From an uncultured Chloroflexia bacterium (GTDB lineage Bacteria > Chloroflexota > Dehalococcoidia > Dehalococcoidales > RBG-16-60-22), in contig CAWCLJ010000004.1 of the NCBI GenBank assembly GCA_963796365.1, forward strand, positions 1,162,519 to 1,226,518: 64,000 bases of DNA. The letters run 5' to 3'. The translations under genes and the position numbers were made by a program. The notes under the pieces were generated by a model. That model worked only from the letters and a program-made list of their open reading frames with translations, did not search any database and was not told where the DNA came from. Shown here one piece after another: positions 1 to 64,000 of this stretch. How positions within the stretch are numbered: the first letter of the stretch is position 1; every line of letters starts with the position of its first letter.

Positions 1-202
1 TGGTTTGGGTGGGCTTCACCGTATTTATCGGGGCTATCGTATTTTACGCGAGGAGTCGGGGGAAAAGCGGGGAACAGGTAAAAATAGGGTGGCCTAACCG
101 GATTATGATGCTTACCTACCTGGCGTGGCTTGTTATAATAGCCCGGGCGGTTTGGTAACCGGGAAAGTTACAGGGTCCGCCGGTGCAAATCCAACCGCCG
201 CG

Positions 203-970
203 CTATTCGTGTAAGAATTGCAACAGGTCCATCGGATGCTGAATAAGCGCTTTTGCCCCTCCGGCGAGTAGTTCTTCCGCTGTACGGAAACCCCATAATG
301 CCCCGATGGGAAACATTTTCGCGGCAACCGCTGTCTGCATATCGGTAGCTGAATCACCCAGGTAAAGAAATTCGCCGGGCTTTATTTTCATCTGCCGCGA
401 TATTTGCAGCGCGGCTGAAGGGTCCGGTTTTAACGGAATGCCGGGCTGTTCCCCCTGCACGCTCTCAAAATGCCAGCGCGGTAAAAGTCTGGAGACCATT
501 ATTTCCGCCGGTTTCTGCGGCTTGTTGGAAAGGATGGCCATGCGGATGCCCGAGGTAGTCAGGGCGTCCAGTAATTCCGGTATACCCGGATAAGGCAGAG
601 TGTGTTCCGACCATTTTCTTGAATACGTTTCATCTATTTGAACGGCTGTTTTTTCCACCGTCGCCGGGTCGCGCCGGTCTTCCGGGAGCGCTCTGGATGC
701 CAGGACCCTGATGCCGTTACCGACAAAATAGCGGTAGGCTTCGACTTCGTGCTGCGGAAAGCCTGACCCGGCCAGGACATCGTTTGCTGCATCAGCCAGG
801 TCGCGGAGGGTATTTAAAAGAGTTCCATCGAGGTCAAACAGTACTGCCCGGTATACCACATTTAATATCTTAACATATCCTTTGACTTTGTCCGATAATC
901 TTATAGCGGACTTTAATGTTTTTATCGAATTAGCCTGCCTGAAACACGGCGGGCTTTTTTCCCCCATCAA
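203..970 (-). CDS. HAD-superfamily hydrolase, phosphoglycolate-phosphatase-like
   Basis: HAD motif I 'VLFDLDGTLLNT' and late motif 'YLGDSATD'. The first ~37 codons of the ORF look non-coding; GTG at 859, just before the DxD motif, is the more likely start. Confidence 0.8.
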   Translation of the reverse strand: MMGEKSPPCFRQANSIKTLKSAIRLSDKVKGYVKILNVVYRAVLFDLDGTLLNTLRDLADAANDVLAGSGFPQHEVEAYRYFVGNGIRVLASRALPEDRRDPATVEKTAVQIDETYSRKWSEHTLPYPGIPELLDALTTSGIRMAILSNKPQKPAEIMVSRLLPRWHFESVQGEQPGIPLKPDPSAALQISRQMKIKPGEFLYLGDSATDMQTAVAAKMFPIGALWGFRTAEELLAGGAKALIQHPMDLLQFLHE

Positions 971-1086
971 TTAGCACCCTTATCGTTTTTTAATGAAACC
1001 CCCAATTAGAGCTATGAAGATAACAGGTTTTCCCTAAGTGAGATTTACTATTGTCATCGGGCAAATATGTTCGGAAACTATAATCA

Positions 1087-1737
1087 GTGAACAAATTGCG
1101 CCAATCCATCCGGAAATATTTCCATCAGCCTAAAGCCATTATCCTGCTGGCTTCCACCGGCATAGGCATCCTTTTCTTTTGGCCGGTAACTTATATTTCA
1201 GAAATTCTGCACCAGCATTATGACCCGGTAAATAATACCGTCAGTCAGCTTCTCATAGGTCCGGGCAGTAATATCGAGCAGGCGGCTTTTCTCATCGTCG
1301 GATTTTTTGTCATCGTTTTCACCATCGGTCTGAACGCCTATATCAGACCGCCTAAAAAGAATACGTTTTACGCCGGCCTGATACTCATGATAATCGCGGG
1401 GCTGGCGGTATGTGCCATGGCATTTTCACCGCCGGAAAGCCCGGTTCACTCCGGAACAAAGCATGTTTTACTTGCGGTTACCACGCTCATGTTTTTCCCG
1501 GCTGCCTGCCTGCTCCTGGCCCGGCAGTTCCGGCATGAAGGCTGGCACGGGATAGCAATTTATACCCTGGTTGCAGGGCTGGCTGGCGCCGGTTTATGCG
1601 CCGCTGAAGCTTTTACGCCTGACAGGTGGCTGGGATTGGTGGAAAGGCTTGTAATAGCCAATGGGATGCTATGGTTCGGTATTATGGGCCTGTTTATGAT
1701 TTACCGTGTTTTAAAGATGGGGCTGAAAACCGCTTGA
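1087..1737 (+). CDS. multi-pass membrane protein, DUF998-like
   Basis: 216-aa hydrophobic ORF. 'YDPVNNTVSQL...G' resembles the Y-P-x4-ISxL start of DUF998 proteins. Paralogous to 3213-4088. Confidence 0.5.
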   Translation: MNKLRQSIRKYFHQPKAIILLASTGIGILFFWPVTYISEILHQHYDPVNNTVSQLLIGPGSNIEQAAFLIVGFFVIVFTIGLNAYIRPPKKNTFYAGLILMIIAGLAVCAMAFSPPESPVHSGTKHVLLAVTTLMFFPAACLLLARQFRHEGWHGIAIYTLVAGLAGAGLCAAEAFTPDRWLGLVERLVIANGMLWFGIMGLFMIYRVLKMGLKTA

Positions 1738-1881
1738 GCCCGGGTTGGTTTGCCCGATCCAGTATCAGCAAATGCAACAACAATGTAACTAATTCCGCGC
1801 GTGTTTTATAACTTCTTCATAAATCCGACTCTAGAATCGAAAGATGGGGATAGCCCCAAAAAAAACAATGGAGGGTAAATT

Positions 1882-2778
1882 ATGGGTTTCATTAATGTCG
1901 GCAAGGAGAATTCAACAAGCATCGATCTTTATTATGAGGACCACGGCATGGGAAAGCCGATCGTGCTGATACACGGCTGGCCGCTTAGCTCGGCGTCCTG
2001 GGAGAAGCAGCTTCATCCTTTGCTCGAGGCGGGTTACCGGGTAATAGCTTACGACCGCCGCGGGTTCGGGTATTCCAGCAGACCTTCGATGGGCTACAAT
2101 TATGATGTCATGGCGGAAGACCTGCACAAAATCATGACCAAACTCAACCTGCACGATGTAACGCTGGTAGGATTTTCCATGGGCGGCGGCGAGGTGGCGC
2201 GTTTTCTCGGTAAATACGGGTCCGACCGTGTAAGCAAGGCGGTTTTTATTTCGGCGATTACGCCTTTCCTGCTGAAGAAACCGGATAACCAGGAAGGCGT
2301 TGAAGGCAGCATGTTCGAAAGCATGCAGCAGGACCTTATGATGGACCGTCCGGCCTTCCTCACGAAATTCTTAAACGATTTCTACGATGTCGATATGTAC
2401 AAAGACAAACGGGTCACCGATGAAGTCCTGTGGCTTAGCTGGTACACCGGCGCTATGGCTTCCCCACTGGGGACGATAGAATGCGTCACCGCCTGGGGCA
2501 ACGATTTCCGGGACGACCTGCGGAAAATTGATATCCCCGCGCTTGTCATTCATGGCGATGCAGACCGGATTTGCCCTCTGGCGGCTTGCGGAAAGCGAAT
2601 GCCGGAGTTTGTTAAGGACTGCAAACTGTCCGTCATCAATGGCGCGCCGCACGGCATGAACTGGACGCATGCGGAAGAGATGCATAAAGAGCTAATGGCT
2701 TTCCTTAAGGAAGAAAGGCCGGTGAGAAAAGATAAGGTAAGAGTCGGCGCGAACTTGAACATGAATATGAATAAATAA
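1882..2778 (+). CDS. alpha/beta hydrolase, non-heme haloperoxidase/esterase family
   Basis: 'IVLIHGWPLSSASWEKQ', nucleophile elbow 'GFSMGGGEV' and C-terminal 'HG..W' are typical of this family. SD 'GGAGGG' lies upstream of the ATG. Confidence 0.85.
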   Translation: MGFINVGKENSTSIDLYYEDHGMGKPIVLIHGWPLSSASWEKQLHPLLEAGYRVIAYDRRGFGYSSRPSMGYNYDVMAEDLHKIMTKLNLHDVTLVGFSMGGGEVARFLGKYGSDRVSKAVFISAITPFLLKKPDNQEGVEGSMFESMQQDLMMDRPAFLTKFLNDFYDVDMYKDKRVTDEVLWLSWYTGAMASPLGTIECVTAWGNDFRDDLRKIDIPALVIHGDADRICPLAACGKRMPEFVKDCKLSVINGAPHGMNWTHAEEMHKELMAFLKEERPVRKDKVRVGANLNMNMNK

Positions 2779-2806
2779 AAAGCCCTGACAATTGGATATA
2801 AGACGA

Positions 2807-2835
2807 AGCCCCCGGTAAAATCCGGGGGCTTTTTT
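2807..2835 (+). terminator. rho-independent terminator after the hydrolase gene
   Basis: Perfect 9-bp stem AGCCCCCGG/CCGGGGGCT with a 6-nt loop, followed by TTTTTT. Confidence 0.8.
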
Positions 2836-3037
2836 GTTAACAAATAATCCATAATTCACGCCCATTTAACCTTTCATGTCTAGGGAACAGCATTACCTGA
2901 AAACCCCTTTTCAACCCTGGAAAAACCGGTGACCCAGCGATTCTCCATCGAGTTAAAAGCAGGGCGATTCGGCGGGTTTAAAATATATGAATAACGATGA
3001 AGTATCTTAGGTAAATACCTGATTTCCCCCGTATACA

Positions 3038-3066
3038 TTGACACAGGAAAGCACCATCGGTAGAAT
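3038..3066 (+). promoter_or_regulatory. near-consensus sigma70-type promoter
   Basis: TTGACA (3038-3043), a 17-bp spacer, then TAGAAT (3061-3066). Confidence 0.6.
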
Positions 3067-3139
3067 CAAAAGTGACGTAAGTATACCGGCCCAAAGAAAG
3101 CGTACCGGCGGCGAGGGGCGGATAGTTATAATAATACGA

Positions 3140-3169
3140 AACCGGGGGTCTTAGGTCCCCGGTTTTTTT
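3140..3169 (+). terminator. terminator/attenuator hairpin upstream of the DUF998-like gene
   Basis: 8-bp stem AACCGGGG/CCCCGGTT followed by a T7 run. It lies ~70 nt after the promoter at 3038 and ~45 nt before the start codon at 3213. Confidence 0.6.
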
Positions 3170-3212
3170 ATTGCTTTCCGGGACCGGTAAATCCAAAAAC
3201 AGGTGAGAAAAA

Positions 3213-4088
3213 ATGGTCCAGAATCTTACTCAAACCAAATTTTCGCCGGAAGAAATTACCGGCCAACTGGAGCAGGAAGTCCGGTCATTATGGCGGATGA
3301 TGCCGCGAGGAATATTACGCGGCGCCGAGTTACTGGTTTCCGCAATTCCGGTCCTCTGTATCATCGCGACGGTCATCGCCCAGGTATTATATACGGGCTA
3401 CAATCCCTGGCAGGATGCTATCAGCTCGCTGGTATGGAGCCCTCACGGGGCCATTCAAACGGCCGTCTTTTACCTCCTCGGGTTCTCGGTGTTAATCCTG
3501 GCGGTAAAATTATTCTTCAAGGCTAAACAGACGGTTTTGAAGACCGGTATTATCGCGCTGGCCTTAACCGGGGTAGGAATGGTGATGGTGGGGATATTCC
3601 CCGCGGCGCGTAACGGGTTCCCGCAAACGGTTATCAGCGATATCCATTTAAACACTTCTTCGGCGCTTATCTTCCTTTTCCCCATCGCCTGCTTTATTAT
3701 GGCCCCGAAGCTGAAAGAGTGCTTTTCCCGCCGCTGGCTATCCACATACACGCTGATTTCCGGCATACTGGGTATTGTATTCATCGGGGTAGAGGCATGG
3801 CTGCACTTTGCCGGCCGAGGCTGGATGGGCACTCTGGAACGGCTGGAGATATTGAACGGGATTGCCTGGGTGCAAACGGTGACGATACTGACGCTTAACA
3901 ACAGCAGCCAAAAGCGGCCTGAGACTGCCGGCGAGCTTAAAAACGCCGCAAAGAGTGAAGCAAAACCGCGGAGAACTTCAAGAATTATCCGGGCCGCGGC
4001 ACTAACGGCTTTGTGCGCTTTGATTCTGGTTCCGGCTATTCAGTTTGCCGGGCGGTCACGTAAAAAACAGGTGAAGGGTGGGTGTTAA
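3213..4088 (+). CDS. multi-pass membrane protein, DUF998-like, with basic C-terminal tail
   Basis: 291-aa ORF. 'YNPWQDAISSLVWSPHG' matches the same motif as ORF 1087-1737. Several TM segments. Confidence 0.5.
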   Translation: MVQNLTQTKFSPEEITGQLEQEVRSLWRMMPRGILRGAELLVSAIPVLCIIATVIAQVLYTGYNPWQDAISSLVWSPHGAIQTAVFYLLGFSVLILAVKLFFKAKQTVLKTGIIALALTGVGMVMVGIFPAARNGFPQTVISDIHLNTSSALIFLFPIACFIMAPKLKECFSRRWLSTYTLISGILGIVFIGVEAWLHFAGRGWMGTLERLEILNGIAWVQTVTILTLNNSSQKRPETAGELKNAAKSEAKPRRTSRIIRAAALTALCALILVPAIQFAGRSRKKQVKGGC

Positions 4089-4170
4089 TTCACTAAATTG
4101 ACGCCGGAGAGAGGGCAGGGGGAAAATATTTTTCAATCGTGGGGCAGCTTCAATTTGTGACAAAATACTA

Positions 4171-4200
4171 TTGACATGATTAGAACACCAGTGCTAATAT
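4171..4200 (+). promoter_or_regulatory. near-consensus promoter with extended -10
   Basis: TTGACA (4171-4176), an 18-bp spacer, then TGcTAATAT (4192-4200). It reads into the tandem repeat array. Confidence 0.6.
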
Positions 4201-4267
4201 AGGCTGTCAAGAGAAACGAAGATGGATAGGTGTGAACGTGAGACAACTATGAGAAATTCGATTCCAA

Positions 4268-4480
4268 CATTATGTTATTTCAGGCTTGACCCAGGCGTGA
4301 TTCGTTTTTCAGGGGTATTATGGAAAGCTAATCTCGCATCAGGCGTGAATCGTTTTTTAAGGGTATTATGTTAAATCAGGCTCGGTCCAGGCATAAATCG
4401 TTTTTTTGACATATTATGGTAAGCCTAGATACGATTCAGGCTCAAGGGCCTTTTTCAGGGTAGTTATGGTAAGTGATAGT
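4268..4480 (+). repeat. 48-bp tandem repeat, about 4.3 units
   Basis: Unit starts at 4268, 4316, 4364, 4412 and 4461. Conserved cores are TATTATGG, CAGGC and CGTTTTTT; the rest is degenerate. Confidence 0.85.
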
Positions 4481-4741
4481 GGATAGTGAATAGTGAATAG
4501 GGTTGAGGGTTAAGGGTTGAGGGGTGAGAAAAACTTCAAACTCTAAATCCTAAAACTCTAAACAAGCACGAAATACGAAGCTCGAAGCACGAAAGCCCCA
4601 CCACAAACCATTCCGTCCCCCGTATCGCAGTACGGGTTCAACCTGGTTCCACCGAGGTCACCACGAGGTGAACGGTTCACCGTGAACGGGGCAGGCTTGC
4701 AACGGTATGGTTACGGGTGGGTGATAACCCATCTTACTACA

Positions 4742-4870
4742 TTATTTCAGGACAGCGCGGACAAGGCGGATAACGCACTCTTCATCCAAAGAGGGCAGGC
4801 CCAAGTGAGCGCCGGCCAGGCCGATGGGCGAGACTCTTTCTCCGGTGCTACCGAGCGTGCGGTAAGTCAT
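4742..4870 (-). pseudogene. aldo/keto reductase, N-terminal 42-codon fragment
   Basis: Translates to 'MTYRTLGSTGERVSPIGLAGAHLGLPSLDEECVIRLVRAVLK*', a typical AKR N-terminus. The reading frame then ends in repeat modules. Confidence 0.6.
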
Positions 4871-4992
4871 GGAATTTTCAGGATATTTAAACCGGAGGGT
4901 TTTAAGATTAGGGGAGAATACTTATAAAGGTTAGACTGAACGAGAAAGGAAGGTAGGTATTTGCGGTAAATAATTTTAGTGGATTATGTATC

Positions 4993-6672
4993 TTAAGGAA
5001 TTTTATTTTCATATACGTAATCGTATAAATTCCTAGCTTCTAGGTTGTTATTTTCAGCAAGTATTTGTGCTAAATATGAAGTCGATAAGGTAAGATTAGC
5101 ATTGTCTTTTGCAAACTGACGTATTTTTGCAAGTAATTGTTTTCCTTCAGATAAAGTATGCCTTTTTGAGGCATCATTCCATATTAGATCAAATTTTGGC
5201 TTTATTTCTTCATAAACGGTATAAAATTCTTTACCTTTTGCAATAGGCGAAAATTTTATAGTTGCTTGTACATATTTTATTAGAGTTGGTTCATGTAACT
5301 CGTTATAAGTTGAATTTAAGAAATCTAAAAAGAGATTACGCAATTGTTGTGGAAATATCGATAATAATAAATCTTGTTGAAGAAAAATATTTTCAAATTC
5401 ATGTCCAGGTGTGAACGTTGTCCTAATCCCATTTCTTAAAAGCTCAATTGAAATTTTCTCAAGATAATCACCTGGATAAAAATCTTTGTCTAATAATAAA
5501 GAAAAAGAAGGTTCTTTTGCAAAGAACATTTTGTAAGCATTTTTATACGAAGAACAATCTTGCCACTTATTCAAGCCGAAAATTGGAATGTTATGAGTAC
5601 GAACAGATGAACCAAAGGCCTTAGCAATTTGTGTCAATAATGCATAGTCTTGAACATTCTCAGTAAAAATTATTCTCTCTACATCCTCAAATTGCGAGGC
5701 CACAAGATTAAATGAACTACCTATATCTTGGCGAATTTCCTCTAGACGATCTCTATTTTGAGTTGGTGTTGGTTTTGAAATATTGATTCCGCGTTTTATA
5801 TGTAAAATATGACTGAAATCAACCTCATTCATTAATTCAGAGGAATGTGTTGCAATTATCATTGAACCGGTAAAATATTCACGGAAGGTCTGTATCATAA
5901 TATGTTGCATTTCAGGATGTAAGAATATTTCAGGTTCATCTAATACTATTGTAGAACAATAAGAAAGTCTGACGAGATGGGTCATGAGTTGTAGCCAAAT
6001 TTGGAAACCTTGACCAGCGTAAGAAATTTCTCCCGTAATATTTCTTTCGGTAAAGGGACAATAAAGAATGTTTGTAGAACGATCATGTCCGACATCTCCG
6101 AGTATAGTTCTATTCCATGTTTCATAAATAATATTTTTTACTAATTCTCGTTGCTCGGGAGTTAGAAGTTGATATATATGATTTCTAATATGTAAAGGAG
6201 CTAATGAAGTATTTAAATGACTAAGAATATGGTCCCTACTTAAAAGTGCTTCCTCTTCGCGGATTTGACCTAATGGAGGCATAAACCCTAAAAGTGATTT
6301 AAGTGATGAAGGAGAATAAGCAGGTAAATTACATATAACCTGTTCCTTCTCACTATCAATATGAACTATTATTTCACGGCCGTTATCAAGTTCTGCCTGA
6401 ATTTCTGCAATACCATCTTGAAAACCATGGATTAGTCTGCGTAAATTTAAATCCTTAAGGTCACTAGCGTACAGTTGATGTTCAACCTCTCGGGTAGTTC
6501 CTTTTGCAAATCTAAAAGAATTTTCAAGCAATCTAAGCGCACGAAGAAGAGAACTCTTTCCAACATTATTCTTCCCTGTTATTAGAACGAATGCTTGATT
6601 GTCAGTAGGAAATTCAAATTCGTGACTAGAGTATGGACCAAAATTTTGCAAAATTATCCGTTGGATTTTCAT
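4993..6672 (-). CDS. ABC-type ATPase fused to TOPRIM/DUF4435-like domain (OLD-family / PARIS-like nuclease candidate)
   Basis: Start 'MKIQRIILQNFGPY' at 6672. The listed ORF extends upstream only because it reads into the IS. Walker A 'GKNNVGKS', 'YAGQGFQ', Walker B 'IVLDEPEIFLHP', 'ATHS'. C-terminal 'IIFTENVQD' and 'LLLDKDF'. Strongly AT-rich. Confidence 0.7.
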   Translation of the reverse strand: MKIQRIILQNFGPYSSHEFEFPTDNQAFVLITGKNNVGKSSLLRALRLLENSFRFAKGTTREVEHQLYASDLKDLNLRRLIHGFQDGIAEIQAELDNGREIIVHIDSEKEQVICNLPAYSPSSLKSLLGFMPPLGQIREEEALLSRDHILSHLNTSLAPLHIRNHIYQLLTPEQRELVKNIIYETWNRTILGDVGHDRSTNILYCPFTERNITGEISYAGQGFQIWLQLMTHLVRLSYCSTIVLDEPEIFLHPEMQHIMIQTFREYFTGSMIIATHSSELMNEVDFSHILHIKRGINISKPTPTQNRDRLEEIRQDIGSSFNLVASQFEDVERIIFTENVQDYALLTQIAKAFGSSVRTHNIPIFGLNKWQDCSSYKNAYKMFFAKEPSFSLLLDKDFYPGDYLEKISIELLRNGIRTTFTPGHEFENIFLQQDLLLSIFPQQLRNLFLDFLNSTYNELHEPTLIKYVQATIKFSPIAKGKEFYTVYEEIKPKFDLIWNDASKRHTLSEGKQLLAKIRQFAKDNANLTLSTSYLAQILAENNNLEARNLYDYVYENKIP

Positions 6673-6820
6673 AATATTTGACAAAGTATAAAACAAATAA
6701 ATAGGACAGTCAAGAAATAAAAATCGTTCATAACGCTTAAGATATACAAAAATCTCGTTTATTCTAAAAGCTAAATCATTATTTGTCAGTCCCCTCCTAG
6801 CCATATACGTAACCGAACCA

Positions 6821-8183
6821 GAGGTTCCGTCAATAGGTGTGTAAATGTCAGGCGACGGCAAGTACCTCCTCCTGTTTGATTTCTCCCGGGCCCAGGCTTT
6901 CGATACCCAGGTAAACTTCCTGTAATATCTCCGGTGCATCCAGCTTTCTGAATCGCTGCTCGGCAATCAAAAGCATCTTCCAGGTTACTGCCGTAGCGTT
7001 GGCCACTTTCTTAAAGCGCTTGGCCGCATCGGTCCGCAGTCTCAGAGCGGCGAAGGGCGATTCGACCGGGTTGGTGGTTCGAAGATGCTTCCAGTGCTCC
7101 TTCGGGAACCGATAAAAGGTCACCATCCGCTCCCAGTCATGCTCTAGTGCCGCGGCGGCCCGGTCATAGCCTTCTTTCCGGCACCAGCGGACGAAGTGGT
7201 CGCGCTTAACTTCGGCTTCCTCGCGGTCTGCCGAGTACACAATTCCCTGTAATTCATTCTTAGCATTGCCTTGTGCCTTCTTCGGTAACTTATCCAGCAC
7301 GTTTCGCACTTTGTGATTCCAGCAACGCTGCTCCAGCGCATCGGGAAAGACAGCATTCAAGGCTCCCCAGATGCCCAGGTGACCATCGCCCACTACCAGC
7401 CGGGGACAGTTCAGACCGCGTCCTTTGAGGGAACGCAACAGGTCGGACCAGCTTTCGGTAGATTCGCGATACCCGGGCTCCACCGCCAGGATCACCTTCC
7501 GCCCATCGCTTAATGCGCCGATCACCACCAGCAGCGCCGCCTTAGTTTTCTCCAGACCAGCCTTGATGTATACTCCGTCAACCCACATGTAGACCAGTCT
7601 CAGACCTTTGAGACTGCGCCGCCGCCACTCTTCCCATTCAGCTTGCCAGCTCTCCTTGAGTCGGGCTATCGTACTGGCGGAGATGGGCGCCTCTTCTCCC
7701 AACAGACCCCGTAGCGCCAGGTCAAAATCACCTTGCGCCAGACCGTGCAGGTAAAGCTGTGGTAAAAGCTGATTTACCTCTTTCGTCCTTCTGGCGAACA
7801 ACGGCAATACCCGGCTCTTGAAACGCTCCGCCAGACCTCTGACCCTGGGCCGGCGCACGGTAATGGTCCCACAGCCCAGCGTTAGCCTTCGCCGCTTGCC
7901 GTAGCCATTCCGGTACGCCCGCGAAGCATCCAGTCCCTCGCGCCGCTCGGACTTGCCGCGCCCCAACAGCTCTGTTATTTCATCTTCCAGTAGAGCCTGG
8001 ATGAATTCCCTCACCTTCACCCGCACCATCTCTTCGAGATAATCCCAGACTTTACTTGACGACTCCGGCTTCCCTGTGGTTTGCTTTCCCATGGTGGTGG
8101 GTACCCTCCTTCTGTTTGTTTCATCACTAACAGAAAGGGTACTCGCTGCCGCTAACTATTTCCACACTTTTTGATGATACCTC
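6821..8183 (-). mobile_element. IS256-family insertion sequence, apparently intact
   Basis: Imperfect terminal inverted repeats (GAGGTTCCGTCAATAGGTGTGTAAATG... versus the reverse complement GAGGTATCATCAAAAAGTGTGGAAATA...). 8-bp direct target duplication CCGAACCA at 6813-6820 and 8184-8191. Confidence 0.9.
6848..8092 (-). CDS. IS256-family (mutator-type) transposase
   Basis: 414-aa ORF with 'VYMWVDGVY', 'VVGDGHLG' and 'RCWNHKVRNVL' blocks characteristic of Transposase_mut. Confidence 0.9.
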   Translation of the reverse strand: MGKQTTGKPESSSKVWDYLEEMVRVKVREFIQALLEDEITELLGRGKSERREGLDASRAYRNGYGKRRRLTLGCGTITVRRPRVRGLAERFKSRVLPLFARRTKEVNQLLPQLYLHGLAQGDFDLALRGLLGEEAPISASTIARLKESWQAEWEEWRRRSLKGLRLVYMWVDGVYIKAGLEKTKAALLVVIGALSDGRKVILAVEPGYRESTESWSDLLRSLKGRGLNCPRLVVGDGHLGIWGALNAVFPDALEQRCWNHKVRNVLDKLPKKAQGNAKNELQGIVYSADREEAEVKRDHFVRWCRKEGYDRAAAALEHDWERMVTFYRFPKEHWKHLRTTNPVESPFAALRLRTDAAKRFKKVANATAVTWKMLLIAEQRFRKLDAPEILQEVYLGIESLGPGEIKQEEVLAVA

Positions 8184-8291
8184 CCGAACCAGGAAACCAT
8201 ACGCGTGTACTATAAGTGAGGTCACTTATTCTCGTGGAATATATACAGGTGGAATAATCGTAACGGCAATACGATTAAGGTGGTAACCGCT

Positions 8292-8522
8292 ATGTCTATC
8301 ACAGAAAAGTCAGAAAAAAAGATGCTCTCCCGGCTAAAGGGAGACAGCCGCTCCGGCCTGAAAATAGAAGTGGGGCCGGACAAACGCATTCGCCTGGTCC
8401 TGGATAAGAGTGGAGGCTCCCGGCAAAACTATATCAGCCCGGCCTATCTTGCCCAGGGAGAACTGGATTCTCTCCCCAATGAGACTTTTTTCGACGGGCA
8501 GGATGATGACTTCGATTTCTAA
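8292..8522 (+). CDS. small hypothetical protein with acidic C-terminus
   Basis: ATG at 8292 preceded by AAGGTGG. 76 aa ending in 'DGQDDDFDF'. Host-like composition. No family recognised. Confidence 0.4.
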   Translation: MSITEKSEKKMLSRLKGDSRSGLKIEVGPDKRIRLVLDKSGGSRQNYISPAYLAQGELDSLPNETFFDGQDDDFDF

Positions 8523-8567
8523 AGGCGGGTCGATGGCGGCGCCAAACCTGAATGACGGTACTGATGA

Positions 8568-9644
8568 ATGCGCATAGGTATGATAGCTCCCCTGGAAATG
8601 CGTGTCCCCCCGGTGGCTTACGGCGGCACGGAACTGCTGGTAAGCCTGCTCACGGAAGAGCTGGTGAGGCTGGGGCATAACGTCACCCTTTACGCCAGCG
8701 GGGATTCAGTGACCAATGCCAGGCTGGTATCCTGCTGCTCCACATTTTTAAGAGGGTCGCCCAAAGATAAGTGGGTCTATAACCTGCGCAACGTGGCGGC
8801 CTGCCTGGAAAACGCCGGGAGCTTCGATATTATCCACAACCATACGTTTACCGAGGGGCTTTCCATGGCGGGGTTGAGCAAGACGCCCGTCCTCACCACG
8901 CTGCACGGCATCCTCGAGACGGAATGGAAAGAGCTTTTCCTGGCTTATAAAGGCTGGTACAACACCATCAGTTTTTCCGCCAAGGAATTACTGCCGGCGA
9001 AAGACCGTTTTGCCGGGGTCATCTATAACGCCATCGACGTGGACTCCTATCCTTTTAAAGCGGCCGCCGGAGAGGACTACATGCTGTTTTTAAGCCGCAT
9101 CAGCCATGAAAAAGGGCCGGACATCGCCATCGAGGTGGCAAAAAGGATGGGGAGGAAGCTCATCATCGCCGGGAACATAGATACCAGAGATGTGCCTTTC
9201 TGGGAAGAAGAAATCAAGCCTGAAATCGATAACGACCTGATTACATACATCGGGGAAGCCGATTATAAGACGAAAAGAAAGCTGATGTCCGGGGCTTACT
9301 GCCTGCTGGCGCCCATCACCTGGAACGAGCCTTTCGGCCTTTTTATGGTAGAGGCGATGGCCTGCGGCACGCCGGTAATCGTTTTCAACCGGGGTTCGGC
9401 GCCGGAAATCGTCATCGACGGCCAGACGGGCTTTGTCGTGGACACGATAGACGATATGGTAAAAGCGGTGAAAAACGCCGGCAAAATAGATAGGGCGCGC
9501 TGCCGCCGGCACGTCAAATTCAACTTCGATGTACGGCGACTGGGGCAGGCCTATCTGGACGCCTACCGCCTGATACTGGAAGAAACTCACGGCAACGGCC
9601 GAAAAGGCTCCATGGAAACAAGGGAACAGTACTCTAATTACTAA
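8568..9644 (+). CDS. glycosyltransferase family 4
   Basis: 'PPVAYGGTELLVSLLTEEL' N-terminus and the E-x7-E region 'EPFGLFMVEAMACGTPVI'. Confidence 0.85.
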   Translation: MRIGMIAPLEMRVPPVAYGGTELLVSLLTEELVRLGHNVTLYASGDSVTNARLVSCCSTFLRGSPKDKWVYNLRNVAACLENAGSFDIIHNHTFTEGLSMAGLSKTPVLTTLHGILETEWKELFLAYKGWYNTISFSAKELLPAKDRFAGVIYNAIDVDSYPFKAAAGEDYMLFLSRISHEKGPDIAIEVAKRMGRKLIIAGNIDTRDVPFWEEEIKPEIDNDLITYIGEADYKTKRKLMSGAYCLLAPITWNEPFGLFMVEAMACGTPVIVFNRGSAPEIVIDGQTGFVVDTIDDMVKAVKNAGKIDRARCRRHVKFNFDVRRLGQAYLDAYRLILEETHGNGRKGSMETREQYSNY

Positions 9645-9871
9645 CATCAATTGGCAGGGGGTAAGTATCAATTGCCAAGTATCAAGTATCAAGGAAGTGA
9701 TAAGTGATAATCGTTAAATGATTAACCCCCTCCCCGAACCGATATCCTTCGCCAGGCTCAGGATGACAAAGGAGGGGAAGATTGATTATAAACAGAGATA
9801 CATGAGTTTGGCCAGTCATCCTCTCCCTTTGGTAAAGGGAGAGTAAGAGAAGGATTTTGAGTAAAAAATAA

Positions 9872-11947
9872 ATGGACCATCACCCTCAAGAAGAAAAGTC
9901 AGCCGCCAGCTTTGCATTTATACCCGCCATAGTTTCCATGGGGTCCGCCCGGGTTTCCTGCGGCACCCGCTTTATCGTCTCCGCCGATAACGGGGACATC
10001 GTTCCCCGGGAGCGCCACCAGGGTTTTTACGCGCATGATACGCGATTTCTTTCCCAGTTCACCGTTACCGTTAACGGAAAAAGGCTGAACAACGTCGGCC
10101 GTGCCACCTTCGAAGACCGGCTGGCGAGCTTTTACTGCACGGTCGGGCAGATGAGCATCGTGCGGGACCGGAACGTCTCCCAGGTTTTCCATGAGGACAT
10201 CAGCATTACCAATAACGGGATTCACCCGGTAAACGTAAACCTGGAGATTGCGCTGGGGGCGGACTTCGCCGATGTGTTCGAGGTGCGGCGTGGCACGGTA
10301 CATAAAGCCGGTAATATTACGCTGGAACAGTCCGGGCCGGAAGGGCTGACCCTTGCTTACCGGAGGGGAAATTATTTAAGGGAGACCAGAATCCGGTTCA
10401 ACACGCCGGTAGAGATGAAGGGCAACGTGGCCCATTTTGAATTTCAATTAATGCCGAAAGACATCTGGCGGACGTGCATCGATATCAGCCCGGTGATGAA
10501 CAGTCACGAACACCAGGCATCAGCGTGTGTCAGCGAGATACTGGGCAAGCCCTTCGGCAACTACCAGGACAAGACCTATCTGGGTTTCTTCCAGGAGGTC
10601 GAGACGGGGATGCCGCTGGAAAAAGTGCCTTCCATCAAGACCGATAACCCGGACCTGGCGCAGGCTTATCACCGGGCCGTGGGCGACCTGCGGGCGCTGC
10701 GCCTGCCGCAGCGAAACGGGTATTATGTGCTGGCGGCCGGTCTCCCCTGGTTCATGGCATTATTCGGGCGGGACTCCATCATCAGCGCCATGCAGACCAA
10801 GATACTCGGGCCGGAACTGATGGTCGGCACGCTGCATACACTTGCGAGTTTGCAAGCCACCGGGTTCGATAAATTCCGCGAGGCGGAGCCGGGCAAAATC
10901 ATCCATGAAATAAGGCGGGGGGAGCTTTCGCTCTTCGGGAATGTGCCGCATACCCGGTATTACGGCAGCGTGGACGCCACGCCGCTCTTTATCATGCTCT
11001 TATGGGAAGCCTACCGCTGGACCGGCGACGTTAAAATACTGGAAGACATGCTGCCTTACGCCGAACTGGCGATGGGCTGGATCGAAAAATACGGGGACGT
11101 GGATGAAGACGGCTTTACGGAGTACCGGCGGCGCATCAGCAAGGGGCTGATCAACCAGGGGTGGAAGGACTCTTACGACTCAATATCCTTTAACGACGGC
11201 ACCCTGGCGCGCGGGCCGATAGCTTTATGCGAGGAGCAGGGGTATGTTTATGCCGCCAGGAAAAGCCTGGCATCCGCCAATGAAGTCCTCGGCAACTTTA
11301 AACGCGCCGATGAGCTATTAAGCGGCGCCGAAAAATTAAAAAAACAGTTCAACCAGGCTTTCTGGATGCCGGAACATGATTATTACGCCATCGCGCTGGA
11401 CGGGAAAAAGCAACTGGTCGATGCCATTTCTTCCAACCCGGGGCACTGCCTCTGGACGGGCATCGCGGACGATGACAAGGTGGCAAAAGTGGCGCAGCGG
11501 CTGACAGCCCCGGACATGTTCGCGGGGTGGGGCGTGCGGACGCTTTCTTCCGAGGCGAAGCGGTACAATCCTCTTTCCTATCATAACGGCAGCATCTGGC
11601 CCCATGATAATTCCATCATCGCGGCGGGCTTAAGGCGATACGGGTTTTACCAGGAAGCGGCCAAAATAGCCATGGCTGTCATCGAGGCAACGGCCGTTTT
11701 ACCGTCCCACCGCCTCCCGGAACTGTATGCCGGCTATACGCGGCGCGCCTATTCTTTTCCCGTCCCTTATCCCGCCGCCAACTCCCCGCAGGCATGGGCA
11801 TCCGGCTCGGTCATTTATTTCATGGAGACGCTGCTGGAGATAACGCCGGAAAACGAGCAGCTTGTTTCCGGCCCGCTGGTAAAAGCCAACCCGATGTTTA
11901 TTTTAAACGGGGTGCGCTACAAGGATAAAAAGCAGGCACTGCCGTGA
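9872..11947 (+). CDS. amylo-alpha-1,6-glucosidase / glycogen-debranching-like (GDE_N_bis + GDE_C) protein
   Basis: 691 aa. N-terminal 'GFYAHDTRFLS' and C-terminal (alpha/alpha)6-type blocks 'GLPWFMALFGRDS', 'GWKDSYDS', 'YHNGSIWPHDN'. Confidence 0.8.
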   Translation: MDHHPQEEKSAASFAFIPAIVSMGSARVSCGTRFIVSADNGDIVPRERHQGFYAHDTRFLSQFTVTVNGKRLNNVGRATFEDRLASFYCTVGQMSIVRDRNVSQVFHEDISITNNGIHPVNVNLEIALGADFADVFEVRRGTVHKAGNITLEQSGPEGLTLAYRRGNYLRETRIRFNTPVEMKGNVAHFEFQLMPKDIWRTCIDISPVMNSHEHQASACVSEILGKPFGNYQDKTYLGFFQEVETGMPLEKVPSIKTDNPDLAQAYHRAVGDLRALRLPQRNGYYVLAAGLPWFMALFGRDSIISAMQTKILGPELMVGTLHTLASLQATGFDKFREAEPGKIIHEIRRGELSLFGNVPHTRYYGSVDATPLFIMLLWEAYRWTGDVKILEDMLPYAELAMGWIEKYGDVDEDGFTEYRRRISKGLINQGWKDSYDSISFNDGTLARGPIALCEEQGYVYAARKSLASANEVLGNFKRADELLSGAEKLKKQFNQAFWMPEHDYYAIALDGKKQLVDAISSNPGHCLWTGIADDDKVAKVAQRLTAPDMFAGWGVRTLSSEAKRYNPLSYHNGSIWPHDNSIIAAGLRRYGFYQEAAKIAMAVIEATAVLPSHRLPELYAGYTRRAYSFPVPYPAANSPQAWASGSVIYFMETLLEITPENEQLVSGPLVKANPMFILNGVRYKDKKQALP

Positions 11948-12078
11948 TAGGGGATAGAGAATAGGGAATAGTGAATAGGGAATAGGGAATAGGGAAAAGT
12001 TAAAACTCTAAATCTTAAACCCTAAATCCTAAACAAATTCTAATAACCAAATACCAAAACACCAAACTCGTCTTCTTA

Positions 12079-12185
12079 ACCATTCCGTACTTGATACGGA
12101 ATCCAGTGATTCCAAAAGTGCTGGATTTACCCAGTAAATGGTACCACCTTGGAAATATCTGGATTCCGATTTGCATCGGTATGGG
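12079..12185 (+). repeat. dispersed ~105-nt multi-hairpin element, copy B1
   Basis: Aligns by eye over ~105 nt with 39802-39910. Begins ACCATTCCGTAC..GATACGGAATCCAGTG. Confidence 0.75.
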
Positions 12186-12498
12186 ATTGATGGGTAAAAG
12201 AAGGGGGTAAGAGGTTTTACCCGCCCAACATGACTGTTGGATTCCTACCTGCGCAAGAATGACGATTGGGGACAGTTTGGTTATTGGCGCTTGTTTCTTG
12301 GTTATTGATTATTCCTCCCTTGTTTTGATATTCGTGCTTACTTACCCTTTATTCTATATCCCCGGACGCCGGAGACTTTCCCGGATTGTTTGAGACGCTT
12401 TATAAGCCCTTTCCGGACGCTTCAGCCGTAGATTCCGAACAAATATGAGTTTACGTAGTACTTTCGGTTATTGTAAAGGTGATAACCAAAGCATTATA

Positions 12499-12900
12499 AT
12501 GCACAAGATGGAAAATAAACCGATGGTGCTGCTGGTGGATGACGAGCCCGGTATTTTAAGGATATTGGCTATCCAGCTAAAACACAGCGGCTTTGAAACA
12601 ATCGGCACGACGAGCGGGGCCGAGGCGGTGGAACTGGTGCGGTCAAAAAACCCGGACGCCGTTTTGCTGGACGTCTTAATGCCGGGCATGAGCGGGCTGG
12701 AAGTGCTGCAGTGCATCAGGGAATTTTCCACGGTGCCGGTGGCCATCTTTACCGCCAACCCGAAGATTATCGAAATCGCTAACCAGATGGGAGTCAGCGA
12801 TTGCATTCCCAAGCCGTATGACCCGGACAGGCTGGTGGAAAAATTACGGGCGGTTATCGAGAACTACAAAAAGGAAACCGCAGGGGGAAATAACAACTAA
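12499..12900 (+). CDS. single-domain response regulator (CheY-like receiver)
   Basis: 'VLLVDDEPGIL', 'DAVLLDVLMPGMSG' and 'KP' motifs. The ORF opens at 12445, but ATG 12499 or 12508 is the more plausible start. Confidence 0.8.
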   Translation: MHKMENKPMVLLVDDEPGILRILAIQLKHSGFETIGTTSGAEAVELVRSKNPDAVLLDVLMPGMSGLEVLQCIREFSTVPVAIFTANPKIIEIANQMGVSDCIPKPYDPDRLVEKLRAVIENYKKETAGGNNN

Positions 12901-12925
12901 AGTTTAAACCTTAAATAACAGGAAT

Positions 12926-13339
12926 TTAGTCCGATTGCAGGTGTTTTTCCGTGATTTTGGGGCTTAAATAAATATTTCCCGACCCTACCTGCCGGATGGC
13001 CTCGACCAGGTCATCGATGCCGGAACCTTTCAGGACATAGCCCATGGCGCCTTCCTGCATGGACCGGGCGATATATCCGGCGTCATTATACATGGTCAGG
13101 ATAATGGTTTTAGTCTCCGGGGAGACTTTTTTTACTTCCCGCGTGACATCAATGCCGGTGAGGCCGTTCATCATCAGGTCGGAAACCACGATATCCGGTT
13201 TAAACTTTCCGGCGGCGGCTATTCCCTCCACCCCGTTGGCCCCTTCCCCGACGACTTTTAAATCAGGTTCATCCTCCAGCAGGCGGGCGATGCCGCTGCG
13301 GACGATTTTATGGTCGTCCACCAGAACGATGGTAATCAT
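12926..13339 (-). CDS. NarL/FixJ-type receiver domain protein lacking the HTH output domain
   Basis: 'IVLVDDHKIVR', 'DIVVSDLMMNGLTG', 'ILTMY' and 'GYVLKG'. It ends after the linker. Its start overlaps the kinase stop by 4 nt. Confidence 0.8.
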   Translation of the reverse strand: MITIVLVDDHKIVRSGIARLLEDEPDLKVVGEGANGVEGIAAAGKFKPDIVVSDLMMNGLTGIDVTREVKKVSPETKTIILTMYNDAGYIARSMQEGAMGYVLKGSGIDDLVEAIRQVGSGNIYLSPKITEKHLQSD

Positions 13340-14544
13340 GATTGCTTCCTTTCAGATAAGGGAATCAGGGCGTTGATATGCGTACCTTTCCCGGGGATTG
13401 ATTCGATGTTGAATTCACCGCCAAGCGCCAGCGCCCGCTCCCGCATGCCGGTAAGGCCGGTGGTCTTTTTCATCCGTTCCGGTTCGAAGCCGACTCCGTT
13501 ATCCTCCACATCGATGCGGATGGCATTCTGCAGCCGGGAAAGGTGCACTTTTACTTCCATAGCTTTAGCATGGCGGATGATATTGGTCAGCGATTCCTGC
13601 ACAATACGGTAACAGGCCAAAGCCGCTTCTTCAGGAATATCACTGCTGATTTCACCGCTGAAACGGACATCCACCTTGACCCTGGTGCGGCGGGTAAAAT
13701 CATCCACCAGGGAGCCCACGGCGTGACCCAGCCCGGCACTGCGTAAAAGGTTGGGCGAAAGCATCGAAGAAAGGTCGCGTATCCTGGATATAGCTTCCTG
13801 TACCGTCGTTTTGGCTTCCTCAAGAATTTTCGCATCGGGTTTGCGGGTTGCCTTATCGATGAGCAGGGTAGCATAGGTCAATAACTGGCCTATCTCATCG
13901 TGGAGGGAGATGCCAATGACGGCCCGTTCCTGTTCCTGGGCATCCACCAAACGGTGGGCAAGGTCACGCAGCTCCCGGGTCCGTTCAGCGACGAGTTGTT
14001 CAAGGTGGTCGCGATGGCGTGTTAATTCCTCTTCAGCCCTTTTGCGCATCAATACTTCTATAATTGCGGGCGCCAGGGCCTCGGCGATGCGGACTTCTTC
14101 AGACCGGTAGCCGCCTTCCCGGTTGGCCAGGGCCAGTATGCCGATGGTTTTACCCTGATAGTTAAGCGGTACTCCTAAAAAATTATTTAGTCTGGGATGC
14201 CCGGGCGGGGTACCGTCACTATGGGGGTGATGTTCCGGGTCGTTAGCTACAAGGCTTTTACCTTCTTCAAGAACACGTCCGTAAAGTCCCTTGACGGGCA
14301 GATTATTCGGAAGTTTTCCATGGCCGGAAAGGACAGATAATAAACAATCATCATATGAAATATGATTTAAAGCAAGGTCATCCAGCCTGCCTTCAGGTTT
14401 TATCTCCCCGATAAAACCGAACTTGCTCCCGGTTAATTCTTCGGTGACCGATAAACAAACCGCCCCGAGCTGCTCCATGGTATCGGTGACCATATATTCA
14501 TGGAAAATACGGTTAATACCCTGTACAAGCTTACTCGTCGGCAT
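13336..14544 (-). CDS. GAF-domain sensor histidine kinase (HisKA_3 / HATPase_c)
   Basis: N-terminal GAF-like region, H-box 'SLHDEIGQLLT', 'NIIRHA' and G-box 'DNGVGF'. Confidence 0.85.
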   Translation of the reverse strand: MPTSKLVQGINRIFHEYMVTDTMEQLGAVCLSVTEELTGSKFGFIGEIKPEGRLDDLALNHISYDDCLLSVLSGHGKLPNNLPVKGLYGRVLEEGKSLVANDPEHHPHSDGTPPGHPRLNNFLGVPLNYQGKTIGILALANREGGYRSEEVRIAEALAPAIIEVLMRKRAEEELTRHRDHLEQLVAERTRELRDLAHRLVDAQEQERAVIGISLHDEIGQLLTYATLLIDKATRKPDAKILEEAKTTVQEAISRIRDLSSMLSPNLLRSAGLGHAVGSLVDDFTRRTRVKVDVRFSGEISSDIPEEAALACYRIVQESLTNIIRHAKAMEVKVHLSRLQNAIRIDVEDNGVGFEPERMKKTTGLTGMRERALALGGEFNIESIPGKGTHINALIPLSERKQS

Positions 14545-14917
14545 GGCTGGCTCGCTGTGTTTTTACCATTATCTTTTTCTCCAGCTTACCAAGATGTTCC
14601 ATGTTCCGCATGCTTATCAAAGTAGCGACGCCGGGGCCCTTACGGTCTGCCTTTCTTCCAGTGGTCTGCCCATATCCTCCATTAAACTAAACCCCGATGA
14701 TCTCCCCCAAACGGTTTTTTTTAATCAGGCGACGTAATTTTTAATGCATGCATTTAAAATGTTTACTTCTTTGATATATTGCACACACAAACCATTTTAG
14801 TGATATCTAAAAATAGCGTCAAAAACTCCCACGAATAAGGAAGTTACGTTTCTATGACAAATCATGAGTAAAATATTACATTTTTATAACATGAGCATGA
14901 TTATCCTAGCTGAAACT

Positions 14918-15069
14918 TCATGCCACGGGTGTGCAGGCCCGGCCGGCGGCGTAATTTTCAATGCTTTTAACGGTGGTATCCAGGATTCTTTCCAACGCCT
15001 CCCGGCTGTCAAAACCGATATGCGGCGTATAAACCACGTTCTGGCGCCGCAGCAGAATTTCATTTTTGG
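14918..15069 (-). pseudogene. D-isomer-specific 2-hydroxyacid dehydrogenase, C-terminal ~50-codon remnant
   Basis: 'NVVYTPHIGFDSREALERILDTTVKSIENYAAG' is the conserved C-terminus of this family. Everything upstream is replaced by the rubredoxin gene in another frame. Confidence 0.55.
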
Positions 15070-15255
15070 CTAATGTTTTTCCGCGGCACCGGGCATTTTC
15101 TCGAACTGGTCTTTGCGCACGCCGCAGAGCGGACAAACCCAGTCATCCGGTATATCTTCAAAAGCCGTCCCCGGCGCGATACCGCCCTCCGGGTCGCCTT
15201 TATCCGGGTCGTAAATCCAGCCGCAAACGATACAAACCCATTTATCCATCGTCAT
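15070..15255 (-). CDS. rubredoxin
   Basis: '[12 protein letters not shown]' and 'DWVCPLCGV' (two CxxC pairs). Start MTMDKW at 15255. Confidence 0.9.
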
Positions 15256-15262
15256 GTTCCTT

Positions 15263-15441
15263 TCAGGCAAGGTCTTTCTTCATCCGGCCGTATCGTTCTT
15301 TGGTAATTTCACCGCGGGCGTAGCGTTCTTTAGCGATATCGAAGGCCGGCCGGCCGTTATAGGCGAAGCATGATGGCGTTTACCGGAAGACGCGATAATC
15401 CAGACAATCGGAATTACCAGCAGTATCGGCAATAAAAACAT
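15263..15441 (-). pseudogene. small membrane SHOCT-domain protein, frameshifted
   Basis: GGAGG-ATG at 15441 gives 'MFLLPILLVIPIVWIIASSGKRHH..'. The SHOCT motif '[26 protein letters not shown]' continues in another frame after the GGCCGGCCGGCC run (~15344-15356). Confidence 0.65.
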
Positions 15442-15732
15442 ATTTATCACCTCCGGAGGAATTCTTATATGATTCTTATTTGGCGTAAATGAAGAAACCA
15501 TAAGTAATCATACTTATATTAGAATCATTATTTTCTTAAAGAGAAAGACATATGTCACAATTATTGTTTTTCAATCATTGTTGGTCACTAATAACTCAAT
15601 CACTTGATTTATTTGATATAATAGAAGCATTGGCTTAGAGTAACTTCACCTATAAAAAGAAAAGAATTGATTAAGGAACCTCTGAAAAAGTTCCAGTCAG
15701 CCCCCTAAATCCCCCAATCTTGGGGGACTTTT

Positions 15733-15782
15733 GAGTCTGGGGGACACCCCCAGACCCCCGCCAGAGGGTTCTCTGGACTCCT
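15733..15782 (-). repeat. family-A triple-hairpin element, short copy A1
   Basis: The reverse complement reads GGAGTCCAGAGAACCCTCTGGCGGGGGTCTGGGGGTGTCCCCCAGACTC and is shared with the copies at 18694, 43824, 49661 and 57051. Confidence 0.75.
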
Positions 15783-15789
15783 TTTTCAG

Positions 15790-15957
15790 AGCATTCTTAA
15801 ATATTTAGGCCAAAAGTGCGTGTATTTGATAAGAGAAGGCAGCAGACATAGCATTTTCGCAAAAGGGAAATTGAGGACGGAAATTCCAAGACACAATGAA
15901 ATAATCGATGAATTAGCGAAAAAGATTTGCCGGGACCTTGAAATTCCGTGTAAATAA
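15790..15957 (+). pseudogene. hicA: HicA-like toxin, N-terminally disrupted
   Basis: The frame ending at TAA 15955-15957 reads '..ILKYLGQKCVYLIREGSRHSIFAKGKLRTEIPRHNEIIDELAKKICRDLEIP'. There is no start codon, and the upstream part of the frame is the family-A repeat. Confidence 0.55.
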
Positions 15958-15971
15958 TAAGGAGCGTGTAA

Positions 15972-16163
15972 ATGGAATACAGGGCAGTAATAAAAAAAAG
16001 TGGAGACTGGTGGATAGGTTGGCTTGTTGATTTACCGGGTGTTAATGCTCAAGAAAAAAGCCGGGCAAAGTTAATAGAATCACTCAAAATTGGGGCTGAA
16101 GATATGTTGAGTTTACCGGTAGAACCTAAAGATGAGGAAGAACTGGTCAAGATAGAAGTTTAA
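15972..16163 (+). CDS. hicB: HicB-like antitoxin (UPF0150 type, no DNA-binding domain)
   Basis: 'MEYRAVIKKSGDWWIGWLVDLPGVNAQEKSRAKLIESLKIGAEDML'. It starts 14 nt after the hicA remnant, with GGAG upstream. Confidence 0.7.
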   Translation: MEYRAVIKKSGDWWIGWLVDLPGVNAQEKSRAKLIESLKIGAEDMLSLPVEPKDEEELVKIEV

Positions 16164-16377
16164 TATCAACAATCCTGATTAAATTCACATAATCCCCCGA
16201 ACTTCGGGGGATTTTTCTTTTGGTAAAGAATTATTCGAAATAAACCGGGGATGGAGGCCCTATAGGAAGAGTACTGTCTTTCCCACGAGACGATAAGGAA
16301 GATTGTATATAAGTAAGAAAAAAGAACCTCTCGGCTTTATACAAAGGGATTCTTATGTTTTGCTTTGTCTGCAATTA

Positions 16378-16605
16378 TTAGTCAGCCGGTTGAATTTCAA
16401 TAATTCTATTATGTTCGACGGTCAGGAAGTAATGCCGAGATTTACAGTTAAGGTCGAACGTTTCCGTTTTGAACATAAACCTTCTTTCTCTTGATGGATC
16501 TTCAGCAGTCACAAAGGTGAGTTCATACATTTTTTTAACTGCACCTATCACGGTGCTAGATATCAATAATCCGGTGACAATAGCCATAGTTATCTCCCTC
16601 CCCAC
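16378..16605 (-). CDS. small hypothetical protein with N-terminal TM segment
   Basis: 75-aa ORF in an AT-rich patch, overlapping the upstream HTH gene by 16 nt. No family recognised. Confidence 0.35.
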   Translation of the reverse strand: MGREITMAIVTGLLISSTVIGAVKKMYELTFVTAEDPSRERRFMFKTETFDLNCKSRHYFLTVEHNRIIEIQPAD

Positions 16606-16811
16606 TTATTATTTAGTTTCTTTGCCCCTGTATCATATTCGAAGGATAAAAAATCGGTTAGCTGAGATTGGCTTATACGCCATATCTTTTTCCCAAGGTG
16701 GTAACCTTGTAGTCTTCCAGAGTTTAACCAACGACGTACCGTAACTATGTTGACCTGCAATAGAGAAGAAATCTGTTCAGGAGTAAAAAATTTTTCCGGC
16801 TGACTAATCAT
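16590..16811 (-). CDS. excisionase/MerR-type helix-turn-helix DNA-binding protein
   Basis: 'FTPEQISSLLQVNIVTVRRWLNSGRLQGYHLGKKIWRISQSQLTDFL' matches the HTH_17/excisionase pattern. AT-rich. Confidence 0.65.
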   Translation of the reverse strand: MISQPEKFFTPEQISSLLQVNIVTVRRWLNSGRLQGYHLGKKIWRISQSQLTDFLSFEYDTGAKKLNNKWGGR

Positions 16812-16879
16812 AACAATAAATTACTATACCATACAATAAAGCATAAAACAATACTATTTCATAAATAAATCAGGTGATT

Positions 16880-17206
16880 CTAAATGGCGTGTACCAGGAA
16901 ACCAAAGCCGACCGCCAGTATCAAATAAGCTGCACTGCCGCTCAGGCTGGTCAGGACAAAAGCGCTTAAAGCTTTGCCGCGGGCCACGCCCAGCCGTTTG
17001 CTGTGTATCAGCATAAAAAAGCCGATGGAAATGCCCACGCCCACGAGGAACTGGATAATGAGCGCCGGAGCAACCCAGCCGGAGACGAAGAACAGCCAGA
17101 ACAAAGCGCCGGGGAAAACGGCAAAGACAAAGTTGATGCCGGGATAAATCAGCGATTCCCACCACCCCATTTTCCGGTTATTGGCTTTACCCAGGAAAAC
17201 CGGCAT
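16880..17206 (-). CDS. small integral membrane protein
   Basis: 108 aa with three or four hydrophobic segments, directly downstream of the exported protein gene. Confidence 0.5.
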   Translation of the reverse strand: MPVFLGKANNRKMGWWESLIYPGINFVFAVFPGALFWLFFVSGWVAPALIIQFLVGVGISIGFFMLIHSKRLGVARGKALSAFVLTSLSGSAAYLILAVGFGFLVHAI

Positions 17207-17215
17207 TAAATAGTG

Positions 17216-18319
17216 TCAGGCAAACATCCAAATCAATATCCCGATAATTAAAGCAAAGAGGACCGAGTAGCCGAAACCGTGCTCCTCCATGTAAGCCAGG
17301 AAGCGGCTGAAACCGGAACTCGTTTTGACCGTGATGACAACATCGCTGGTGGCGTTGCTCTGCGTATAGGTCGCGCGCCAGACATGCCCGTAGCTGCCCC
17401 TCGCCTCATCCACCGCGTAAGCGGGCGCTGGAACATCGACAAACGGCTGGATGTTGGAACCGGAAATAAAATCGTAGCCGGAATGTTCGGCGCCAAGTTT
17501 GGGATACCGGACGCTGAAGTCCATCTCTGAAGGAGCGTTAATATAGACGCGCGTCAGCTTTATCGGCTTCGCCCAGGCATCACCGGTGCCGAGCGGATAG
17601 GTGATGGTCTTGCCGCCGTCCGCCGTAATCGCTTCGGTAGTCCAGGCAAGGTGCAAGCCGGGCTCGGTGGCGGCCGGCTGCCCGGGGGCGGTGCTTTCCT
17701 GCGTTAAAGTGGAGGCCGGCCTGGTATTCAGCTTCACAATAGCTATTTGCTGCCCTTTCAGGCGGGAAAGCGTTCCGATGACGTTATCCGGCAGGCCGTT
17801 AGTCTGTATCAGGTCGTTGAGGTCGGTATTATCATCAATGCCGTAGATGCTTATTTGGGAGCTGGCCGTCGTTAAAGTTTGTTCCGGCTTTTGCGAGGCG
17901 GCCCCGCAGCCGGTAAGCAGCACCGGCGCCCAGGCGGGGATGAGTATCGCGCCGTTATTCAAAAGCGCCCCGGCAAATAATGCCTGGAGAGCCCCTTGTC
18001 TATTATTCGCTCCGTCCCGGAGGTCGTTATCTATCCACTTAGTGACGTGTTCATCGAAGGTGAAAAGGTCCTGTTCAACCGCTTGAAAACCGGCGGTATT
18101 CTTGCCGATGGGCACGAAAAAGGTAATTTGATGGGAGACGGGGGTGGCATCCAGGATGGAAATAAAGAGGTCTATTTGCGCCTTGTCCTGCCCGAGGATG
18201 GTTACGACGCCTATCTGGTGCCCCTCTTCCAGGTCCGCCCAGAGGTCATGGGGAACAATAGGCCCGCCGTCGGCAAAAGCGGGGGAGGGAACATTGATAG
18301 CTAAAAGGACAACCAACAA
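17216..18319 (-). CDS. exported protein with C-terminal membrane anchor (possibly DUF2330-like)
   Basis: Signal-like N-terminus ending 'SPAFADGG' and a C-terminal TM 'VLFALIIGILIWMFA'. The hydrophobic leader continues upstream of 18319 in frame, so the true start may be further 5'. Confidence 0.6.
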   Translation of the reverse strand: MLVVLLAINVPSPAFADGGPIVPHDLWADLEEGHQIGVVTILGQDKAQIDLFISILDATPVSHQITFFVPIGKNTAGFQAVEQDLFTFDEHVTKWIDNDLRDGANNRQGALQALFAGALLNNGAILIPAWAPVLLTGCGAASQKPEQTLTTASSQISIYGIDDNTDLNDLIQTNGLPDNVIGTLSRLKGQQIAIVKLNTRPASTLTQESTAPGQPAATEPGLHLAWTTEAITADGGKTITYPLGTGDAWAKPIKLTRVYINAPSEMDFSVRYPKLGAEHSGYDFISGSNIQPFVDVPAPAYAVDEARGSYGHVWRATYTQSNATSDVVITVKTSSGFSRFLAYMEEHGFGYSVLFALIIGILIWMFA

Positions 18320-18693
18320 AAGGAAAACAACTGCAGGTAAAATTTTTCCGGCGGAAATGTTACCTCCCGGGGATTTATTGATACCAGTTTAGGGAATGGG
18401 AGGTATTTAGTCAATATTTCAACTATTTAGAGCGTAACAAAAAACAAAAATCCCCCGGAACTCTTGAAAGGAAACGGGGGATAAATCATTACTCGCTTAT
18501 TTCTACATTTGTCTCGTATACCAGTCAGGTCTACCGGTTAAATAATTTAAATTCTTTCCGCCCATTTTTTATCTATGAATTGTGTTTTTAAGATTTGCCC
18601 CCGTATCGCAGTACGGGGCATGCTTTTGACTTCTGATTTATTCTTATCAACCCCCTGAATGAGGGTGAGTGTGAGTAGTTGGTAGTTAGGGAT

Positions 18694-18747
18694 GACCGGG
18701 GGACGCCCCCGGAGCCCCCGCCAGAGAGAACTCTCTCCGGGCTCTCT
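18694..18747 (-). repeat. family-A element, copy A2
   Basis: The reverse complement reads GAGAGCCCGGAGAGAGTTCTCTCTGGCGGGGGCTCCGGGGGCGTCCCCCGGTC. Confidence 0.75.
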
Positions 18748-18956
18748 TTATTTCGTATATTTCTTGCTCATGCCTATTAAATTACCAAATCTCTTTACCC
18801 ACCGCAGGCCCCGTATCAACCTCTTTATGCAGATTATCTTTAGTAATTTTGGCTAATAGTTGATTAAGGGTAACAGGTTTTCTATTAACCAGTTTTTTAT
18901 TTTTGAGTTGTGGTTTTGAGATGTGAGATTTGATTTTTGATTTCTCCTTCCCACCC

Positions 18957-19409
18957 CTATTTCGTGTATTTCTGGCTCATGCCGGCCGTAAAGTGGAACA
19001 TCGGCTTATCTATTTTCCGGATGTTTATTGGGCCGTGTTTGGTGCCGGCCGGGACGAAACAGAGGAAGCTCCGGTCAATAAAGTTCTGCTTGCCGTCAAT
19101 CCAGATTTCAATCAGGCCGTTGAGATTATAACGGTCATCGGGGTCGGTGCCGACCCAGGCGATGACCTCGTCGTAATCATGGACGTGCTCACCGATGGTG
19201 CGGTCTTTCCGCGTGCCGGTCTTATCCGGCCAGTCGTCGGGCAGGAACCAGGCTGTTTCCATGTAGAAAGCGCCCTTCATGACGTTGTTATCGAGTGAGA
19301 TAACGCGCCGCGCCTCATTATCCGTAAACACCGGCGACCACGGCGCAGCTCCCACCACGTCCTGCAGCTCGGTCACAAAATATTTTTTGTCCCATTTAGC
19401 TTTAGCCAT
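18957..19409 (-). CDS. metal-binding cupin paralog 3
   Basis: Cupin motif 1 'GEHVHDYDEVIAWVG' and motif 2 'FVPAGTKHGP'. Its ATG shares one base with the stop codon of paralog 2 (TAATG). Confidence 0.7.
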   Translation of the reverse strand: MAKAKWDKKYFVTELQDVVGAAPWSPVFTDNEARRVISLDNNVMKGAFYMETAWFLPDDWPDKTGTRKDRTIGEHVHDYDEVIAWVGTDPDDRYNLNGLIEIWIDGKQNFIDRSFLCFVPAGTKHGPINIRKIDKPMFHFTAGMSQKYTK

Positions 19410-19891
19410 TATTTTTTCCTCCCCTTTTGCTGCTCATGGATTTGTTTTTGATGCCCGCCGGGGTCGGCTTCGGCGAGGGACCCGGCGCCGATCATGATGG
19501 TAAATTCAAGGTGCGGATGCCAGAATTTTTTCCAGGTCAGCGGCCCGTGCTTAACGCCCTTCGGGACGAAGACACAGGATGTTTTATTGAGAATGAGCAG
19601 CTGCCCGTCCACCATGAACTCGATTTCCCCGCCCAGGTCCTCCTGGTCTTTGGGGTCGGTGCCGAGGTGGATAACGATTTCATCGTAATCATGCGTGTGC
19701 TCGAGGATGTGGGGATTGGGGTCCGGCATGCCCAGCACCCAGCCGGTCTCGATATAGAAGTTGGAGCCGGGCACCAGGGCGTTGCTCAATAACGTCATCG
19801 CATTGGTGCGGCCCTTCACAACCATCGGCGGGACGACTTCATAGCCGGGTTGGCTGACGAAGTATTTTTTGGCATCGAACTTTTTCGGCAT
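19409..19891 (-). CDS. metal-binding cupin paralog 2
   Basis: 'LEHTHDYDEIVIHLG' and 'VFVPKGVKHGP'. 160 aa with a basic C-terminal tail. Confidence 0.7.
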   Translation of the reverse strand: MPKKFDAKKYFVSQPGYEVVPPMVVKGRTNAMTLLSNALVPGSNFYIETGWVLGMPDPNPHILEHTHDYDEIVIHLGTDPKDQEDLGGEIEFMVDGQLLILNKTSCVFVPKGVKHGPLTWKKFWHPHLEFTIMIGAGSLAEADPGGHQKQIHEQQKGRKK

Positions 19892-19911
19892 CTTTACCTC
19901 CTTACGAGATA

Positions 19912-20382
19912 TTACTTCATTATATAGGCGGAATTGTTACCGGACTCGAACATGAAAACGGGTGTATCCAACCGCTTGATAATCAACGGGCAGTGCTTCA
20001 GTCCCTTAGGTATGAAAATATAGCTGCTTTTGGTTATCGGGTAAGGCTCACCGTCCATCCAAAGCTCTATTTCTCCTCCAAGCTCACGCGGGCTATTCCG
20101 GTTAGACCCCACAAACGCGATGATCTCATCGAAGTCATGCTTGTGCTCCGTCTCTATCTGGACGGGTTTGCCGCCGGGAAGCTCCCAGAGCCATTCGCAA
20201 CCCGCGAAAAAAGCCCCTTTCACGAAGGAGTCCTGGATGGCCATCATCATCGTCCGGTCGAGTGTTTTCCCGGCTTTAGCCTGGTCGTCCATCATTTTTA
20301 CGTATTGAGCAGGACGCGGCGGCATCAGGTCTTCCGTGAGGATATTTTTAGCGTATTTTTGAGACTTTTTTTTTACGGGCAT
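19912..20382 (-). CDS. metal-binding cupin paralog 1
   Basis: 'TEHKHDFDEIIAFVG' and 'IFIPKGLKHCP'. It starts 12 nt after the reductase stop, with AGGAGGGG upstream. Confidence 0.7.
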   Translation of the reverse strand: MPVKKKSQKYAKNILTEDLMPPRPAQYVKMMDDQAKAGKTLDRTMMMAIQDSFVKGAFFAGCEWLWELPGGKPVQIETEHKHDFDEIIAFVGSNRNSPRELGGEIELWMDGEPYPITKSSYIFIPKGLKHCPLIIKRLDTPVFMFESGNNSAYIMK

Positions 20383-20394
20383 CGCCGCCCCTCC

Positions 20395-22485
20395 TTATAT
20401 ACCGCGTGCCGCCTGCATGCCGGCGCTGATAGCGTCCGCGATCAAGAGCGGGTCTTTGCAGTCGCCCACGGCATAAACCTCCGGCGCTTTTCCTTTCAGA
20501 CTTTCATACAATGACAAGTCCGGCGCTAAAGGCAAAGCTGTTACGACGGTATCCGCCGGCAGGGCTTTGCGTTCCCCGGCGTCGGTCATAATCATGACCC
20601 CCCGGGGCGTTATTTCGATATCTTTCAAGCCGCTGATGAGCTCGACATTCTTGCGGCGGAACCAGCCGAAGAGGTACGCCTGGATAACGTCCACCATGTT
20701 CTGCCCCAACCGTTCGGCTTTATCGATGATGATGACCTGGCGGCCGCGCAGGGTGAAAAACTCGCCAAGCTCACAGCCCTGAAGCGCGCCCCCGATGATG
20801 ACCACCCGTTTCCCGATAGGGAGATAGAAATTGGTCAGCCACCGCAACATCAGCGGCGGTATAAAACGCAGATAAGACTTAAGCTGTTTGTGCAAGGCGG
20901 CATTGCTGACCACATTAGCGTTCTGAATGCCTTTAATATCCGGGGTGACCTGCTTGCCGCCCACGGCGACGATAACGGCGTCCGGCTTTATTTTGTCGAC
21001 CGTTTCCAGCGTTACTTCTTTCCCGAGCTTAATTTCTACACCCAGGTTTTTCAGTTGCCGCCGGTAATAATTTACCAGTTCCGGCAGGGGTTCCAGTTCC
21101 GTGCCTTTGACCAGCGCGGCAATCCCTAATAATCCGCCTAATTTTGTCTGTTTATCGTACAGGGTAACGTCATGCCCGCGCAGGGCGGCGACCCTGGCGG
21201 CTTCCAGCCCGGCCGGTCCGGCCCCGATGACGAGCACCTTTTTCTTTTTGTCCGCTTGCCCGGCAGTATTATATTCCTTGCCCATAAAAGCATTAACACG
21301 GCAGCGCTGGCTGCCCAGGCAGTTTTCACAGGCCATGCAAGGCACGATATCTTTCATTTGGCCGGCAATAACTTTGTTGGGGTAGTCCGGGTCCGCCTGG
21401 AGACGCCGCGTCATGGCGATGAAGTCGGCCTTGCCTTCGCGTAAAGTTTTTTCTCCCAGCCCGGCATCCAGCTTGGCGACCACCATCACCGGGATTTTGA
21501 CCGCCTCTTTAATCTGCCCGGCCAGGTTGACGTTCCAGGCTTTGCCTTTTTCCTTGATGTTATAGACATCCGGGAACGATTTATCGGGGATGGGCGGTTC
21601 CGGGTAGAAAAGCAGGTCCGGCAGGTAGGCGCCGACGTGGTAGCCGAGCCAGTGGCTGCGGATGTGCAACATATTGACGCCGGCGGCTTCCAGCAGTTTT
21701 GCGGTGGCTTTAGCGTCATCGATGGTAATGCATTTTTCGTTGGGAATACCGGCCATCAAGCCGAATTCCGAAGCGTTGATGCAAACGGAGACCGGGAAAT
21801 CGTTCCCCAGCCGCCGTTTAATTTCTTTAACGATAGAGATAACGAAACGGGCGCGGTTTTCGGCCGAACCGCCGTAGATATCCTGCCGCCGGTTCCAGAA
21901 CGGCGATAGGAAGTTATGCAGTAAATGGCTGCTGGCGGCGTTGATATCCACGCCGTCGAACCCGGCTTTTTGCGCCCGCACCGCCGCACTGACAAACTTT
22001 TCGATGATAACCTCGATTTCCGGTATCGTCAGCGCGTGGGGCACCTGGTTATGGAAGTCATTTTCCGCCTTCAGGCTAACGGGGGAGGCGGCGATAGGGG
22101 GGCCTAGAAAAGCGGGGTCGGGGTCTTCGAAGAGGGGGGCCTGCCAGGGGCCGTCATGGTTCATCTGCATGAAAGTGGGGCAGCCGTAGCTGTGAATCAT
22201 CTTCGGGAGGGCGCTTAAACCCGGCACGAACTTATCGTCATCGATGCGGTAGCGGGCGCGCCACCTGGCGCCGGAAGGGTAGTCTATCGTCGGGGACTCT
22301 ACGATGAGCAGGCCGATGCCGCCCCGCGCCAGCGACTCATAATACGCCATGACTTTGCCGTTCATGGTCGTTTCGCTTTCGTGCCACATCATTACCCCCG
22401 CCCCGGTCTTGACCATGCGGTTGCGCGTTTTGACTGGCCCGATATAGCCCGGCTCGAGGAGTTTTTCGAATTGCTTGTTGGCCAT
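20395..22485 (-). CDS. OYE-family NADH:flavin oxidoreductase with Fe-S and FAD/NAD(P) domains (2,4-dienoyl-CoA / enoate reductase architecture)
   Basis: 696 aa. N-terminal TIM-barrel OYE blocks, a cysteine cluster 'PCMACENCLGSQRC' and a Rossmann 'VLVIGAGPAGLEAA'. Confidence 0.85.
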   Translation of the reverse strand: MANKQFEKLLEPGYIGPVKTRNRMVKTGAGVMMWHESETTMNGKVMAYYESLARGGIGLLIVESPTIDYPSGARWRARYRIDDDKFVPGLSALPKMIHSYGCPTFMQMNHDGPWQAPLFEDPDPAFLGPPIAASPVSLKAENDFHNQVPHALTIPEIEVIIEKFVSAAVRAQKAGFDGVDINAASSHLLHNFLSPFWNRRQDIYGGSAENRARFVISIVKEIKRRLGNDFPVSVCINASEFGLMAGIPNEKCITIDDAKATAKLLEAAGVNMLHIRSHWLGYHVGAYLPDLLFYPEPPIPDKSFPDVYNIKEKGKAWNVNLAGQIKEAVKIPVMVVAKLDAGLGEKTLREGKADFIAMTRRLQADPDYPNKVIAGQMKDIVPCMACENCLGSQRCRVNAFMGKEYNTAGQADKKKKVLVIGAGPAGLEAARVAALRGHDVTLYDKQTKLGGLLGIAALVKGTELEPLPELVNYYRRQLKNLGVEIKLGKEVTLETVDKIKPDAVIVAVGGKQVTPDIKGIQNANVVSNAALHKQLKSYLRFIPPLMLRWLTNFYLPIGKRVVIIGGALQGCELGEFFTLRGRQVIIIDKAERLGQNMVDVIQAYLFGWFRRKNVELISGLKDIEITPRGVMIMTDAGERKALPADTVVTALPLAPDLSLYESLKGKAPEVYAVGDCKDPLLIADAISAGMQAARGI

Positions 22486-22617
22486 AGAGATTCCCCCGTT
22501 GGTAAAACTTGCTGATATTATACAACTTTAACTATTCAAATTCATGTTATAACCGCTGCGTGTAAACATCAAAGACCGATGGTACGAAGAGAATGAATGA
22601 CCGGAATTAGTGAAGGG

Positions 22618-23367
22618 CTAACCCGGGAACAGGGAGTGAAAAATTAGTGCGCCGTAATAATAAGGTTCATGCCAGTAAATAATATTGACCACTTTCGGGA
22701 ACAGCGTCTCAAAGACGGGGCCGATGTATCGCCAGGCAAAAAAGAGGAAGACAAAACCGATAAAACTGAAGGCGCGGCTGGTGACCAACGCCCCGTATTT
22801 ACGGGCGGCATTTTCCGTCAGGAACAGGGAGATGATGCCGCTCCCATCCAGCGGCGGTATGGGTATGATGTTGAAGATAAACAATATCAGGTTCTGGGTA
22901 AACAGCATGCTGAAGAACGTAGCGAGGCCGGTCAAAACACCGCCGGAAACCGGGGCGACGATGGTATAAAAGTTAATTGATTTAGGCCCGGTGAAGAAAC
23001 CGGTAAGCACGCCAGTCTCCAGGACGATGAATGAAACGATGAGCAGCAACAGGTTGGCCGCCGGTCCCGCGGCAGACATTAAAGCGGCTTGGCGCGGGTT
23101 TTTATGTGCCCAGAAAACATCGTACGGCGTGGATGCCCATCCGATAGGCCAATGGATTAAGATGATAGAGATGATGGGTATGACCACCATGCCTATCGGC
23201 GACCGTCTAATATGCGGCCACGGGTTCAATGATACCTGCCCGCCTTCATAAGCCGTAGGATCGCCGCCTTTTAAGGCCGCCCAGGCATGAGCCGCTTCAT
23301 GGAACGTCGCGGAAATAATAAAAATGAAGAACCAGGCAAAACCATAGGCTATTTCCGATTTATTCAT
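22618..23367 (-). CDS. site-2 protease family (peptidase M50) membrane metalloprotease
   Basis: 'FHEAAHAWAA' HExxH within a TM segment, a multi-pass protein, and 'PIPPLDGS'. Confidence 0.8.
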   Translation of the reverse strand: MNKSEIAYGFAWFFIFIISATFHEAAHAWAALKGGDPTAYEGGQVSLNPWPHIRRSPIGMVVIPIISIILIHWPIGWASTPYDVFWAHKNPRQAALMSAAGPAANLLLLIVSFIVLETGVLTGFFTGPKSINFYTIVAPVSGGVLTGLATFFSMLFTQNLILFIFNIIPIPPLDGSGIISLFLTENAARKYGALVTSRAFSFIGFVFLFFAWRYIGPVFETLFPKVVNIIYWHEPYYYGALIFHSLFPG

Positions 23368-23603
23368 AGACCGGCGTTATTATAGGCAATGGTATAAATG
23401 TATGTCAACTAAAAAGGAAAATATCAAGTAACAACTGGTTAAGTAACAAGGAATGATTAAGGGGTAAGTGATCAGGGGTTAGGGGTAAGTTCACCCTCAC
23501 CCCGTATCGAGTACGGGGCAAGCTCTTAATCCTCTCCCGTCAAGGGAGAGGAAACTTGGGGGATTTTATCACTTATTATTCCTCACTTGCTACCTGGCAG
23601 TTG

Positions 23604-23999
23604 CTACTTCCCCCTCAGCATCTTCTTCATCGGCGTCCAGTAGTAGTCTTTCCACCCCTGGGAAACGTCTTCAAACTGGTCTTCCGGGACGCCGGTCTGG
23701 GTAAAAGTCATTTTGGTGCCGCCGTCAGCTTTAGCGAAGGCGAAGGTGACTTCAGAATAGTGCCCCTCCGGCCAGTCATCTGCCCGCCAGGTCTGCACGA
23801 TTTTTTTATCTGGGTCCAGCTCTTTGTTTACGCCGGTAGCATAGCCATCGAAAACATTGAACTTTCCGCCGACTTTCCGGCTGATGGTCGCCTTGCCGCC
23901 GGTGAATTCCGCGTGCTTTTTAGCGTCTATCAAGGCCTCATAGACATCATGCGGGCTAGCTTTGAAAGTTACCGATTGTTTAATTGTTTTAGTCTCCAT
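23604..23999 (-). CDS. SRPBCC / AHSA1 (activator of Hsp90 ATPase homolog 1-like) domain protein
   Basis: 'IKQSVTFKASPHDVYEALIDAKKHAEFTG' and 'VTFAFAKADGGTKMTFTQTGVP' are typical of AHSA1-family proteins. Confidence 0.8.
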   Translation of the reverse strand: METKTIKQSVTFKASPHDVYEALIDAKKHAEFTGGKATISRKVGGKFNVFDGYATGVNKELDPDKKIVQTWRADDWPEGHYSEVTFAFAKADGGTKMTFTQTGVPEDQFEDVSQGWKDYYWTPMKKMLRGK

Positions 24000-24095
24000 T
24001 TTTCCCTCCCCATAATTTAAAAATACCAGTTACTTGACTGATATTCAACCCCTTGAATGAGGGTGAGTGCGAGTGCGAGTAGTTAATAGTTTGGG

Positions 24096-24446
24096 TTATC
24101 GGGGGTGTCCGGACTCCTTATTCTCCATCCCGTCCAAACATTCTTTTTTATCCAGCCCCGCCTGCCATATGGCGCAGCATTCCGGTTTTACCGTGTGAAT
24201 AGCGCAGGCGCTTAAGCCCCCCTCCCACTTCAGGAAGGCGCAGGCCCCGTTGACATGGCGTATCAGGCGCCACTCGGAGAATTTCCAGCGCGGGTCGTCG
24301 TAAAGCTCGTCCCACTCTTTGAGCGTAATTCCCAGGTACTTAACGATACGTGGGATATCTTCAGGCGTCACGAAGGCCTGGTGCCTCGTGCAGCAGGTGC
24401 CGCAGCGACGGCACGCGATAGGTTGTTTAGATTCCGCAGTGGCCAT
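24096..24446 (-). CDS. YkgJ-family CxxCxxCC cysteine-cluster protein
   Basis: 'CRRCGTCCTRH' motif. Start MATAESK at 24446. The upstream part of the listed ORF is a repeat module. Confidence 0.75.
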   Translation of the reverse strand: MATAESKQPIACRRCGTCCTRHQAFVTPEDIPRIVKYLGITLKEWDELYDDPRWKFSEWRLIRHVNGACAFLKWEGGLSACAIHTVKPECCAIWQAGLDKKECLDGMENKESGHPR

Positions 24447-24568
24447 TTTACTCACATCCCCTTTAATCCCCCTTCGAAGGGGGAAAGGAAAGGGCAAACC
24501 AGCGGTTCTTTGTTTTAGCAAATTATCCTCGCCCTTCTAAGGGAGAGTTAGAGAGGGATTTTTCAATT

Positions 24569-25120
24569 TTACTTGATAATCGCGCTTATCTGCTTGAACT
24601 TATCGCCTTTGGCAACTTTCAGCAGCTCAAAGAGCGCCATCTCGGTTGAGGTTATGCCTACGCCGCCGGTACCCAGTTTAAAAAGCGCTGCCAGGCGGTT
24701 TTCCGGTTCGCGTGAAGCTATGCAGTCCCCGACCACTTCCACCTGGTAAAACGACCGCGCCAGCGCGGCGGCGGTCTGGTAAACGCAGATATGGGCTTCG
24801 ATGCCGGCCATCAGCACCTGCTTGCGCTTTACGGCATCCAGCGCCGCGGTAAAAGCCGGTTCATCGCAACAGCTAAAGCAGGTCTTTTCCACCGGCTTTA
24901 TATCGGGGAGGAGTTTTTTAATCTCCGGGATGGTCGGCCCGAGGCCGTTGGGGTACTGCTCGGTGATAATGACCGGAATTTCCAACGTTATAGCGCCCTT
25001 AATCAGCTTCAGGACATTATTCAACAGCTTTTCTTTGTCGTGCATGGCGGGGAAAAGTCTTTCCTGGAAATCGATAAGCACCAGCACCGTCTTTTCAACT
25101 GTCAAAGCATCCGGAAGCAT
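24569..25120 (-). CDS. isochorismatase-family cysteine hydrolase
   Basis: 'VLVLIDFQ' and 'LMAGIEAHICV' (catalytic Cys context). Confidence 0.8.
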   Translation of the reverse strand: MLPDALTVEKTVLVLIDFQERLFPAMHDKEKLLNNVLKLIKGAITLEIPVIITEQYPNGLGPTIPEIKKLLPDIKPVEKTCFSCCDEPAFTAALDAVKRKQVLMAGIEAHICVYQTAAALARSFYQVEVVGDCIASREPENRLAALFKLGTGGVGITSTEMALFELLKVAKGDKFKQISAIIK

Positions 25121-25181
25121 ATATTTTACCTCAACTCAAATATAACGTTATGGCTAACTTATTAAGTATAAATACCGGTTG

Positions 25182-25439
25182 TTGAAGTGTCAAAAAGATA
25201 CCCTTTTCGATATCAAGGAATAATACCCGGAGCTTATCCCGGAACTGGCGGCGCAGGGGTTTGCCGGGGTCGCCAATGAAAAAATGCGCACCACCCACGC
25301 TAAAGAAATGACGATCATCAAGGGCTGCGAACATTTAGGAATCGATATCCAGAAGGTAGTCAAGGCGCTGAAAGCCAAAGGCTTTACCGTTAAAAACTGC
25401 CCCCGCTTAAGCCGGTTACTTTATCCGGCCAGATTATGA
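25182..25439 (+). pseudogene. DUF1858-like protein with in-frame TAA at codon ~14
   Basis: Reads '(TTG)KCQKDTLFDIKE*YPELIPELAAQGFAGVANEKMRTTHAKEMTIIKGCEHLGIDIQKVVKALKAKGF'. The stop TAA is at 25221-25223, inside the conserved 'ILEKYPE'-type segment. Confidence 0.5.
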
Positions 25440-25476
25440 ATATTTCCCCGGCTGTCAGCAGGTAAACATTTATAAT

Positions 25477-26244
25477 CTACTTCAATACCAGCACATTGGC
25501 AAAAACCTGCCACGCGAGCAGCGACTTGGCGGTGAGACTAAGAATAATATAGGCCTTTTCGCCGTAGAGATAATCGCGCCAGCGCCCAACCTGTTTGTAT
25601 TGCAGCACCATATTAATAGCAAAGCAGTTAAAGAAAACAAACAGGGAAACGATGATGCCGTAAACGAACCCGGGCGGCGATACGCTGATTCCGGGTGCCG
25701 CCACATAAACGGCGATGGCAATCCACGGAATGATGCCGGCAAAGCTCCCCATCCAGAACGGCAGCCAGCCCGCTTTGCCCGGTTTTTCATATTTTTCCTG
25801 CAGCGCGCCGAAAAGAATCATGCAGGCGTTGACGCCGAAGATGGCCATCAACGCGGCTACATCGCTGATGCCGGTAATCTGGGCTATCAGCACAATCATT
25901 ATCGAAGAGCTGAAGAAATACTCTATCCAGCGCCCGTAATTTTTGTTCTCCAGCAGGTTGCGCCTGTACCAGGGAAAAACCCAGGGAGACGCGATGGTCA
26001 GCAGTGAAAGCGCGGAGATGGCCATGAAGGCGAAAACACCCCAGCCGGTCTGGATGTCCCAGATTTGATGGAGCGTGACGGCGCTGCCGGGCGGGCCCTG
26101 CATGAAGGTAGCGGATACCGGCAAAGAGAAATTATTCGTGAATACCGCCATGGCGACGGCCTGGGCGGCGAGAACCAGCCCGACCACGATATTCCAGACT
26201 CTTAGATTATTGAGTTTGCGTTCCATAGACTGGTCAACAGCCAT
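25477..26244 (-). CDS. heliorhodopsin
   Basis: 255 aa, 7-TM. Family blocks 'RWIEYFFSSSIMIVLIAQ', 'AIFGVNACMILFGALQEKY', 'PGFVYGIIVSLFVFFN' and 'ILSLTAKSLLAWQ' (retinal Lys), plus the counterion-position Glu in 'WIEY'. Confidence 0.85.
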   Translation of the reverse strand: MAVDQSMERKLNNLRVWNIVVGLVLAAQAVAMAVFTNNFSLPVSATFMQGPPGSAVTLHQIWDIQTGWGVFAFMAISALSLLTIASPWVFPWYRRNLLENKNYGRWIEYFFSSSIMIVLIAQITGISDVAALMAIFGVNACMILFGALQEKYEKPGKAGWLPFWMGSFAGIIPWIAIAVYVAAPGISVSPPGFVYGIIVSLFVFFNCFAINMVLQYKQVGRWRDYLYGEKAYIILSLTAKSLLAWQVFANVLVLK

Positions 26245-26360
26245 ACTGAACTCCTTTCTCCCCTGTTGAGTAGTCCCGCTTTTTTGTTAAATTTGTTTTA
26301 CCGCTCACGAGAAAGGGTAACTCGATAAGTGTTTCAGGTAACCACCCCGGCTCCGATTCT

Positions 26361-26828
26361 CTATTTTACCTGGGTCGTAAGGAACATCTGCAGGCCCATC
26401 TGTGTCATCTGGTCTTGCGCCTCTTCAATATCGTTGACATGGCCGTCTTCGTCATTCAATATGTGCTCAAGGATTTCACGGGTAGCGAAGTCCTTGGCAT
26501 CCCCGCACAGTTTGATAGCCGCATTATACCGCTTCACGGCATCCAGCTCGGCTTCGTGGTCGCTGGCAAACATCTTGGGAACGTCGGCGCCGATATTCAT
26601 TTTCTCGAGTTCGCTTACTACCGGGATACCGTCAAGAAATAATATCCGCCCGATGAGTGTTTCCGAGTGTTTCATCTCGGTCACGGCGCGCTTCTGGATG
26701 GTGTCATGAAGTTTGGTATAACCCCAGTTATCGCACATTTCGGCATGGACCATGTACTGGCTGACGACGGTCAGCTCGCGGGCCAACAAAGAATTAAGTG
26801 CCTCCAGGACTCCAGTATCCCCTTTCAT
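26361..26828 (-). CDS. bfr: bacterioferritin
   Basis: 'LNSLLARELTVVSQYMVHAEM', 'AVTEMKHSETL' (heme Met context) and 'ILNDEDGHVNDIEE' (ferroxidase ligands). Confidence 0.9.
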   Translation of the reverse strand: MKGDTGVLEALNSLLARELTVVSQYMVHAEMCDNWGYTKLHDTIQKRAVTEMKHSETLIGRILFLDGIPVVSELEKMNIGADVPKMFASDHEAELDAVKRYNAAIKLCGDAKDFATREILEHILNDEDGHVNDIEEAQDQMTQMGLQMFLTTQVK

Positions 26829-26996
26829 TTTTGCCTCCTATTTGTTTTAATTTCACTTAGTTTTATACCGAGAGCATCAGCGACACCTTTTCCATAAGCT
26901 TTACCGGCTTTTCAGACAGTTGCCGATGTGCCTGATTTTAACTTCTTTCGGCGCATCTCCCGTTTGGAAACGATGTTCAATACCGTGTGTCAATGA

Positions 26997-29270
<2,274 letters not shown>

Positions 29271-29302
29271 TCACAAATTAAAGGAGGCAAGGAAGAAATA
29301 AA

Positions 29303-29331
29303 TTGACGGGACTGTTTTTACAGACTATTAT
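29303..29331 (+). promoter_or_regulatory. candidate marR promoter in the katG-marR divergent region
   Basis: TTGACG (29303-29308), a 17-bp spacer, then TATTAT (29326-29331), about 25 nt before the marR ATG. Confidence 0.5.
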
Positions 29332-29356
29332 CTGAATAAACACAAAGAATGGCGCA

Positions 29357-29821
29357 ATGAAAGAAAAACCTGTTTTTGACGAATATTACAGACTCTGGAT
29401 GCTTTTAGCCGAGACCAGGTCGGCGGTATTTAAGGTGAGGCATAAAGTAGTCGGGAAATATCTGCCTCCCAATCATACGGCTGCCCTTATCGCAATCTGG
29501 AATTGGGAAGGACGGATAAGCCCGGCAATTCTGTCACAGCGGCTTTTCCTCGAGCCGCATACCGTCTCCGAGCTTATCAAGCGGATGCAAAAAAAAGGCC
29601 TGGTGACGAAGAAAAAGGACCCGGAGCGCGGCAATATCGTCAGGATTTCCATTACGGCAAAGGGACAGGAAGTCTGCAACCAGACCATGGGGCAGGAACT
29701 AATTCGTGGTTACATGTCCGCCCTTACCGCCGAACAGCGGGAGAAGCTGCGGGAAATATTGACGGTCCTGCACAGTAAAGCGCTGAAGGAACTGGGGATA
29801 GAAGAAGATGAATATCCCTAA
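29357..29821 (+). CDS. MarR-family transcriptional regulator
   Basis: Winged-helix region 'ISPAILSQRLFLEPHTVSELIKRMQKKGLVTKKKDPERGNIVRISIT'. Confidence 0.85.
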   Translation: MKEKPVFDEYYRLWMLLAETRSAVFKVRHKVVGKYLPPNHTAALIAIWNWEGRISPAILSQRLFLEPHTVSELIKRMQKKGLVTKKKDPERGNIVRISITAKGQEVCNQTMGQELIRGYMSALTAEQREKLREILTVLHSKALKELGIEEDEYP

Positions 29822-30128
29822 TCTTTTTCCACCCAGGCATCAAATCCCCAGGCCATGCGCAGGATATCTTGGCCGGCCATTCTGTCCATGCGTATGTGAG
29901 CATCCAGGATTTTCACACCCGACCTCCTTGTGAAACAAATATGTAAAAATCCCGTTGTCTTATCAATTTGCCGTGTTCCGGTGTTAAACACGATGAAAGT
30001 TTCAAACCTGACGAAATATCGCGACGTTCCTTATTTATTCTTTTAAAATCAGATTGTCAAACAGGGCAGTTTGGCCCTTTACGGCCAGCGCCTGCGTAAC
30101 AGCTATAATAAAATAGGTTAAAGCACTA

Positions 30129-30157
30129 TTGCAAAAACAAATATGCCAGTATATAAT
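30129..30157 (+). promoter_or_regulatory. near-consensus promoter of the zinc-ribbon gene
   Basis: TTGCAA (30129-30134), a 17-bp spacer, then TATAAT (30152-30157). This implies a 5' UTR of ~105-110 nt. Confidence 0.6.
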
Positions 30158-30223
30158 ATGCAACGGTGGTTTTCAGTCTAGGTTATCGCAAATGCTAAGA
30201 AATTACTTATACCCGACCCAGTT

Positions 30224-30273
30224 ACGGATGACCTTAGCTCTAACCAACTAATATAGGAAAGGAGGTCATCCGT
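30224..30273 (+). promoter_or_regulatory. 5' UTR hairpin sequestering SD and start codon
   Basis: Perfect 11-bp inverted repeat ACGGATGACCT (30224-30234) / AGGTCATCCGT (30263-30273). The 3' arm covers part of AAGGAGG and the first two bases of the GTG start (30272). Confidence 0.6.
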
Positions 30274-30568
30274 GGCTTTTCAGGACAAAACATTAACTTG
30301 CTCCGATTGCGGCACGCAGTTCACCTTCTCCGCAGCCGAACAGGAGTTTTTCCAGTCCAAGGGTTACACTAATGAACCCAAACGCTGCCCCACCTGCCGT
30401 CAGGCGAGAAAGACCGAACGCATGGGTTCCAGCGGCATGAAACAACGCCAGATGTACCCCGCTACCTGTGCCGAATGCGGCAAGGATACGGAAGTACCTT
30501 TTGAGCCCAGGGAAGGCAGACCCGTGTATTGCTCCGACTGCTTTAGCAAAATGCGGACTAACCGCTAA
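30272..30568 (+). CDS. tandem zinc-ribbon protein (CxxC-x17-CxxC type)
   Basis: 'CSDCGTQFTFSAAEQEFFQSKGYTNEPKRCPTCR' and 'CAECGKDTEVPFEPREGRPVYCSDC'. Confidence 0.8.
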   Translation: MAFQDKTLTCSDCGTQFTFSAAEQEFFQSKGYTNEPKRCPTCRQARKTERMGSSGMKQRQMYPATCAECGKDTEVPFEPREGRPVYCSDCFSKMRTNR

Positions 30569-30595
30569 TTAAGTCCTCTATAATTGCTGGCACAA

Positions 30596-30636
30596 AGATA
30601 GGCCGGTGAAATTACTTTCACCGGCCTATCTTTTTA
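30596..30636 (+). terminator. rho-independent terminator
   Basis: Long stem AGATAGGCCGGTGAAA/TTTCACCGGCCTATCT followed by TTTTT. Confidence 0.85.
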
Positions 30637-30854
30637 TATCAGGGAATAGGGTAAAGGGAATAGGGTGTTGGAAGGATTATACAAACCGATTATTTAGTGT
30701 TTAGGAGTCAGAATTTTAACAGGGTGGAGGAGTGCCCGTGGATTGAAAGCTGAAAGCAGATAACTGACAGCTAATAACTAACCCCTGTTCTTTATACAAA
30801 CAAATTGAAATGAGAATGCCGCAAGCAATATCCTTAGAGGGACGTCTTAAATTT

Positions 30855-31172
30855 TTATTCTTTGATATATGAACAGCAATAATCGGAAACCTCATCGGCG
30901 GCAACCTTGAATTTGCTGTTCGCAGGGATTTCAAAAGCCTGTCCGGGGCCGAATGATTCCCATTTTTTGCCGCCGGGTAAGAGAGCTTTAAGTATCCCGG
31001 CTAAAACTTCCATGCGCTCCCTGTCCGCGGTACCAAATTCATATTCGCCGGGCAGGATAATACCCAGCGTTTTCCTGGTCCCGTCCTCAAACAAGACCGT
31101 CCGGGATGTAACATTTCCTTTGAAATAAATGTTGGCTTTTTTTACGACGGTCACATTGGTAAAATTATCCAC
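30855..31172 (-). CDS. ppnP: pyrimidine/purine nucleoside phosphorylase PpnP (DUF1255/YaiE family)
   Basis: '[14 protein letters not shown]', '[18 protein letters not shown]' and 'YCCSY' match the UPF0345 pattern. Confidence 0.8.
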
Positions 31173-31244
31173 AACAATCTCCTGTTATATTATGTATCAC
31201 AAAAAAGGGGTGGGGACTAAAAGCTGACAGCTAATAACTAACAG

Positions 31245-32177
31245 CTATTCTTTATACAAATACAGCGGCTTTTTGTCCGTAATCACCCTGGTCTGCGCCG
31301 CCAGCGCATCCCGGATATATTTGGGAATCGCAAACATGCCGCGATGGGTGACGCCGTCGTAAAACTTGAGGCCGGTAATGCCCCTGGCCTTAATACGGTT
31401 GTCCACTTCATAGGAAGTTATCATCGAAGGGTCGTGCTTTCTCGAAGCGATGCAGAACCCCCACGGCCCGCCAAAACAGGGTACGTAAACCACGCACTGG
31501 GTAACCACCGGGAAAGCGGTCTTTAGCGTTTTGTTTACCGCCGTAAAATTCAGCAGTTCGGTAGGATTGGCGGAACCGGCCTGGACGGAAACCAGCCCGT
31601 CTTCATTAAGCCGGTCACGGCACAGCCAGTAAAATTCAGAAGTAAATAACTTCGCTGCCGGGCCTTCTTCTATCGGGTCCGGCAAATCGATGATGATAAT
31701 ATCATATTTTTCTTTGGACTTTTTTAAATATTCCCGCGCATCCACATGGTGAACTTCAGCGCGGCGGTCTTCCAATGCGCCGGCAGCATGGTTCGGTAAA
31801 TATTTCCTGCTTAATACAGTCACTTCCTCATCGATGTCCACCATCACCGCTTTTTGCACGCTTTTATGACGCAGGACTTCCCTTAAAGTGGCGCCCTCCC
31901 CGCCGCCGGCAATAAACACCGTCTTTGGTTCCGGGTGCGTCACCATTACCGGCTGCACCAGCCCCTCGTGATAGATAAACTCATCCCTTTCGCTGGACTG
32001 TATCTTGTTGTCCAGTATCAGGCAAATGCCCAAATTTCTGCTGCGCACGATTCTGGCGGCCTGAAATTTCGTCTGCCCCTCATAGAGCACTTCATCCAGC
32101 CGGTGCCGCTGCAGGAAATTTTCGTTTATCTTGTCTTCAAACCATTGATTGTTTAAATTATCTGGGTCTTTATCCAT
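31245..32177 (-). CDS. speE: spermidine synthase
   Basis: 'VFIAGGGEGATLREVLRH' and 'YDIIIIDLPDP'. It lies directly downstream of speH. Confidence 0.9.
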   Translation of the reverse strand: MDKDPDNLNNQWFEDKINENFLQRHRLDEVLYEGQTKFQAARIVRSRNLGICLILDNKIQSSERDEFIYHEGLVQPVMVTHPEPKTVFIAGGGEGATLREVLRHKSVQKAVMVDIDEEVTVLSRKYLPNHAAGALEDRRAEVHHVDAREYLKKSKEKYDIIIIDLPDPIEEGPAAKLFTSEFYWLCRDRLNEDGLVSVQAGSANPTELLNFTAVNKTLKTAFPVVTQCVVYVPCFGGPWGFCIASRKHDPSMITSYEVDNRIKARGITGLKFYDGVTHRGMFAIPKYIRDALAAQTRVITDKKPLYLYKE

Positions 32178-32187
32178 AAAAATCCGT

Positions 32188-32547
32188 TTATTGTACGGTT
32201 ACAAGGACTCCTCTCGGTACTTCTATCAGGGAATGATTTTTGGCCTCGAGCTTTTCGATGAGTACATCGGCGGCAATTTGCGGGTTGACGGAGGTGCCGC
32301 AGGTAAAAACATCCACCGCTGCATAGCCGAATTCCGGCCAGGTATGAATGGAAATGTGAGATTCAGCAATGACCACCACCCCGCTCACCCCCTGCGGATT
32401 GAAATGATGAAATTGGCTGCCGAGGACTACTGCGCCGCAATCTATGGCGGCTTTCAGCATGACATCGCGGATAAGGTCCGTGTTGTCTAGAGCCTCCCGG
32501 TTACAGTCGTGAAGCTCTACAAGCAAGTGCCTACCTAAAGCATTCAA
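32188..32547 (-). CDS. speH: S-adenosylmethionine decarboxylase proenzyme (small bacterial type)
   Basis: 'GRHLLVELHDC' and the self-processing site context 'VIAESHISIHTWPE'. TTG start. Confidence 0.9.
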   Translation of the reverse strand: MNALGRHLLVELHDCNREALDNTDLIRDVMLKAAIDCGAVVLGSQFHHFNPQGVSGVVVIAESHISIHTWPEFGYAAVDVFTCGTSVNPQIAADVLIEKLEAKNHSLIEVPRGVLVTVQ

Positions 32548-32761
32548 TCACCTGCCCCCCTTTGAAGAGTTTATTCCCTTTCTTGTTAAATGGCCGGGTC
32601 GCCATGGTAATTATCCTCATTTATATTACCTTACCAAATAAAAATTCCCAGAGCAATAATGCCACCCCAGGAACCCGCCCCGCTTTCCCCTTTTATTGAA
32701 GCGCAGGGCTTTCACTTAATTATAACGGTTAAACCGCTATGTTGATAAGTCCCCTTTCCTG

Positions 32762-33691
32762 TTACCCAAAAATTTTCATATCCAGGTTTTGTTTGACAAT
32801 TTCTCCCAGCTTGGCCAGTTTCTTTTCCTGGTTCAGCCGTGATTTTGCCAATGCATTCTCGATACCGGTAACGATGTCATTCGTGTCTGAATCGGTTACG
32901 ATTACCGGCACGCCCCTGCGGTTGGCTTTGTTAACGACATTATAAATAGGCGGCTGGGTGCTGCCCGCCAGCACCAGGGCGGCAGTTGGGGTTTCCAGGG
33001 CGGCAAGCTGCATGTCCGCGCGTTCCTGCCGGATGACGGCGGCTTTTTTGCTCTTGCGGATGAAATAATCCACACCGGAGTCCGGCGTCATCGCCCCGAG
33101 CATGTAATTTTCTACCAGCTCGTCGTTGTTCTTTGTTTGGTTGATGATTTTGCCTTTGATGCCTTCCGCCAGTTCGGCGACCGTTATCGCCAGCAGTATC
33201 CGGTTTTCCGGAATGACCCCCAGTACTTTAACTGCCCCGGCAGCGGCTTCCTTGACCTTCTTCAGCAGGCTTTGCGGTACTTTATTGATGATGACGCCGA
33301 GGAAACTATCCCCGAAACCCTTGTATAATTCGGCATATTTAACGCCGGAAAAATCGGGAGTGTAAGCTTCAACGGCGATAACTTTGGCTTTCATTTCTTT
33401 GGAAGCGCCGTAAGCGTCTTTGCTGGCAGCGTCGGAAGCTTTTTCCCCGAGCCTGGCTTCAACCAGCACGACATCCCGTCCCTGGATAATGTCAGGAGCA
33501 TTAACGATGTCCGCCAGGCCCAGCGTTTTTCTCATGAAAGAGATATCGCCGTCCGCCACGCCTTTATCGGAGGCCTGGGGTTTAAGATATCCTACTTTTT
33601 TCCCTGCGTTGACCAGGTTGATAGCGATACCGGCGCAAATAGCTGTCTTTCCTGCCGCTTCTTCTGCCGATACGATGTATAAAACGCCCAA
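32762..33691 (-). CDS. BioD-like P-loop / DRTGG domain protein (Pta N-terminal-like)
   Basis: 'SAEEAAGKTAICAGIA' P-loop and the DRTGG-type block 'IRQERADMQLAALETPTAALVLAGSTQP'. Confidence 0.75.
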   Translation of the reverse strand: MGVLYIVSAEEAAGKTAICAGIAINLVNAGKKVGYLKPQASDKGVADGDISFMRKTLGLADIVNAPDIIQGRDVVLVEARLGEKASDAASKDAYGASKEMKAKVIAVEAYTPDFSGVKYAELYKGFGDSFLGVIINKVPQSLLKKVKEAAAGAVKVLGVIPENRILLAITVAELAEGIKGKIINQTKNNDELVENYMLGAMTPDSGVDYFIRKSKKAAVIRQERADMQLAALETPTAALVLAGSTQPPIYNVVNKANRRGVPVIVTDSDTNDIVTGIENALAKSRLNQEKKLAKLGEIVKQNLDMKIFG

Positions 33692-34289
33692 TTTTTACTC
33701 CGGGTTTATTACTTATAATTAACCAATATATTATAATGCATTACGCACATGACGTAAAGGGTTTTTAAATATTTTTAGGGGATAGAGAATAGGGTATAGG
33801 GAAATAGGACACAATGGATAGAGTTTGTCACTCCCGCGCAGCCTGCCCCGCACGACAATCGGGGGCCGGAATCTAACATTACCCAAATATATTTTAAGGG
33901 CTGTAACATAACGCATTGAATCAGCATAATACATTGTCACCCCTTGTTAAAGGGAGAGACGAAGAGGATTTGGGGGGAAGAGATTAACAGCTTATAAAAG
34001 GTAAATCCAGCCATCGCCACATATCAGGCGAAACAGGCTTCCAGTCTATCGGCACAGGCGGGGACGCCTGTGCCGCCGGGGAAAAAGGGTTGGGCTTTAG
34101 AATTTTCCCCTACTTATCTTCCCTTCGCCCTTCTCCCTGAAATCAGTATTTATCTATGTAACTGACTTGACAAGCCTGCGCGCAAGTGATAGGTTATACA
34201 TTGGTTTTCCAAGAGAGGCTGGGAATTCCTTTTTTACATTTAGTTCGATTCTATTACCGGCAGCCCTGTGAGTTACGAGAGGTGGAAAG

Positions 34290-34580
34290 ATGACTATTGA
34301 GCTCATTCACATTGGATTCGGGAACATACTGGCTATGAACAGGGCTATCGCCATCGCTTCTCCCAACTCCGCCCCCACCAAGCGCATCATCCATGACGGC
34401 CGGGAAGCCGGCAAAGTAATCGATATGACGAGCGGCAGAAGGACCAAGGCAGTAATCTTTACCGATAGCGGGCACATCGTTTTAGCCGCCCTCGCCCCGG
34501 AAACTATTGCCTCGCGCCTGCAGGCAACCAAAACCGGGGTTCTTTCTAAACAGGACAGTGACAATCCAGATGAGCCCTAA
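34290..34580 (+). CDS. remA: RemA/DUF370 family regulatory protein
   Basis: '[64 protein letters not shown]' is close to RemA throughout. Confidence 0.9.
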
Positions 34581-35196
34581 AAGCTTTTCTTTACCCAATA
34601 ATCCGGTCAAGCCTTTATTAATCGTCCTTTCCGGCCTTTCCGGCGTCGGCAAAGATACCGTTTTAGCCGGTCTCCGAAAATCGGGACTTCCGGCTGCTAT
34701 CAGCATCTCCGCTACTACCCGCGCCCGCCGCCCGGCGGAAAAAGACGGTGTGGACTATTATTTTGTCTCTGACGCAAAATTCCAGGAAATGATTGACGGC
34801 AACGAACTGCTGGAATGGGCGGTTGTTTACGGCAACCGATACGGTATTCCCAAAGCGCCGGTGCGGCAATGGCTCAAAGAGGGTAAAGACGTCATCGTAA
34901 AAATAGATGTGCAGGGCGCAGCCACCATAAAGAAAAATGTCCCGGAGGCCGTTCTCATATTCCTCTGCACGTTAAGCATGGAGGAACTGGAAAGGCGTTT
35001 GAAGAAACGCCGCACGGAATCCCCGAAAGAGCTTGCTCTGCGCCTGAAGACGGCGGAAAATGAAATGGCTAAAATGGATATGTTCGATTACGTCATTATC
35101 AACCGGGAAAATGAAGTGGAACGTACTATCGAAGATGTTAAATCGATAATCGCAGCGGAAAAATGCCGCGTAAAACGGCGGGAAGTAAACCTCTAA
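34570..35196 (+). CDS. gmk: guanylate kinase
   Basis: '[11 protein letters not shown]' P-loop and '[21 protein letters not shown]'. The ATG at 34570 overlaps the end of remA. Confidence 0.9.
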
Positions 35197-35199
35197 TCT

Positions 35200-36195
35200 T
35201 TAAAGGAACCTGGTTAGAATCAGCGAAAAAATATATCCCATCAGTCCACATATCGGGAACGTTATTATCCACGTCAGAACGATGTTCCTGGCAACACCCC
35301 ACCGCACCGCCGTAAAGCGCCGGCTGGCACCTACGCCCAATATCGATGTCGTTATGCAGTGTGTCGTGCTTAGCGGTACCCCGAACCTGGATGCTATCAA
35401 TATCGCCGCGCTGGCGGAAGTTTCTGCCGCAAAACCGTTTATCGGTTCCAGTTTGGTCAGCTTATTCCCCAGCGTGTGAATAATGCGCCACCCCCCGATG
35501 ATGGTACCCAGCCCCATAATGGTCCCGCAGGCAACCATGACATACCACGGCACGCTGAATTTCGCCAGCTTTCCGCCCAGCACCAGCGCTAAAGCAAAGA
35601 CCCCCATGAATTTCTGGCCGTCATTGCTGCCGTGGCTGAATGCCATGAAGGCTGAAGACAGGATTTGGAGACGGCTGAACACTTTACGGATGCTGCCGAG
35701 TTTGAAACCTTGTAACGCCCAGTAAAGAATACTCATGATAATGGCGCCGAAAAGGAAACCGACAATCGTTGAAAATCCAAGGCCGATAAGCACTTTCTCC
35801 CAACCCGACCACAGCAGCGCATTTTTGCCTGCCGCCGCCAGCCCGGCCCCGGTCATCCCGGCGATAAGCTCGTGGCTTTTGCTGGTAGGAATCGCAAAAT
35901 ACCAGGTGAAGCCGCTCCATATCAGTATCGTTATCATGGCCGCGGCTACCACCTCCAGGGAAATAGAGCCCGGTTTAACAATGCCGGACCCGATGGTGGA
36001 AGCGACAGCCGTGCCCGTCGTCAAAGCGCCGGTGAGGTTGAGGACGGCTGCCATGAGGACGGCCTGCAACGGTGAAAGTACTCGGGTGGCAACGACCGTA
36101 GCGATAGCATTGGGTGCGTCCGTCCAGCCGTTAACGAATTCAGCGCCCAGCACCAGAACCAGCGTCACCGCCAGCAGGGCAGTGGAGTTAGGCAT
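35200..36195 (-). CDS. inorganic phosphate transporter, PiT (PHO4) family
   Basis: 'GWTDAPNAIATVV' and 'GSNDGQKFMG' PiT signatures. Confidence 0.9.
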   Translation of the reverse strand: MPNSTALLAVTLVLVLGAEFVNGWTDAPNAIATVVATRVLSPLQAVLMAAVLNLTGALTTGTAVASTIGSGIVKPGSISLEVVAAAMITILIWSGFTWYFAIPTSKSHELIAGMTGAGLAAAGKNALLWSGWEKVLIGLGFSTIVGFLFGAIIMSILYWALQGFKLGSIRKVFSRLQILSSAFMAFSHGSNDGQKFMGVFALALVLGGKLAKFSVPWYVMVACGTIMGLGTIIGGWRIIHTLGNKLTKLEPINGFAAETSASAAILIASRFGVPLSTTHCITTSILGVGASRRFTAVRWGVARNIVLTWIITFPICGLMGYIFSLILTRFL

Positions 36196-36817
36196 TCTTT
36201 AGAGCGACCCCTTCCAGGACATCGGCGACATCTTCGCACCGATCCGTCGTGGTTTCCATGTGTTCGTAAATTTCCCGCCATTTAATAATTTTGGCGATAT
36301 CTCCCGTATCGTCAAAAAGCTCACCGATGGCGGCGCGGTAAACGCGGTCGGCAGCGTTTTCCAGCCGGTTTATCTCCACACATTCTTCAAGAATGTTTTT
36401 AAATTCTGACTTGCGCCGTAAGCCGCGGACGGCTTTTTCCGTGACGGTTGTTGCCTGCACGATGATATCCGCCAGCTCTTTGGCGCGCTGGGTAGGGGCG
36501 GTTATTTTATAGATGAACATCGAGTCGGCCGCGGCGTGGATAAAGTCCATGATATCATCCATCGTATGCGCCAGCAGGGCGATGTCCTCACGGTCGAAAG
36601 GCGTCACGAAGGTGCGGTGCAGCAGTGAGATTACCTGGTGGGTAATAGAATCCCCTTCATGCTCCATCTCCGTGATTTCCGCCACGTGGCTATCGATGAA
36701 CTGCCAGGTATCGACCATTTCCTTCAGGCTTTGCGCCGCCTTGATGGTATTTTTTGCGCTCGCCTCGAAAAGGTCGAAGAATTTTTGCTCTTTAGGCATG
36801 AAAGATAATTTAGCCAT
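36188..36817 (-). CDS. DUF47 / PhoU-like phosphate-transport regulator
   Basis: 209 aa, helical, 'FDLFEASAKN', 'EHEGDSITHQV', 'ENAADRVYR'. Overlaps the pit start by 8 nt. Confidence 0.85.
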   Translation of the reverse strand: MAKLSFMPKEQKFFDLFEASAKNTIKAAQSLKEMVDTWQFIDSHVAEITEMEHEGDSITHQVISLLHRTFVTPFDREDIALLAHTMDDIMDFIHAAADSMFIYKITAPTQRAKELADIIVQATTVTEKAVRGLRRKSEFKNILEECVEINRLENAADRVYRAAIGELFDDTGDIAKIIKWREIYEHMETTTDRCEDVADVLEGVALKNA

Positions 36818-36853
36818 ACCGATACCTCTTTTGTACCTTTAGTTTATCCCCGT

Positions 36854-36892
36854 AAAAATAAAAATCCGGCGGTTAATGATAAATCCGCCGGA
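36854..36892 (-). terminator. terminator-like hairpin in the leader of the DUF47-pit operon
   Basis: On the minus strand: TCCGGCGG, an 12-nt loop, CCGCCGGA, then TTTTTATTTTT. It ends ~37 nt upstream of the DUF47 ATG. Confidence 0.55.
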
Positions 36893-37553
36893 ATAATTGT
36901 TGTTGAAAAAAAGAAATAGACGGCTTGAAAAACAGTTTGATAAATGATGGTTTGCGGCGCCACAAGCACCCAAAGTTATCTGGCAAGCTAAATCTCCTTA
37001 CGGGGGGGGAATAACATGGGCTTCTGACCTAGAAAAGTTTAATTTAGAGACCAACCGGTTGTCAAGAAAATATAACCTTCAGCGATGGATTTTTTGTACA
37101 TTTTTTCATTGTAATTACCGACCCCGTATCAAGTATGTGGCAGGCTCTGACCGGGAATCCAGCATTGGTTTGACTTAATCAACGCCTTATCAGTATTCTT
37201 TCAAAAAGTGAAAACTAATAAATTTAGGAGTTTCGCTATTCAATGTTTGTTACAGTGGAAAGGCAGAACACTTCACTAAACCATGAGGTGAGATTACCAC
37301 GCCTCCTTCCGATGGTGCCCTTCGCTTCCCGATTTACTTCGTTCATATGGGACAGGTCGCTCGAGGGCAGGCTATTAGCTCACCATGACCCTTCGACAAG
37401 CACAGGGTGAGCGGGGAAGGATGGCCCGCAATTACATATCTTCCAAACGCGAAAGTACTAAACTTGTAACTAAAGTAAGGTGGGGCGGTGCATTGAAATA
37501 TTTGTCGTTGGTCCTTCCGATACCGGAAGGATTAGTATTTACCGGTAATATTT

Positions 37554-38915
37554 TTACTTTCCAGGATTCCCGGGCTCAGTCGGTCTGTCTTTCCGGTCTT
37601 GCCATTCCTTATAACGTTCCCAGATCTGGTTCTCATAACCCTGCAGGCCCGGGTTATAAAATTTTTTGTCTTTCATAGCATCCGGCAGGTGCTGCTGTTC
37701 TACTCTGTGGTCGGGGTAATCATGGGCGTATTTATAGTCTTTTCCGTAGCCCATGTCTTTCATCAATTGAGTAGGGGCATTACGCAGGTGCATCGGGACG
37801 CTTTCGCTGGCGCCGCGCTTGATATATTCCTGTACTTTGCTGAAAGCAGTATAAAGTGAATTGCTTTTGGGCGCGGTGGCGAGGTAAACGGCCGCTTCGG
37901 CCAGGGCCAGGTTGCCCTCCGGTAGCCCGATAAAGTGCACTGCCTGCTGCGCCGCCATGGCAATGACCAGCGCCTGCGGGTCCGCCATGCCGATATCTTC
38001 CGAGGCAAAACGCACCATCCGCCGGGCGATGTAAAGCGGGTCTTCGCCGCCTTCCAGCATCATCGCCACCCAGTAGATGGCGGCGTCAGGGTCGGAATCT
38101 CTCATGGACTTATGGAGAGCGGAAATCAGGTCATAATGCTGGTCGCCGGCCCGGTCGTACTGTATCGCCCGTTTTCCCATCGCATCTTCAATGACGGGCA
38201 GGGTAATAATTCTTTTCCCGAACTCGTCCGGGTTGGTGCTCAAAGCTGCGATTTCCAGCGTGTTCAGGGAAATGCGCGCGTCATTATTGGAGGCGTTTAT
38301 CAAGTGCAGCATGGCTTCCGGCGTAAGCTCGGCGTTAAGTTCCCCGATGCCGAGGAATTTATCTTTTAATGCCCGCTGTATCAGTACCTGTATTTCTTCC
38401 GCTTTCAACGGCTTAAGCGGGACGACGCGCGAGCGTGAAAGCAACGGTGATGTGACTTCAAAAGAGGGATTTTCCGTCGTTGCGCCGATGAGGGTTACCG
38501 TCCCATCTTCCACATAAGGGAGAACGGCATCCTGCTGCGTTTTATTGAAGCGGTGAATTTCATCGATGAAGAGGATGGTGCGCTGGCCGTGAACCTTGCG
38601 GCGTTCCTGCGCCTGGGAAACGATACGCCGGAGGTCGGCGACGCTGGCGCTCACGGCGCTGACCGGGGCAAAGACCGCCCCCGTGCCGTTGGCGATAACG
38701 TTGGCCAGTGTTGTTTTGCCGCAGCCGGGCGGCCCCCAGAATATCATGGAGGGGATGCGGTCTGCCTCGATAGCGCGCCGCAGCACCCGTCCCTTGCCTA
38801 TCAAATGCTCCTGGCCCACAAAGCCGTTGAGATTAGTCGGCCGCATACGGGTAGCCAGCGGTGCTCCCTGCATCGCCTGGCGCTCGGCCTCTTTATCAAA
38901 CATGTCCATGCTCAT
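37554..38915 (-). CDS. rarA: replication-associated recombination protein A (MgsA/RarA AAA+ ATPase)
   Basis: 'FWGPPGCGKTTLA', 'LFIDEIHRFNK' and C-terminal MgsA blocks 'HYDLISALHKSMRDSDPDAA'. Confidence 0.9.
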   Translation of the reverse strand: MSMDMFDKEAERQAMQGAPLATRMRPTNLNGFVGQEHLIGKGRVLRRAIEADRIPSMIFWGPPGCGKTTLANVIANGTGAVFAPVSAVSASVADLRRIVSQAQERRKVHGQRTILFIDEIHRFNKTQQDAVLPYVEDGTVTLIGATTENPSFEVTSPLLSRSRVVPLKPLKAEEIQVLIQRALKDKFLGIGELNAELTPEAMLHLINASNNDARISLNTLEIAALSTNPDEFGKRIITLPVIEDAMGKRAIQYDRAGDQHYDLISALHKSMRDSDPDAAIYWVAMMLEGGEDPLYIARRMVRFASEDIGMADPQALVIAMAAQQAVHFIGLPEGNLALAEAAVYLATAPKSNSLYTAFSKVQEYIKRGASESVPMHLRNAPTQLMKDMGYGKDYKYAHDYPDHRVEQQHLPDAMKDKKFYNPGLQGYENQIWERYKEWQDRKDRPTEPGNPGK

Positions 38916-39801
38916 GGTATGCCTGCTTATGTTTAATCTAAGATAAATTTACTCCAAACAGAATCAATATACAAGACGTGCAATCTCAAAAATCAAAAAT
39001 GAAATCTCATAACCACATCTTAAAGGTAAAATCTGTAGCGGTTTTTAGATACGAATCGTTTTGTAAAATATTGGATTTTAAAGTAATCTTTTTTATCGAA
39101 TATTTTTTGAGCGCGGCTGAAGCTAAATATTCGATATTCGATTTATGGTAAATAGCTTAATTTTCCCGGTTATTCGTTCCTTCGATTTACCAGCAGTCGG
39201 CTATTAGCTGTGAGCGATTAGCGATTGGCTTTCCAAATCCTCCTCGGCTCCTCCTTTTACAAAGGAGTGACGATGTACCCTGCAAAACGAGCAACATACA
39301 ATATAACCCCAAAATATATGCTAAGACAATGGTGGATTCCCGATTAGATCGGGAATGACAAGTGTAAAAAGGTGGGGCAGGCCTCCGTGCCTGCCCTGCA
39401 CAGGCGTGACGCCTGTAATACCGGCTTTATTCAGTTGTTAAGTTGCTTTAAAAGTACTTCTCTATTTTGTCATTCTGAGGAGTCCCGGAAGGACGACGTG
39501 AGAATCTCGAACATCGGGTTTGCACATACATTTAGATTCTCACGCCTTTCGGCCTTCGGCCTCAATGGCTCGCAATGACGGAGAAAAAAGAGCGAAGGTA
39601 ATAGTGCAAGGCAATAATAGTACAAATGTTCCGATAATGTCAAGAGGATTTTGTCAGAAATTGAAGCCGTAAAGAGAATGAAAATCCCTCTCTAACCCTC
39701 CCCTTACAAAGGGGAGAGGATGATTAGCTAAATCAATATATCTTTGGTTATATTCAATCTTTCCCTCTTTCGTAAGGAGGGATTAAGGGAGATTTAAAGA
39801 G

Positions 39802-39910
39802 ACCATTCCGTACCAGATACGGAATCCAGTGGTTCTAAAGGCGCTGGATTTGCCTTTAAATGGCACTTACCCGGGGAGATTTGGATAACGTTTTATAGCG
39901 TTATGGTTAT
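39802..39910 (+). repeat. dispersed ~105-nt multi-hairpin element, copy B2
   Basis: Homologous to 12079-12185. The terminal hairpin differs in sequence but stays self-complementary (ATAACG/CGTTAT here, CCGAT/ATCGG in B1). Confidence 0.75.
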
Positions 39911-39956
39911 CATGAGGTTTTGAGTTTTATATTTCGCGCTTTTTATTGCTCTCTTC

Positions 39957-40466
39957 TCACTTGTAGCGTTTCACTTCGAATCTATAAAGCTTCACCGGCT
40001 CTTCCGGGGAGATGCCGCCTTTTTGCCGGCAAATATCTATCTGGTACTGCGCCGTGTCCACGCCCTCAAGGTCCGGCAGCAATAAGCCCCGTCGCCACCC
40101 GCAAGAAACGATGACGCCGTATTTTTTCGGGTCGAGCTGGCTCATGTTGTCGATTGGCTCCGGGGTGGTCAAAACATCCACAGAATATTCCAGGTCTTTG
40201 AGTTCGTCGGGGGCAATAGCATCGAAACGCGGGTCCTGGGTGGCCGCACTCACCGCGTTGGTAATTATCTCGCCGGCGACGTTTTTTTGCTGCGGCTCGA
40301 AAGTGCCGATGCAGCCGCGCAAATCGCCGTTCTTCTTGTGTATGGAGACGAAGACCCCGGCTTTGGCTTTCATTTCCGTGGTAAGTTCCTTGGGCGGGGA
40401 GGGTCTTCGGCCGGTCCGTACGTAGGTTTCCACCGTCTCTTTGGCCAGAGCAACAATAGTGTCCAT
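39957..40466 (-). CDS. AmmeMemoRadiSam system protein A (AMMECR1 domain)
   Basis: '[10 protein letters not shown]' motif. Last gene of the three-gene operon. Confidence 0.85.
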
Positions 40467-41285
40467 TTAGGCGCCTCCTTTTTTAAAGATTACCCCCGCA
40501 TAGCCCACCACCTGCCGGTAATCGCCGGTGGCATCGCCGCTGTTCTGGTATTTCACCAGTTCGGCGCTTACCGCACCCAGCTCTTTCACCGCCGCCATGA
40601 GCGTCGTTACCGGGGCGTGGGCGCACATCGTGATATGCAAACGGTTATAGCGCCGTGTCAGTTCATCTTCATCCAGCGCCAGCATCGCCTCGACCGCTTT
40701 CATATCTTTTTCTTTAGCCTGGTCCGCCGATTCATAGTGTGTCATATCGCCGCTGGCGAGGATAACTGTTCCGTGTCCGGTTTTTTGGATTGCCTGTGCT
40801 ATCGCGTGCCCGATTTCTTTAAAAACTTCCTGCGGAGCCTCGGTTAGTATCATCGGCACGATACGTACATCCGGTTTGATGTATTGCAGGAAAGGAAGCT
40901 GTACTTCTACCGCGTGCTCTTCTTTATGGGCCAAATAGTCCTCTTTGGCATACCCGGACTTGCCTATGATTTCCCAGGCGAGTTCGGAATCTATTTCTAC
41001 CTTGCCGAGCGGTGTTTCCCATGTCCCTTCCGGCATGACGCTGAAAGGCTCCCCGAGGCCGGAATGGGTCGGCCCGATGATAATAAAGGTGTCTTTGAAA
41101 ACGATGCGGGAAACGGTCGCCCCGGTCACGGCGCCGGAATACTGGTAGCCGGCATGAGGTACCAGCAGACCGAGAGCCTCCTCTTTAGGGGCTTTTTTAT
41201 CGATATATTTAGCCAGGGCGGCTTTTAGCTGGGCGGCCGTACCCGGGTAGAAATATCCGGCGACCGATGGGCTTCTCGTTATCAT
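40467..41285 (-). CDS. AmmeMemoRadiSam system protein B (MEMO1 family)
   Basis: 'LLVPHAGYQYSG' and 'ASGDMTHY'. Its stop abuts the next ATG. Confidence 0.85.
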   Translation of the reverse strand: MITRSPSVAGYFYPGTAAQLKAALAKYIDKKAPKEEALGLLVPHAGYQYSGAVTGATVSRIVFKDTFIIIGPTHSGLGEPFSVMPEGTWETPLGKVEIDSELAWEIIGKSGYAKEDYLAHKEEHAVEVQLPFLQYIKPDVRIVPMILTEAPQEVFKEIGHAIAQAIQKTGHGTVILASGDMTHYESADQAKEKDMKAVEAMLALDEDELTRRYNRLHITMCAHAPVTTLMAAVKELGAVSAELVKYQNSGDATGDYRQVVGYAGVIFKKGGA

Positions 41286-42322
41286 TTTACGCCTCCTACA
41301 ACCTCGGCCAGCCGGAAATTCAAATCCGCGCCGCAGAACTTGCAGTGCGTACCTGCCAGCCCGATAATTTCCGTATCGTAACCCGTCCGCTTTACCACCA
41401 GGTTTTTGCAGTTATAACAGTAGGTGCTTTCAGCCTCGTGGCCGGGCACGTTGCCGGAATAAACGAATTTCAGCCCGGCCTTTTTCCCTATCTCAAAGGC
41501 TTTATCGATGGTTTCGACGGGGGTGGGCGGGAGTTCCCTTAAATGGTGCTGCGGATAAAAGCGGGTAACGTGCCAGGGGGTCAATTCTCCCAGCTCGTCC
41601 TTGACCCATTGCGCCAACCCCGTAAGCTGCTCATCATCGTCATTCATCGTCGGCACGATATTCGTCACTACCTCGATGTGCATGTGCCACTTATTTTTGG
41701 CGCGTTTGGTAACCTCCAGGATTTCCCGCCAGTTCGGCACCCCGGTAAGTTCTTTATACAGCTTATCGGAAAAGCCCTTGATGTCCACCCGCCAGGCGTC
41801 CAGGTAAGGCCCGATGGTATCCAGCGTTTCCGGGGTGGCGTAGCCGTTGGTCACGTAAACGGTGTAAAGGCCGGCTTTTTTCGCTAGCTGGGCGGACTCC
41901 AGCGTATATTCGAACCAGACAGTCGGCTCGTTGTAGGTCCAGGCGATGCCGCGGCAGCCGTTATGTTTGGCCATTTTGACGGCATCTTCCGGCTTTACTT
42001 CGCGGCACATCCCGGCAATCGAGTTATGGTCGGGCGTGGAAATTTCCCAGTTCTGGCAGTGTTTGCAATGGAAATTACAGCCTAATGTGCCGAGGGAAAA
42101 GCATAAAGTTCCGGGATAGAAGTGAAAGAGGGGTTTTTTTTCAATGGGGTCGACGGCCATGGAAGAGGCGAAAGGATAATTGACATTGTACTCGACGCCT
42201 TCGATATTGGTGTACATACCGCAGACGCCGTAACGGCCCGGGTTAATCCGGCAGCGCCACTGGCAGGTGCCGCACTTTACTTTGAAATCCGGGAGTCTTT
42301 CGTATATGACGGCCTCACGCAT
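41282..42322 (-). CDS. AmmeMemoRadiSam system radical SAM enzyme
   Basis: 'CNFHCKHCQNWE' CxxxCxxC plus N- and C-terminal extra Cys pairs. 4-nt overlap with protein B. Confidence 0.85.
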   Translation of the reverse strand: MREAVIYERLPDFKVKCGTCQWRCRINPGRYGVCGMYTNIEGVEYNVNYPFASSMAVDPIEKKPLFHFYPGTLCFSLGTLGCNFHCKHCQNWEISTPDHNSIAGMCREVKPEDAVKMAKHNGCRGIAWTYNEPTVWFEYTLESAQLAKKAGLYTVYVTNGYATPETLDTIGPYLDAWRVDIKGFSDKLYKELTGVPNWREILEVTKRAKNKWHMHIEVVTNIVPTMNDDDEQLTGLAQWVKDELGELTPWHVTRFYPQHHLRELPPTPVETIDKAFEIGKKAGLKFVYSGNVPGHEAESTYCYNCKNLVVKRTGYDTEIIGLAGTHCKFCGADLNFRLAEVVGGVK

Positions 42323-42471
42323 ATCCGCACCACCCTAAAACAATTATAACACAACAAAGAACGGTAAAAAGTGGTGGATTTATTACAATATGCTGTCATC
42401 CTGGCGAAGATTGAAGTCCCGTGCGGATTTGACGTAAAATTATCTTTTTAAATGCTTTAAAATAAAGTAAA

Positions 42472-43713
42472 TCAGGTAATATTTATCCCTATCATTTTTA
42501 GAATGCTGGCCGGCACCAGCGGTGAAAGAATCAGGAAAGAAACGATATGAGCAACGATTACCAGTATCACTATCGAAAGCGCCAACCACTTCAGCTTACC
42601 GTTTCGACGATTCTTGAAAATATCGATTAGCTGTGAAAGCCCCATGCCTATCGCCAGACAGACCGCTCCCACCGCCGGGTAAAAGTAATAAATATAAGTT
42701 ACCCTCCTTGTCACGAGCGTAATCGGTATCCATATCAGGTAGGTAGCGACGAACCAGCAAAGCCCGAAAATCCCCGCTTCGTCACGTTTTATGGCCCGGT
42801 AAATCAGATACGCGAAGGCGGGAATAATCAAAACCCAGATGCTGAAACTGACGGCCGCTGTGTAATGCGGCGTGATATAAAACGGCATCGTCTTGAAACG
42901 ATAGAGCCATTCCCAGGGCGGGCTTTTGGAGGGGTGGGTCGAGTAGCTAAAGGTCAGACCGCCGGTCAGCCCCAGCATTTCGATTATGCGGGCGATGGGA
43001 TTCAGGAAACTGTTAAATTTCTGGACGATAGCAAAATTCAGCAATACCATCAGAATGATAAATACCGCGATGGCGGCGACAACCGTCCAAACAAACCGCC
43101 GGTGTCGCCGGTGCCGGTAGGAATAAATCCAGTCCAGGACCACCGTCAGCCCCCCGAAGAATCCGGACAATTTGGAAAGAGTGCTTAACCCTATAGCGAC
43201 CCCGGCCCGGACGTACTTCTGCCCGGCGAAAAGCAGGAAACCGGCCATCATAAAAGTGACGTAATAAACGTCCAGCATGGCGACGCTGCCCATCAAAAAG
43301 GTCAGGTTTTCAAAAGCCAGCAAAAAAGCCGCGATAGATGAACCGGTCCGCGATATATTGAGGCGGCGGCAGAGCAGGTAAAACAGCAAGATAGTCGCGG
43401 TGCCGAAGAGAATTGGCAAAACTCTCCAGCCCCACGGGTTGTTCCCAAACGCATCGATGCCGCCGGTAATGAGCAGCTTGGCCAGCGGCGGGTGCTCGAG
43501 ACGACCAGTCTCGTGATTCTGGGTGATATTTTGCGCGTCGGTAATATAATACTGCTCATCCAGGATAGGGGTTTTGGCGCTGTTGATTAAACTGAAATGC
43601 AGCACCAGCGTGGCGATGACGATTAAAGTCAGCCAGAAATACTCCCACCGGTAAATCCGGCCGGCGTATTCTTTAACGCTATTGCCGGGACTATCATCGT
43701 AAGATGTTGCCAT
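42472..43713 (-). CDS. GT39/PMT_2-type (ArnT-like) membrane glycosyltransferase
   Basis: Start MATSYDD at 43713. 'DEQYYITDA', 'EHPPLAKLLI', about 11 TM segments. Confidence 0.75.
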   Translation of the reverse strand: MATSYDDSPGNSVKEYAGRIYRWEYFWLTLIVIATLVLHFSLINSAKTPILDEQYYITDAQNITQNHETGRLEHPPLAKLLITGGIDAFGNNPWGWRVLPILFGTATILLFYLLCRRLNISRTGSSIAAFLLAFENLTFLMGSVAMLDVYYVTFMMAGFLLFAGQKYVRAGVAIGLSTLSKLSGFFGGLTVVLDWIYSYRHRRHRRFVWTVVAAIAVFIILMVLLNFAIVQKFNSFLNPIARIIEMLGLTGGLTFSYSTHPSKSPPWEWLYRFKTMPFYITPHYTAAVSFSIWVLIIPAFAYLIYRAIKRDEAGIFGLCWFVATYLIWIPITLVTRRVTYIYYFYPAVGAVCLAIGMGLSQLIDIFKNRRNGKLKWLALSIVILVIVAHIVSFLILSPLVPASILKMIGINIT

Positions 43714-43823
43714 GAATAATTTTCTGACTAAAAGACGATAATTGATTTTATTATAGCTTACCCGCTGAAATACTACGAGGAAGGGGGGACTAAAGCAAGA
43801 AACTCTAAGCACGAAACCCTAAA

Positions 43824-43916
43824 AGAGAGTCCAGAGAGAAATCTCGCTGGCGGTCCGCCTGAGGCGGACGGGGGTGTCCCCCGGCCACTTCTCTCTTCGG
43901 GAAGGGAAAAGGGGAG
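43824..43916 (+). repeat. family-A triple-hairpin element, copy A3
   Basis: GAGTCCAGAGAGAAATCTCGCTGGCGGTCCGCCTGAGGCGGACGGGGGTGTCCCCCGG, followed by a CTCTC../GGGAA tail. Confidence 0.8.
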
Positions 43917-43968
43917 AAATATGAAAACTTATTTAGAATTTTTTCTTTCCTATTGCTGGCGCTTGCGA

Positions 43969-44369
43969 TTAGTAAGTCGTATTGACCCCCACCCACTTGA
44001 AAAAGTCCACCGGGATGAACGGAGACAATATCAGGAAAGAAATGACGTGCGCCAGCCAAATAACTATCACCACGGAAAGCGCCAGCCCCAGGGATTGTCC
44101 CCGAACATCTGTATGCCGGCCACGATTATCAGCTTGGCCAGCGGCGCGTGCTCCAAACGCTGTGTGCCGTTATCGGCGATAAGGCTCCGGGCGTCCGTGA
44201 CGTAATGGACTTCATCCGGGATGATTTGCCTGGGGTAAAGGATGTTGGAAAAATGCAGTATCAAATATACAATGACGATGAGCGAAAGCCAGAAATACTC
44301 CCACCGGTAATAGCGGCGCGCGCTTTCCTTTATCGCCAGGCCCAGACGGTGCTTAGAAAATAGTTCCAT
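43969..44369 (-). pseudogene. GT39 paralog with large internal deletion and frameshift
   Basis: The N-terminal ~95 codons ('YRWEYFWLSLIVI...EHAPLAKLIIVAGIQMFGDNPWGW') parallel 42472-43713. The C-terminal ~38 codons ('LALSVVIVIWLAHVISFLILSP..') continue in another frame straight after the junction near 44067-44100. Confidence 0.7.
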
Positions 44370-45403
44370 ATGAAGGCTATCACTATCCCCACAAAGTTAG
44401 AAAGATAGGCGTTCACTCCCGCATGTGCCATTCCGGTATATATCCCCCAGTTGATAGCCGCTCCGGCCAGAGCAATAGTGTTGTATTTGCCTAAACGTCC
44501 GAACAGGGAAAGGGTGTTACCCGTGCGGCGGTCGGCAAATGTAAAAACGTCATTGAGAATAAAATTAGTAATGATAGAAACTTCTATGCCCGGTAGGTTT
44601 TGGACAAAAACATTCCAGCTTGTAAAGTGCCTCACGAGGTATAAAATGCCCTCGTTGACCACCACCCCGCTAAGCCCCACCCCGATGAATTTCAGGAACC
44701 GCCATACCTCGCCGGTACGCGCCATCAGGCTGAAAATATGCTTTAAGTAATCTATCTGCGTCTTCATGCGCAGCTTGCTTTGCCCGGCCGCGCGGTTCTC
44801 GAAAACGTAGGGGACTTCGGTGACATTCTTGAAATTGCCCATCAGCAATACTTCCAGCGCAATCTTGTAGCCGATAGGTTTAAGCCTGTCCGAGTCTACT
44901 CCGCTGCGCCGGAAGATAAAGAAGCCGGTCATGGTGTCATGGACCTTGCGGCTTTGCGGCAGCAGGACATGGCATATCTGTGTCGCCCCTTTGGAGATTA
45001 TCCGCCGCGTCAGCCCCCAGCCCGCCGACCCTCCGCCCGGCACGTAACGGCTGGCGAAAGCTATGTCCGCCCCGTTCTCGATGGCTTTGACCAGTTCCGG
45101 GAGTTTTTCCGGCGGGTGCTGTAAGTCCGCGTCCATCACGCAGACGATGGGATTCGTAGTATTTTTGATGCCGTGTATTATGGCGGTCGCCAGGCCTTTT
45201 TCATTTTTACGCACCATCAGCTTTACCGGGTACTTCGATGACAGGCCGTTGACGATATCGATAGTGCCGTCCTGGCTGTTATCGTCGACGATAACAATCT
45301 CGTAATCGTAGCCCTCGAGCGCCTTGTGGATTCTCTCGATGAGAGGCGTAATATTATCCTTTTCGTTATAGGTAGGTATGATAAGCGAGATAGTCTCTTT
45401 CAT
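44330..45403 (-). CDS. GT2 polyprenol-phosphate glycosyltransferase fused to GtrA-like domain
   Basis: 'LIIPTYNEKDNI', 'VMDADLQHPP', and C-terminal TM helices 'FLKFIGVGLSGVVVNEG'. Confidence 0.85.
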   Translation of the reverse strand: MKETISLIIPTYNEKDNITPLIERIHKALEGYDYEIVIVDDNSQDGTIDIVNGLSSKYPVKLMVRKNEKGLATAIIHGIKNTTNPIVCVMDADLQHPPEKLPELVKAIENGADIAFASRYVPGGGSAGWGLTRRIISKGATQICHVLLPQSRKVHDTMTGFFIFRRSGVDSDRLKPIGYKIALEVLLMGNFKNVTEVPYVFENRAAGQSKLRMKTQIDYLKHIFSLMARTGEVWRFLKFIGVGLSGVVVNEGILYLVRHFTSWNVFVQNLPGIEVSIITNFILNDVFTFADRRTGNTLSLFGRLGKYNTIALAGAAINWGIYTGMAHAGVNAYLSNFVGIVIAFIWNYFLSTVWAWR

Positions 45404-45517
45404 CTTTTTCCTATCTTATCCGTTCTTTAGCGTAATAAATATATGAGATATCTCTTATATTTATCCGGTTCTTTAACGATTATATTATATTCGACATACA
45501 TAATGTAAATATTAATT

Positions 45518-46205
45518 TTGATGCTTAACATAAAGCAGTCCCCTCATGGCCTCGGTCATGTCTTTGGCCGAGATACCCCTGCCGGTAAAACTTTGAGCTT
45601 TATTAAAAGGCATTTGCCCAACCCGGACGCAAAAGGTTACATTGGAATTTTTGTTCTGGTGCTGGGTTTTAGGGCTTATGCCCGGTTCTGGGCCGCCCCG
45701 CTTTCTTCCGGCGTGGATGTCCCGCAGTTCTGGGGTTTTGCCAAAGTTTTCGAGCAGTACGACCTGGATTTTTACCGTTACGCCGGTGACACGTTGAAAA
45801 TCTTCCCGGAAAAGGGCTGGGGCATACGTCTACCCTCCCATATGGCTTCTAATTTTGAGGCTGGCGCTCCTGGCGGCCACCACCCGGTACAAGTTTGAAA
45901 AGCTGGCGGCCATGATTATAGCCGTCGTTCCCGCCATCTGGGTATGGATGTTCAATGATGCTTTCTGGTTTTATTACGCGCTGCCGCATCATCTTGAAGC
46001 GGTGAGCGCGCTTAAACGGCTCGGGATGTACAGCGTGAACGCCCCGGACTGGGCGTATGTTACCCTGACGATGGTGTTGTGGGGCCTTTTCCTGGCCTAT
46101 ATCGTCCTGACTTTCACGATATGGCATAAAAGGAAAGAAGATACGCTTCCGGGAGATGGAGTAGTAAGTACCGGAGCTGTCATTGCGTGCCATCAGGATA
46201 AATAA
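45518..46205 (+). pseudogene. membrane protein of the glycosylation cluster, frameshifted
   Basis: ORFs 45518-45898 and 45855-46205 join into one sequence ('..FPEKGW|AYVYPPIWLLILRLALLAATT..') if one G is removed from the CTGGGG run near 45820. Confidence 0.6.
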
Positions 46206-46245
46206 CCAAATCACAAGATACAATGACCAAATCAAATAAAAAAAC

Positions 46246-46363
46246 ATTTGTCATTCCCGTACATTCGCTTTGCTCAGTATAAACTCCGGCGGGAATCCAA
46301 CACGTTATCCTTTTATCATCGGTTTTTCAAAGTGGATTCCCGATTGGATCGGGAATGACAAAT
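46246..46363. repeat. 118-bp MITE-like element with 14-bp perfect terminal inverted repeats (C1)
   Basis: ATTTGTCATTCCCG at 46246-46259 and its exact reverse complement at 46350-46363. The left half recurs inverted at ~51375-51435 and the right half at ~39331-39365. Confidence 0.75.
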
Positions 46364-46433
46364 AAGGAAAGAGAAAAAGAAGAGCCCCCCGACTTGTCGG
46401 GGGGCTCTTTGATTTAGCTGATGTTTCGCCCGG

Positions 46434-49241
<2,808 letters not shown>

Positions 49242-49387
49242 AAAAATCTCCTTGAGGGCAGAGAGGAGCCTGGGGTATCACTCTAATTCTAATCTTATAA
49301 TACAGAAAGTGTTAAAGCAATAGTTAGGAGGATACGGAGGAAAAAATTGAGTAATCAACTATACGTAAGTATTAAAAAATAAAAGTC

Positions 49388-49506
49388 CCCTGGCAATGGC
49401 ATATTTTCCGCAAAGGGTTGCCCCCTCAGTATCGTCTGCGCTGAGGCGTTTCACTTCCGTGTTCGGGATGGGAACGGGTGGGTCCACCTCGCTCTAATCA
49501 CCAAGA
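49388..49506 (-). rRNA. rrf: 5S ribosomal RNA
   Basis: The minus strand reads CTTGGTGATTAGAGCGAGGTGGACCCACCCGTTCCCATCCCGAACACGGAAGTGAAACGCCTCAGCGC...GCCAGGG. The ends pair as helix I, and a T-run follows. Confidence 0.9.
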
Positions 49507-49660
49507 GACTTCTATTTCAAACCTTATATAGTTGTTAAAGGACTTTCACAATTACAGAATACATTATAGCACGGATTTTTGCCTTTGAAAAGACCTTTTG
49601 CGGTATTTTTAGCCCCGGTGCGTAAATTCTTATTAAGGGATTAGGGGTGAAGGCTTGGGG

Positions 49661-49762
49661 GAGTCCAGAGAACTCTCTGGCGGTCCGCCTGAGGTGGACG
49701 GGGGTGTCCCCCGGCATCCTCTCTCCTTGGGGAGGGAAAAAGGCGGGGCGCAAGGATTTAGA
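49661..49762 (+). repeat. family-A triple-hairpin element, copy A4
   Basis: GAGTCCAGAGAACTCTCTGGCGGTCCGCCTGAGGTGGACGGGGGTGTCCCCCGGC..GGGAGGGAAAAAGG..GGATTTAGA. Confidence 0.8.
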
Positions 49763-49891
49763 TATTAAAGTTTAGAATTTTATTTAATTGTACTTATTTG
49801 TAGTATTCTTTACCCCTCCTGTATAATAGGGCGTAACGCTTTAATACTTAACGCAAAACTTCAGTTTTAGGGGAGCGGAAAGGAGCCCGTC

Positions 49892-50113
49892 TTGGCCAGG
49901 GAAACGATAGGGGTACCGATTACGGGTAAAATCATCGCCGTCAACGTCAAACCCGGCGATAAGGTAAAAGAGGGGGACGTCCTCTGCACGCTGGAGTCCA
50001 TGAAAATGGAAAACCCCATTCTCTCGTCAGTGGACGGCACGGTGCTTGAAGTTGGCGTTAAGCCGGAACAAGTTGTAAAGCCCGGCGAGGTCATTGCGGT
50101 GATAGAGTATTAG
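49892..50113 (+). CDS. small biotin/lipoyl-attachment domain protein (BCCP-like)
   Basis: 'VLCTLESMKMENPI' biotinyl-Lys motif. 73 aa, TTG start after GGAAAGGAG. Confidence 0.75.
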   Translation: MARETIGVPITGKIIAVNVKPGDKVKEGDVLCTLESMKMENPILSSVDGTVLEVGVKPEQVVKPGEVIAVIEY

Positions 50114-50249
50114 GGGTTAGTGGGTAGTGGATAGTGAATAGTGGATAGGAAAATCCGAAGCACGAAGCAAGAAATAAGAAACAAATTCAAAACTTTAGAT
50201 AATAAGTTCAAAAGGGGGCCGAAAGGCCCCTTACTTTTTTTACAAGCGG

Positions 50250-51101
50250 CTAAGAATACTGAGTGTCGTCCAAAGATTGAACGTCTGGCTTTTCAGACCC
50301 TGATTTTAAACGCTCCCAGCGTTCTGCTGTTGGATAATTAATAATAAGAATAACTGCAACTACTAATATTAAAGGCAAAGCCACAAAAAATAGACCATCA
50401 GCGATGCCTATTATCAAAGCCATTATTGATGCGATTAGTAAAAATGAAAATTGTCCACCTAAAATTACATAAACTGAAAAGTCATCAAATTCTTTTTTCC
50501 AGATTCTTTTAATAACCCTTGGTGCAAAGATTCCAATTAATAAAAAGGGTACTGCCGCAATAGCGAATATTAATTCCAAAGTAGTTTTTTTACCGGTTAA
50601 GTCGGTCTTTCCAAGGATTGTTAAAACGATTAATGCTATTATTATTGCCACAACCGCTAACATTGTTATCCAATAAATTATTTTCGCTGGTGTGGTAAAG
50701 GGTTTTGTTAAAAATTCTGTTTGCTGGGGGTCTTGGGGGATCGGCTCTTTTTTGATAATGTATCTATAGAAATAAATTGAGTTAATCATTAGCAAAAAAA
50801 CAAGCCATATACTTCCTATTGGTTTTAAAAAATTGATTGTCATCGAAAGCACAATCGGAACGAAAGTACCTATTAGAGTAATAGTACGTATTAAATACCC
50901 GTATCGTTTCCGGCCTGATAGATAACGTTTATGGCAATAGTAAATTATAAATGTGAGTATTACTGCCACGATAAAAGCGGCCCAAAAGACTGGTTTATTC
51001 GGAAAACCAAAACTTAAATAACCATAAACAAGTATCCCAGCGATAAAAATTTCGGTGGGGATTATTATGGCTTTTTGGTTTTTCAGCAACCAATTTAGCA
51101 T
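50250..51101 (-). CDS. AT-rich multi-pass membrane protein, no recognised family
   Basis: About 8 hydrophobic segments and strongly AT-rich compared with its neighbours. The ORF opens at 51170, but MLNWLLK at 51101 is the more plausible start. Confidence 0.55.
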   Translation of the reverse strand: MLNWLLKNQKAIIIPTEIFIAGILVYGYLSFGFPNKPVFWAAFIVAVILTFIIYYCHKRYLSGRKRYGYLIRTITLIGTFVPIVLSMTINFLKPIGSIWLVFLLMINSIYFYRYIIKKEPIPQDPQQTEFLTKPFTTPAKIIYWITMLAVVAIIIALIVLTILGKTDLTGKKTTLELIFAIAAVPFLLIGIFAPRVIKRIWKKEFDDFSVYVILGGQFSFLLIASIMALIIGIADGLFFVALPLILVVAVILIINYPTAERWERLKSGSEKPDVQSLDDTQYS

Positions 51102-51324
51102 GGTGTTTATTGTTGTAGTTTTCTCCCTCAATAGTTTCCCAATTATATAACGGGGGAGGGGTGGTAGCAAGCGTTTTAGACCTTTTCTTCATATTCTCCC
51201 TCTCCGTCGACAGAGAGGGAGACACAAGAATCATTAGAATTATACATAAACTATTGCCTCCTCTCTGCCAGCGGAGAGGAGGTCAGGAGAAAAGGTCGGT
51301 ATCCTCCTTTTCCCTCCTCCGCCA

Positions 51325-51435
51325 TTCTGACGAAGGTCAGAATCCAGCAAAAACTTCAGAGTTTCTTTGCCTTTTTAAATGGATTCCAGCCGGAGTTTAT
51401 ACTGAGCAAAGCGAATGTACGGGAATGACATTTGT
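51325..51435 (-). repeat. composite hairpin-module element C2
   Basis: Its reverse complement begins CAAATGTCATTCCCGTACATTCGCTTTGCTCAGTATAAACTCCGGC, as does the left half of C1, then continues with a GGATTCTGACCTTCGTCAGAATGG hairpin. Confidence 0.7.
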
Positions 51436-51545
51436 TTTTTATCTTTGATTTGTGTTTTTGAGATTTGAGATTTGATTTTTGAGATTACACCCTCCCCCCT
51501 CCCCGCCCTTGCCTTTCCCAGCTAAACATAATATCCTGATAATGT

Positions 51546-52958
51546 ATGGCAAAATCATCACAAAAAACCGTTTTTATGTGCCGCGAATGCGGCTATGAAA
51601 GCGCCAAGTGGTTCGGCCGCTGCCCGGAGTGCCAGGCCTGGAACAGCTTTAGCGAAATGAACGTTAAAGCGACCAAAGCGCCCACCCGGCGCCCCACCGC
51701 CCCGCTTTCTGCCCCGCAGGAGCTTTCGGAAGTCGAAATCCAGGCCCACGACCGCCGTCCTGTTCCTCTCAGCGAGTTCAACCGGGTCCTTGGCGGCGGG
51801 CTCGTCTCCGGCTCTTTAGTGCTCATCAGCGGCGACCCCGGCATCGGCAAATCGACGCTTCTATTGCAGGCAGCCGCCTCCATGGCTAACGATAACCGGC
51901 GCGTCGTCTATGTCACCGGCGAGGAAACAGCCGGTCAGATAAAAATAAGGGCCAACCGGCTGGGTCTCGAAGGCGGCGGGCTTTTCGTTCTGGCGGAAAC
52001 TGCCCTTGATGCCGTTCTTGAAGAAGCCGAGCGCATCAAACCCGCTTTGCTGGTGGTGGACTCCATCCAGACGGTCTACATCCCGGAACTGGAATCCGCC
52101 GCCGGCAGCGTGACCCAGGTAAGGGACGGCACCATGCGCCTGATGAATTGGGCCAAGTCCACCGGCGTCCCCGTCTTTATCACCGGCCACGTTACCAAGG
52201 AGGGCGCCATCGCCGGGCCGCGCATTTTAGAGCATATCGTCGATGTTGTTTTATACCTGGAGGGCGAACCCTTCAGCGCTTACAGGTTATTACGCTCCGT
52301 GAAAAACCGCTTCGGCTCTACTAATGAAGTCGGTGTTTTCGAGATGAAAGAGGAAGGCATGATCGAGGTGGAAAACCCCTCGCTGGCTTTCCTTTCCCAG
52401 CGGGGCACGGAAACAATCGGCAGCGCCGTCGTACCGGTCATCGAGGGTTCACGGCCTCTGCTGGTGGAAATCCAGGCCTTAACGACCTTTAACAGTTTCG
52501 GCCAGGTGCGGCGTACCGCTAACGGCGTTGACTTTAACCGGCTCTTGCTCGTGGCGGCGGTGCTTTCCAGGAGGGTGGGACTGAAATTAAGCAACCAGGA
52601 CATCATCGTTAACGTCACCGGCGGCCTCAAAGTCGGCGAGCCGGCGGCGGACCTCGCCATGGCCTTGGCGATTACCTCATCCTACCGCGATGTGGAGGTT
52701 AAACCGGAGCTGGCAGCCATCGGGGAGGTGGGCTTAAGCGGCGAGCTGCGCCCCGCCGCCCAGATGGATAGAAGGCTGGCGGAAGTCGCCCGCCTCGGCT
52801 TTACCAAATGCATCATCCCCCGCACCGGCGCCCAACTCAAACCCCCTGAAAAATTAGAACTCGTGGTTGCCGGCACTTTAAGGGAAGCCGTTTTCAAAGG
52901 CCTTAAAGAAGGCGGCCCGAAGACCAAGGAAAAGGAAGAGGAAGATGGCGGAGGCTAA
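51546..52958 (+). CDS. radA: DNA repair protein RadA/Sms
   Basis: Zinc finger 'CRECGYESAKWFGRCPECQAWNS', 'GDPGIGKSTLLLQ', 'KNRFG', and a Lon-like C-terminal domain. Confidence 0.95.
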   Translation: MAKSSQKTVFMCRECGYESAKWFGRCPECQAWNSFSEMNVKATKAPTRRPTAPLSAPQELSEVEIQAHDRRPVPLSEFNRVLGGGLVSGSLVLISGDPGIGKSTLLLQAAASMANDNRRVVYVTGEETAGQIKIRANRLGLEGGGLFVLAETALDAVLEEAERIKPALLVVDSIQTVYIPELESAAGSVTQVRDGTMRLMNWAKSTGVPVFITGHVTKEGAIAGPRILEHIVDVVLYLEGEPFSAYRLLRSVKNRFGSTNEVGVFEMKEEGMIEVENPSLAFLSQRGTETIGSAVVPVIEGSRPLLVEIQALTTFNSFGQVRRTANGVDFNRLLLVAAVLSRRVGLKLSNQDIIVNVTGGLKVGEPAADLAMALAITSSYRDVEVKPELAAIGEVGLSGELRPAAQMDRRLAEVARLGFTKCIIPRTGAQLKPPEKLELVVAGTLREAVFKGLKEGGPKTKEKEEEDGGG

Positions 52959-53544
52959 AAAGACTTACGCCGTTGCCCTGGTACTTTCAGATAAAACAGC
53001 GGAAAAATTAAGCCAGTTACGCACGGACTATCAGCAGGTAATGGATTATAATATCATCCCCCATATAACGCTGGTATACCGTTTCTCACCGGTGTTCAGC
53101 CTGTTCCAGATAAATGAGCAGCTGGAAAAAGTGGCCAAAAGATACGAGCAATTCAACATAACTCTAAATGGCATCGGATTCTTTGAAAACGGCAACAATG
53201 TAGTTTACGCCTCGCTGGAGAATATCCGGCCGGTAAAAAAACTGCATACGGATATTATCGGGTCCCTGGAAAGCTTTATAAAAGAGTGGCATACCGATGG
53301 AGAATATAACCTGGAGAGATATGTCCCGCATGTGACGATCGGCTCAAAAATCCCGGATAGTATTTTCCCGGAAATAAAAAAGAAGTATGCCAGGTACAGA
53401 CTAAATTATGAAGATACCATAACGCATTTCAGCCTTTTCTCGGAGAAAAGAGGCACCTGGGAAAGAAAAAGGGTATACAAGCTGGGGAATCAGGGAAAAG
53501 AGCGGAAGTTCCCCAAAAATATCGGGCCGGCTTTTATTATTTGA
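52945..53544 (+). CDS. 2H phosphoesterase / LigT-like protein, paralog 1
   Basis: Two HxT motifs, 'PHITLVY' and 'PHVTIGS'. Overlaps the radA stop by 14 nt. Confidence 0.8.
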   Translation: MAEAKKTYAVALVLSDKTAEKLSQLRTDYQQVMDYNIIPHITLVYRFSPVFSLFQINEQLEKVAKRYEQFNITLNGIGFFENGNNVVYASLENIRPVKKLHTDIIGSLESFIKEWHTDGEYNLERYVPHVTIGSKIPDSIFPEIKKKYARYRLNYEDTITHFSLFSEKRGTWERKRVYKLGNQGKERKFPKNIGPAFII

Positions 53545-53553
53545 CCGCCCTAA

Positions 53554-53700
53554 GGCCAAATCCTCCTTATATGCTCCCTCAAAGGGAGGACAATTACCGG
53601 GTCAACAAATAAAGCTCTACATATAAAAGGCTAACATCGTCTCCCCTTTTAAGAGCCTGCCCCGTACCGCGATACGGGAGGAGATGAGAAAAGGATTCGA
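53554..53700 (+). repeat. ~148-bp composite intergenic block, copy 1
   Basis: Shares CAAATCCTCYTTATAT..CTCCCTYRAAAGGGAGGACAA and CTAACWTCGTCTCCCCTTTTAAGAGCCTGCCCCGTACCGCGATACGGGRGGAGATGAGARAAGGATTCG with 54462-54610. Confidence 0.8.
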
Positions 53701-53722
53701 GAGCAGGAGCGGAGGCGGATTC

Positions 53723-54271
53723 GTGATTTCAAATACTAACCTTTACGCCGTCGCCCTGACTTTTCCCGGGGAGCCGGAAATACTTTTAAGCAAGCTCCGC
53801 GAGCCGTTCCGTCCCCACATGCATTACGCTTTCCTTCCCCATATCACGCTGGTATATCCCTTCGCGCCTGCCCGCGATATTGAAGATGTCATTGCCCGGC
53901 TGGAAAAAGTGGCCGCTGGAACCCGTCCGTTCCGGCTGACGCTGGAAGGCATCAACTATTTTCAAACGGTTAATAATGTAGCTTACATCGCGATAAAAGA
54001 CAGAGAACCGGTCAATATCTTGGCTTTGAATATCGTGCAATCAATTAAAGACGTTATCACCGGTTACTACGCCGAGATGGAATATGACTACACCCATTAC
54101 ATTCCTCACATGACCATCGGGGAAAAGATACCGGCGCATATCTTCCCGGAGGTAAAAAAGCACTTTACTGATTACCAAATCCACCAAGAAGTGGATGTCA
54201 CTTATTTTTCCCTCGCCGGTGAGAATAACGGACTGTGGGAACAGTTGAGGACGTTTAAGTTTAAAGGATAA
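53723..54271 (+). CDS. 2H phosphoesterase / LigT-like protein, paralog 2
   Basis: 'PHITLVYPF' and 'PHMTIGEKI'. The listed ATG at 53684 lies inside the repeat block; GTG at 53723 is an alternative start. Confidence 0.75.
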   Translation: MISNTNLYAVALTFPGEPEILLSKLREPFRPHMHYAFLPHITLVYPFAPARDIEDVIARLEKVAAGTRPFRLTLEGINYFQTVNNVAYIAIKDREPVNILALNIVQSIKDVITGYYAEMEYDYTHYIPHMTIGEKIPAHIFPEVKKHFTDYQIHQEVDVTYFSLAGENNGLWEQLRTFKFKG

Positions 54272-54461
54272 AGACATCACATTCTTCTCCCTTGCGGGGA
54301 GAAAAAACATCGGGTTAATCCAACGGCTATCCCTTATTTTTATTCTCCCCCAAGAGGCGAGAATAAATTGGTAGTTTAACTTTGGGTACTGTAAACTAGT
54401 AACAAGAAATTAGTAACTTTCATCCAGAAAGCTCTTCATGCACAAACTCCTTTTAATTGAC

Positions 54462-54610
54462 GGCAAAATCCTCTTTATATCCTCCCTTGAAAGGGAGGAC
54501 AACTAATCGGCTGTTAAATGACGATTAATGCGCGAGAGGCTAACTTCGTCTCCCCTTTTAAGAGCCTGCCCCGTACCGCGATACGGGGGGAGATGAGAGA
54601 AGGATTCGTG
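54462..54610 (+). repeat. ~148-bp composite intergenic block, copy 2
   Basis: See 53554-53700. It ends with the same ..GAGATGAGAGAAGGATTCGTG context in front of the DUF559 gene. Confidence 0.8.
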
Positions 54611-54982
54611 ATACCTTATAATAAAAACCTCGTAGAATTAGCCAAAGATTTAAGAAACAACATGACGAAGGCGGAGAAGTGCCTTTGGACAAGAATCAAA
54701 TCAAAATCTTTGGGGTATGCTTTTTTCAGACAAAGGCCGATAGGAGAATATATCGCGGATTTCTATTGCCCGAAAGCATTTCTCGTGGTTGAGGTTGATG
54801 GCGAACGGCACCTTATGAAAGACGTAATAGAAAACGATAGTGTAAGAGACGAATATATGCATAGCCTTGGTTTAACTGTATTCAGGTTCTCAAACATAGA
54901 AGTGCTGGAGAATACCGATAAAACCGTAGAAAAAATCTACAAGTTCTTAGATAATAAATCCAAACCGGGAAGTATTGCGTGA
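54593..54982 (+). CDS. DUF559 (Vsr-like) endonuclease-domain protein
   Basis: 'LRNNMTKAEKCLW', 'FRQRPIGEYIADFYCPKAFLVVEVDG..H', 'D..RDEYMHSLGLTVFRFSN'. The start is uncertain (54518, 54593 or GTG 54608). Confidence 0.75.
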   Translation: MREGFVIPYNKNLVELAKDLRNNMTKAEKCLWTRIKSKSLGYAFFRQRPIGEYIADFYCPKAFLVVEVDGERHLMKDVIENDSVRDEYMHSLGLTVFRFSNIEVLENTDKTVEKIYKFLDNKSKPGSIA

Positions 54983-55767
54983 ACCGGTTGCTGCTTATCG
55001 ACGGCCATAACTTGCTCTTTAAAGCCTTTTTCGGCGTACCGGAGCAGCTTCTTTCCAGCGGTTTTCCCGTCCAGGGTATCACCGGCTTTATCGGGATGAC
55101 GGTAAAAATTATCCGGAATGTTAACCCCACCCACGTTCTGGTCGTCTTTGACCCTGAGGAGACCCCCTCCCGTACCGAGTTTTACCCGGAATACAAGTCC
55201 AACCGTAAGGATTACGGCGGTCTGCCGGATAAAGAAAATCCCTTCAGCCAGCTCGCCGGGATTAAAAATGCGCTGGAAAAAATCGGGATAAAATTCTGCG
55301 AGCAGCCCGGCTTTGAGGCGGATGACTTGATTGCCAGCTATGCTTCCGACCCTGAATACCAGACCGTCATCGTCTCCACGGATACGGATTTCTTCCAGCT
55401 CGTTAATAAGACTACCGCCGTCTATCATTATCACGGCAAAAATTCTATCTGGTATAACATCGGCGAGGTCGTTAAAAAATACGGCATTCAACCTTCCAGC
55501 TACCTCGACTATAAAGCGCTGGTGGGGGACAAATCGGACACGATAAGCGGCGTCAGAGGCATCGGCCCCAAGACCGCCCTCAAAGTCCTGCAGAACGAAA
55601 GGCCCCTCACCCCGGAAGAACAGGTCATCTTTGAAAGAAATAAAGAACTCATCCGACTCAACTGCCGCGTCAACCTGCCCTATCAAATGGATGAACTGAC
55701 TTATAACAACCGCCTCGAAATGTTCGGCATCGGGGCTATCTTAAGAAATGCCGGGGTTTTGGAATAG
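54979..55767 (+). CDS. stand-alone 5'-3' exonuclease (FEN / Pol I N-terminal domain type)
   Basis: 'LLLIDGHNLLFKAFF', 'EADDLIAS' and the H3TH 'GDKSDTISGVRGIGPKTA'. The GTG start overlaps the DUF559 stop (GTGA). Confidence 0.85.
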   Translation: MNRLLLIDGHNLLFKAFFGVPEQLLSSGFPVQGITGFIGMTVKIIRNVNPTHVLVVFDPEETPSRTEFYPEYKSNRKDYGGLPDKENPFSQLAGIKNALEKIGIKFCEQPGFEADDLIASYASDPEYQTVIVSTDTDFFQLVNKTTAVYHYHGKNSIWYNIGEVVKKYGIQPSSYLDYKALVGDKSDTISGVRGIGPKTALKVLQNERPLTPEEQVIFERNKELIRLNCRVNLPYQMDELTYNNRLEMFGIGAILRNAGVLE

Positions 55768-56363
55768 CTGCCAGCCTTTAGCTATCGGCTTTCAGTCCCC
55801 CCTGCCCCTTTTCCCCTTTTCCCCGCTCATCCTGAGCTTGTCGAAGGATATCATGCTGTAGGAGTCCTTCCGCTTTTAGTGAGCTATAGTTTACCTTGAG
55901 CGAAGTCGAAGGGAACTATCGGAAGAACGGCGAAGCATCTCAGGGCGGCGGGGTAATTATTCCTTAATTCTAAAATGTCCTCCCCACCCTGATATCCTTC
56001 GTCCGCCTGCGGCGTCCTCCAGGATGACAAGAAATATTATTTTACTCGTAACCTGGCTTCAATTTTTGACAAAATCCCCTTTACAACCTCCTCTCAACAC
56101 TACTATACTGAAAGCTGAAAACTGACTACTGATAAATCACTTGCACCTTTACAAATCAACAAAAATCGAATTATTTAGCAAGACAAAATATTAGTAAAAC
56201 ACAGCTAAATTAACATAATATATGGGAACGAATAACCGGACGAATCAGCTTCGGCCCAAAGTTAACTGGGTAAAAAATTGCTGAAAAAACGAATCGAATA
56301 AAAAGAGGTGGTCGGGTGGTGTAACTGTATACCGTAAACTGTTAACTCCACCAGGAGCAGCAT

Positions 56364-57047
56364 ATGGCAGATGTAAAAATCAAAGTAGCGGCGGTTATCG
56401 TCGCGGCGGGGGATAGCCAGCGCATGGACGGCATGGATAAAATCCTGGCCTGCATCGGCGGCCGGCCCGTCCTGGCGCGCGTCCTGGATACTTTCCAGAA
56501 TTGCGATAAGGTAGAGCAAATCATTGTCGTTATGAATTCCAAAAATCTCGATGAAGCCAAACAGCTTATTGCCAAAGAGAAGAAATGGAACAAGGTCACC
56601 GATGTCGTCGTCGGGGGAAAACGGCGGCAGGACTCGGTTATCGAAGGCCTGAAAAAACTCAAGACCTGTGAATGGATTGTTATTCACGATGGCGCCCGTC
56701 CCCTCATGCGCGCCGAGCTTATCGAAAAAGGCCTTGAAGCCGCCAAAGAGACCGGCGCCGCCGCCCCGGCCGTCCCGGTAACGGACACCATCAAATTTAT
56801 TAAAGACAGCGATCTCGTGGTGCAGACCCTTCCTCGCCAGAATCTAAGAGCCACCCAGACCCCGCAGGTCTTCCGCTTCGATGTTGTGCAGAACACCTAT
56901 AAATTTACCCCCGGTGAGTATACCGATGATGCCTCGCTCGTGGAAAAAGCCGGTTTTAAGGTTAAGCTTTTCCCGGGTGCTCATGATAACATTAAGATAA
57001 CCACCCCGGATGACCTCGCCATCGCCGAAATTTTACTGAAATATTAA
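56364..57047 (+). CDS. ispD: 2-C-methyl-D-erythritol 4-phosphate cytidylyltransferase
   Basis: 'AVIVAAGDSQRM', 'VVGGKRRQDSV', 'VIHDGARP', 'TQTPQVF'. Confidence 0.9.
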   Translation: MADVKIKVAAVIVAAGDSQRMDGMDKILACIGGRPVLARVLDTFQNCDKVEQIIVVMNSKNLDEAKQLIAKEKKWNKVTDVVVGGKRRQDSVIEGLKKLKTCEWIVIHDGARPLMRAELIEKGLEAAKETGAAAPAVPVTDTIKFIKDSDLVVQTLPRQNLRATQTPQVFRFDVVQNTYKFTPGEYTDDASLVEKAGFKVKLFPGAHDNIKITTPDDLAIAEILLKY

Positions 57048-57050
57048 AAA

Positions 57051-57155
57051 AGAGAGTCCAGAGAGACTAGTCTCTTTGGCGGGGGCTCCGGGGGTGTCCC
57101 CCGGCTTCTTCTCTTCCCGGGGAGGGGAAAAGGAGTGGGGCATCAGGATTTAGAG
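57051..57155 (+). repeat. family-A triple-hairpin element, copy A5
   Basis: AGAGAGTCCAGAGAGACTAGTCTCTTTGGCGGGGGCTCCGGGGGTGTCCCCCGGC..GGGGAGGGGAAAAGG..GGATTTAGAG, located between ispD and ispF. Confidence 0.8.
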
Positions 57156-57202
57156 TTTTCTTCACTTGTTATTTATTTAAAGAGGCATAAACAGGAATTG
57201 TT

Positions 57203-57676
57203 ATGAGAATTGGAAATGGATATGATGTCCACCCGCTCGTCCCGGGGCGGAAACTGGTGCTGGGCGGCGTGGAAATCCCTTTCGATAAAGGCCTTGAGGG
57301 CTGGAGCGATGCCGATGTCCTTACTCATGCCGTCATGGATGCCCTCCTCGGCGCCGCGGCTTTAGCGGATATCGGTCACCATTTCCCGCCCGGCCACGCC
57401 GATTATAAGGATATCTCCAGCCTCAACCTGCTTAAAGAGGTTGTCAAGAAGCTGGGGGAAAAGGGCTACCGGGTGGGAAATATAGACGTTACCGTGGTGG
57501 CGGAACGCCCCAGGCTCCGTGAATATATCGATGATATACGCGCTCTTTTAAGCAAAACGATGGGAATTGACATGGATAAAGTTAGCGTTAAAGCCAGCAC
57601 CAGCAATGGCCTCGGCTTTATCGGTAACGGGCAGGGCATTGCCGCCTATGCAGTGGCGCTGATAGAAGAGAAGTAA
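57203..57676 (+). CDS. ispF: 2-C-methyl-D-erythritol 2,4-cyclodiphosphate synthase
   Basis: 'MRIGNGYDVHPL', 'SDADVLTHAVMDALLGA', 'DIGHHFP'. Confidence 0.95.
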   Translation: MRIGNGYDVHPLVPGRKLVLGGVEIPFDKGLEGWSDADVLTHAVMDALLGAAALADIGHHFPPGHADYKDISSLNLLKEVVKKLGEKGYRVGNIDVTVVAERPRLREYIDDIRALLSKTMGIDMDKVSVKASTSNGLGFIGNGQGIAAYAVALIEEK

Positions 57677-57777
57677 ACACTACACAGTAGACAGTAAACG
57701 GTTGGTGGGATGGGGAGGAGGTACCGTTGATAAAAACTGTTAACTGTAGACTATAAACTATTGAAAAAGGAACAATT

Positions 57778-59223
57778 ATGAAAATCAGTGATACCCTGAC
57801 AGGTCAAAAAACCGAATTTAAACCTTTAAGCTCCCCGGTCACGATGTACGTCTGCGGCATCAATCCGTATGCGGACTCTCACATCGGCCACGCTATGAGC
57901 TATATTATTTTCGATGTCGTCCGGCGTTACCTGGAATTCCGCGGCTATAAAGTCAGGCACGTGGAAAACGTTACGGATGTCGAGGACAACATCATCAACC
58001 ATGCCAACCGCCTCGGTATCACCGTAAAAGAACTAACGACAAAGTACACCCAGCGCTATTTCGAGGACATGGCCGCGCTTAACATCCTTAAGCCCCATTT
58101 CGCTCCCCTCGCCACGGAGACTATCCCGGAAATCATCAAGACGACCCAAGGTCTTATCGATAAAGGCTTCGCTTATGCCGTCGGCGGCAATGTTTTTTTC
58201 CGTGTCCGTAAAGTATCGGACTACGGCAAGCTGTCCAAACGCACCCCGGAGCAAATGATGGCCGGGGCGCGTGTCGAAGCCGCCGAGCAGAAAGAAGACC
58301 CCATGGACTTCGCCCTCTGGAAAGAAGCCAAGCCCGGCGAGCCGTCCTGGGACAGCCCCTGGGGCAAAGGAAGGCCCGGCTGGCACATCGAGTGCTCCGC
58401 TATGTCCATGAAATTCCTCGGCGAGCAGATAGATATCCACGGCGGCGGCCAGGACGTCGTCTTCCCCCACCATGAAAATGAAATCGCCCAGTCGGAAAGC
58501 TACACCGGGAAAAAGCCCTTCGTCCAGCACTGGCTGCACAACGGCCTGCTGCAGTTAGGCGCGGAAAAGATGAGCAAGAGCCTCGGCAACCTTATCACCA
58601 TCCGCGATGCCCTTAAAAAATATACTTCCGATGGATTGCGTATTTTTGTATTAAGTTCGTACTATCGCAGCCCGCTTACCTATACCCAGGAGGCGATGGA
58701 TGCCGCCCAGACCGGCGCCGACCGGCTGCAGCGCGTGGCTGATAAGCAGACTACTGGCAAAGGAATGTTCGTTGACCCCAAGCCCTATTATGATAAATTC
58801 ATCGAAGCGATGGATGATGATTTTAATACCCCGCAGGCCATCGCCGTTCTCTTCGACCTTGCCCGGGACATCAACCGGGCGGAGGAAGACGGTAAAATCG
58901 CCGGCCAGGCCCGCCGCACGTTAAGGGAGTTGGGCGGTGTCCTGGGGCTGACCTTTAAATCCCGGGAAGAGACCCCTTTGGATGTCGAACCGCTCAAAAA
59001 ACTGGCCGAGAACATTTCGGAAAAAGCTAAAGCCGCCGGTATTTCTACCGCTGCTGTTCCACCAGATGTGGATGGTATTATGGCACTTTTGATCGATACC
59101 AGAAAAGAGCTGCGTCAAGTCAAGCAGTTCCAGCTCGCCGATGAAATCCGTAACGGTTTGAACGGAATCGGGATTATCCTGGAAGATACGCCCCAGGGCA
59201 CCACCTGGAAGCGGAAGCATTAA
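57778..59223 (+). CDS. cysS: cysteine--tRNA ligase
   Basis: HIGH-type 'DSHIGHA', 'GWHIECSAM' and 'KMSKSLGN'. Confidence 0.95.
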   Translation: MKISDTLTGQKTEFKPLSSPVTMYVCGINPYADSHIGHAMSYIIFDVVRRYLEFRGYKVRHVENVTDVEDNIINHANRLGITVKELTTKYTQRYFEDMAALNILKPHFAPLATETIPEIIKTTQGLIDKGFAYAVGGNVFFRVRKVSDYGKLSKRTPEQMMAGARVEAAEQKEDPMDFALWKEAKPGEPSWDSPWGKGRPGWHIECSAMSMKFLGEQIDIHGGGQDVVFPHHENEIAQSESYTGKKPFVQHWLHNGLLQLGAEKMSKSLGNLITIRDALKKYTSDGLRIFVLSSYYRSPLTYTQEAMDAAQTGADRLQRVADKQTTGKGMFVDPKPYYDKFIEAMDDDFNTPQAIAVLFDLARDINRAEEDGKIAGQARRTLRELGGVLGLTFKSREETPLDVEPLKKLAENISEKAKAAGISTAAVPPDVDGIMALLIDTRKELRQVKQFQLADEIRNGLNGIGIILEDTPQGTTWKRKH

Positions 59224-60275
59224 CCCCGGGCTTTTTCCGGCGATATCGCTCTGGAGCTCACCAGTCCCAGTCCCTCCAGGCTGAACACAATCACAAAAGC
59301 CGCCGCCAGTACCAAAAGCTGGCTGATGTTTGGTTTGGTGATTCTTAACCCTTCCAGTATAAAACTCACGGTATAAATAATTGTTATCAGGTGATCGTAG
59401 AGCATTGTCCTGATGCTTAATGATTCCTGGACCTTTTTATCCCTTATCCCCTGCTTCTGAATCGTGCGGATGTTCCAAACTATCAAAGGCAGCAGCAGAA
59501 TCGAGAAGTAAGCGCTGGCGGCTGGTACCTTGAAAAATACCATCGCAATAATGCTCGTGTAGCTGATAAACAGCACGGCAATATACAGGACGATTGCTTT
59601 ATCTATTCCCAGCCTGACCGCCAGGTTCCTTTTTCCGTATTGCGTATCTGATGTGATATCCGGTATTTCGTTAATCAGGATAACGAGAAAAACACTGAAA
59701 GCCCCCGGTAATGAAGCCAGCGTAGTGATGGCATTAAAACGCCCTGTTTGAAGATAATAGCCTATCGTCGTGGCCAGCCACCCGCAGGAAAACCAGATAC
59801 TTATTTCCCCCCACCCCCGGTAAGAAAGCCGGAAAGGACTGGACGTATACATGTACCCGATGGCGATAGCCAGTGCCCCCAGCGGAATGGTAAGAGGGCC
59901 GGTCTTGAAACCAAAAAACAGCCAGAGACCTATGCCCATAGCAATGACTGCGAAGATATAAGCCGCCAACAAGGCATGGCGGCGCGGGATAATACCTGTC
60001 GGCAGGACACGGCTGCCGCCGGAAAGCTTATGGTAATTTTGGTTGGCAATATCGGTACCGTAATCGTAATACTCGTTCACCAGGAAAGTCATCAGCATGA
60101 CGCAAATTACCGCCGCGGACGACAGGACTAATACTGTCCAATTTATCGGATTGCCCTGGCTCCAGGCAATGACTGCCCCGAGCAGGAAAGGTAGCACGCC
60201 GCGTGCCGTAGCCCCGAGCCGCAGTAGTGTCAGCCATGAAAATAATAAATTCAAAGAAGGCGAAAAATACCCCAA
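59220..60275 (-). CDS. UbiA-family prenyltransferase (MenA-like)
   Basis: 'VNEYYDYGTD' Asp-rich motif and about 9 TM segments. Its stop codon overlaps the cysS stop in the palindromic TTAA. Confidence 0.75.
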   Translation of the reverse strand: MGYFSPSLNLLFSWLTLLRLGATARGVLPFLLGAVIAWSQGNPINWTVLVLSSAAVICVMLMTFLVNEYYDYGTDIANQNYHKLSGGSRVLPTGIIPRRHALLAAYIFAVIAMGIGLWLFFGFKTGPLTIPLGALAIAIGYMYTSSPFRLSYRGWGEISIWFSCGWLATTIGYYLQTGRFNAITTLASLPGAFSVFLVILINEIPDITSDTQYGKRNLAVRLGIDKAIVLYIAVLFISYTSIIAMVFFKVPAASAYFSILLLPLIVWNIRTIQKQGIRDKKVQESLSIRTMLYDHLITIIYTVSFILEGLRITKPNISQLLVLAAAFVIVFSLEGLGLVSSRAISPEKARG

Positions 60276-60332
60276 CCGGTTTCTCCCTCCCGAATCTTAA
60301 TTAATGTAGTAATATCATATCGCTTATTACGA

Positions 60333-60371
60333 ATAAAATAAAACAAGGCACCGAGCTTTCTCGATGCCTTG
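60333..60371 (-). terminator. rho-independent terminator downstream of the DUF5679 gene
   Basis: The minus strand reads CAAGGCATCGAG-AAAG-CTCGGTGCCTTG (one mismatch) followed by TTTTATTTTATT. Confidence 0.7.
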
Positions 60372-60537
60372 TCTTTCTAGACAGCACACAATATTTCCAG
60401 GGCGGAATTATTTACGGAGAGCTTGTTGACTCACCGCAAGTCACCGCCGGTTTTTTTACCGTTCCGTTGGGATGGCGCTTTACCATTAACGTAACAACGC
60501 TTTATCCCGGCTGTGCTAAGAGGAAAATTACTTAATG

Positions 60538-60678
60538 TTATCCTTTGCCGATACGGAATACTTTCGTGCCGCAAGAGGGGCAGGAGCCCTGGGTGGCCGG
60601 TCTCTTGTTTTTAAGAGTGATGGCCTTAGGGTTCTTCATTTCAACTTTCTTCCTGCATTTCATGCAATAAGCCTGCAT
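60538..60678 (-). CDS. DUF5679 zinc-ribbon protein
   Basis: AAGGAGG then ATG at 60678. 'MQAYCMKCRKKVEMKNPKAITLKNKRPATQGSCPSCGTKVFRIGKG'. Confidence 0.8.
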   Translation of the reverse strand: MQAYCMKCRKKVEMKNPKAITLKNKRPATQGSCPSCGTKVFRIGKG

Positions 60679-60869
60679 CTCGCACCTCCTTATGCTTTCC
60701 TTGCCTAGCAGAGTAACAAAATTGAAGCTATTTGTCAATAGCTGCAGGCTCAAAAATAGTCACTAATTTTAGCCAAAAAGTATAAAAAATGGGGGAAAAG
60801 CCTGGTTAAAATGGGCTTAAAGCAGGTAAAAAATACGTGTTTTACTATTAGTGCTGAGCCTTAGTGAAA

Positions 60870-61067
60870 CTATTGAAGGACGATGAAAATAACGACCAGG
60901 ACGATGGTAAGCTGGAAGAGGGTTTTTTCCACGCCCCGCTTGGTGCGGTAGACCGTATCCGCCTGCCCGAAGATGCCGCCCAGCCCGCCGCCCTTTACCT
61001 GGAGCAAGGATACGACGATCAGGGCTACCGCCACGACAATCTGCGCAATATATAAATAATTTATCAT
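60870..61067 (-). CDS. secG: preprotein translocase subunit SecG
   Basis: 'IVVSLLQVKGGGLGGIFG' and two TM segments. Confidence 0.85.
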   Translation of the reverse strand: MINYLYIAQIVVAVALIVVSLLQVKGGGLGGIFGQADTVYRTKRGVEKTLFQLTIVLVVIFIVLQ

Positions 61068-62548
<1,481 letters not shown>

Positions 62549-62635
62549 ATGTATTTCAGTTCAAAGACAACATTTCCAGTATAGCAACAATAGCGTTGGA
62601 GCGTGACAAGATATATGGAGACAGCCTGTAATTTA

Positions 62636-62644
62636 TGCTATAAT
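62636..62644 (+). promoter_or_regulatory. extended -10 element in front of the tRNA fragment
   Basis: TGcTATAAT ends 14 nt before the first tRNA nucleotide. Confidence 0.5.
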
Positions 62645-62658
62645 TTTTACGTTACTGC

Positions 62659-62705
62659 GGGGCCGTAGTTCACTCGGGAGAACGTCGCGTTTGCATCGCG
62701 CAGTC
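62659..62705 (+). pseudogene. tRNA-Ala(UGC) 5' fragment (acceptor 5' strand, D-arm, anticodon arm only)
   Basis: GGGGCCG-TA-GTTC-ACTCGGGA-GAAC-G-TCGCG-TTTGCAT-CGCGC. No T-arm or 3' acceptor strand follows; the sequence turns AT-rich instead. Confidence 0.7.
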
Positions 62706-63796
62706 AAGACCTAATGTACATTCCGGGCTATATGTCAACCAATCTCAAATTTCCAATTGTACAAAACTAAAATCCGAAAAAGTCTCAATAACAAAGACCA
62801 TCAAAAAATGCACTCGTCTTATTTAAAAGCATTCATGATCTCGACAATGCTCTTTTATATGTAATACCACTATATATATGAAATACCATATATTGGTACC
62901 TTTATATGAAATTTCCTGTAATCATTAATCAAGTGAGTGTATTTACCTTATCCCCTATGGCCCCCTTTTCCCTTCTTTTACAAAACAAATGGGCGAAGAA
63001 GACTCAGGACAAACTACAATCCAAATTTACAAGTATATCTATCATTCTATTTAAACGCTTGCTACCCCTTATAAAATCCTTCTACAGGGCTTCTCGTAAT
63101 CATTTAAAACACCAACTACATTCTAAACATTTAAATTTTTTCCAATACTTCAAAACTTCCCAAGAAATTTATCCAAAAAAACATGACTTTATTGACCTTT
63201 TTACCCCCTTCTTTTATCCTTTTTTTATACCCTCTGTGACATTTTTGATACTATTAATCAAGGGGCACTCCGGTGCGGCTGGGGCCGCTGCCGGAGTGGC
63301 GCCGACCATCCGAAACCGTCACCGCCTTTTTATTCTTTTTATATAAACTTTTTTTTACCTGCCAATCATTGCAAGACTTAATCAAGACGGCTATCAAAAT
63401 CAACATACTATTTTCAAACCTGAGAGAATTAATATACGTAGTCAAGTAATATAGTCGGCAGGCTTTCGGCCTCGGCGCCGACCGAGTCATCAAAGCCTTT
63501 CTCCAATCTTTTCTCAAACCGTCACTACACAACATATAATCAAAAAAAAGAGGGACTTATACACTAAACGTATAAATCCCTCTGAAATGCCAACCTTTAA
63601 CTAAAAGGCCATGTGTGTTAAGGTTCTCGCACACATTAAATGGCGTGATACTTCAAAACTGATGCGCATTAGTTTTATACCAGTACCGCAACCCTTACAT
63701 ATTAACTTTTTATGATACCCTCCATGATGTCAACTAAATCATACTTTTTATGTAAAAGTTTATCGATATCATTACATTCTAACTGCTAAAAAATTT

Positions 63797-64000
63797 TCAC
63801 TTTTCTTCCATTATCTTCTCTATCCTCACAATCAATATAGACAATACAATTGTGTAAATACCGATCAACATTAATAATATTGGTCTGTCTATATAAGGAA
63901 ACACATAATTTTTTATCAAAATCCAATTCTTAATAAAGTCAAATACACCTGAAAGAGTAATAATAGCTCCTAATGCAATTCCAACTTTAGCATTATTCTC
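63797..64000 (-). CDS. C-terminal part of a hydrophobic protein, 5' end outside the window
   Basis: Open frame from the window edge reads '..IALGAIITLSGVFDFIKNWILIKNYVFPYIDRPILLMLIGIYTIVLSILIVRIEKIMEEK*'. AT-rich. No family recognised. Confidence 0.35.
   Translation of the reverse strand, partial: ENNAKVGIALGAIITLSGVFDFIKNWILIKNYVFPYIDRPILLMLIGIYTIVLSILIVRIEKIMEEK

Follow-up and report, generated by a model that had tools for sequence, protein, structure and literature searches.

Likely REP-type hairpin mosaics and a nested 24-nt cassette in the spacers of a Dehalococcoidia chromosome segment

The stretch of 64,000 nt analysed here (the window), from an uncultured Chloroflexota bacterium of the Dehalococcoidia, raises the question of what fills its intergenic DNA, in which an initial annotation had described a combinatorial set of short hairpins and microsatellites. 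The nearest nucleotide matches of the window and the set of genomes sharing its modules likewise point to a probable place in the Dehalococcoidia. We consider it likely that the window represents a housekeeping part of the chromosome, in which ~60% of spacers are mosaics of short, dispersed non-coding hairpin repeats of REP/BIME/MITE type. Their families are CGTC-tagged REPs, one GTAG-like REP, C/T-rich CTCTCCC hairpins, a ~95-nt multi-hairpin composite with five copies in the window, heptamer elements and arrays, and a recurrent promoter module (Table 1).

Hairpins and repeats in the non-coding DNA

The non-coding share of the window is ~26%. With perfect hairpins defined by a stem of at least 7 and a loop of 3–8, the 16.6 kb of non-coding DNA contain 36, against 6.4±1.4 expected from dinucleotide shuffles (a ~6-fold excess), while coding DNA shows no excess (14 vs 17.5±6). 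Self-BLAST places 1036 of 1245 repeat bases in non-coding DNA, and 29 oligomers of at least 15 nt occur repeatedly in the window, compared with 1–5 in shuffles. Tandem arrays with at least 80% self-match number six of period 7 and one of period 8; at this threshold there are none of periods 4–6 or 9–12 in the window, and none in its coding DNA.

Sharing of modules between spacers is real, but its extent had been overstated as nearly every spacer >100 bp: a module common to another spacer is present in 25 of 40, ~22 of them convincing, versus 1–4 (~2) after shuffling. The density, described as much above that of ordinary REPs, was likewise overstated for the 64 kb of this genome that were analysed. 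Shared modules occur in every one of the three convergent spacers; for tandem spacers the figure is 16 of 29, and for divergent spacers 3 of 7. This distribution agrees with the REP location reported in the literature (PMC3733652). Modules usually lie after a stop codon and before the next ribosome-binding site (RBS) or terminator. Most of the hairpins are not terminators; the window has 30 terminator-like sites where 26±5 would be expected, and just two of them are convincing. An Rfam search assigned no hairpin to any family.

A shared vocabulary of small hairpins and 7-nt modules in varied orders and orientations is borne out by self-comparison, hairpin and tandem counts and spacer sharing. 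It extends beyond the window to relatives (L116–L118, L230, L112, L086, L090 and L091), and some modules to other phyla. All five CCCCGTA..TACGGGG hairpins (4617, 18598, 23499, 53653, 54562), both GGATTCCCGAT..ATCGGGAATGAC hairpins (39332 and 46332; 30 nt, 2 differences), the seven C/T-rich CTCTCCC..GGGAGAG-type hairpins and the two ACAGGCG..CGCCTGT hairpins are present where they had been placed, and TRF recovered every heptamer array described. The GTCATYCTGAG..GAAGGAT group is of mixed composition, 51320 being a clean CGTC-type palindrome and 37387 having another head. GGAACGAATAACCGG does not stand as a module: it is a two-copy 15-mer whose similarity does not extend further, and ~3 such pairs per window arise by chance. 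TTGAGATT and some other supposed microsatellites actually belong to a ~65-nt element whose ends are fixed and whose copies are dispersed. Certain of the shared modules are probably promoters of the usual kind.

As proposed, the modules create spurious ORFs and falsely extended N termini as side effects. The ORF at 24447–24521 is an N-terminal extension across a hairpin, the likely true start being ATG 24446 with an RBS; 39372–39578 is translated REP modules; and 53684–53722 is an extension, GTG 53723 having a GGAGG RBS and giving a length that agrees with the paralogue.

Table 1 Modules and repeat features of the window.
Positions	Strand	Feature	Evidence or relation
9815..9862	+	CTCTCCC family, ATCCTCTCCC-loop-GGGAGAG-TAAGAGAAGGATTTT	within 93-nt block repeated at 39681-39773
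24522..24566	+	CTCTCCC-family hairpin	95% identity to 39681-39702
39679..39798	-	CTCTCCC-family pair (39679-39722, 39755-39798)	L091 92%
51190..51286	+	C/T-rich hairpin pair, TCTCCCTCTC..GAGAGGGAGA and CCTCCTCTC..GAGAGGAGG	hairpin scan
54279..54505	+	spacer with TTCTCCC..GGGAGAA and TCCTCCCT..AGGGAGGA hairpins	hairpin scan
18597..18623	+	cassette CCCCGTA-TCGCAG-TACGGGG-CATGC	splits ~65-nt heptamer-periodic element copy (18562-18650)
53653..53678	-	cassette AGCCTG-CCCCGTA-CCGCGA-TACGG	in host hairpin CGTC-TCCCC-TTTTAAG..GGAGG (53637-53700)
54562..54588	-	cassette, copy 2, in same host hairpin type (54546-54609)	95% over 75 nt to 53628-53702
23499..23524	+	cassette, 1-nt deletion	adjoins CTCTCCC hairpin 23525-23560
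4616..4637	+	cassette without CAGGC tail	at heptamer array end
33842..33867	-	degenerate cassette-like hairpin CCTGCCCCGCACGACAATCGGGGG	self-comparison
18890..18956	-	~65-nt dispersed element with heptamer periodicity, empty, immediately 3' of stop codon	self-comparison, tandem scan, alignment
38968..39034	+	~65-nt heptamer element, left end of 1-kb mosaic spacer	inverse symmetry with 39890-39950; z=3.7, 0/300 shuffles
51432..51506	-	~65-nt heptamer element upstream of radA	self-comparison, alignment
11945..12072	+	heptamer arrays GGGAATA, CTAAATC, ACCAAAT, beginning in stop codon of 9872-11947 gene	TRF
12268..12368	+	right arm, G/T- and C/T-rich	complement of 11945-12072
4467..4600	+	heptamer arrays GTGAATA, GGGTTGA, AAACTCT, AAGCACG; no right arm, beside low-GC island	TRF
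50105..50190	+	heptamer arrays TAGTGGA, CGAAGCA, beginning in stop codon, then genuine terminator 50213-50232	TRF
57672..57768	+	ispF-cysS spacer, two heptamer arrays in inverse symmetry (CAGTAGA/CAGTAAA, AACTGTT/AACTGTA)	z=4.6
9660..9712	+	heptamer arrays AAGTATC, AAGTGAT, 21 nt past stop codon	TRF
30637..30795	+	convergent spacer, GGGAATA array and TGAAAGC/TAACTGA-like array	TRF
33776..33812	+	divergent spacer, GGGAATA-type array	TRF
39332..39361	-	CGTC-type REP, TGTC / ATTCCCGA / TCTAA / TCGGGAAT / CCA	fits PMC3733652 head, stem, loop, tail
46332..46361	-	CGTC-type REP, copy 2, TGTC / ATTCCCGA / TCCAA loop / TCGGGAAT / CCA	pairs tail-to-tail with 46247-46301
46247..46301	+	CGTC-type REP, 28-nt loop ending TAAACTCCG ('type B' long-loop)	95% identity to 51380-51440
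51378..51432	-	long-loop REP, copy 2	pairs tail-to-tail with 51319-51348
51319..51348	+	CGTC-like REP, CGCC / ATTCTGAC / GAAG / GTCAGAAT / CCA	hairpin scan
37109..37167	+	degenerate CGTC REP, degenerate cassette in loop (…ATTACCGA/CCCCGTATCAAGTATGTGGCAGGC/TCTGA CCGGGAAT CCAG)	
12078..12131	+	REP-like hairpin ATTCCGTA-CTTGA-TACGGAAT-CCAG and overlapping second hairpin	two copies, 87%
39801..39854	+	ATTCCGTA REP-like module, copy 2	self-comparison
39369..39420	+	GTAG-like REP (GTGG / GGCAGGC / CTCCGT / GCCTGCC), then ACAGGCG-TGA-CGCCTGT hairpin	hairpin scan
34046..34079	+	hairpin CGGCACAGGCG-GGGA-CGCCTGTGCCG, 11-bp stem	hairpin scan
9739..9772	-	module GTCATCCTGAGC..GCGAAGGATATC, TGTC head, imperfect stem	92% identity to 55827-55852
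55823..55854	+	module GTCATCCTGAGC..CGAAGGATATC	self-comparison; L090 93%
55988..56032	-	GTCATCCTGAGC..CGAAGGATATC-type module, extra ~16-nt mini-hairpin (GTCCGCC..GGCG.C) in loop	
39466..39508	+	module GTCATTCTGAG…GTGAGAATC, inner GTCC-CGGAA-GGAC hairpin	
43819..43915	+	composite, ~95 nt, with extra 16-nt hairpin TCCGCCTGAGGCGGAC	self-comparison
49655..49752	+	composite with extra 16-nt hairpin, beside orphan 5S rRNA gene	self-comparison
57046..57160	+	composite occupying ispD-ispF spacer	L116 conserves composite
18690..18756	-	composite, partial	self-comparison
15706..15792	-	composite, divergent copy	self-comparison
56053..56140	+	promoter-like module (GGCTTCAATTTTTGACAAAATCC…TTTACA-N18-TATACT), then CTGAAAG/AACTGAC heptamer array, upstream of ispD	
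39612..39670	-	promoter-like module, TTGACA-N18-TATTAT	11/12 matches
4140..4205	+	promoter-like module, TTGACA-N18-TAATAT	read from sequence
18645..18685	+	module CAACCCC(C)TGAATGAGGGTGAGTG, two copies (other 24043-24092)	self-BLAST

REP families and heptamer-armed spacers

CGTC REPs have been defined by a CGTC or TGTC head, an 8–9 bp stem opening with A-T pairs, a 4–5 nt loop and a CCA tail, and according to the literature they have no dedicated transposase (PMC3733652). The best-defined hairpins of the window fit this definition, and we rejected the idea of an architecture new beyond REPs; the GGATTC..GAATGAC hairpins agree with the CGTC-tagged superfamily. The long-loop architecture of 46247–46301 is also found in JACPPR01, JAUYDN01 and CPR.

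A picture of equal, freely combinable units was likewise rejected, since modules nest, small cassettes lying in the loops of larger hairpins, and several spacers in their entirety form large imperfect palindromes, in which heptamer arrays make up the arms and hairpin modules occupy the centre. The arrays at 11945–12072, for example, make up the left arm of an imperfect palindrome of ~420 nt (z=-3.95; z=3.7). Long-range pairing of the arms is thermodynamically weak in L117 and L118 (z=-1.4 and -1.9). Heptamer repeats of a similar kind are known in cyanobacteria and Beggiatoaceae (PMC4679880).

The CCCCGTA..TACGGGG hairpin is a discrete 24-nt cassette

The CCCCGTA..TACGGGG hairpin is a discrete cassette of 24 nt, YCTG-CCCCGTA-YCGCRR-TACGGGG, placed exactly where the loop of a host hairpin meets its 3' arm. 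At 18597–18623 its presence opens a gap of exactly 24 alignment columns against the empty heptamer-element copies at 18886, 51428, 39040 (reverse complement) and in L230, and the host hairpin of the 53637–53700 type is cassette-free in L118 (4701–4745) and carries the cassette at two places in the window. In CAZGTK01, DATIUV01, JAUYDN01 and Binatia, a single genome contains both empty and filled REPs that agree exactly in stem and tetraloop. For filled type-A REPs, the tetraloop is also known from empty REPs in 16 of 22, and the modal loop of 28 equals 4 + 24. The degenerate REP at 37109–37167 is homologous to filled REPs of JAUYDN01 (L076, L033, L092), and the REP-like module at 12078–12131 is matched at 100% over 26 nt by L086 and L090 and has a filled version in L033. 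Among hairpin occurrences with an outer stem of at least 8 bp, the inner hairpin touches a host arm with its blunt end (offset 0–2) and the host loop with its tail. A ~16-nt TCCGCC..GGCGGA hairpin nests in much the same way.

Such filled/empty pairs could in principle also arise through spread of an already-filled subfamily or through precise deletion of the hairpin; the window and L112 have the insertion point in the heptamer element in common. The abundant nested examples came from loci that had been picked for carrying the cassette; unbiased REP samples contain the CCTG-type cassette in 0 of 149 and ~0–1 of 126, so that nesting is a minority state.

Over 25–29 nt the cassette is 100% identical across six phyla (Chloroflexota, Burkholderiales, CPR, Nitrospirae, Deltaproteobacteria and Binatia); the copy at 54562–54588 matches loci of Burkholderiales, CPR, Dehalococcoidia and others to this degree. 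The composite of cassette and CTCTCCC hairpin at 23499 recurs in other Chloroflexota (L083, L004, L058, L065) at 81–89% over 61–74 nt.

Turnover of spacers and possible routes of spread

The modules are discrete units that have been gained, lost and swapped at orthologous positions in close relatives. In the window and L116 the ispD-ispF spacer is 155 nt long and contains the composite; in L117 and L118 its content is a heptamer palindrome, and in the P0009 contig it measures only 8 nt. Spacer 20383–20394 has 12 nt in the window versus ~195 nt of modules in L230. Since orthologous spacers of relatives are empty or differently filled, the spacers turn over. Module copying within the genome is recent: copies in the long-loop REP pair and the cassette-host pair are 95% identical over 61–75 nt, and the closest relatives reach just 78–91% identity in orthologous genes. 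No strain-level polymorphism was found, the sole same-strain contigs (L001 and L362) being identical.

The modules may spread as DNA through a trans-acting enzyme that would read folded single-stranded hairpins; candidates are a RAYT or IS200/IS605-type HUH Y1 transposase and other recombinases that target REPs. Hairpin loops would be favoured landing sites because they are single-stranded. The window contains no RAYT gene, and a scan of ~50 of its ORFs gave no match to Y1_Tnp. Only one IS256-family gene is present, and no transposase able to move the modules was found. Target-site duplications were not seen. The cassette stem barely covaries (CCCGTA in 52 of 53), so that recognition by structure is no more than a possibility.

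By analogy with E. coli REP biology, transcribed hairpins may shield mRNA 3' ends or set cistrons apart, and the repeats could equally persist without any function. Taken as a whole, the intergenic DNA of the window is most likely a REP/BIME-type mosaic with heptamer repeats in addition, and so belongs to an established category of selfish or structural DNA; what is new here is the nested, discrete 24-nt hairpin cassette, common to at least six bacterial phyla.

Intergenic modules in the window

The initial annotation had described nearly every spacer as assembled from one shared set of short hairpins and microsatellites, and every hairpin it listed was found, at its assigned position or a few bases off. 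Non-coding DNA contained 36 perfect hairpins (stem of at least 7, loop of 3-8), where dinucleotide shuffles gave 6.4±1.4; the corresponding figures for coding DNA were 14 and 17.5±6. Non-coding sequence accounted for 83% of the repeat bases in a self-BLAST, repeated 15-mers or longer words numbered 29 (shuffles, 1-5), and self-comparison returned recurrent blocks of 75-93 nt. At a threshold of at least 80% self-match, six tandem arrays had a period of 7 and one a period of 8, with none at 4-6 or 9-12 and zero inside genes; the 7-nt arrays, confirmed by TRF, are confined to intergenic DNA. A short significant match to another spacer was present in 25 of 40 spacers (shuffled spacers, 1-4). On these statistics the core observation of shared modules holds, but "nearly every spacer" overstates a share of about 60%, and the architecture is not new: it works in the manner of REP/BIME/REPIN mosaics combined with STRR-type heptamer repeats, an already known general phenomenon. 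One proposed pair, GGAACGAATAACCGG, does no better than chance; the members of the GTCATYCTGAG group are present, but the group is heterogeneous; and the supposed TTGAGATT microsatellite is a dispersed ~65-nt element with fixed ends, the heptamer element. All three suspected spurious ORFs or false N-terminal extensions were borne out by alternative starts with ribosome-binding sites, Pfam and paralogue alignment.

The window has a G+C content of ~50% and 16.6 kb (26%) of non-coding DNA under our own gene calls. Pfam searches of ~50 ORFs returned ordinary chromosomal genes (katG, clpB, radA, ispD, ispF, cysS, gatB, speE/speH, a PHO4 phosphate transporter, heliorhodopsin and one IS256-family transposase) and no match to Y1_Tnp, the Y1 HUH transposase of RAYTs (PF01797). 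A cyanobacterial origin was rejected, HIP1 GCGATCGC being absent from the window. The nearest sequences among the fetched loci come from Dehalococcoidia MAGs (62-74% nucleotide identity), and three syntenic metagenome contigs, L116-L118, have genes 78-91% identical to those of the window; on these matches the source is probably a member of the Dehalococcoidia (Chloroflexota). Shared modules are borne by every one of the 3 convergent spacers, by 16 of the 29 tandem spacers and by 3 of the 7 divergent ones, which fits the published location of REPs (PMC3733652).

Several loci in the window stand apart from the modules. A low-G+C island occupies the expected place of the right arm of the heptamer/hairpin mosaic at 4467-4637, and may have been inserted into it. 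Queried with the intact 483-aa GatB of L118, tblastn placed aa 1-213 in frame -1, 111-337 in frame -3 and 339-483 in frame -2; the at least two frameshifts imply either a pseudogene or assembly indel errors. A tRNA search of the window found none; a degraded tRNA-Cys(GCA)-like sequence, without an ARAGORN call, aligns to the intact L118 tRNA (about 13690-13765) over its 5' two-thirds, the T-arm being lost, and together with the AT-rich DNA that follows may mark the junction of an integrated element.

The GGATTCCCGAT..ATCGGGAATGAC hairpins, which read on the opposite strand as TGTC, ATTCCCGA, TCTAA or TCCAA, TCGGGAAT and CCA, are CGTC-tagged REPs under the published definition of an unpaired CGTC head (variants TGTC and CCTC), an 8-9 bp stem opening with A-T pairs, a 4-5 nt loop and a short unpaired tail of consensus CCA (PMC3733652). 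Seven clear and about four degenerate copies lie in these 64 kb of the source genome, and further copies in its relatives L230 and L076. Stems are perfect over 8-9 bp with A-T as their first two pairs (ATTCCCGA(T), ATTCTGAC, ATTCCGTA), loops are TCTAA, TCCAA, GAAG, CTTGA or CCAGA apart from the two long-loop copies, and the CCA tail is present in all seven clear copies (133 of 279 CGTC-like matches across all loci). On all four structural features, seven copies belong to the superfamily of Di Nocera, De Gregorio & Rocco (2013), which takes in Neisseria dRS3 and Rickettsia RPE-4/RPE-6, has been reported from Proteobacteria, Chlorobi, Bacteroidetes, Spirochaetes and Thermotogae and not from Chloroflexi, and has no known dedicated transposase (PMC3733652). 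Besides head, A-T-opening stem (ATTCC…), loop and tail, the window copies have in common with that superfamily that they are intergenic, mostly after genes, paired, transposase-less and found in distant phyla. Head-to-head pairing is the described rule, whereas the window pairs are tail-to-tail, and a subset in the window has structured 24-28-nt loops, that is, nested hairpins, where the published account mentions only 'loops of different length' (PMC3733652).

E. coli REP/BIME and REPIN-RAYT systems are alike in that clusters of palindromes and conserved linkers build extragenic mosaics, with hairpins resembling IS200/IS605 ends, near-identical intragenomic copies and larger hairpins formed by inverted pairs (PMC3333891, PMC2817692, PMC3116915). 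However, E. coli Y and Z REPs have no sequence similarity to the window modules, neither the regular REP alternation nor the shared linker set of an E. coli-type BIME was seen in the window, and its spacers combine many more unrelated module families, with heptamer arrays as palindrome arms. Unlike in REPIN-RAYT systems, a GTAG-like head occurs only once, in a REP with a G+C-rich stem (GTGG, GGCAGGC, CTCCGT, GCCTGCC), and the window has no RAYT gene. REP-like palindromes have been counted in Dehalococcoides by RepRanger (PMC12306157).

The CTCTCCC hairpins make up a family, present also in L118, L091 and L230, whose members share a conserved stretch on the 3' side (…GGGAGAG-TAAGAGAAGGATTTT). 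A composite, multi-hairpin element of ~95 nt, missed by the initial annotation, has five copies in the window, recurs in L116 and L072 and shows compensatory changes in some stems. One copy flanks an orphan 5S rRNA gene, and the element also sits between two copies of a PMT-family glycosyltransferase gene. With Rfam 15 covariance models only the 5S rRNA scored above threshold, and no module matched even at E<=1 (best sub-threshold score 28 bits; gathering score 114). A ~60-nt module consisting of GGCTTCAATTTNTGACAAAAT, a -35-like TTGACA or TTTACA, 18 nt and TAnnAT is probably no repeat element but a functional promoter, and it may represent the promoter of this lineage, preceded by an operator or UP element; promoter-like sites in 38-58 kb number 45 against 20.9±4.4 expected. 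Just downstream of one strong copy (4140-4205), a 48-nt unit made up of CAGGCGTGAATCGTTTTTTAAGGGTATTATG and a variable part of 17 nt is repeated in tandem ~3.5 times, and each unit has a -10-like TATTAT.

In several spacers, heptamer arrays form the two arms of an imperfect, spacer-wide palindrome with hairpin modules at its centre, the 5'-proximal arm being A/C- or purine-rich and the other G/T- or C/T-rich. Arm-against-arm alignment with composition-preserving shuffles supported four of six cases, with two marginal and four control spacers negative; simple local alignment for spacer-wide palindromes returned local hairpins only, and the L117 and L118 spacers, folded as DNA, proved only weakly stable. 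TAACTGA repeats have been described from Beggiatoaceae, Cyanobacteria and Bacteroidetes as intergenic and patchy across phyla, with no evident transfer mechanism (MacGregor 2015, PMC4679880). In common with these TAACTGA repeats and with the heptanucleotide STRR of cyanobacteria, the window arrays have a strict 7-nt period, 2-8 copies, an intergenic and phylogenetically patchy occurrence, related units (AACTGAC, TAACTGT; also CTGAAAG) and, in some cases, a place a few nt upstream of start codons. The main arrays are nevertheless not of the TAACTGA type, either in unit or in a place just upstream of a start codon: exact TAACTGA occurs only twice in the window, the units are many and different (GGGAATA, CTAAATC, AAGCACG, ACCAAAT, TTGAGAT) and mostly follow stop codons, and several arrays belong to the ~65-nt element or to the arms of a palindrome.

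Positions of the features discussed, in window coordinates unless a contig is named
Feature	Position (strand)	Remarks
CGTC REP, TGTC head	39358-39361 (-), 46358-46361 (-), 46249-46252 (+), 51427-51430 (-)	
CGTC REP, CGTC head	53638, 54547	
CGTC REP, variant head	51320; 12078, 39801	CGCC; AACC/GACC
CGTC REP, further members	51319-51348; 12078-12107 with 39801-39830	
CGTC REP, long-loop copies	46247-46301, 51378-51432	95% identical; 28-nt loops
Tail-to-tail REP pairs	46247-46361, 51319-51432	~30-nt spacers
GTAG-like REP	39372-39396	
CGTC-TCCCC-TTTTAAG-GGGGA hairpin, filled	53637-53700, 54546-54609	
Heptamer element	18890-18956, 38968-39034, 51432-51506	also in L118, L230
Heptamer element, filled	18562-18650	
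Composite element	43819, 49655, 57046, 18690 (-), 15706 (-)	copy at 49655-49752 flanks the 5S rRNA gene
Second mini-hairpin	43853-43869, 49683-49699; 55998-56020	first two in composite copies
GTCATCCTGAG module	55988-56032	
Palindrome arms	11945-12072 with 12268-12368	fold z-score -3.95; arm alignment z=3.7
Palindrome arms	38960-39035 with 39880-39956	z=3.7
Palindromic spacer	57677-57777	z=4.6
Palindromic spacer	L117 ispD-ispF	z=3.3
TAACTGA-related arrays	30744-30795, 56100-56140, 56328-56358, 57734-57768; L118 6910-6945	
Promoter-like module	4140-4205 (+), 39612-39670 (-), 56053-56112 (+)	perhaps also 54450-54482
48-nt tandem units	4269-4435	
T-run terminators	2806-2831, 16191-16213, 30594-30633, 46380-46409, 50213-50232	
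Low-G+C island	4640-8100	38% G+C
AAA_15/AAA_21 (OLD/AbiEii-like) ATPase gene	4993-6966 (-)	in the island
IS256-family (Transposase_mut) gene	6848-8092 (-)	in the island
Heliorhodopsin gene	25477-26244 (-)	PF18761, E = 4e-94; among housekeeping genes
PMT-family glycosyltransferase paralogue, truncated	42472-44369	44082-44330 is 73-76% identical to 43426-43674
Orphan 5S rRNA gene	49388-49505 (-)	88 bits; no 23S rRNA gene nearby
Local gene rearrangement	52945-54982	against L118 4299-5961
gatB	60817-62548 (-)	coding split across three reading frames
tRNA-Cys(GCA)-like sequence	62650-62725	degraded
AT-rich DNA	62720-64000	42% G+C, ORF-poor

A 24-nt cassette nested at a fixed junction of host hairpins

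A hairpin scan of species-representative genomes for CCCGTAYCGCRRTACGGG returned more than 100 loci; its pattern was too degenerate and also matched palindromes within genes of Streptomyces and Methanoculleus. A stretch of about 25-29 nt at the window copy (54561-54589) is 100% identical across at least six phyla, in Dehalococcoidia and other Chloroflexota, Burkholderiales (Ottowia, Pelomicrobium, Methylotenera), CPR/Patescibacteria, Nitrospirae, Deltaproteobacteria (Smithella, Syntrophaceae) and Binatia. At most cross-phylum loci this 24-nt CCCCGTA..TACGGGG hairpin, the cassette, lies inside a lineage-specific CGTC REP, and versions of one host with it (filled) and without it (empty) coexist in single genomes (Burkholderiales CAZGTK01, Pelomicrobium DATIUV01, JAUYDN01, Binatia). 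The empty host of CAZGTK01 reads CGTC ACCCCGGC GGAG GCCGGGGT CCAG, and the filled host CGTC ACCCCGGC GGAG, CCTGCCCCGTACCGCGATACGGGG, GCCGGGGT CCAG. The modal loop of 22 filled REPs is 28 nt, or 4 + 24, and 16 of the 22 keep a tetraloop also found among 59 empty REPs. In twelve long-loop REPs of a type B the hairpin has the opposite orientation and TAAACTCC comes after it; 11 of them have loops of 28 nt and one a loop of 30 nt. On either strand the cassette lies just 5' of the 3' arm of its host, touching the arm with its blunt end and the loop with its 4-5-nt tail. The junction at which small cassettes nest in host hairpins is a fixed one.

Two further host types show the same 24-nt step. The CGTC-TCCCC-TTTTAAG-GGGGA hairpin is filled twice in the window and empty in L118. 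Of the heptamer element, one window copy and the L112 copy are filled and four more copies are empty, with a gap of exactly 24 columns between the two forms. A second mini-hairpin of ~16 nt, (G)TCCGCC-TGAG/TGC-GGCGGA(C), for instance TCCGCC-TGAG-GCGGA(C), occurs in two of the five composite copies and in the loops of the GTCATCCTGAG module and of a metagenomic ATTCCCGA REP, and may insert in the same manner as the 24-nt cassette. The local gene order differs between relatives, being radA-ligT-ligT-DUF559-exo in the window and radA-DUF559-ligT-ligT-exo in L118; in both, the CGTC-TCCCC hairpin element precedes the small DUF559 (Vsr-like endonuclease) gene, which suggests a small mobile cassette.

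In an unbiased sample of 126 metagenomic ATTCCCGA REPs, loops reached at least 16 nt in 19, several of these being hairpins, and the exact cassette occurred in none. On viral-collection contigs, 76% of 149 ATTCCGGC REPs had tetraloops and only two had structured 28-nt loops, both of type B with a covarying stem. On these samples nesting, though general, is a minority state, and the cassette is abundant only in some genomes; cassette-rich ones include Pelomicrobium DATIUV01, Burkholderiales CAZGTK01, Ottowia beijingensis GCS-AN-3 and JAUYDN01. Phages as its main carriers were rejected, with only two exact matches in 2.9 M viral contigs. Recognition by structure only was likewise rejected: a search for covarying stems with a constant loop and tail found the same stem in 52 of 53 cases, so covariation of the cassette is not supported. 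Stem variants comprise one CACTCGG..CCGAGTG and a related CCCGGA..TCCGGG form. In two Cloacimonetes loci (L064, L067) another palindrome, AACCCT-CCCGTATCGCGATACGGG-AGGGTT with flanks CCCATAACCCT…AGGGTTATGGGAG, has the same core, and may be an unrelated REP family with a common CCGTA/TACGG core.

Our tentative reading is that YCTG-CCCCGTA-YCGCRR-TACGGGG may be an independently inserting cassette that has spread horizontally through at least six phyla, including tiny CPR genomes. It would land at the loop/3'-arm junction of REPs and C/T-rich hairpins, and also in heptamer elements, would be mobilised in trans by a putative enzyme acting on single-stranded DNA, and through 'Russian-doll' nesting of cassettes would build the mosaic spacers. 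If this is true, the 24-nt cassette would be by far the smallest known mobile unit; we know of no precedent for a single 24-nt hairpin in that role. Exact-sequence searches for the modules in open-access text returned nothing relevant, and no description was found there of nested REP insertions, of REPs in Dehalococcoidia, or of what we regard as new here, namely a discrete 24-nt cassette, its fixed junction, its cross-phylum identity and heptamer-armed palindromic spacers.

Spacer turnover and competing explanations

Modules are discrete units common to several phyla, and they are gained, lost and replaced at orthologous sites, so that orthologous spacers differ radically among close relatives. 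The ispD-ispF spacer holds a composite element in the window and in L116 (IspF 92% identical), a palindrome of heptamer arrays in L117 (91%) and L118 (82%), and only 8 nt in P0009, a contig of another relative (85%). The spacer at 20383-20394, which in the window is 12 nt made up of a stop codon, a ribosome-binding site and a start codon, has a counterpart of ~195 nt in L230 with a heptamer element, a CTCCCTC hairpin and a CGTC REP. Within the genome, module copies are up to 95% identical over 61-75 nt, exceeding the identity of orthologous genes to the closest relatives.

This rapid turnover argues against site-specific function, and wholly different modules, or none, in orthologous spacers are hard to square with the unlikely alternative that the modules are not mobile DNA but selected cis-acting RNA elements whose copies resemble each other through common function. 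Hairpins would then be putative 3'-UTR stabilisers, RNase processing sites or intercistronic insulators, and heptamer arrays putative platforms for RNA-binding proteins or frame-independent stop-codon traps. Five of ten heptamer arrays do begin no more than 21 nt from a stop codon, three of them overlapping it, and the commonest units repeat TAG, TAA or TGA at period 7, placing stops in all three frames, but several units (AAGCACG, ACCAAAT) are free of stop codons on both strands. In E. coli, REPs have a stabilising effect on the mRNA upstream of them, composite stems keep their pairing by double changes in 6 of 22 pairs, and TAACTGA-related arrays lie 15 nt before cysS and just before ispD; yet modules run either with or against transcription and are found in divergent spacers too, none matches Rfam, and identical 24-nt cassettes in six phyla point to transfer rather than convergent function. 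RNA-level roles such as 3'-end protection or cistron insulation would be possible on this analysis.

It is far less probable that the hairpins are Rho-independent terminators or attenuators, which would be alike and naturally enriched after genes. Modules do favour downstream gene ends and the window has a few true T-run terminators, but terminator-like sites in 38-58 kb show no enrichment (30 against 26.2±5.3 expected), a T-run follows only ~4 of the 36 perfect non-coding hairpins, modules also lie within operons such as ispD-ispF, and identity over 25-90 nt across loci and phyla is not a terminator trait. A compositional or assembly artefact (low-complexity spacers, chance palindromes, or a chimeric or erroneous, repeat-collapsing assembly) is already largely refuted and scarcely credible, since, for all the signs of imperfect sequence in gatB and the degraded tRNA and the one module pair at chance level, shuffle controls are greatly exceeded, the same modules recur in assemblies made independently, among them isolate genomes (Ottowia beijingensis) and chromosomes from long reads, and two independent short-read contigs of the same strain (run ERR10755942) are identical to the window (L001) or equal in spacer length (L362) across the spacers they cover. 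Exact-protein look-ups for strain-level insertion polymorphism returned only such short same-strain contigs.

Possible mobilisation and implications

The modules, we infer, spread as DNA with the help of a putative enzyme recognising single strands in folded form; the window has no gene for such an enzyme. IS200/IS605 elements move by 'peel and paste', in which folded single-stranded hairpins are recognised and insertion takes place beside a short motif with no target duplication; these elements and their miniature derivatives (PATEs, MITEs) need two subterminal hairpins and a length of at least ~100 nt. Such chemistry would account for both the missing target-site duplications and the loop preference of the window cassette: when filled and empty sites were compared, the junctions showed no direct duplications, which fits HUH-type chemistry but proves nothing. 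As for the terminal repeats of MITEs, inverse symmetry of spacer ends was significant in four of six tested spacers. Precedents for hairpin mobilisation are found in RAYT/REP and IS200/IS605 systems (PMC3333891, PMC2817692). REP-targeting IS (IS1397, ISKpn1, IS621, ISPpu9, ISPa11) insert at one fixed REP position (Tobes & Pareja 2006, PMC1525189) and are alike in using REP hairpins as specific landing sites for other mobile DNA, but they are full elements of 1-1.5 kb encoding a transposase, whereas the window insert is a 24-nt non-coding hairpin.

The modules lead to systematic annotation errors in Chloroflexota and groundwater MAGs, in the form of false N-termini and repeat-translated "hypothetical proteins", and they break short-read assemblies; a module library would help annotators to mask them. 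REPs have been known for 40 years and, to our knowledge, the origin and mobility of the transposase-less CGTC class have stayed unresolved. A discrete 24-nt cassette that is the same in several phyla and has both filled and empty hosts offers a concrete, testable handle on the enzyme that recognises it and on whether it moves as single-stranded DNA, and the fast turnover of spacers in conserved operons such as ispD-ispF provides natural experiments on whether such hairpins influence expression.

Follow-up and report, generated by a model that had tools for sequence, protein, structure and literature searches.

What does a strong promoter make when it reads into a short tandem repeat and no protein gene follows? 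The question is raised by positions 4171-4480 of the 64-kb stretch of DNA analysed here (64,000 nt; the window), for which an earlier note had offered three candidate answers, namely a ToxI-like antitoxin RNA of type III, an iteron-like protein-binding array and a repetitive small RNA. The promoter, a leader of about 62 nt and the repeat units recur together in four metagenome contigs of relatives (L008, L013, L015 and L017), which with the window form a comparison set of five cassettes in two clades. Its lineage is one of uncultivated Chloroflexota, with relatives that carry the label Dehalococcoidales; a PyrK protein encoded on the same contig as the window's DUF998 protein has relatives labelled Dehalococcoidales or Chloroflexi RBG_13_51_52, which suggests a Dehalococcoidia-like genome. 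L008 carries four units and a truncated fifth with AGGGTT-type heptamers, and its cassette is inverted between a DUF998 gene and an AKR gene with an intact C-terminus. Two units each are present in L013, where they adjoin an opposite-strand ORF of 134 aa without family match, and in L015, where the neighbour is a divergent HNH nuclease gene. L017, next to a divergent pyrK, has one unit and a second remodelled to a compact hairpin with a U run. Module number across the five copies is 1-2, 2, 2, 4 and 4, is equal within each clade, and the truncated extra module is always at the end.

The strong promoter described in the earlier note was borne out: it is the joint best site across 3800-5200 in the promoter scan, with 10 of 12 matches. 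Its core (4171-4200, plus strand; 83% identity to L008) consists of a -35 element TTGACA at 4171-4176, an 18-nt spacer and the extended -10 element TGcTAATAT, with TG at 4192-4193 and TAATAT at 4195-4200; transcription of the cassette would start at about 4206-4208, a predicted position. The scan returned TTGACA-18-TATTAT as the equivalent in L008, TAGACA-18-TAATAT in both L013 and L015, and TTGACA-17-TAATAT in L017. A promoter thus stands at the same place in all five cassettes (T[TA]GACA, 17-18 nt, TA[AT]TAT), with the TG extension in four of them. L015 has a second site, TTGACA-17-TAATAT, at 684-722 on its minus strand; it shares the strand of the cassette, lies about 300 nt beyond it in the downstream direction within a long ORF-free stretch, and may mark a second small transcription unit.

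Homology to L008 begins at an upstream promoter module (AATATTTTTCAATCGTGG ... GCTTCAATTTGTGACAAAAT; 4123-4170, plus strand; 69% identity), a putative UP-element-like or regulator-site block; AATATTTTTTCACTCGTGG is also found upstream of the L015 cassette. The 20-mer GCTTCAATTTNTGACAAAAT occurs in three exact copies in the 64-kb window (4147+, 39667- and 56056+) against 0.04 expected, and each copy is followed by -35 and -10 elements (4147-4200 on the plus strand, 39667-39612 on the minus strand and 56056-56110 on the plus strand). Of the other two copies, one precedes an MgsA/RarA-type ATPase gene by about 700 nt and one precedes ispD-ispF-cysS by about 290 nt, and the leaders behind both are long and without ORF. 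That the module is common to the cassette and to housekeeping genes supports a functional cassette promoter; it could be a shared regulator-binding site, a UP element or a portable promoter. A link to the promoter of the 5S rRNA gene was considered and rejected, since the module differs; the 5S gene (49388-49505, minus strand; 88 bits) has its own TGcTATAAT-type promoter and is accompanied by no 23S or 16S gene in the 64-kb window. Behind promoter site B, at about 39470-39585 on the minus strand, the window contains a MITE-like long hairpin (GTCATTGCGAGCCATTG ... GAGATTCTCACG ... CTCCTCAGAATGAC), and this element also follows the L008 cassette at about 1165-1345.

The promoter is followed by a leader of about 62 nt (4207-4268, plus strand), a 'unit 0' that ends in an invariant CCAAC ahead of ATTATG, holds the 5' strand of a helix described below (P1) and includes CCAACATTATGT, which is unchanged in all five homologues. 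The tandem units then follow much as previously noted, the earlier starts (4268, 4316, 4364, 4412 and 4461) being correct within 1-2 nt and the fifth unit proving to be truncated. A repeat search places units in register at 4269, 4317 and 4365 with 68-77% identity to unit 1, and the junction motif TTTTT..ATTATGG occurs four times (4305, 4353, 4401 and 4451) at spacings of 48, 48 and 50; unit 4 is more diverged, and TRF therefore calls just 2.9 copies (4269-4406; 71% matches; score 141). The short cores were likewise recovered, with TTATG and CAGGC in all units, CGTTTTT in units 1-3 and CCTTTTT in unit 4, and the letters TTATG, A14, CAGGC, A32 and TTT are invariant in the unit alignment.

The units, all on the plus strand, differ in how closely they match their counterparts. 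Unit 1 (type A; 4269-4316), which holds the 3' strand of P1, is the most conserved part of the cassette, with an identity to L008 unit V1 of 92% in the cassette alignment and 88% in the unit-by-unit comparison and of 69-78% to unit A of the short forms. Unit 2 (4317-4364) is in register and 68% identical to unit 1, and has no clear orthologue among the L008 units (best identity 69%). Unit 3 (type B, ATTATGTTAAATCAGGCTCG...; 4365-4412) is 81% identical to L008 V2 and 75-78% identical to the second units of L013 and L015; its 3' end plus TTGACA offers a pairing partner for the first 15 transcribed nucleotides. Unit 4 (4413-4462; 50 nt) has an AGGC..GCCU mini-hairpin ahead of its U run and is 76% identical to L008 V4 and 73% to V3, so that U1-V1, U3-V2 and U4-V4 are the best unit pairs across species. 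The truncated fifth unit (GTTATGGTAAGT; 4463-4528) merges into heptamer repeats (AGTGAAT four times, AGGGTTG four times), and four G-tracts lie in its region at 4500-4524. Homology to L008 persists to about 4528 with 70% identity and then drops to 41%, the level of unrelated sequence.

Beyond the array the heptamers continue as AGTGAAT, AGGGTTG, AAACTCT-like and AAGCACG repeats and lead to a REP-like palindrome, CCCGTATCGCAGTACGGG. This palindrome, or its CGCGGT variant, occurs four times in the window (4619-4636, 18600-18617, 53661-53678 and 54570-54587; 0.03 expected). G-rich and C/T-rich blocks at 4499-4560 are mutually pairable and include a four-tract G-quadruplex motif at 4500-4524. Heptanucleotide or 14-nt tandem repeats occupy many intergenic spacers (4472-4594, 9663-9693, 11947-12034, 33776-33808, 43793-43822, 50118-50148 and 51433-51486), and make up at least eight of the arrays that TRF lists in the 64 kb. 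Short heptamer repeats are known from cyanobacteria, and the intergenic heptamers of the window resemble them in a Chloroflexota-type genome.

No protein gene follows the array on the plus strand, in agreement with the earlier note. Only two ORFs are present, one of 50 aa inside the array (4222-4374) and one of 81 aa antisense to a remnant of an AKR gene (4682-4927), neither with a Pfam or PADLOC match, and in the four homologous contigs no co-oriented ORF with a family match follows the array. As 48 nt correspond to 16 codons, a protein repeat of 16 residues was considered; it was rejected on account of stops in all six frames and homologues that keep no ORF. Decayed AKR coding sequence was rejected as well, since tblastn with a relative's AKR finds nothing in 4090-4741.

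One explanation that needs no information in the repeats has the strong promoter run into a failsafe stack of weak intrinsic terminators or into an insulator; in another version the units are translated mini-ORFs, each window unit having an SD-like GGGG ahead of an AUG. Every unit is closed by a U run with a possible hairpin ahead, and three units look terminator-like: the second unit of L017, where a compact hairpin precedes the U run (CTAAAACGTGGTTTTAG-TTTTT), and window unit 4 and L008 V2, where AGGC..GCCU does so. SD-like AGGGG or AAGGG motifs with an ATG are present in the window and L008 units. Yet no unit was picked up by the terminator scan, the SD-like motif is missing from L013, L015 and L017 (CATCGTATTATG), the peptides differ (MLFQA*, MES*, MYY* and M*), and termination alone would not account for the invariant CAGGC and UUAUG; by inspection, the ATG-initiated mini-ORFs also vary in length between cassette copies. 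We therefore consider this explanation improbable. On the cassette strand the scan, which demands three G-C pairs in the hairpin, found no terminator-like site 3' of the array at any of the five loci; in L017 an A+U-rich hairpin and T run visible by eye after the second unit fails that rule and has no gene behind it.

How strongly the cassette is maintained can be judged against its surroundings. The region alignable with L008 (about 4123 to about 4528) has abrupt limits on either side and shows 73% identity overall, compared with 63.5% for the DUF998 protein, 54% at four-fold degenerate sites and about 41%, i.e., no homology, in the unalignable flanks. In L008 promoter and array are flipped together relative to DUF998 and AKR, and their orientation relative to each other is fixed in all five copies. 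Units inside one array are only 59-73% identical in the unit-by-unit comparison. The position-specific matches across species, the lower identity within arrays and the clade-stable unit number point to old duplications and units that are individually maintained, and across the five copies the behaviour of the array is unlike that of a hypervariable minisatellite. The comparison establishes promoter, leader, one to four modules and the lack of a gene as a conserved unit under constraint, with a fixed internal orientation.

Searches for the unit in other genomes and for the genes behind it, as the earlier note had suggested, yielded the four homologues and no toxin-like gene following them. A metagenome scan with a pattern of two units, drawn from the conserved cores alone, returned six loci, three of them true homologues and the others chance matches. 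Viral scans with the unit pattern gave one chance match and then none, and phage and plasmid searches with the cassette gave no match. In a collection of one genome per species, which lacks the lineage of the cassette, the pattern ATTATG-N17-CAGGC-N5-TCGTTTTT produced three single matches, one each in Treponema, Bacillus and a spirochaete MAG; none had an array at its position, and all were rejected as chance. A covariance model trained on only the three short forms detects the window copy (29.5 bits, E 0.0023) and L008 (E 0.0067), and nothing further in the 64-kb window or in 16 other loci of related organisms.

The surroundings of the window copy have been rearranged. A DUF998 membrane-protein gene lies upstream (3213-4088, plus strand). 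The antisense AKR remnant of the earlier note was confirmed, since 4870-4748 on the minus strand matches residues 1-41 of a relative's AKR (63% identity, E 9e-13), the sole AKR remnant detected. Past it, an AT-rich segment of 31-37% G+C carries an OLD/GajA/AriA-like ABC ATPase (4993-6966, minus strand), for which no partner nuclease gene was identified, and an IS256/Mutator-family transposase (6848-8092, minus strand) that overlaps the listed ATPase ORF. A further relative, L007, has the order DUF998, intact AKR on the minus strand, DUF5701, a small ORF and a glycosyltransferase; the window retains the small ORF and the glycosyltransferase (8250-9632) and has lost DUF5701 and all of AKR past its start. 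This comparison places the array in a rearranged spacer and marks the defence-type island as a separate insertion. The adjacency to a defence island that the earlier note pointed out is thus real in this genome and specific to it, as the other four cassettes have unrelated neighbours; neither the island, which is incidental, nor the AKR stub is part of the cassette. The interval 4748-8092 is a hotspot of gene decay and insertion, in which AKR is cut to 41 codons and an ATPase gene replaces the DUF5701 of relatives.

Such surroundings raise the alternative that the cassette is selfish or near-neutral: it could be a minisatellite or a small mobile element which carries a portable promoter, sits in rearrangement-prone spacers and has no cellular function. 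The contexts in L013, L015 and L017 are unrelated, and the orientation in the DUF998-AKR spacer is opposite in the window and L008. The window copy is set among heptamer repeats, REP-like palindromes, a MITE-like hairpin, a truncated AKR and an IS256 transposase, and no cassette stands beside pyrK at four loci in relatives of L017. In a different sequencing run (ERR10755942), a contig of this organism (L001 3391-3553, equal to window 4121-4283) is identical through the promoter and ends within unit 1, which may be an assembly break at the repeat or array variation in that sample; a look-up of the AKR-stub ORF, meant to reach past the array in a further sample, gave no record. Against mobility, the cassette is a single copy in the 64-kb window with none in the 16 further loci, and no convincing terminal inverted repeats or target duplications surround it. 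Unit conservation is position-specific and copy number clade-stable rather than hypervariable, and the cassette is more conserved than the synonymous sites of the neighbouring gene, a pattern that recent transfer could mimic. Taken together, a functionless element appears unlikely to us.

Evidence at the level of RNA comes from helix P1, an inverted repeat (I5) of 4211-4220 in the leader (GAGAAACGAA) and 4301-4310 in unit 1 (TTCGTTTTTC) on the plus strand. P1 pairs xAGAAAC and 3-5 nt of the leader with 3-5 nt and GUUUUU of the first unit, and it is part of the minimum-energy fold of all five homologues. In an alignment with both P1 strands in register, paired cells amount to 90%, and sliding the partner lowers this to 45-62%. 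Compensatory changes are seen at three pairs (G-C/U-A/A-U, A-U/C-G and A-U/G-C) and one G-U pair is invariant; the covariation score was reached by 2 of 500 shuffles, in a test on the five sequences from which P1 itself was derived, and the covariation is best described as modest. The compensatory pairs and the invariant G-U pair indicate a plus-strand RNA, which is the likely product of the cassette and has a structure that the data define in part. Within units, UUAUGU faces GGCGUGA with 80% of cells paired compared with 27-39% when slid, including several G-U pairs; the helix drawn by hand from this complementarity showed no covariation above shuffles.

The computational folding that had been proposed for the array was less informative. 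Sense-strand folds of the cassette have z-scores of -0.3 to -1.8, which are not significant. An autonomous hairpin per unit was rejected, as RNAalifold gives no consensus structure for 13 aligned single units, and a P3 helix proposed for the short forms is broken in the window and in L008. The energy of the leader-unit duplex was equalled by 36-183 of 500 shuffled leaders, because the A-rich leader pairs readily with the U run.

These results bear on a DNA-level array, in which phased protein-binding sites beside the promoter would act as an operator or in a centromere-like, iteron-like or nucleoid-organising role and the transcript would be incidental. The invariant TTATG, CAGGC and T run are short motifs without consensus hairpin, the fold energies are not significant, and protein binding is one possibility discussed for the size-conserved 52-nt repeats of Bacillus (PMC8161180). 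However, P1 and the unit complementarity rely on G-U pairs, which are confined to the transcribed strand, the leader covaries with unit 1 and is not itself a repeat, and the orientation of promoter and array is kept even when the cassette is inverted. We thus regard binding sites in DNA as an unlikely basis for the conservation. The iteron-like array of the earlier note is disfavoured by the same strand-specific G-U complementarity and by a missing replication gene: no replication or partition gene is nearby, the neighbours being DUF998, the AKR stub, the ATPase and the transposase, the locus lies on a contig of 1,996,400 bp, about 2 Mb, and searches with the cassette gave no plasmid or phage match.

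Among the explanations considered, the repetitive small RNA fared best, supported by a conserved promoter of fixed orientation in all five cassettes and by the lack of a protein gene. We propose, with about even confidence and on the strength of comparative sequence analysis, that 4123-4528 is a self-contained transcription unit, a stand-alone small non-coding RNA gene with a multiplied 3' module. Of the features expected from a small RNA gene, the five sequences show a promoter, the lack of an ORF and conservation, together with modest covariation of P1 and energies that are not significant.

In the proposed mechanism, the leader would pair with the 3' part of the first module and close an RNA of about 95-105 nt, and inside each module UUAUGU would pair with GGCGUGA in a G-U-rich helix on the transcribed strand only; the pairing statistics support both steps, short of proof. 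Every module would then form a weak hairpin followed by a U tract, as a result of which transcripts would end, or be cut, at successive modules and give rise to a unit-length ladder. The invariant UUAUG, CAGGC and U run may in this way be displayed two to five times as binding sites of a trans-acting partner. Tandem terminator modules would be one form of such a gene. A decoy with repeated motifs that titrates a protein, or a regulator with several seeds, would be another, which we advance with confidence well short of even; possible targets with complementarity to CCAACAUUAUGU occurred in the window at chance level. Rather unlikely, in our estimate, is the more ambitious version of a new class of modular riboregulators of Dehalococcoidia-like Chloroflexota, whose 48-nt modules, each a hairpin and a U tract, would be set free by termination or cleavage as unit RNAs that titrate or neutralise a partner encoded elsewhere, acting as a ToxI-like or CsrB-like stoichiometric buffer with a dose set by the module number (1, 2 or 4).

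The cassette is a candidate for a new family of small RNAs, built on a module multiplied in tandem, from a lineage that has been poorly sampled. Few studies appear to have addressed the regulatory RNAs of Dehalococcoidia-type Chloroflexota, and the cassette offers a concrete candidate: its promoter is mapped, its start is predicted, one helix covaries, and the five homologues differ in module number. For annotation, the name type III antitoxin is not warranted for short tandem repeats behind a promoter where no toxin is present, and a defence island beside such a cassette can be a separate, lineage-specific insertion, as it is here.

Comparison with known families places the cassette outside those considered. 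Rfam 15 gave two chance-level eukaryotic matches outside the units for 3900-5100 of the window at E up to 10, and no match on the cassettes of L008, L013, L015 and L017; over the 64-kb window 5S rRNA alone passed the gathering score and no tRNA or tmRNA was found. A full-text literature search on the core motifs returned nothing relevant, and the top eight papers of a looser keyword search were all unrelated. CRISPR arrays, recognised here by near-identical repeats of about 28-37 nt, unrelated spacers and, usually, nearby cas genes, were rejected: the array repeats every 48 nt, its 'variable' parts show homology from unit to unit as well as conservation across genomes, and cas genes are not among the neighbours.

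CsrA sponges of the CsrB/RsmZ type carry multiple GGA motifs, mostly in hairpin loops. The cassette resembles them as a predicted stand-alone small RNA gene with a strong promoter and a reiterated motif whose number varies between lineages. In contrast to them, it reiterates UUAUG, CAGGC and a U run in regular 48-nt duplications, has no linked binding protein and displays neither a conserved GGA nor a consensus unit hairpin, and we do not assign it to this type. Sibling sRNA arrays, of which NsiR1 of Nostoc and LhrC of Listeria are examples, have a separate promoter and terminator for every repeat. The cassette shares with these arrays sRNA-sized modules placed head to tail in an intergenic region, whereas a single promoter heads it and its 48-nt units are too short for individual promoters.

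Type III toxin-antitoxin loci are defined by -35 and -10 elements, tandem repeats, a short palindromic terminator and then the toxin gene; the ToxI array has 5.5 repeats of 36 nt, and cptIN and tenpIN are further systems of this type (PMC3401426). A tandem array behind -35 and -10 elements is present in the window and at the four homologous loci, whereas neither a terminator before a toxin nor a toxin gene directly downstream on the same strand occurs at any of the five. The ToxI-like antitoxin suggested by the earlier note is accordingly not supported: no ToxN, CptN, TenpN or AbiE-like gene is present at any locus, the scan detects no terminator after the array, and units within an array are merely 59-73% identical. 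An orphan or trans-acting antitoxin, whose endoribonuclease toxin is encoded elsewhere or lost, would retain the upstream half of the type III layout (PMC3401426), and the window copy does adjoin a defence-type ATPase. That ATPase gene is convergent and found in this genome only, a toxin gene or co-oriented ORF after the array is absent from all five loci, and copy number goes down to 1-2, all of which, with the missing terminator hairpin and the divergence of the units, makes an orphan antitoxin highly improbable. What the cassette has in common with type III arrays is a promoter followed by short tandem units, predicted here to be non-coding, from which unit-length products are plausible (PMC3401426); it differs from them in units that are diverged and position-specific, in a non-repeat leader that pairs with the first unit and in a homologue with only one or two units.

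A further comparison is offered by intergenic repeats of Firmicutes with units of 52 nt and 20-21 nt, which are conserved in size, non-coding and reported as transcribed in one species, with RNA and protein-binding roles both having been put forward (Subirana and Messeguer, PMC8161180). Like these, the cassette is an intergenic, non-coding array of tandem units of about 50 nt with few conserved short motifs (PMC8161180), and it represents such a repeat under constraint, the function of its Firmicutes counterparts having been described as enigmatic (PMC8161180). The Firmicutes repeats occur many times per genome, are species-specific and vary in length between strains (PMC8161180), whereas the cassette is single in the 64-kb window and keeps a 48-nt period. 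It is further distinguished from them by a conserved promoter and leader of its own, and by conservation across genomes in which the neighbouring protein is only 63% identical.

Follow-up and report, generated by a model that had tools for sequence, protein, structure and literature searches.

A horizontally acquired, AT-rich gene of a Chloroflexia bacterium probably codes for a stand-alone nuclease of the OLD family whose TOPRIM domain is AriB-like

Does a lone AT-rich gene in the genome of an uncultured Chloroflexia bacterium encode a single-protein defence nuclease, and to which known family does it belong? Among the branches of the OLD family, a widespread group of defence proteins, the class 1 nucleases are understood least, and reviews have raised the question whether single-gene OLD proteins are sufficient for defence. 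They are defined as single genes with variable neighbourhoods, and P2 Old and Vc OLD are the proven anti-phage nucleases of the class (PMC10568477, PMC12796447, PMC12392090), the only two of its members for which such a role has been demonstrated. The gene studied here lies in a stretch of 64,000 nucleotides that was analysed as a whole and is called the window. In an initial annotation, its product was described as an ABC-ATPase fused to a TOPRIM/DUF4435-like domain and as OLD-like or fused-PARIS-like. Our analysis indicates that it is probably a stand-alone OLD-family nuclease, built from a P2-Old-like head, a conserved linker, an AriB-like TOPRIM core and a helical domain.

The complete coding sequence (4993-6672, reverse strand; 559 aa and a stop codon) specifies a single polypeptide that combines an ABC-ATPase with a candidate TOPRIM nuclease and is placed in the OLD family. 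The reading from the ATG at 6672 that had been given in the initial annotation was recovered, together with all seven motifs quoted there and in the same order. The start is supported by M1, which is nearly invariant in a 57-sequence alignment, and the chance probability of a 559-codon open frame at the composition of the gene is ~1e-19. The low G+C content that had been noticed by eye was also borne out: the ORF has 32.6% G+C compared to a window mean of 49.8% and to 50-57% in the ten neighbouring genes, and its GC3 is 20.5% compared to 55-71% in the neighbours. In the window, the gene is full length and all 50 invariant columns of the family are preserved, and the AF2 model of the full 559-aa protein has a pLDDT of 89.9. 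The exact protein was absent from the contig index searched, and at the same locus in a second sample an apparent 1-nt deletion, at window position 6153, splits the ORF.

The gene is carried by an AT-rich island (4871-6820, 28-34% G+C), which resumes at 8192-8350 (43% G+C) past an insertion sequence of the IS256 family. This neighbour, correctly named before, is 1363 bp long (6821-8183, reverse strand), encodes a transposase (6848-8092, reverse strand) that matches Pfam Transposase_mut with an E of 2.5e-61, and is flanked by a perfect 8-bp target duplication, CCGAACCA, at 6813-6820 and 8184-8191. Its terminal inverted repeats are imperfect, start with GAGGT and agree in about 20/28 positions as read by eye. 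They were missed by the inverted-repeat finder, and an unshifted comparison of the termini scored 6/30; the ends of the element were placed from the target duplication and a visual comparison of both termini. The element, located upstream at about 150 bp from the ATG, leaves the gene and its proximal promoter-like site uninterrupted. This site (TTGACT-17 nt-TATACT; 6685-6713, reverse strand) is a consensus match only, with 10/12 matching positions. Its end is separated from the ATG by 12 nt, in which no Shine-Dalgarno sequence was found. Beyond the 3' end of the gene, a stop-ended reading of 42 codons (4742-4870, reverse strand) may be the N-terminus of an aldo-keto reductase and is given as context only; its length is insufficient for Pfam, and the PDB offered a single relevant hit, an AKR-family dehydrogenase (E 0.4). 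Besides the IS256 element, the neighbours in the window comprise a glycosyltransferase, DUF998 proteins and hydrolases. The window contains no tRNA gene, and Rfam (E<=0.01) matched nothing within 12 kb. The search for repeats left by an insertion of the island returned one bracketing repeat of 14 nt with 13/14 identity, which is at chance level (1 observed versus 1.25 expected), and no integrase, att repeats or tRNA were present at the locus as marks of a mobile element. The gene is a horizontally acquired, AT-rich single gene, and its foreign composition, the lack of a partner and the variable contexts of its homologues described below agree with the earlier proposal that it stands alone and was acquired recently.

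The N-terminal part of the protein (residues 1-300; 5773-6672, reverse strand) is an ABC/SMC-type ATPase head, as had been predicted. In a scan of the whole protein, Pfam AAA_15 (E 5e-19, 69.5 bits, cut-off 32.1) and AAA_21 (E 9e-16, 59.2 bits, cut-off 27) both matched above threshold. On the reverse strand, the head contains ILQNFGPY at residue 7, the Walker A motif GKNNVGKS (residues 33-40, nt 6553-6576), a Q-loop region PPLGQ (residues about 132-136), the signature AGQGFQ (residues 219-224; YAGQGFQ from 218; within nt 6001-6021), IVLDEPEIFLHP at residue 242 with the Walker B motif IVLDEP and E246 (nt 5932-5949), and the H-loop ATHS (residues 274-277, nt 5842-5853). Among 57 sequences, G33, N35, N36, G38, K39, G220, Q221, G222, Q224, D245, E246, P247, T275, H276 and S277 are invariant. 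Class 1 OLD proteins are homodimers with a dimerisation domain inserted in the ATPase; here, Walker A is separated from the signature by a short insert of about 175 aa, mostly beta strands and three short helices in the AF2 model. Judged from its sequence, the head is compact and has all catalytic motifs. When the full-length profile was searched against the PDB and the full-length model against known folds, only ATPase heads were matched (PtuA, Rad50, SMC, GajA), with GajA (8sm3) ranking third in the fold search.

Between the domains lies a conserved linker (residues 314-331; 5680-5733, reverse strand), which reads R..IGSSFNLVASQFEDV and has four invariant residues. It is the sole segment with a pLDDT below 50 in the AF2 model, and in hhalign it pairs with LHSAFTLSNSS of P2 Old. 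The TOPRIM core (residues 332-432; 5377-5679, reverse strand) has strands at residues 333-337, 359-363, 389-394 and 416-420, and is followed by an all-helical C-terminal domain (residues 433-559; 4996-5376, reverse strand) with an invariant G510-K511 (K511 at nt 5140-5142). In the AF2 models, the core follows the order b-a-b-a-b-a-b over the contiguous residues 333-420, without a helical insertion, and places E338 after b1, D395 and D397 after b3, and E425 and E427 after b4. The C-terminal part modelled alone (pLDDT 90.2, pTM 0.82) folds into the four-stranded alpha/beta core and the helical domain. The acidic motifs are found in IIFTENVQD at residue 334 and LLLDKDF at residue 392 (E338, nt 5659-5661; D395, nt 5488-5490; D397, nt 5482-5484; E427, nt 5392-5394; all on the reverse strand), and D342, E425 and N428 are further conserved residues of the core. 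In the 57-sequence alignment, E338, D342, D395, D397, E425 and E427 show no or almost no variation, and the Glu and DxD residues that had been picked out beforehand are invariant. Motif 1 reads (F/A)TE[DNHY], while the usual first TOPRIM motif is EG.

Scanned alone, the C-terminal 265 aa gave zero Pfam or PADLOC matches at E<=10, DUF4435 and OLD-like_TOPRIM included. Because these direct scans were empty, the TOPRIM call was made via profile, fold and transitive homology. In a Foldseek search of the C-terminal domain against the PDB, AriB (8ux9_A) ranked first (E 6e-3, probability 1.0) with a modest TM-score of 0.42, and the TOPRIM region of the Burkholderia protein BpOLD (6nk8) took the second and third ranks. 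AriB was also the sole relevant PDB hit for the C-terminal sequence profile, in the correct register, and hhalign against a 36-sequence AriB family gave an E of 3.8e-5; with E-values of 0.14 and 3.8e-5, the link to AriB by sequence is weak. By profile and model, the C-terminal 260 aa is a TOPRIM nuclease domain. The comparison that had been set in advance, with the absence of a TOPRIM fold from profile and structure searches as the adverse outcome, was run and the domain passed it. Of the earlier label TOPRIM/DUF4435-like, the first half holds, as AriB and BpOLD are the top folds and the AriB family is matched, but membership in DUF4435 does not, as Pfam gave no hit at E<=10. Within the family, DUF4435 is grazed by 2/29 members (best 4.4e-4) and DUF3226 by 7/29; a literature search on DUF3226 found nothing.

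[quoted passage not shown] As in this class, the TOPRIM core is free of a helical insertion and the gene is partner-less in variable neighbourhoods (24 loci). The general marks of the OLD family, ABC head motifs at the N-terminus and C-terminal TOPRIM acidic residues placed after strands 1 and 3, are present as well. In hhalign, the family profile aligned with P2 Old over the whole head, the linker and TOPRIM strand 1 (329 columns, E 1.6e-9), and PADLOC Old matched the window protein with an E of 2.5e-13 and its best stretch at the N-terminus. No alignment was obtained between the C-terminal profile and the C-terminal region of P2 Old. The link to P2 Old through the DxD motif was seen solely via an outer shell, a larger set of 570-610-aa relatives that connects the family to P2 Old and to fused PARIS (PADLOC AriAB, E 1e-26 to 3e-32): the alignment of the outer-shell profile to P2 Old spans 397 columns, DxD motif included (E 5e-17). 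The family alignment A1 is homologous end to end to a bridge group (E 2e-67, 536 columns). For bridge and outer-shell relatives, the top PADLOC hit is AriAB, through the TOPRIM (E 4e-24 to 3e-32); 37 members are matched by PADLOC Old, with E-values down to 3.5e-31, and Pfam OLD-like_TOPRIM, DUF4435 and DUF3226 are grazed. The invariant Gly-Lys pair of the helical domain is also retained in both groups. Unlike class 1 OLD, the window family has TE[DN] instead of EG as TOPRIM motif 1 and an AriB-like ExEN(L/Y)(F/L)L. Its head is about 60 aa shorter than that of P2 Old, and its helical lobe carries an RH(L/F)RN motif that is absent from Old.

PARIS, the class 4 OLD system, pairs the ABC ATPase AriA with AriB, a TOPRIM tRNase of the DUF4435 type. 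By fold and sequence, AriB is the closest solved structure to the C-terminal domain. Its catalytic residues E26, D30, D88, E90 and E122 (PMC11464382) correspond to E338, D342, D395, D397 and E427 with the order kept, and the spacing is 4/53/2/30 in the window protein and 4/58/2/32 in AriB. On the evidence of alignment and model, these five acidic residues reproduce the two-metal site of AriB. The protein might be taken for a true single-chain PARIS (AriAB), whose head would detect anti-restriction proteins, e.g. Ocr, and whose TOPRIM would cleave host tRNA and arrest translation as in two-gene PARIS. AriB as the top PDB hit of the C-terminus by both fold and profile, the AriB-family match and the five conserved acidic residues speak for this, and so do the G-H that the window subclade shares with AriB before ExEN (PGHEFEN vs LGHSLEN), PADLOC AriA as top hit for the whole window protein (E 1.9e-20), AriAB as top hit for bridge and outer shell, and the existence of fused AriA-AriB proteins (PMC11464382). 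We nevertheless consider it unlikely. Genuine AriA aligned with the family profile in hhalign over just 55 columns, around Walker B, compared to the 329 columns shared with P2 Old. With about 300 aa against the 464 aa of AriA, the head falls short by about 160 aa and so is missing most of the long insertion that forms the AriA hexamer scaffold. PARIS is encoded by two genes (464 and 306 aa) or described by a 694-position PADLOC AriAB model, whereas the window protein is one 559-aa chain; its C-terminus is missed by PADLOC AriB and AriAB and by Pfam DUF4435, and the helical domains of the two cannot be aligned. AriB is sequestered in PARIS and then released to dimerise, a mechanism that is inapplicable to a single chain and precluded by covalent fusion. 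The initial alternative of an OLD-like or fused-PARIS-like protein stands at the level of the family, but in its layout the head follows P2 Old and not AriA. It is similarly doubtful that the clade forms a distinct, unnamed sixth OLD lineage, a compact one-protein PARIS with a P2-Old-type head wired in cis, via the linker at residues 314-331, to a tRNA-cleaving AriB-type TOPRIM. If this were true, a single polypeptide of an estimated 64 kDa would combine the sensing of a phage cue with the shutdown of translation, and the family-specific RH(L/F)RN would be a sensing or RNA-binding surface.

Other OLD-containing systems were compared as well. PADLOC ATPase-Toprim_I-B, a model of class 3 retron effectors, matches residues 239-398 (E 7.5e-18) and is the only PADLOC model with a best stretch running from Walker B into the TOPRIM; the best NCBIfam hit was retron_eff_Eco8, with 38 bits against a cut-off of 250. 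A class 3 retron OLD (Retron-Eco8) was rejected, as neither an RT ORF nor an ncRNA (Rfam, 12 kb) is adjacent and none occurs among conserved neighbours. GajA of Gabija (class 2 OLD) has the same two-domain plan, and several PADLOC GajA models hit the protein (E 1e-15 to 1e-11). Gabija was rejected, as no GajB/UvrD-like helicase lies beside the gene or its homologues (24 loci) and the TOPRIM lacks a helical insertion, a feature described for Cran1 and most non-class-1 OLDs (PMC12796447). Cran1 itself, an archaeal class 5 OLD ATPase with a non-defence cellular role (PMC12796447), is essential and vertically kept in Sulfolobales. It was rejected in view of the patchy and mostly bacterial window family, its foreign composition and its TOPRIM without insertion.

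About 65 full-length homologues were found. The family occurs in 23 of 185,579 species genomes from at least 15 phyla, and its distribution is patchy and mostly bacterial. Identity within the family is 34-68% across phyla with the catalytic motifs intact, a conservation that therefore indicates purifying selection. In 24/24 loci, the gene lies 5-19 GC points below its flanks. The claim that the gene has no partner was upheld at the locus itself and in an all-against-all clustering of neighbours from 24 loci, which yielded no conserved partner gene: any neighbour family was common to at most 4/24 loci, with variable distance and orientation. Among the contexts are an RM/PemK/Fic island, ParE and MNT-HepT, as well as a variable spot that follows hflX, and many loci are lone insertions among housekeeping genes without a recognisable defence island. 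The neighbourhood survey that had been proposed thus showed contexts that differ between loci and include defence or toxin islands, and no conserved housekeeping operons. In phage and plasmid collections no close relative was found, the best match being a protein of 25% identity on a Cupriavidus chromid; PHROGs matches were to unnamed families, via the ATPase.

The clade is most likely an uncharacterised class-1-type OLD-family nuclease with an AriB-like TOPRIM and an anti-phage function. For a non-defence cellular role, either in chromosome or cell-cycle maintenance like Cran1 or in DNA repair, a precedent is given by Cran1, from which it is evident that OLD-family ATPase-nickases can serve as housekeeping proteins (PMC12796447), and several homologues lie between ordinary metabolic genes, e.g. 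after hflX. Such a role is very improbable, however, given the few carriers in scattered phyla, the foreign composition at every locus, the lack of conserved synteny, the split-ORF variant of the locus and a TOPRIM core without the alpha-helical insertion of Cran1. The location of the island next to IS256 and a truncated gene fragment, the frameshifted copy in the second sample and the lack of a partner or regulator gene would fit a decayed mobile element whose nuclease cargo is selfish or addictive, or else an incipient pseudogene, with no current benefit to the host. This, too, is improbable, as the copy is full length with 50/50 invariant columns, the family keeps its motifs across phyla at the identities given above, a plausible promoter (by consensus match) is intact, and integrase, att repeats and tRNA are missing. 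As a divergent member of the known OLD/PARIS family, the anti-phage nuclease favoured here would be a real, if fairly ordinary, candidate defence gene and no new kind of system. The term uncharacterised system in the initial annotation was accordingly overstated: it applies to the clade, but the OLD family is known, and some members are already annotated as 'ATP-dependent endonuclease of OLD family' by JGI and NCBI.

As such a nuclease, the protein would act as an ATP-dependent dimer or higher oligomer. Its head may sense an infection cue, either a phage protein, as in the case of AriA, or a change in the status of DNA ends or nucleotides, as for Old and GajA, and via the linker it would license cleavage of nucleic acid by the TOPRIM site in cis. 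The substrate may be DNA, which P2 Old, Vc OLD and GajA nick or degrade, or tRNA, the target of AriB; its cleavage would halt phage replication or put the infected cell into arrest. Provided that the gene serves in defence, DNA has about an even chance of being the substrate, and tRNA or another RNA is less likely.

The clade is compact and phylogenetically widespread. As it joins an Old-like head to an AriB-like catalytic core, it offers a convenient single-chain test of the gating of a TOPRIM nuclease by an ABC head, and it also allows testing whether the substrate (DNA or tRNA) tracks the TOPRIM subtype. Censuses of the DefenseFinder/PADLOC type probably miss the clade because current TOPRIM domain models fail to detect it; for annotation, a profile built from alignments A1 and A2 recognises the C-terminal domain.

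The minus-strand frame ending at window position 4993 was confirmed as an open reading frame of 559 aa starting from the ATG at 6672, as proposed in the initial annotation, and all seven motifs listed there were found, at residues 7, 33, 218, 242, 274, 334 and 392. The low G+C content that had been judged by eye was also reproduced (32.6% in the gene versus 49.8% in the window), and GC3 amounted to 20.5% versus 55-71% in ten neighbouring genes. At the composition of the gene, the chance probability of an open frame of 559 codons was about 1e-19. A longer reading from a TTG at 6966, which overlaps the IS256 transposase, found no support because Met1 of the reading from ATG 6672 is nearly invariant in 57 homologues. 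A promoter-like TTGACT-17-TATACT sequence was left intact by the IS256 element upstream of the gene, with its end 12 nt from the ATG. The same locus was present in the independent assembly ERR10755942 (Logan), in which a 2.2 kb stretch (L038) corresponds to window 4682-6850 and includes 30 bp of the IS256 end. The sole difference was one C missing at window 6153, which splits the frame into 235 and 330 aa; either the assembly is in error here or the allele is disrupted.

Residues 1-300 form an ABC/SMC-type ATPase head, matched by Pfam AAA_15 (E 5e-19) and AAA_21 (E 9e-16), both over their gathering cut-offs. Invariant in the family are Walker A (G33..K39), the signature G220-Q221-G222-x-Q224, Walker B D245-E246 with the catalytic Glu, and the H-loop T275-H276-S277. 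PADLOC matches to AriA, mad3, ATPase-Toprim_I-B, NsnB, PtuA, GajA, Old and AriAB were all based on this head, as were the PDB matches of the full protein, whether found by sequence or by fold. A LAPRHLRNH motif was observed in its helical lobe (residues 158-169; window 6166-6201, minus strand). The motif RH(L/F)RN is kept by the core family of full-length homologues and by two groups of wider relatives, the bridge group and the outer shell, is absent in P2 Old, and may be a coupling or sensing element.

When residues 295-559 were searched alone, no Pfam or PADLOC match was obtained, even at E ≤ 10. Conservation, structural models, fold, profiles and mapping of the AriB site nevertheless show this C-terminal domain to be a TOPRIM domain and predicted nuclease, and the TOPRIM-like character assigned to it earlier was upheld on each of these five lines. 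Conserved residues cluster at E338 and D342 (FTExxxD), D395 and D397 (LDxDYYP), T421-G423-E425-E427-N428 (TPGKEIEN) and G510-K511. AF2 modelled the full-length protein with a pLDDT of 89.9 and the C-terminal domain alone with a pLDDT of 90.2 and a pTM of 0.82, giving a b-a-b-a-b-a-b core, in which the acidic residues are placed where strands 1, 3 and 4 end on their C-terminal side, and an all-helical domain after it. In a Foldseek comparison of the domain alone with the PDB, PARIS AriB (8ux9_A) ranked first (E 6e-3, probability 1.0, about 300 columns aligned), and Burkholderia OLD (6nk8) took ranks 2 and 3 through its TOPRIM region. When the PDB was searched with an HMM of the domain, AriB was found at E 0.14 with DxD and ExEN in register, and a family of 36 AriB sequences, compared profile to profile, gave E 3.8e-5 across the DxD-to-ExEN core. 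The two-metal site of AriB consists of E26, D30, D88, E90 and E122 (PMC11464382); E338, D342, D395, D397 and E427 correspond to these residues with nearly the same spacing. Of the proposed DUF4435-like nature, the AriB-like catalytic core stood but strict DUF4435 membership failed, single family members giving marginal Pfam matches to DUF3226 (7/29) and DUF4435 (2/29). The linker at residues 314-331 (window 5680-5733, minus strand; GSxFNLxASQF), which has four invariant positions and is the sole segment with pLDDT <50 in both AF2 models, may likewise serve in coupling or sensing.

A search of 5.8 billion clustered proteins yielded about 65 full-length homologues of 550-580 aa with 34-68% identity, mostly metagenomic singletons, some of them already labelled 'ATP-dependent endonuclease of OLD family', 'ATP-dependent nuclease' or 'AAA family ATPase'. 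A close relative was present in just 23 of 185,579 species-representative genomes, from Dehalococcoidia, Acidobacteriota, Bacteroidota, Verrucomicrobiota, Planctomycetota, Gammaproteobacteria, Bacillota, Omnitrophica, Latescibacterota, a Woesearchaeote and others. With the C-terminal profile, a sensitive search detected 980 representative clusters, about 31 of which belong to the core family; the remainder, mostly of 570-610 aa, make up the outer shell, which shares the architecture and the invariant E/D, DxD, ExEN and GK residues, and in which the first TOPRIM motif is the canonical VEGxD, unlike in the core family. Together with the bridge group (Ensifer, Coriobacteriia and others), the outer shell is homologous end to end with the core family (hhalign E 2e-67, 536 columns). 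The top PADLOC match of these relatives was AriAB (4e-24 to 3e-32), aligned from Walker B into TOPRIM, with Old reaching E values as low as 3.5e-31; five of their members matched Pfam OLD-like_TOPRIM, and the outer-shell profile aligned with P2 Old over 397 columns, passing through DxD (E 5e-17).

For comparison with named systems, P2 Old and AriA were used as single-sequence templates. The core-family profile aligned with P2 Old across 329 columns, which take in the entire head, the linker and strand 1 of the TOPRIM (E 1.6e-9), but with genuine AriA across 55 columns only; conversely, the C-terminal profile aligned with AriB and found no alignment with the C-terminal region of Old. The protein is therefore a mosaic, with a head that is Old-like in layout and an AriB-like TOPRIM core, and by similarity of its catalytic core it leans towards PARIS AriB. 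Strict DUF4435/AriA membership failed. Among the PADLOC models, that of retron class 3 (ATPase-Toprim_I-B) alone had a best stretch that extended into the TOPRIM of the window protein, which fits a published OLD phylogeny, where class 4 is nested inside class 3 (PMC12796447). Gabija, retron and Cran1 identities were each rejected on their own criteria, and no helicase, reverse transcriptase or retron RNA was found beside the gene among its window neighbours, the conserved neighbours of 24 homologue loci or by Rfam.

The gene had been described as lacking a partner, and comparison of these 24 loci agreed: no neighbour family occurred in more than four of them, and the recurrent ones varied in distance and orientation. 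In all 24 loci (L001-L023 and the window) the homologue lay 5-19 GC points under its flanks, which ranged from 34 to 67% G+C. Across the same loci, homologue G+C followed host G+C yet stayed below it. At one locus (L034, 2818-11551) the homologue was part of an island with an N6-methylase and Eco57I-type restriction enzyme, a PemK toxin, an NS endonuclease, Fic and a DUF1016/YhcG nuclease, and other annotated neighbourhoods contained ParE or an MNT-HepT pair. In Paenibacillus illinoisensis (L030) the gene immediately upstream of the homologue (8001-9680) encodes a different AAA_15/AAA_21 protein of 672 aa (5732-7750), which may be a second OLD/Gabija-like ATPase, so that the pair may form a two-gene defence spot. 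On three related metagenomic contigs homologues were located just downstream of an HflX-type GTPase (L027, 8001-9692; L035, 6001-7587; L037, 2620-4293); upstream, PGK, TIM, miaA, dapF and an aminotransferase were conserved in two of the three, and the far-side genes differed in all. This recurrent variable spot behind hflX may be an integration hotspot specific to the lineage. No close relatives were found on sequenced phages or plasmids.

Sequence and models show two complete active sites, that of the ATPase and the two-metal site of the TOPRIM, along with a conserved linker, a stand-alone organisation and hallmarks of horizontal transfer. We are highly confident that the feature is real and its architecture confirmed; both the anatomy and the interpretation in the initial annotation were essentially right. 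An anti-phage role is probable. In a mechanism drawn from knowledge of ABC ATPases and the OLD family (PMC10568477, PMC12392090, PMC11464382, PMC12409363), ATP-dependent engagement of the heads within a dimer or higher oligomer would allow an infection cue to be sensed, the engaged head would licence, in cis, the cutting of DNA or tRNA at the TOPRIM site, and this cutting would block phage replication or arrest the cell. That the clade is a separate OLD lineage of compact single-chain PARIS-like tRNases appears doubtful. Since AriAB fusions and OLD proteins encoded by single genes are known already, the clade is not a new system; what is new is an OLD-family clade without prior characterisation that is poorly detected by current models.

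The right-hand neighbour of the gene is, as had been noted, an IS256-family element, present as a single copy of 1363 bp (6821-8183), whose transposase matched Pfam Transposase_mut (E 2.5e-61). It is bordered by a perfect 8 bp target duplication, CCGAACCA, at 6813-6820 and 8184-8191, and its terminal repeats, read by eye only, are imperfect and start with GAGGT. The element lies about 150 bp from the ATG on the upstream side, and AT-rich sequence resumes past it (8193-8350, 43% G+C), so that the IS was inserted within the upstream edge of the island. Neither a tRNA gene nor an Rfam element was found around the island as a marker of its arrival, and no flanking repeat reached significance. On the other side, a putative aldo-keto reductase-like N-terminus (4742-4870, minus strand) consists of a 42-codon reading, MTYRTLGSTGERVSPIGLAGAHLG..., followed by a stop; its best relevant PDB match had E 0.4, and no reductase-like sequence was found after the stop. 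Just beyond this fragment, non-coding sequence carries four direct repeats of about 48 nt with the core TTTTTCAGGGGTATTATGGAAAG, followed by short heptamer runs of AGTGAAT, AGGGTTG and AAGCACG (4292-4473, 4472-4528 and 4564-4593); the array could represent iterons, a regulatory array or a mobile-element remnant. Further out, in the stretch 1087-4088, two DUF998 membrane proteins that are paralogues (1087-1737 and 3213-4088) were observed on either side of an alpha/beta hydrolase (1882-2778).

Follow-up and report, generated by a model that had tools for sequence, protein, structure and literature searches.

What do three paralogous metal-cupins do beside an iron–sulfur flavin reductase in an uncultured Dehalococcoidales bacterium? 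The question is raised by four tightly packed genes, all called as ORFs on the minus strand of a 64-kb stretch of DNA (hereafter the window, to which all coordinates refer). They encode the reductase and three cupins, named D, B and A, and their assignment to one operon is well supported. The operon is considered here as a sound lead for enzyme discovery, not as a known pathway.

Operon layout and flanking elements

The reductase gene (20395..22485, minus strand) encodes 696 aa with three domains, FMN (OYE barrel), [4Fe-4S] and FAD-NAD(P). It is followed, after a gap of 12 nt, by cupin 1 (class D; 19912..20382, minus strand; 156 aa), an accessory member, and after a further 20 nt by cupin 2 (class B; 19409..19891, minus strand; 160 aa), the first gene of the B-A core pair, which continues with cupin 3 (class A; 18957..19409, minus strand; 150 aa). 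A His-His-Glu-His site is present in each cupin. The motif AAGGAGG spans the reductase stop codon and recurs inside the 20-nt gap, and the stop of cupin 2 overlaps the start of cupin 3 by one base (TAATG). A sequence-only reading had described a 696-aa reductase followed by three cupin genes of about 150–160 aa, and its ORFs, first gap and TAATG overlap were all confirmed.

Some 30 nt before the reductase start, an extended -10-like element, TGTATAAT (22517..22524, minus strand), was recognised by direct reading as a consensus match only and is a possible promoter of the operon itself; it is missing from the consensus promoter scan because a good -35 element is absent. At the other end, two GC-rich hairpins (18689..18742, minus strand; -34.6 kcal/mol, z -2.0) may serve as the operon terminator, though they have no U tract and were not flagged in the terminator scan.

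These hairpins directly follow a duplicate of the final 26 nt of cupin 3 (18749..18774, minus strand; reading GMSKKYTK and a stop), which is identical to 18958–18983 at 24 of 26 positions; 0 of 100 shuffles reached two matches, and an independent assembly of the same strain has the identical arrangement. Between both gene-end copies lies the truncated remnant of an AbrB/MazE/SpoVT-family antitoxin gene (18782..18898, minus strand), comprising the C-terminal 33–38 codons and the stop, for which tblastn returned 100 plasmid records (identity up to 67%), each of which bears an AbrB/MazE/SpoVT annotation. The near-duplicate pointed out by the sequence-only reading is therefore real and passed the shuffle control. 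Its interpretation as the possible relic of a decayed fourth cupin was not supported, since the duplicate spans just 26 nt and the intervening DNA encodes the antitoxin C-terminus and no cupin; the element is a duplicated gene end flanking an antitoxin remnant.

The reductase clade and the cupin family

Pfam domains of the reductase were Oxidored_FMN (residues 8–375, E 3e-49), Pyr_redox_2 (415–677, E 2e-27) and Pyr_redox (560–620), with the motifs CMACENC...C (383–395) and GAGPAG (421). The order of barrel, Cys4 linker and FAD plus NAD(P) Rossmann domains matches the class of DCR, NCR, enoate reductase and TMADH, which bears out the layout proposed from the sequence, and the best solved relative is 2-naphthoyl-CoA reductase (NCR; 6qkg, E 5e-71). 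The Fe-S cysteines C383, C386, C389 and C395 are kept in 93–94 of 94 clade members. Within the active-site signature N182-x2-S185-S186-H187-L-x-H190-N191-F192, His187 aligns with the proton-donor Tyr (Y197 of NCR, of which Y166 of DCR is presumably the counterpart), and this His is invariant in all 94 members. NCR Y197 has been termed the 'invariant proton-donating tyrosine' of OYEs, and in the same enzyme W459 was described as obstructing the NADPH site, E341 as lying close to FMN, and F375, F379 and F573 as forming a cluster (PMC6502838). The equivalog cut-offs of NCBIfam were all missed widely (BaiCD 305 vs 825, bilirubin reductase BilR 342 vs 750, mycofactocin-system OYE 361 vs 793 bits). 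The clade is uncharacterised and atypical, with a His in place of the OYE proton-donor Tyr.

The cupins share 34–41% pairwise identity, and their metal motifs, EHKHDFDE/PKGLKHCP, EHTHDYDE/PKGVKHGP and EHVHDYDE/PAGTKHGP, agree with the earlier description of three paralogs with intact metal sites. H75, H77, E81 and H125 (cupin 3 numbering) are invariant in the alignment as parts of motif 1, HxH(x)3E, and motif 2, PxG(x)2H. The His/His/Glu/His set is retained in 122/122 class A, 51/52 class B and 19/19 class D domains; a class C paralog of related arrays has lost the metal ligands. The N-terminal part of the window cupins includes a conserved extra stretch of ~45–70 residues with a KKYFV motif. 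The scores against Pfam PF07883 (Cupin_2) were 20.7, 17.5 and 15.9 bits vs a gathering threshold of 27.2, which places the proteins on a divergent branch outside the curated model; a search of NCBIfam gave no match, and the database names were all 'hypothetical'. A characterised family, an outcome against which the sequence-only reading had been set, was thus not recovered by either profile search. The family, which is unannotated, comprises about 1,250 clusters at 50% identity. Almost all derive from uncultured Dehalococcoidales and further bacteria from anoxic settings, with source names such as peat, fen, cold seeps, sulfate-methane transition zone and anaerobic reactor, and no named or assayed member was found in the databases and literature searched.

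Among the loci examined, class A has the most members, and the genes often stand in arrays of two to five paralogs. Fused B-B bicupins of ~305 aa are common elsewhere; the fusions that occur in nature join like with like (B-B or A-A) and so are no demonstration of a D/B/A hetero-oligomer. It is well supported that D, B and A are ancient paralogs from a cupin-superfamily branch that has no name, all three with a complete 3-His-1-Glu site.

An AF2 model of cupin 3 reached a core pLDDT of 83–93 in 10-residue blocks. Its top Foldseek matches were all cupins, the epimerases StnK3 and MarH first (E ~5e-5), followed by TM1459, KdgF and single quercetinase domains. A fused B-B relative was predicted as a bicupin (pLDDT 91, pTM 0.89); its best superposition relative to target length was with the isomerases BacB/AerE (TM 0.72–0.75), and its strongest E-values were to O2-dependent quercetinases, MncA and oxalate decarboxylase. 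As far as predicted models tell, the structural matches of the cupins are generic.

Conservation of the linkage and genomic setting

Next to reductases of at least ~67% identity, cupins are almost always found, in several gene orders. Starting from cupins with >=69% identity to cupin 3, the reductase was present in 15 of 20 loci, or in 15 of 16 testable ones if four of the five reductase-less loci, which end <1 kb upstream of the cupins, are left out as untestable. Starting from the closest reductases, cupins were present in 8/9 testable loci, and from more distant ones in 7/15 and 11/32. The linkage is kept across at least six gene orders, with cupins downstream, upstream, divergent or fused, and the reductases of differing arrangements are only 57–65% identical.

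Over 31 loci the median distance at the B-A junction is -1 nt, and in most close loci the A and B orthologs are conserved at least as well as the reductase. An ortholog of class D (>=57% identity) occurs in only 9 of 26 close loci, and its transcription is sometimes divergent from that of the reductase. B-A pairs were also located without this reductase, beside SDRs, molybdopterin oxidoreductase, glutamate-mutase-like genes and CoA-transferases. It is well supported, then, that B and A, as an overlapping pair, form a conserved module whose attached redox enzyme varies with the genome. The adjacency of reductase and cupins noted by the sequence-only reading accordingly held across genomes, while the cupin triplet held in part: its linkage to the reductase is conserved, but the unit is the B-A pair, with D optional and the pair also occurring alone.

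A gene for a small SRPBCC/AHSA1-family protein (23604..23999, minus strand; 131 aa; PF08327, E 3e-28) immediately precedes the gene of the orthologous reductase, in the same orientation, at six further independent loci, and this ligand-binding protein is probably an accessory partner. Neighbours in related loci include aldehyde:ferredoxin oxidoreductase, B12 mutase parts, family III CoA-transferases, enoyl-CoA hydratases and FAD_binding_2 flavoproteins, a hint of an anoxic lifestyle and of CoA-esters; TAT-exported molybdopterin oxidoreductase and Fe-S flavoenzymes also stand beside members of the cupin family. An alpha/beta hydrolase and a GH3 glycosidase adjoin many close loci and are absent from the 64-kb window, within which no CoA-transferase, SDR or other partner gene was found either. 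The window does hold KatG-like, bacterioferritin-like, rubredoxin-like and heliorhodopsin genes, so that the organism may meet oxygen.

Proposed role and comparison with known systems

The reading that we prefer, tentatively and at somewhat less than an even chance, is that the cupins are O2-independent proton-transfer metalloenzymes which serve the reductase as pathway partners; B-A pairs without the reductase, and distant reductases without cupins, make partners more likely than obligate subunits. The cupins would act in the cytoplasm, where a divalent metal, as the Lewis acid, would engage the carbonyl or carboxylate group of the substrate and move a proton in a keto-enol tautomerisation, a double-bond isomerisation into conjugation or an epimerisation. 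The cupin epimerases MarH/StnK3 and isomerases BacB/AerE provide the precedent for this mode of action. They would either form the carbonyl-conjugated C=C for the flavin reductase or process the enol or enolate that it releases. FMNH-, supplied by NAD(P)H via FAD and the Fe-S cluster, would deliver the hydride, and the invariant His187 would serve as proton donor where other OYEs use Tyr. As substrate we expect, with some probability, an unsaturated or cyclic acid that is hydrophobic and stems from plants or humic matter, or the CoA thioester of such an acid.

An unlikely identity for the cupins is that of O2-dependent non-heme-metal dioxygenases (quercetinase, gentisate or Dke1 type), which would cleave a substrate of aromatic or enolic nature where conditions are micro-oxic, leaving the unsaturated product to the reductase. 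The 3-His-1-Glu site is equally typical of dioxygenases, quercetin dioxygenases give the lowest Foldseek E-values for the fused relative, and the four gene types named above suggest exposure of the host to light as well as oxygen. The family is, however, almost confined to MAGs from anoxic habitats, and it adjoins oxygen-sensitive enzyme types (aldehyde:ferredoxin oxidoreductase, B12 mutase, molybdopterin oxidoreductase, Fe-S flavoenzymes); moreover, non-oxidative epimerases and isomerases head the monocupin matches and, once length is normalised, the bicupin matches as well. Lyases and decarboxylases are known among cupins, and DMSP lyases release acrylate. That the cupins make the reductase substrate in such a way, by C-C, C-O or C-S cleavage (for example an enoate-releasing beta-elimination), is improbable to the same degree as oxygenation: the structural matches include DddQ and oxalate decarboxylase, yet the two match no better than any other cupin, and the hydrolase and GH3 neighbours, which suggest stepwise trimming of a conjugated substrate, are the ones missing from the window.

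An obligate hetero-oligomer, with the cupins as non-catalytic or regulatory reductase subunits for substrate binding, gating or scaffolding, is more doubtful still. B-A pairs often occur where this reductase is missing, no cupin lies near about half or more of the more distant clade members, the metal site is invariant in all three window paralogs, and the solved NCR and DCR structures were deposited without such a partner chain; the very tight spacing, with the overlap of cupins 2 and 3, and a structural role for class C, whose metal ligands are lost, would fit it. Least probable is an adjacency without functional meaning, in which cupins and reductase are merely inherited neighbours in one lineage: shared ancestry does contribute to the counts, since most examples stem from the single order Dehalococcoidales, but the linkage outlasts its rearrangements and the sequence divergence of the reductases, and the genes are translationally coupled or closely spaced.

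Beyond the preferred role as proton-transfer partners, we entertain as a long shot that D, B and A together with the metal-less class C form a new type of O2-independent hetero-oligomeric metalloenzyme, which would tautomerise or isomerise phenolic or other poorly activated unsaturated substrates to the conjugated keto form, then reduced by the NAD(P)H-linked OYE-type reductase with its His proton donor. If so, Dehalococcoidales would have an ATP-independent way to attack aromatic or cyclic compounds of plant or humic derivation where soils and sediments are anoxic. Members of this order abound in peat, sediments and the subsurface, and to our knowledge the carbon sources of the non-dehalogenating ones are poorly known. 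The analysis defines a large unnamed cupin family, repeatedly linked to reductases, dehydrogenases, molybdenum enzymes and CoA-transferases, and a reductase clade with His for the catalytic Tyr of Old Yellow Enzymes. Their substrates, once found, would add a step to anaerobic carbon turnover, and new pairs of ene-reductase and isomerase biocatalysts might be obtained.

Among known systems, NCR (6qkg) aligns with the reductase over its full length (residues 6–690), with the same domain order and with the four Fe-S cysteines and the FAD GxGxxG motif conserved. In contrast, identity is only about 30%, His187 replaces Y197, W459, E341, F375 and R245 of NCR correspond to L467, A357, L390 and a Cys, and F379 falls in a deletion. 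The bile-acid bai operon combines the reductases BaiCD/BaiH with BaiE/BaiI, the SDR BaiA and the CoA-transferase BaiF. The window reductase is of the same class and scores over the full length of the BaiCD model, and related loci hold SDRs, family III CoA-transferases and small NTF2-like or isomerase-type proteins; the score is nevertheless far under the BaiCD cut-off, the small partners are cupins instead of NTF2-fold proteins, and the hosts are environmental Dehalococcoidales, so that the likeness, drawn by analogy, would extend to pathway logic only.

MarH/StnK3 (PDB 6j4b, 7eqk, 7f6x) are beta-methyl-indolepyruvate epimerases in which a His-ligated metal is the Lewis acid for enolisation. 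They are the best match of the single-domain cupins in sequence (E 0.0025) as well as in structure, but identity is 16–18%, the window cupins have the extra N-terminal KKYFV stretch, and no aminotransferase or C-methyltransferase partners were seen among the cupin neighbours surveyed, a setting unlike that of secondary-metabolite biosynthesis. BacB/AerE, of bacilysin and aeruginoside biosynthesis, differ in that identity is ~12%, that the partner reductase of the window is an Fe-S flavoenzyme and that its cupins are separate paralogous genes; a BacA-like or prephenate decarboxylase-type neighbour was not among the conserved neighbour clusters of our non-exhaustive survey. These bicupin isomerases, on which the fused relative of cupin 2 superposes, are metal-dependent and non-oxidative, work with a reductase (BacG), and bring a double bond into conjugation before NAD(P)H-dependent reduction.

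Conserved linkage of the reductase and the cupins

The four open reading frames of the sequence-only reading were all found where it had placed them, on the minus strand: the OYE/[4Fe-4S]/FAD ene-reductase (20395–22485, 696 aa), followed by cupin 1 (19912–20382, 156 aa), cupin 2 (19409–19891, 160 aa) and cupin 3 (18957–19409, 150 aa). The 12-nt gap between the reductase stop and the cupin 1 start was present, with an AAGGAGG box straddling the reductase stop codon ahead of cupin 1, as was the TAATG overlap joining cupins 2 and 3. Cupins 1 and 2 are spaced by 20 nt, within which a second AAGGAGG is located. A search for a riboswitch as a clue to the ligand gave no Rfam match in 18000–24600. Immediately 5′ of an M50-peptidase gene (22618–23367, minus strand), which precedes the reductase, a 12/12 match to the sigma-70 consensus (TTGACA, 18 nt, TATAAT) was noted at 23379–23408 (minus strand). 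Since the peptidase gene is upstream and co-stranded with the reductase, the operon might also be transcribed by readthrough from this predicted promoter.

For class assignment, 231 cupin domains from the best 80 of at least 403 genome hits were clustered, which placed cupins 3, 2 and 1 in classes A, B and D, respectively. The synteny with the reductase, on which the sequence-only reading depended, was conserved across genomes. Among 20 cupin-seeded genome loci at least 69% identical to cupin 3, the orthologous reductase was present in 15; four of the other five have under 1 kb of sequence upstream of the cupins, too little for a test, leaving 15/16. The reverse test used reductase-seeded metagenome loci, counting only those with sufficient flank: cupins were located near 8 of the 9 closest reductases (at least about 67% identity), 7/15 of the next similarity bin and 11/32 of those about 57–62% identical. 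The lone apparently cupin-less locus of the closest bin carried a partial cupin match at the contig edge.

Linked genes were arranged as OYE>C>C>C, C<OYE>C>C, C>C<OYE>C, C>CC>C>OYE, C>C>OYE or OYE>C>CC>C (OYE, reductase; C, cupin), and retention of the linkage across several gene orders favours function over mere inheritance. The unit that did not change was B then A, whose junction had a median length of −1 nt over 31 loci. A class D ortholog (at least 57% identity) was found in 9/26 close loci, divergently transcribed in some, and in most close loci the A and B orthologs were conserved no less than the reductase. A conserved operon ties a distinctive ene-reductase to an unannotated metal-binding cupin family.

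Reductase and cupins are also able to occur separately. B–A pairs were found flanked by paired SDR genes on one side and a TAT-type molybdopterin oxidoreductase on the other, with glutamate-mutase-like E, S and MutL genes nearby, and further neighbours of the cupin module were family III CoA-transferases, enoyl-CoA hydratases, PrpD-like proteins, aldehyde:ferredoxin oxidoreductases (AOR), FAD_binding_2 flavoproteins and URO-D-like proteins. Many Dehalococcoidales carried four- or five-paralog arrays (B, A, A, C, A) beside rplJ-rplA-rplK-nusG-tuf; a ComM-like gene precedes these arrays in the compared loci L045, L049 (6373–8462), L058, L064, L068, L075, L076 and L078. In the closest reductase loci, genes for a GH3 glycosidase and an alpha/beta hydrolase were often located on the upstream side and an SDR gene on the downstream side. 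In the 64-kb window, SDR, CoA-transferase, GH3, AOR, mutase and the other partners were absent except for a weak alpha/beta-hydrolase match. A gene for a small SRPBCC/AHSA1 ligand-binding protein, at 23604–23999 (minus strand) in the window, immediately precedes the orthologous reductase both there and in six other loci; the gap to the reductase is about 1.1–1.3 kb in the window, where it contains the M50-peptidase gene, and in L084.

The cupin family

Cupins 1–3, mutually 34–41% identical, share the motifs HxHD[YF]DE and PxGxKH[GC]P, as the sequence-only reading had claimed. Pfam Cupin_2 gave only sub-threshold matches and NCBIfam none for the three proteins. Among solved sequences, the epimerases MarH and StnK3 came nearest, with E-values no lower than 0.0025. 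Searching 5.8 billion proteins with a profile brought up 945 relatives; every named one was "hypothetical" save one labelled "quercetin dioxygenase-like cupin family protein", and such organism names as were given, few in number, were Dehalococcoidales or Chloroflexi. In a full HMMER search covering 1.84 billion representatives, 1,250 clusters scored at E ≤ 1e-3 and 686 at E ≤ 1e-10; two domains were present in many. Named matches were MAGs or SAGs throughout, and no cultured host was found among them. Each of the three window cupins had separate orthologs, so the triplication is ancient. The His/His/Glu/His tetrad was retained in 122/122 class A, 51/52 class B and 19/19 class D domains; class C cupins, found only in longer arrays, have lost it.

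The AF2 model of cupin 3 had a mean pLDDT of 72, with 83–93 in the barrel (10-residue blocks). Foldseek matched it to generic monocupins, StnK3 and MarH first (E about 5e-5; TM 0.47 query-normalised, 0.56–0.62 target-normalised), followed by TM1459, KdgF and single quercetinase domains. B-B bicupins of about 305 aa were abundant, and among the 120 listed P0011 matches all were 278–331 aa, that is, of two-domain length; A-A fusions were found too. In some loci the reductase is followed by a B-B fusion, both halves being B-type, and then by A. The confident AF2 model of a B-B fusion (pLDDT 91, pTM 0.89) was a classical bicupin, with the lowest E-values for quercetinases, MncA and oxalate decarboxylase and the best target-normalised TM (0.72–0.75) for the isomerases BacB and AerE. 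The fusions show like-with-like domain pairing. As proof of a heteromer they were rejected: being B-B or A-A only, they demonstrate no B-A or D-B contact between different classes.

The duplicated end of cupin 3

The sequence-only reading had also suspected a decayed fourth cupin copy from a repeat of the cupin 3 end. The repeat itself is real (18749–18774 versus 18958–18983, 24/26 identical); two matches were obtained in 0/100 shuffles, and the arrangement was also present in another, independent assembly of this strain. The relic did not hold up, as the duplication spans just 26 nt and the DNA between the copies is an antitoxin gene remnant. In none of the reading frames is the distal copy preceded by cupin-like coding sequence, and two GC-rich hairpins are located 3′ of it. 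The remnant (18782–18898, minus strand) is the C-terminal portion of a gene for an antitoxin of the AbrB/MazE/SpoVT type; it is without a start, has stop codons upstream and no adjoining toxin gene, and had matches in 100 plasmid records, with identities as high as 67%. In other loci, the intergenic DNA downstream of cupin 3, compared with a view to the ancestral copy, showed no conservation past the gene end. On the simplest reading, DNA of foreign origin, either a toxin-antitoxin cassette or some small integrated element, would have inserted at the 3′ end of cupin 3, duplicating that end, and would later have been mostly deleted.

A few kb downstream of the operon, two small ORFs (15820–16163, plus strand; 16590–16811, minus strand) resembled by eye a HicA/HicB-like toxin-antitoxin pair, near an ORF resembling an excisionase or MerR-type helix-turn-helix protein, which suggests mobile-element debris. 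The segment 4001–6000 had a GC content of 0.383 versus about 0.50 elsewhere and a strong positive GC skew, and may be foreign DNA. In L011, L013 and L039, cupin A is followed by a secreted or membrane-anchored protein without Pfam match, whose window homolog (16880–18319, minus strand) is broken by an in-frame TGA (17216–17218; FA*HYLMP versus FAWTLLMP in L013, which has Trp there). A nonsense mutation, a pseudogene or an error in sequencing could explain the stop.

Predicted function and comparison with known enzymes

Given their invariant metal sites, the cupins are predicted to be catalytic, and we infer that they are pathway partners, not obligate subunits of the reductase; the rival view makes them its non-catalytic subunits. 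They are probably O2-independent Lewis-acid enzymes of proton transfer (isomerase, tautomerase or epimerase), as suggested by the anoxic habitats, by neighbouring enzymes that are sensitive to oxygen and by MarH/StnK3 and BacB/AerE as nearest analogues in structure. Such enzymes would generate or convert the carbonyl-conjugated alkene required by the flavin hydride donor. CoA-transferase neighbours, the SRPBCC partner and similarity of the reductase to the 2,4-dienoyl-CoA and 2-naphthoyl-CoA reductases (DCR and NCR, respectively) and to BaiCD point to a possible substrate that is a hydrophobic acid or the CoA ester of one.

Action as lyases or decarboxylases is one alternative to proton transfer; another is O2-dependent dioxygenation. 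The lineage is usually regarded as strictly anaerobic. In favour of dioxygenases, the window encodes a heliorhodopsin (25477–26244, minus strand; Pfam E 4e-94) and, from translations read by eye, co-directional bacterioferritin-like (26361–26828) and KatG catalase-peroxidase-like (26997–29249) ORFs and, further downstream, a rubredoxin-like ORF (15070–15270), a set that hints at exposure to light and oxygen. Dihydrophloroglucinol cyclohydrolase, considered on account of SDR neighbours of cupins, was rejected as the cupin identity, since it belongs to the isatin-hydrolase/cyclase family and its paper does not mention cupins.

In the reductase, Pfam placed Oxidored_FMN at residues 8–375 and Pyr_redox_2/Pyr_redox at 415–677, and the predicted Cys motif (C383, C386, C389, C395) and GAGPAG (421) were confirmed. 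The proposed DCR/NCR-type layout was borne out as well: the top solved relative was NCR (6qkg, E 5e-71, residues 6–690 aligned), followed by E. coli DCR (1ps9, E 1.5e-45). No NCBIfam equivalog cut-off was attained (mycofactocin OYE, 361 against 793; bilirubin reductase, 342 against 750; BaiCD, 305 against 825). NCR residues were mapped onto the reductase via the phmmer alignment, so that their functional reading is inferential. The "invariant proton-donating tyrosine" of OYEs, NCR Y197, corresponds to His187; W459, which blocks the NADPH site, to Leu467; E341 and R245, near FMN, to Ala357 and Cys235; of the phenylalanine cluster members F375 and F379, the former is Leu390 and the latter deleted (PMC6502838 for NCR). 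Among 94 homologs (at least about 57% identity), His187 was found throughout, N182-x2-S185-S186-H187-L-x-H190-N191-F192 was invariant or nearly so, and the four Fe-S cysteines were retained in 93–94; this N..SSHL.HNF signature differs from NCR and DCR at the aligned positions. By these results the protein is a member of the three-domain class, in a clade marked by a distinct active-site signature, and is no ortholog of NCR, DCR, BaiCD or BilR.

Literature searches on cupin and enoate reductase pairing and on cupins in Dehalococcoidia or Dehalococcoides returned nothing relevant. Known before were the reductase class and the cupin fold; in the literature searched, no description was found of the cupin family, its multi-paralog arrays, its association with this reductase clade or the replacement of Tyr by His in the active site, and the operon is a lead for enzyme discovery.
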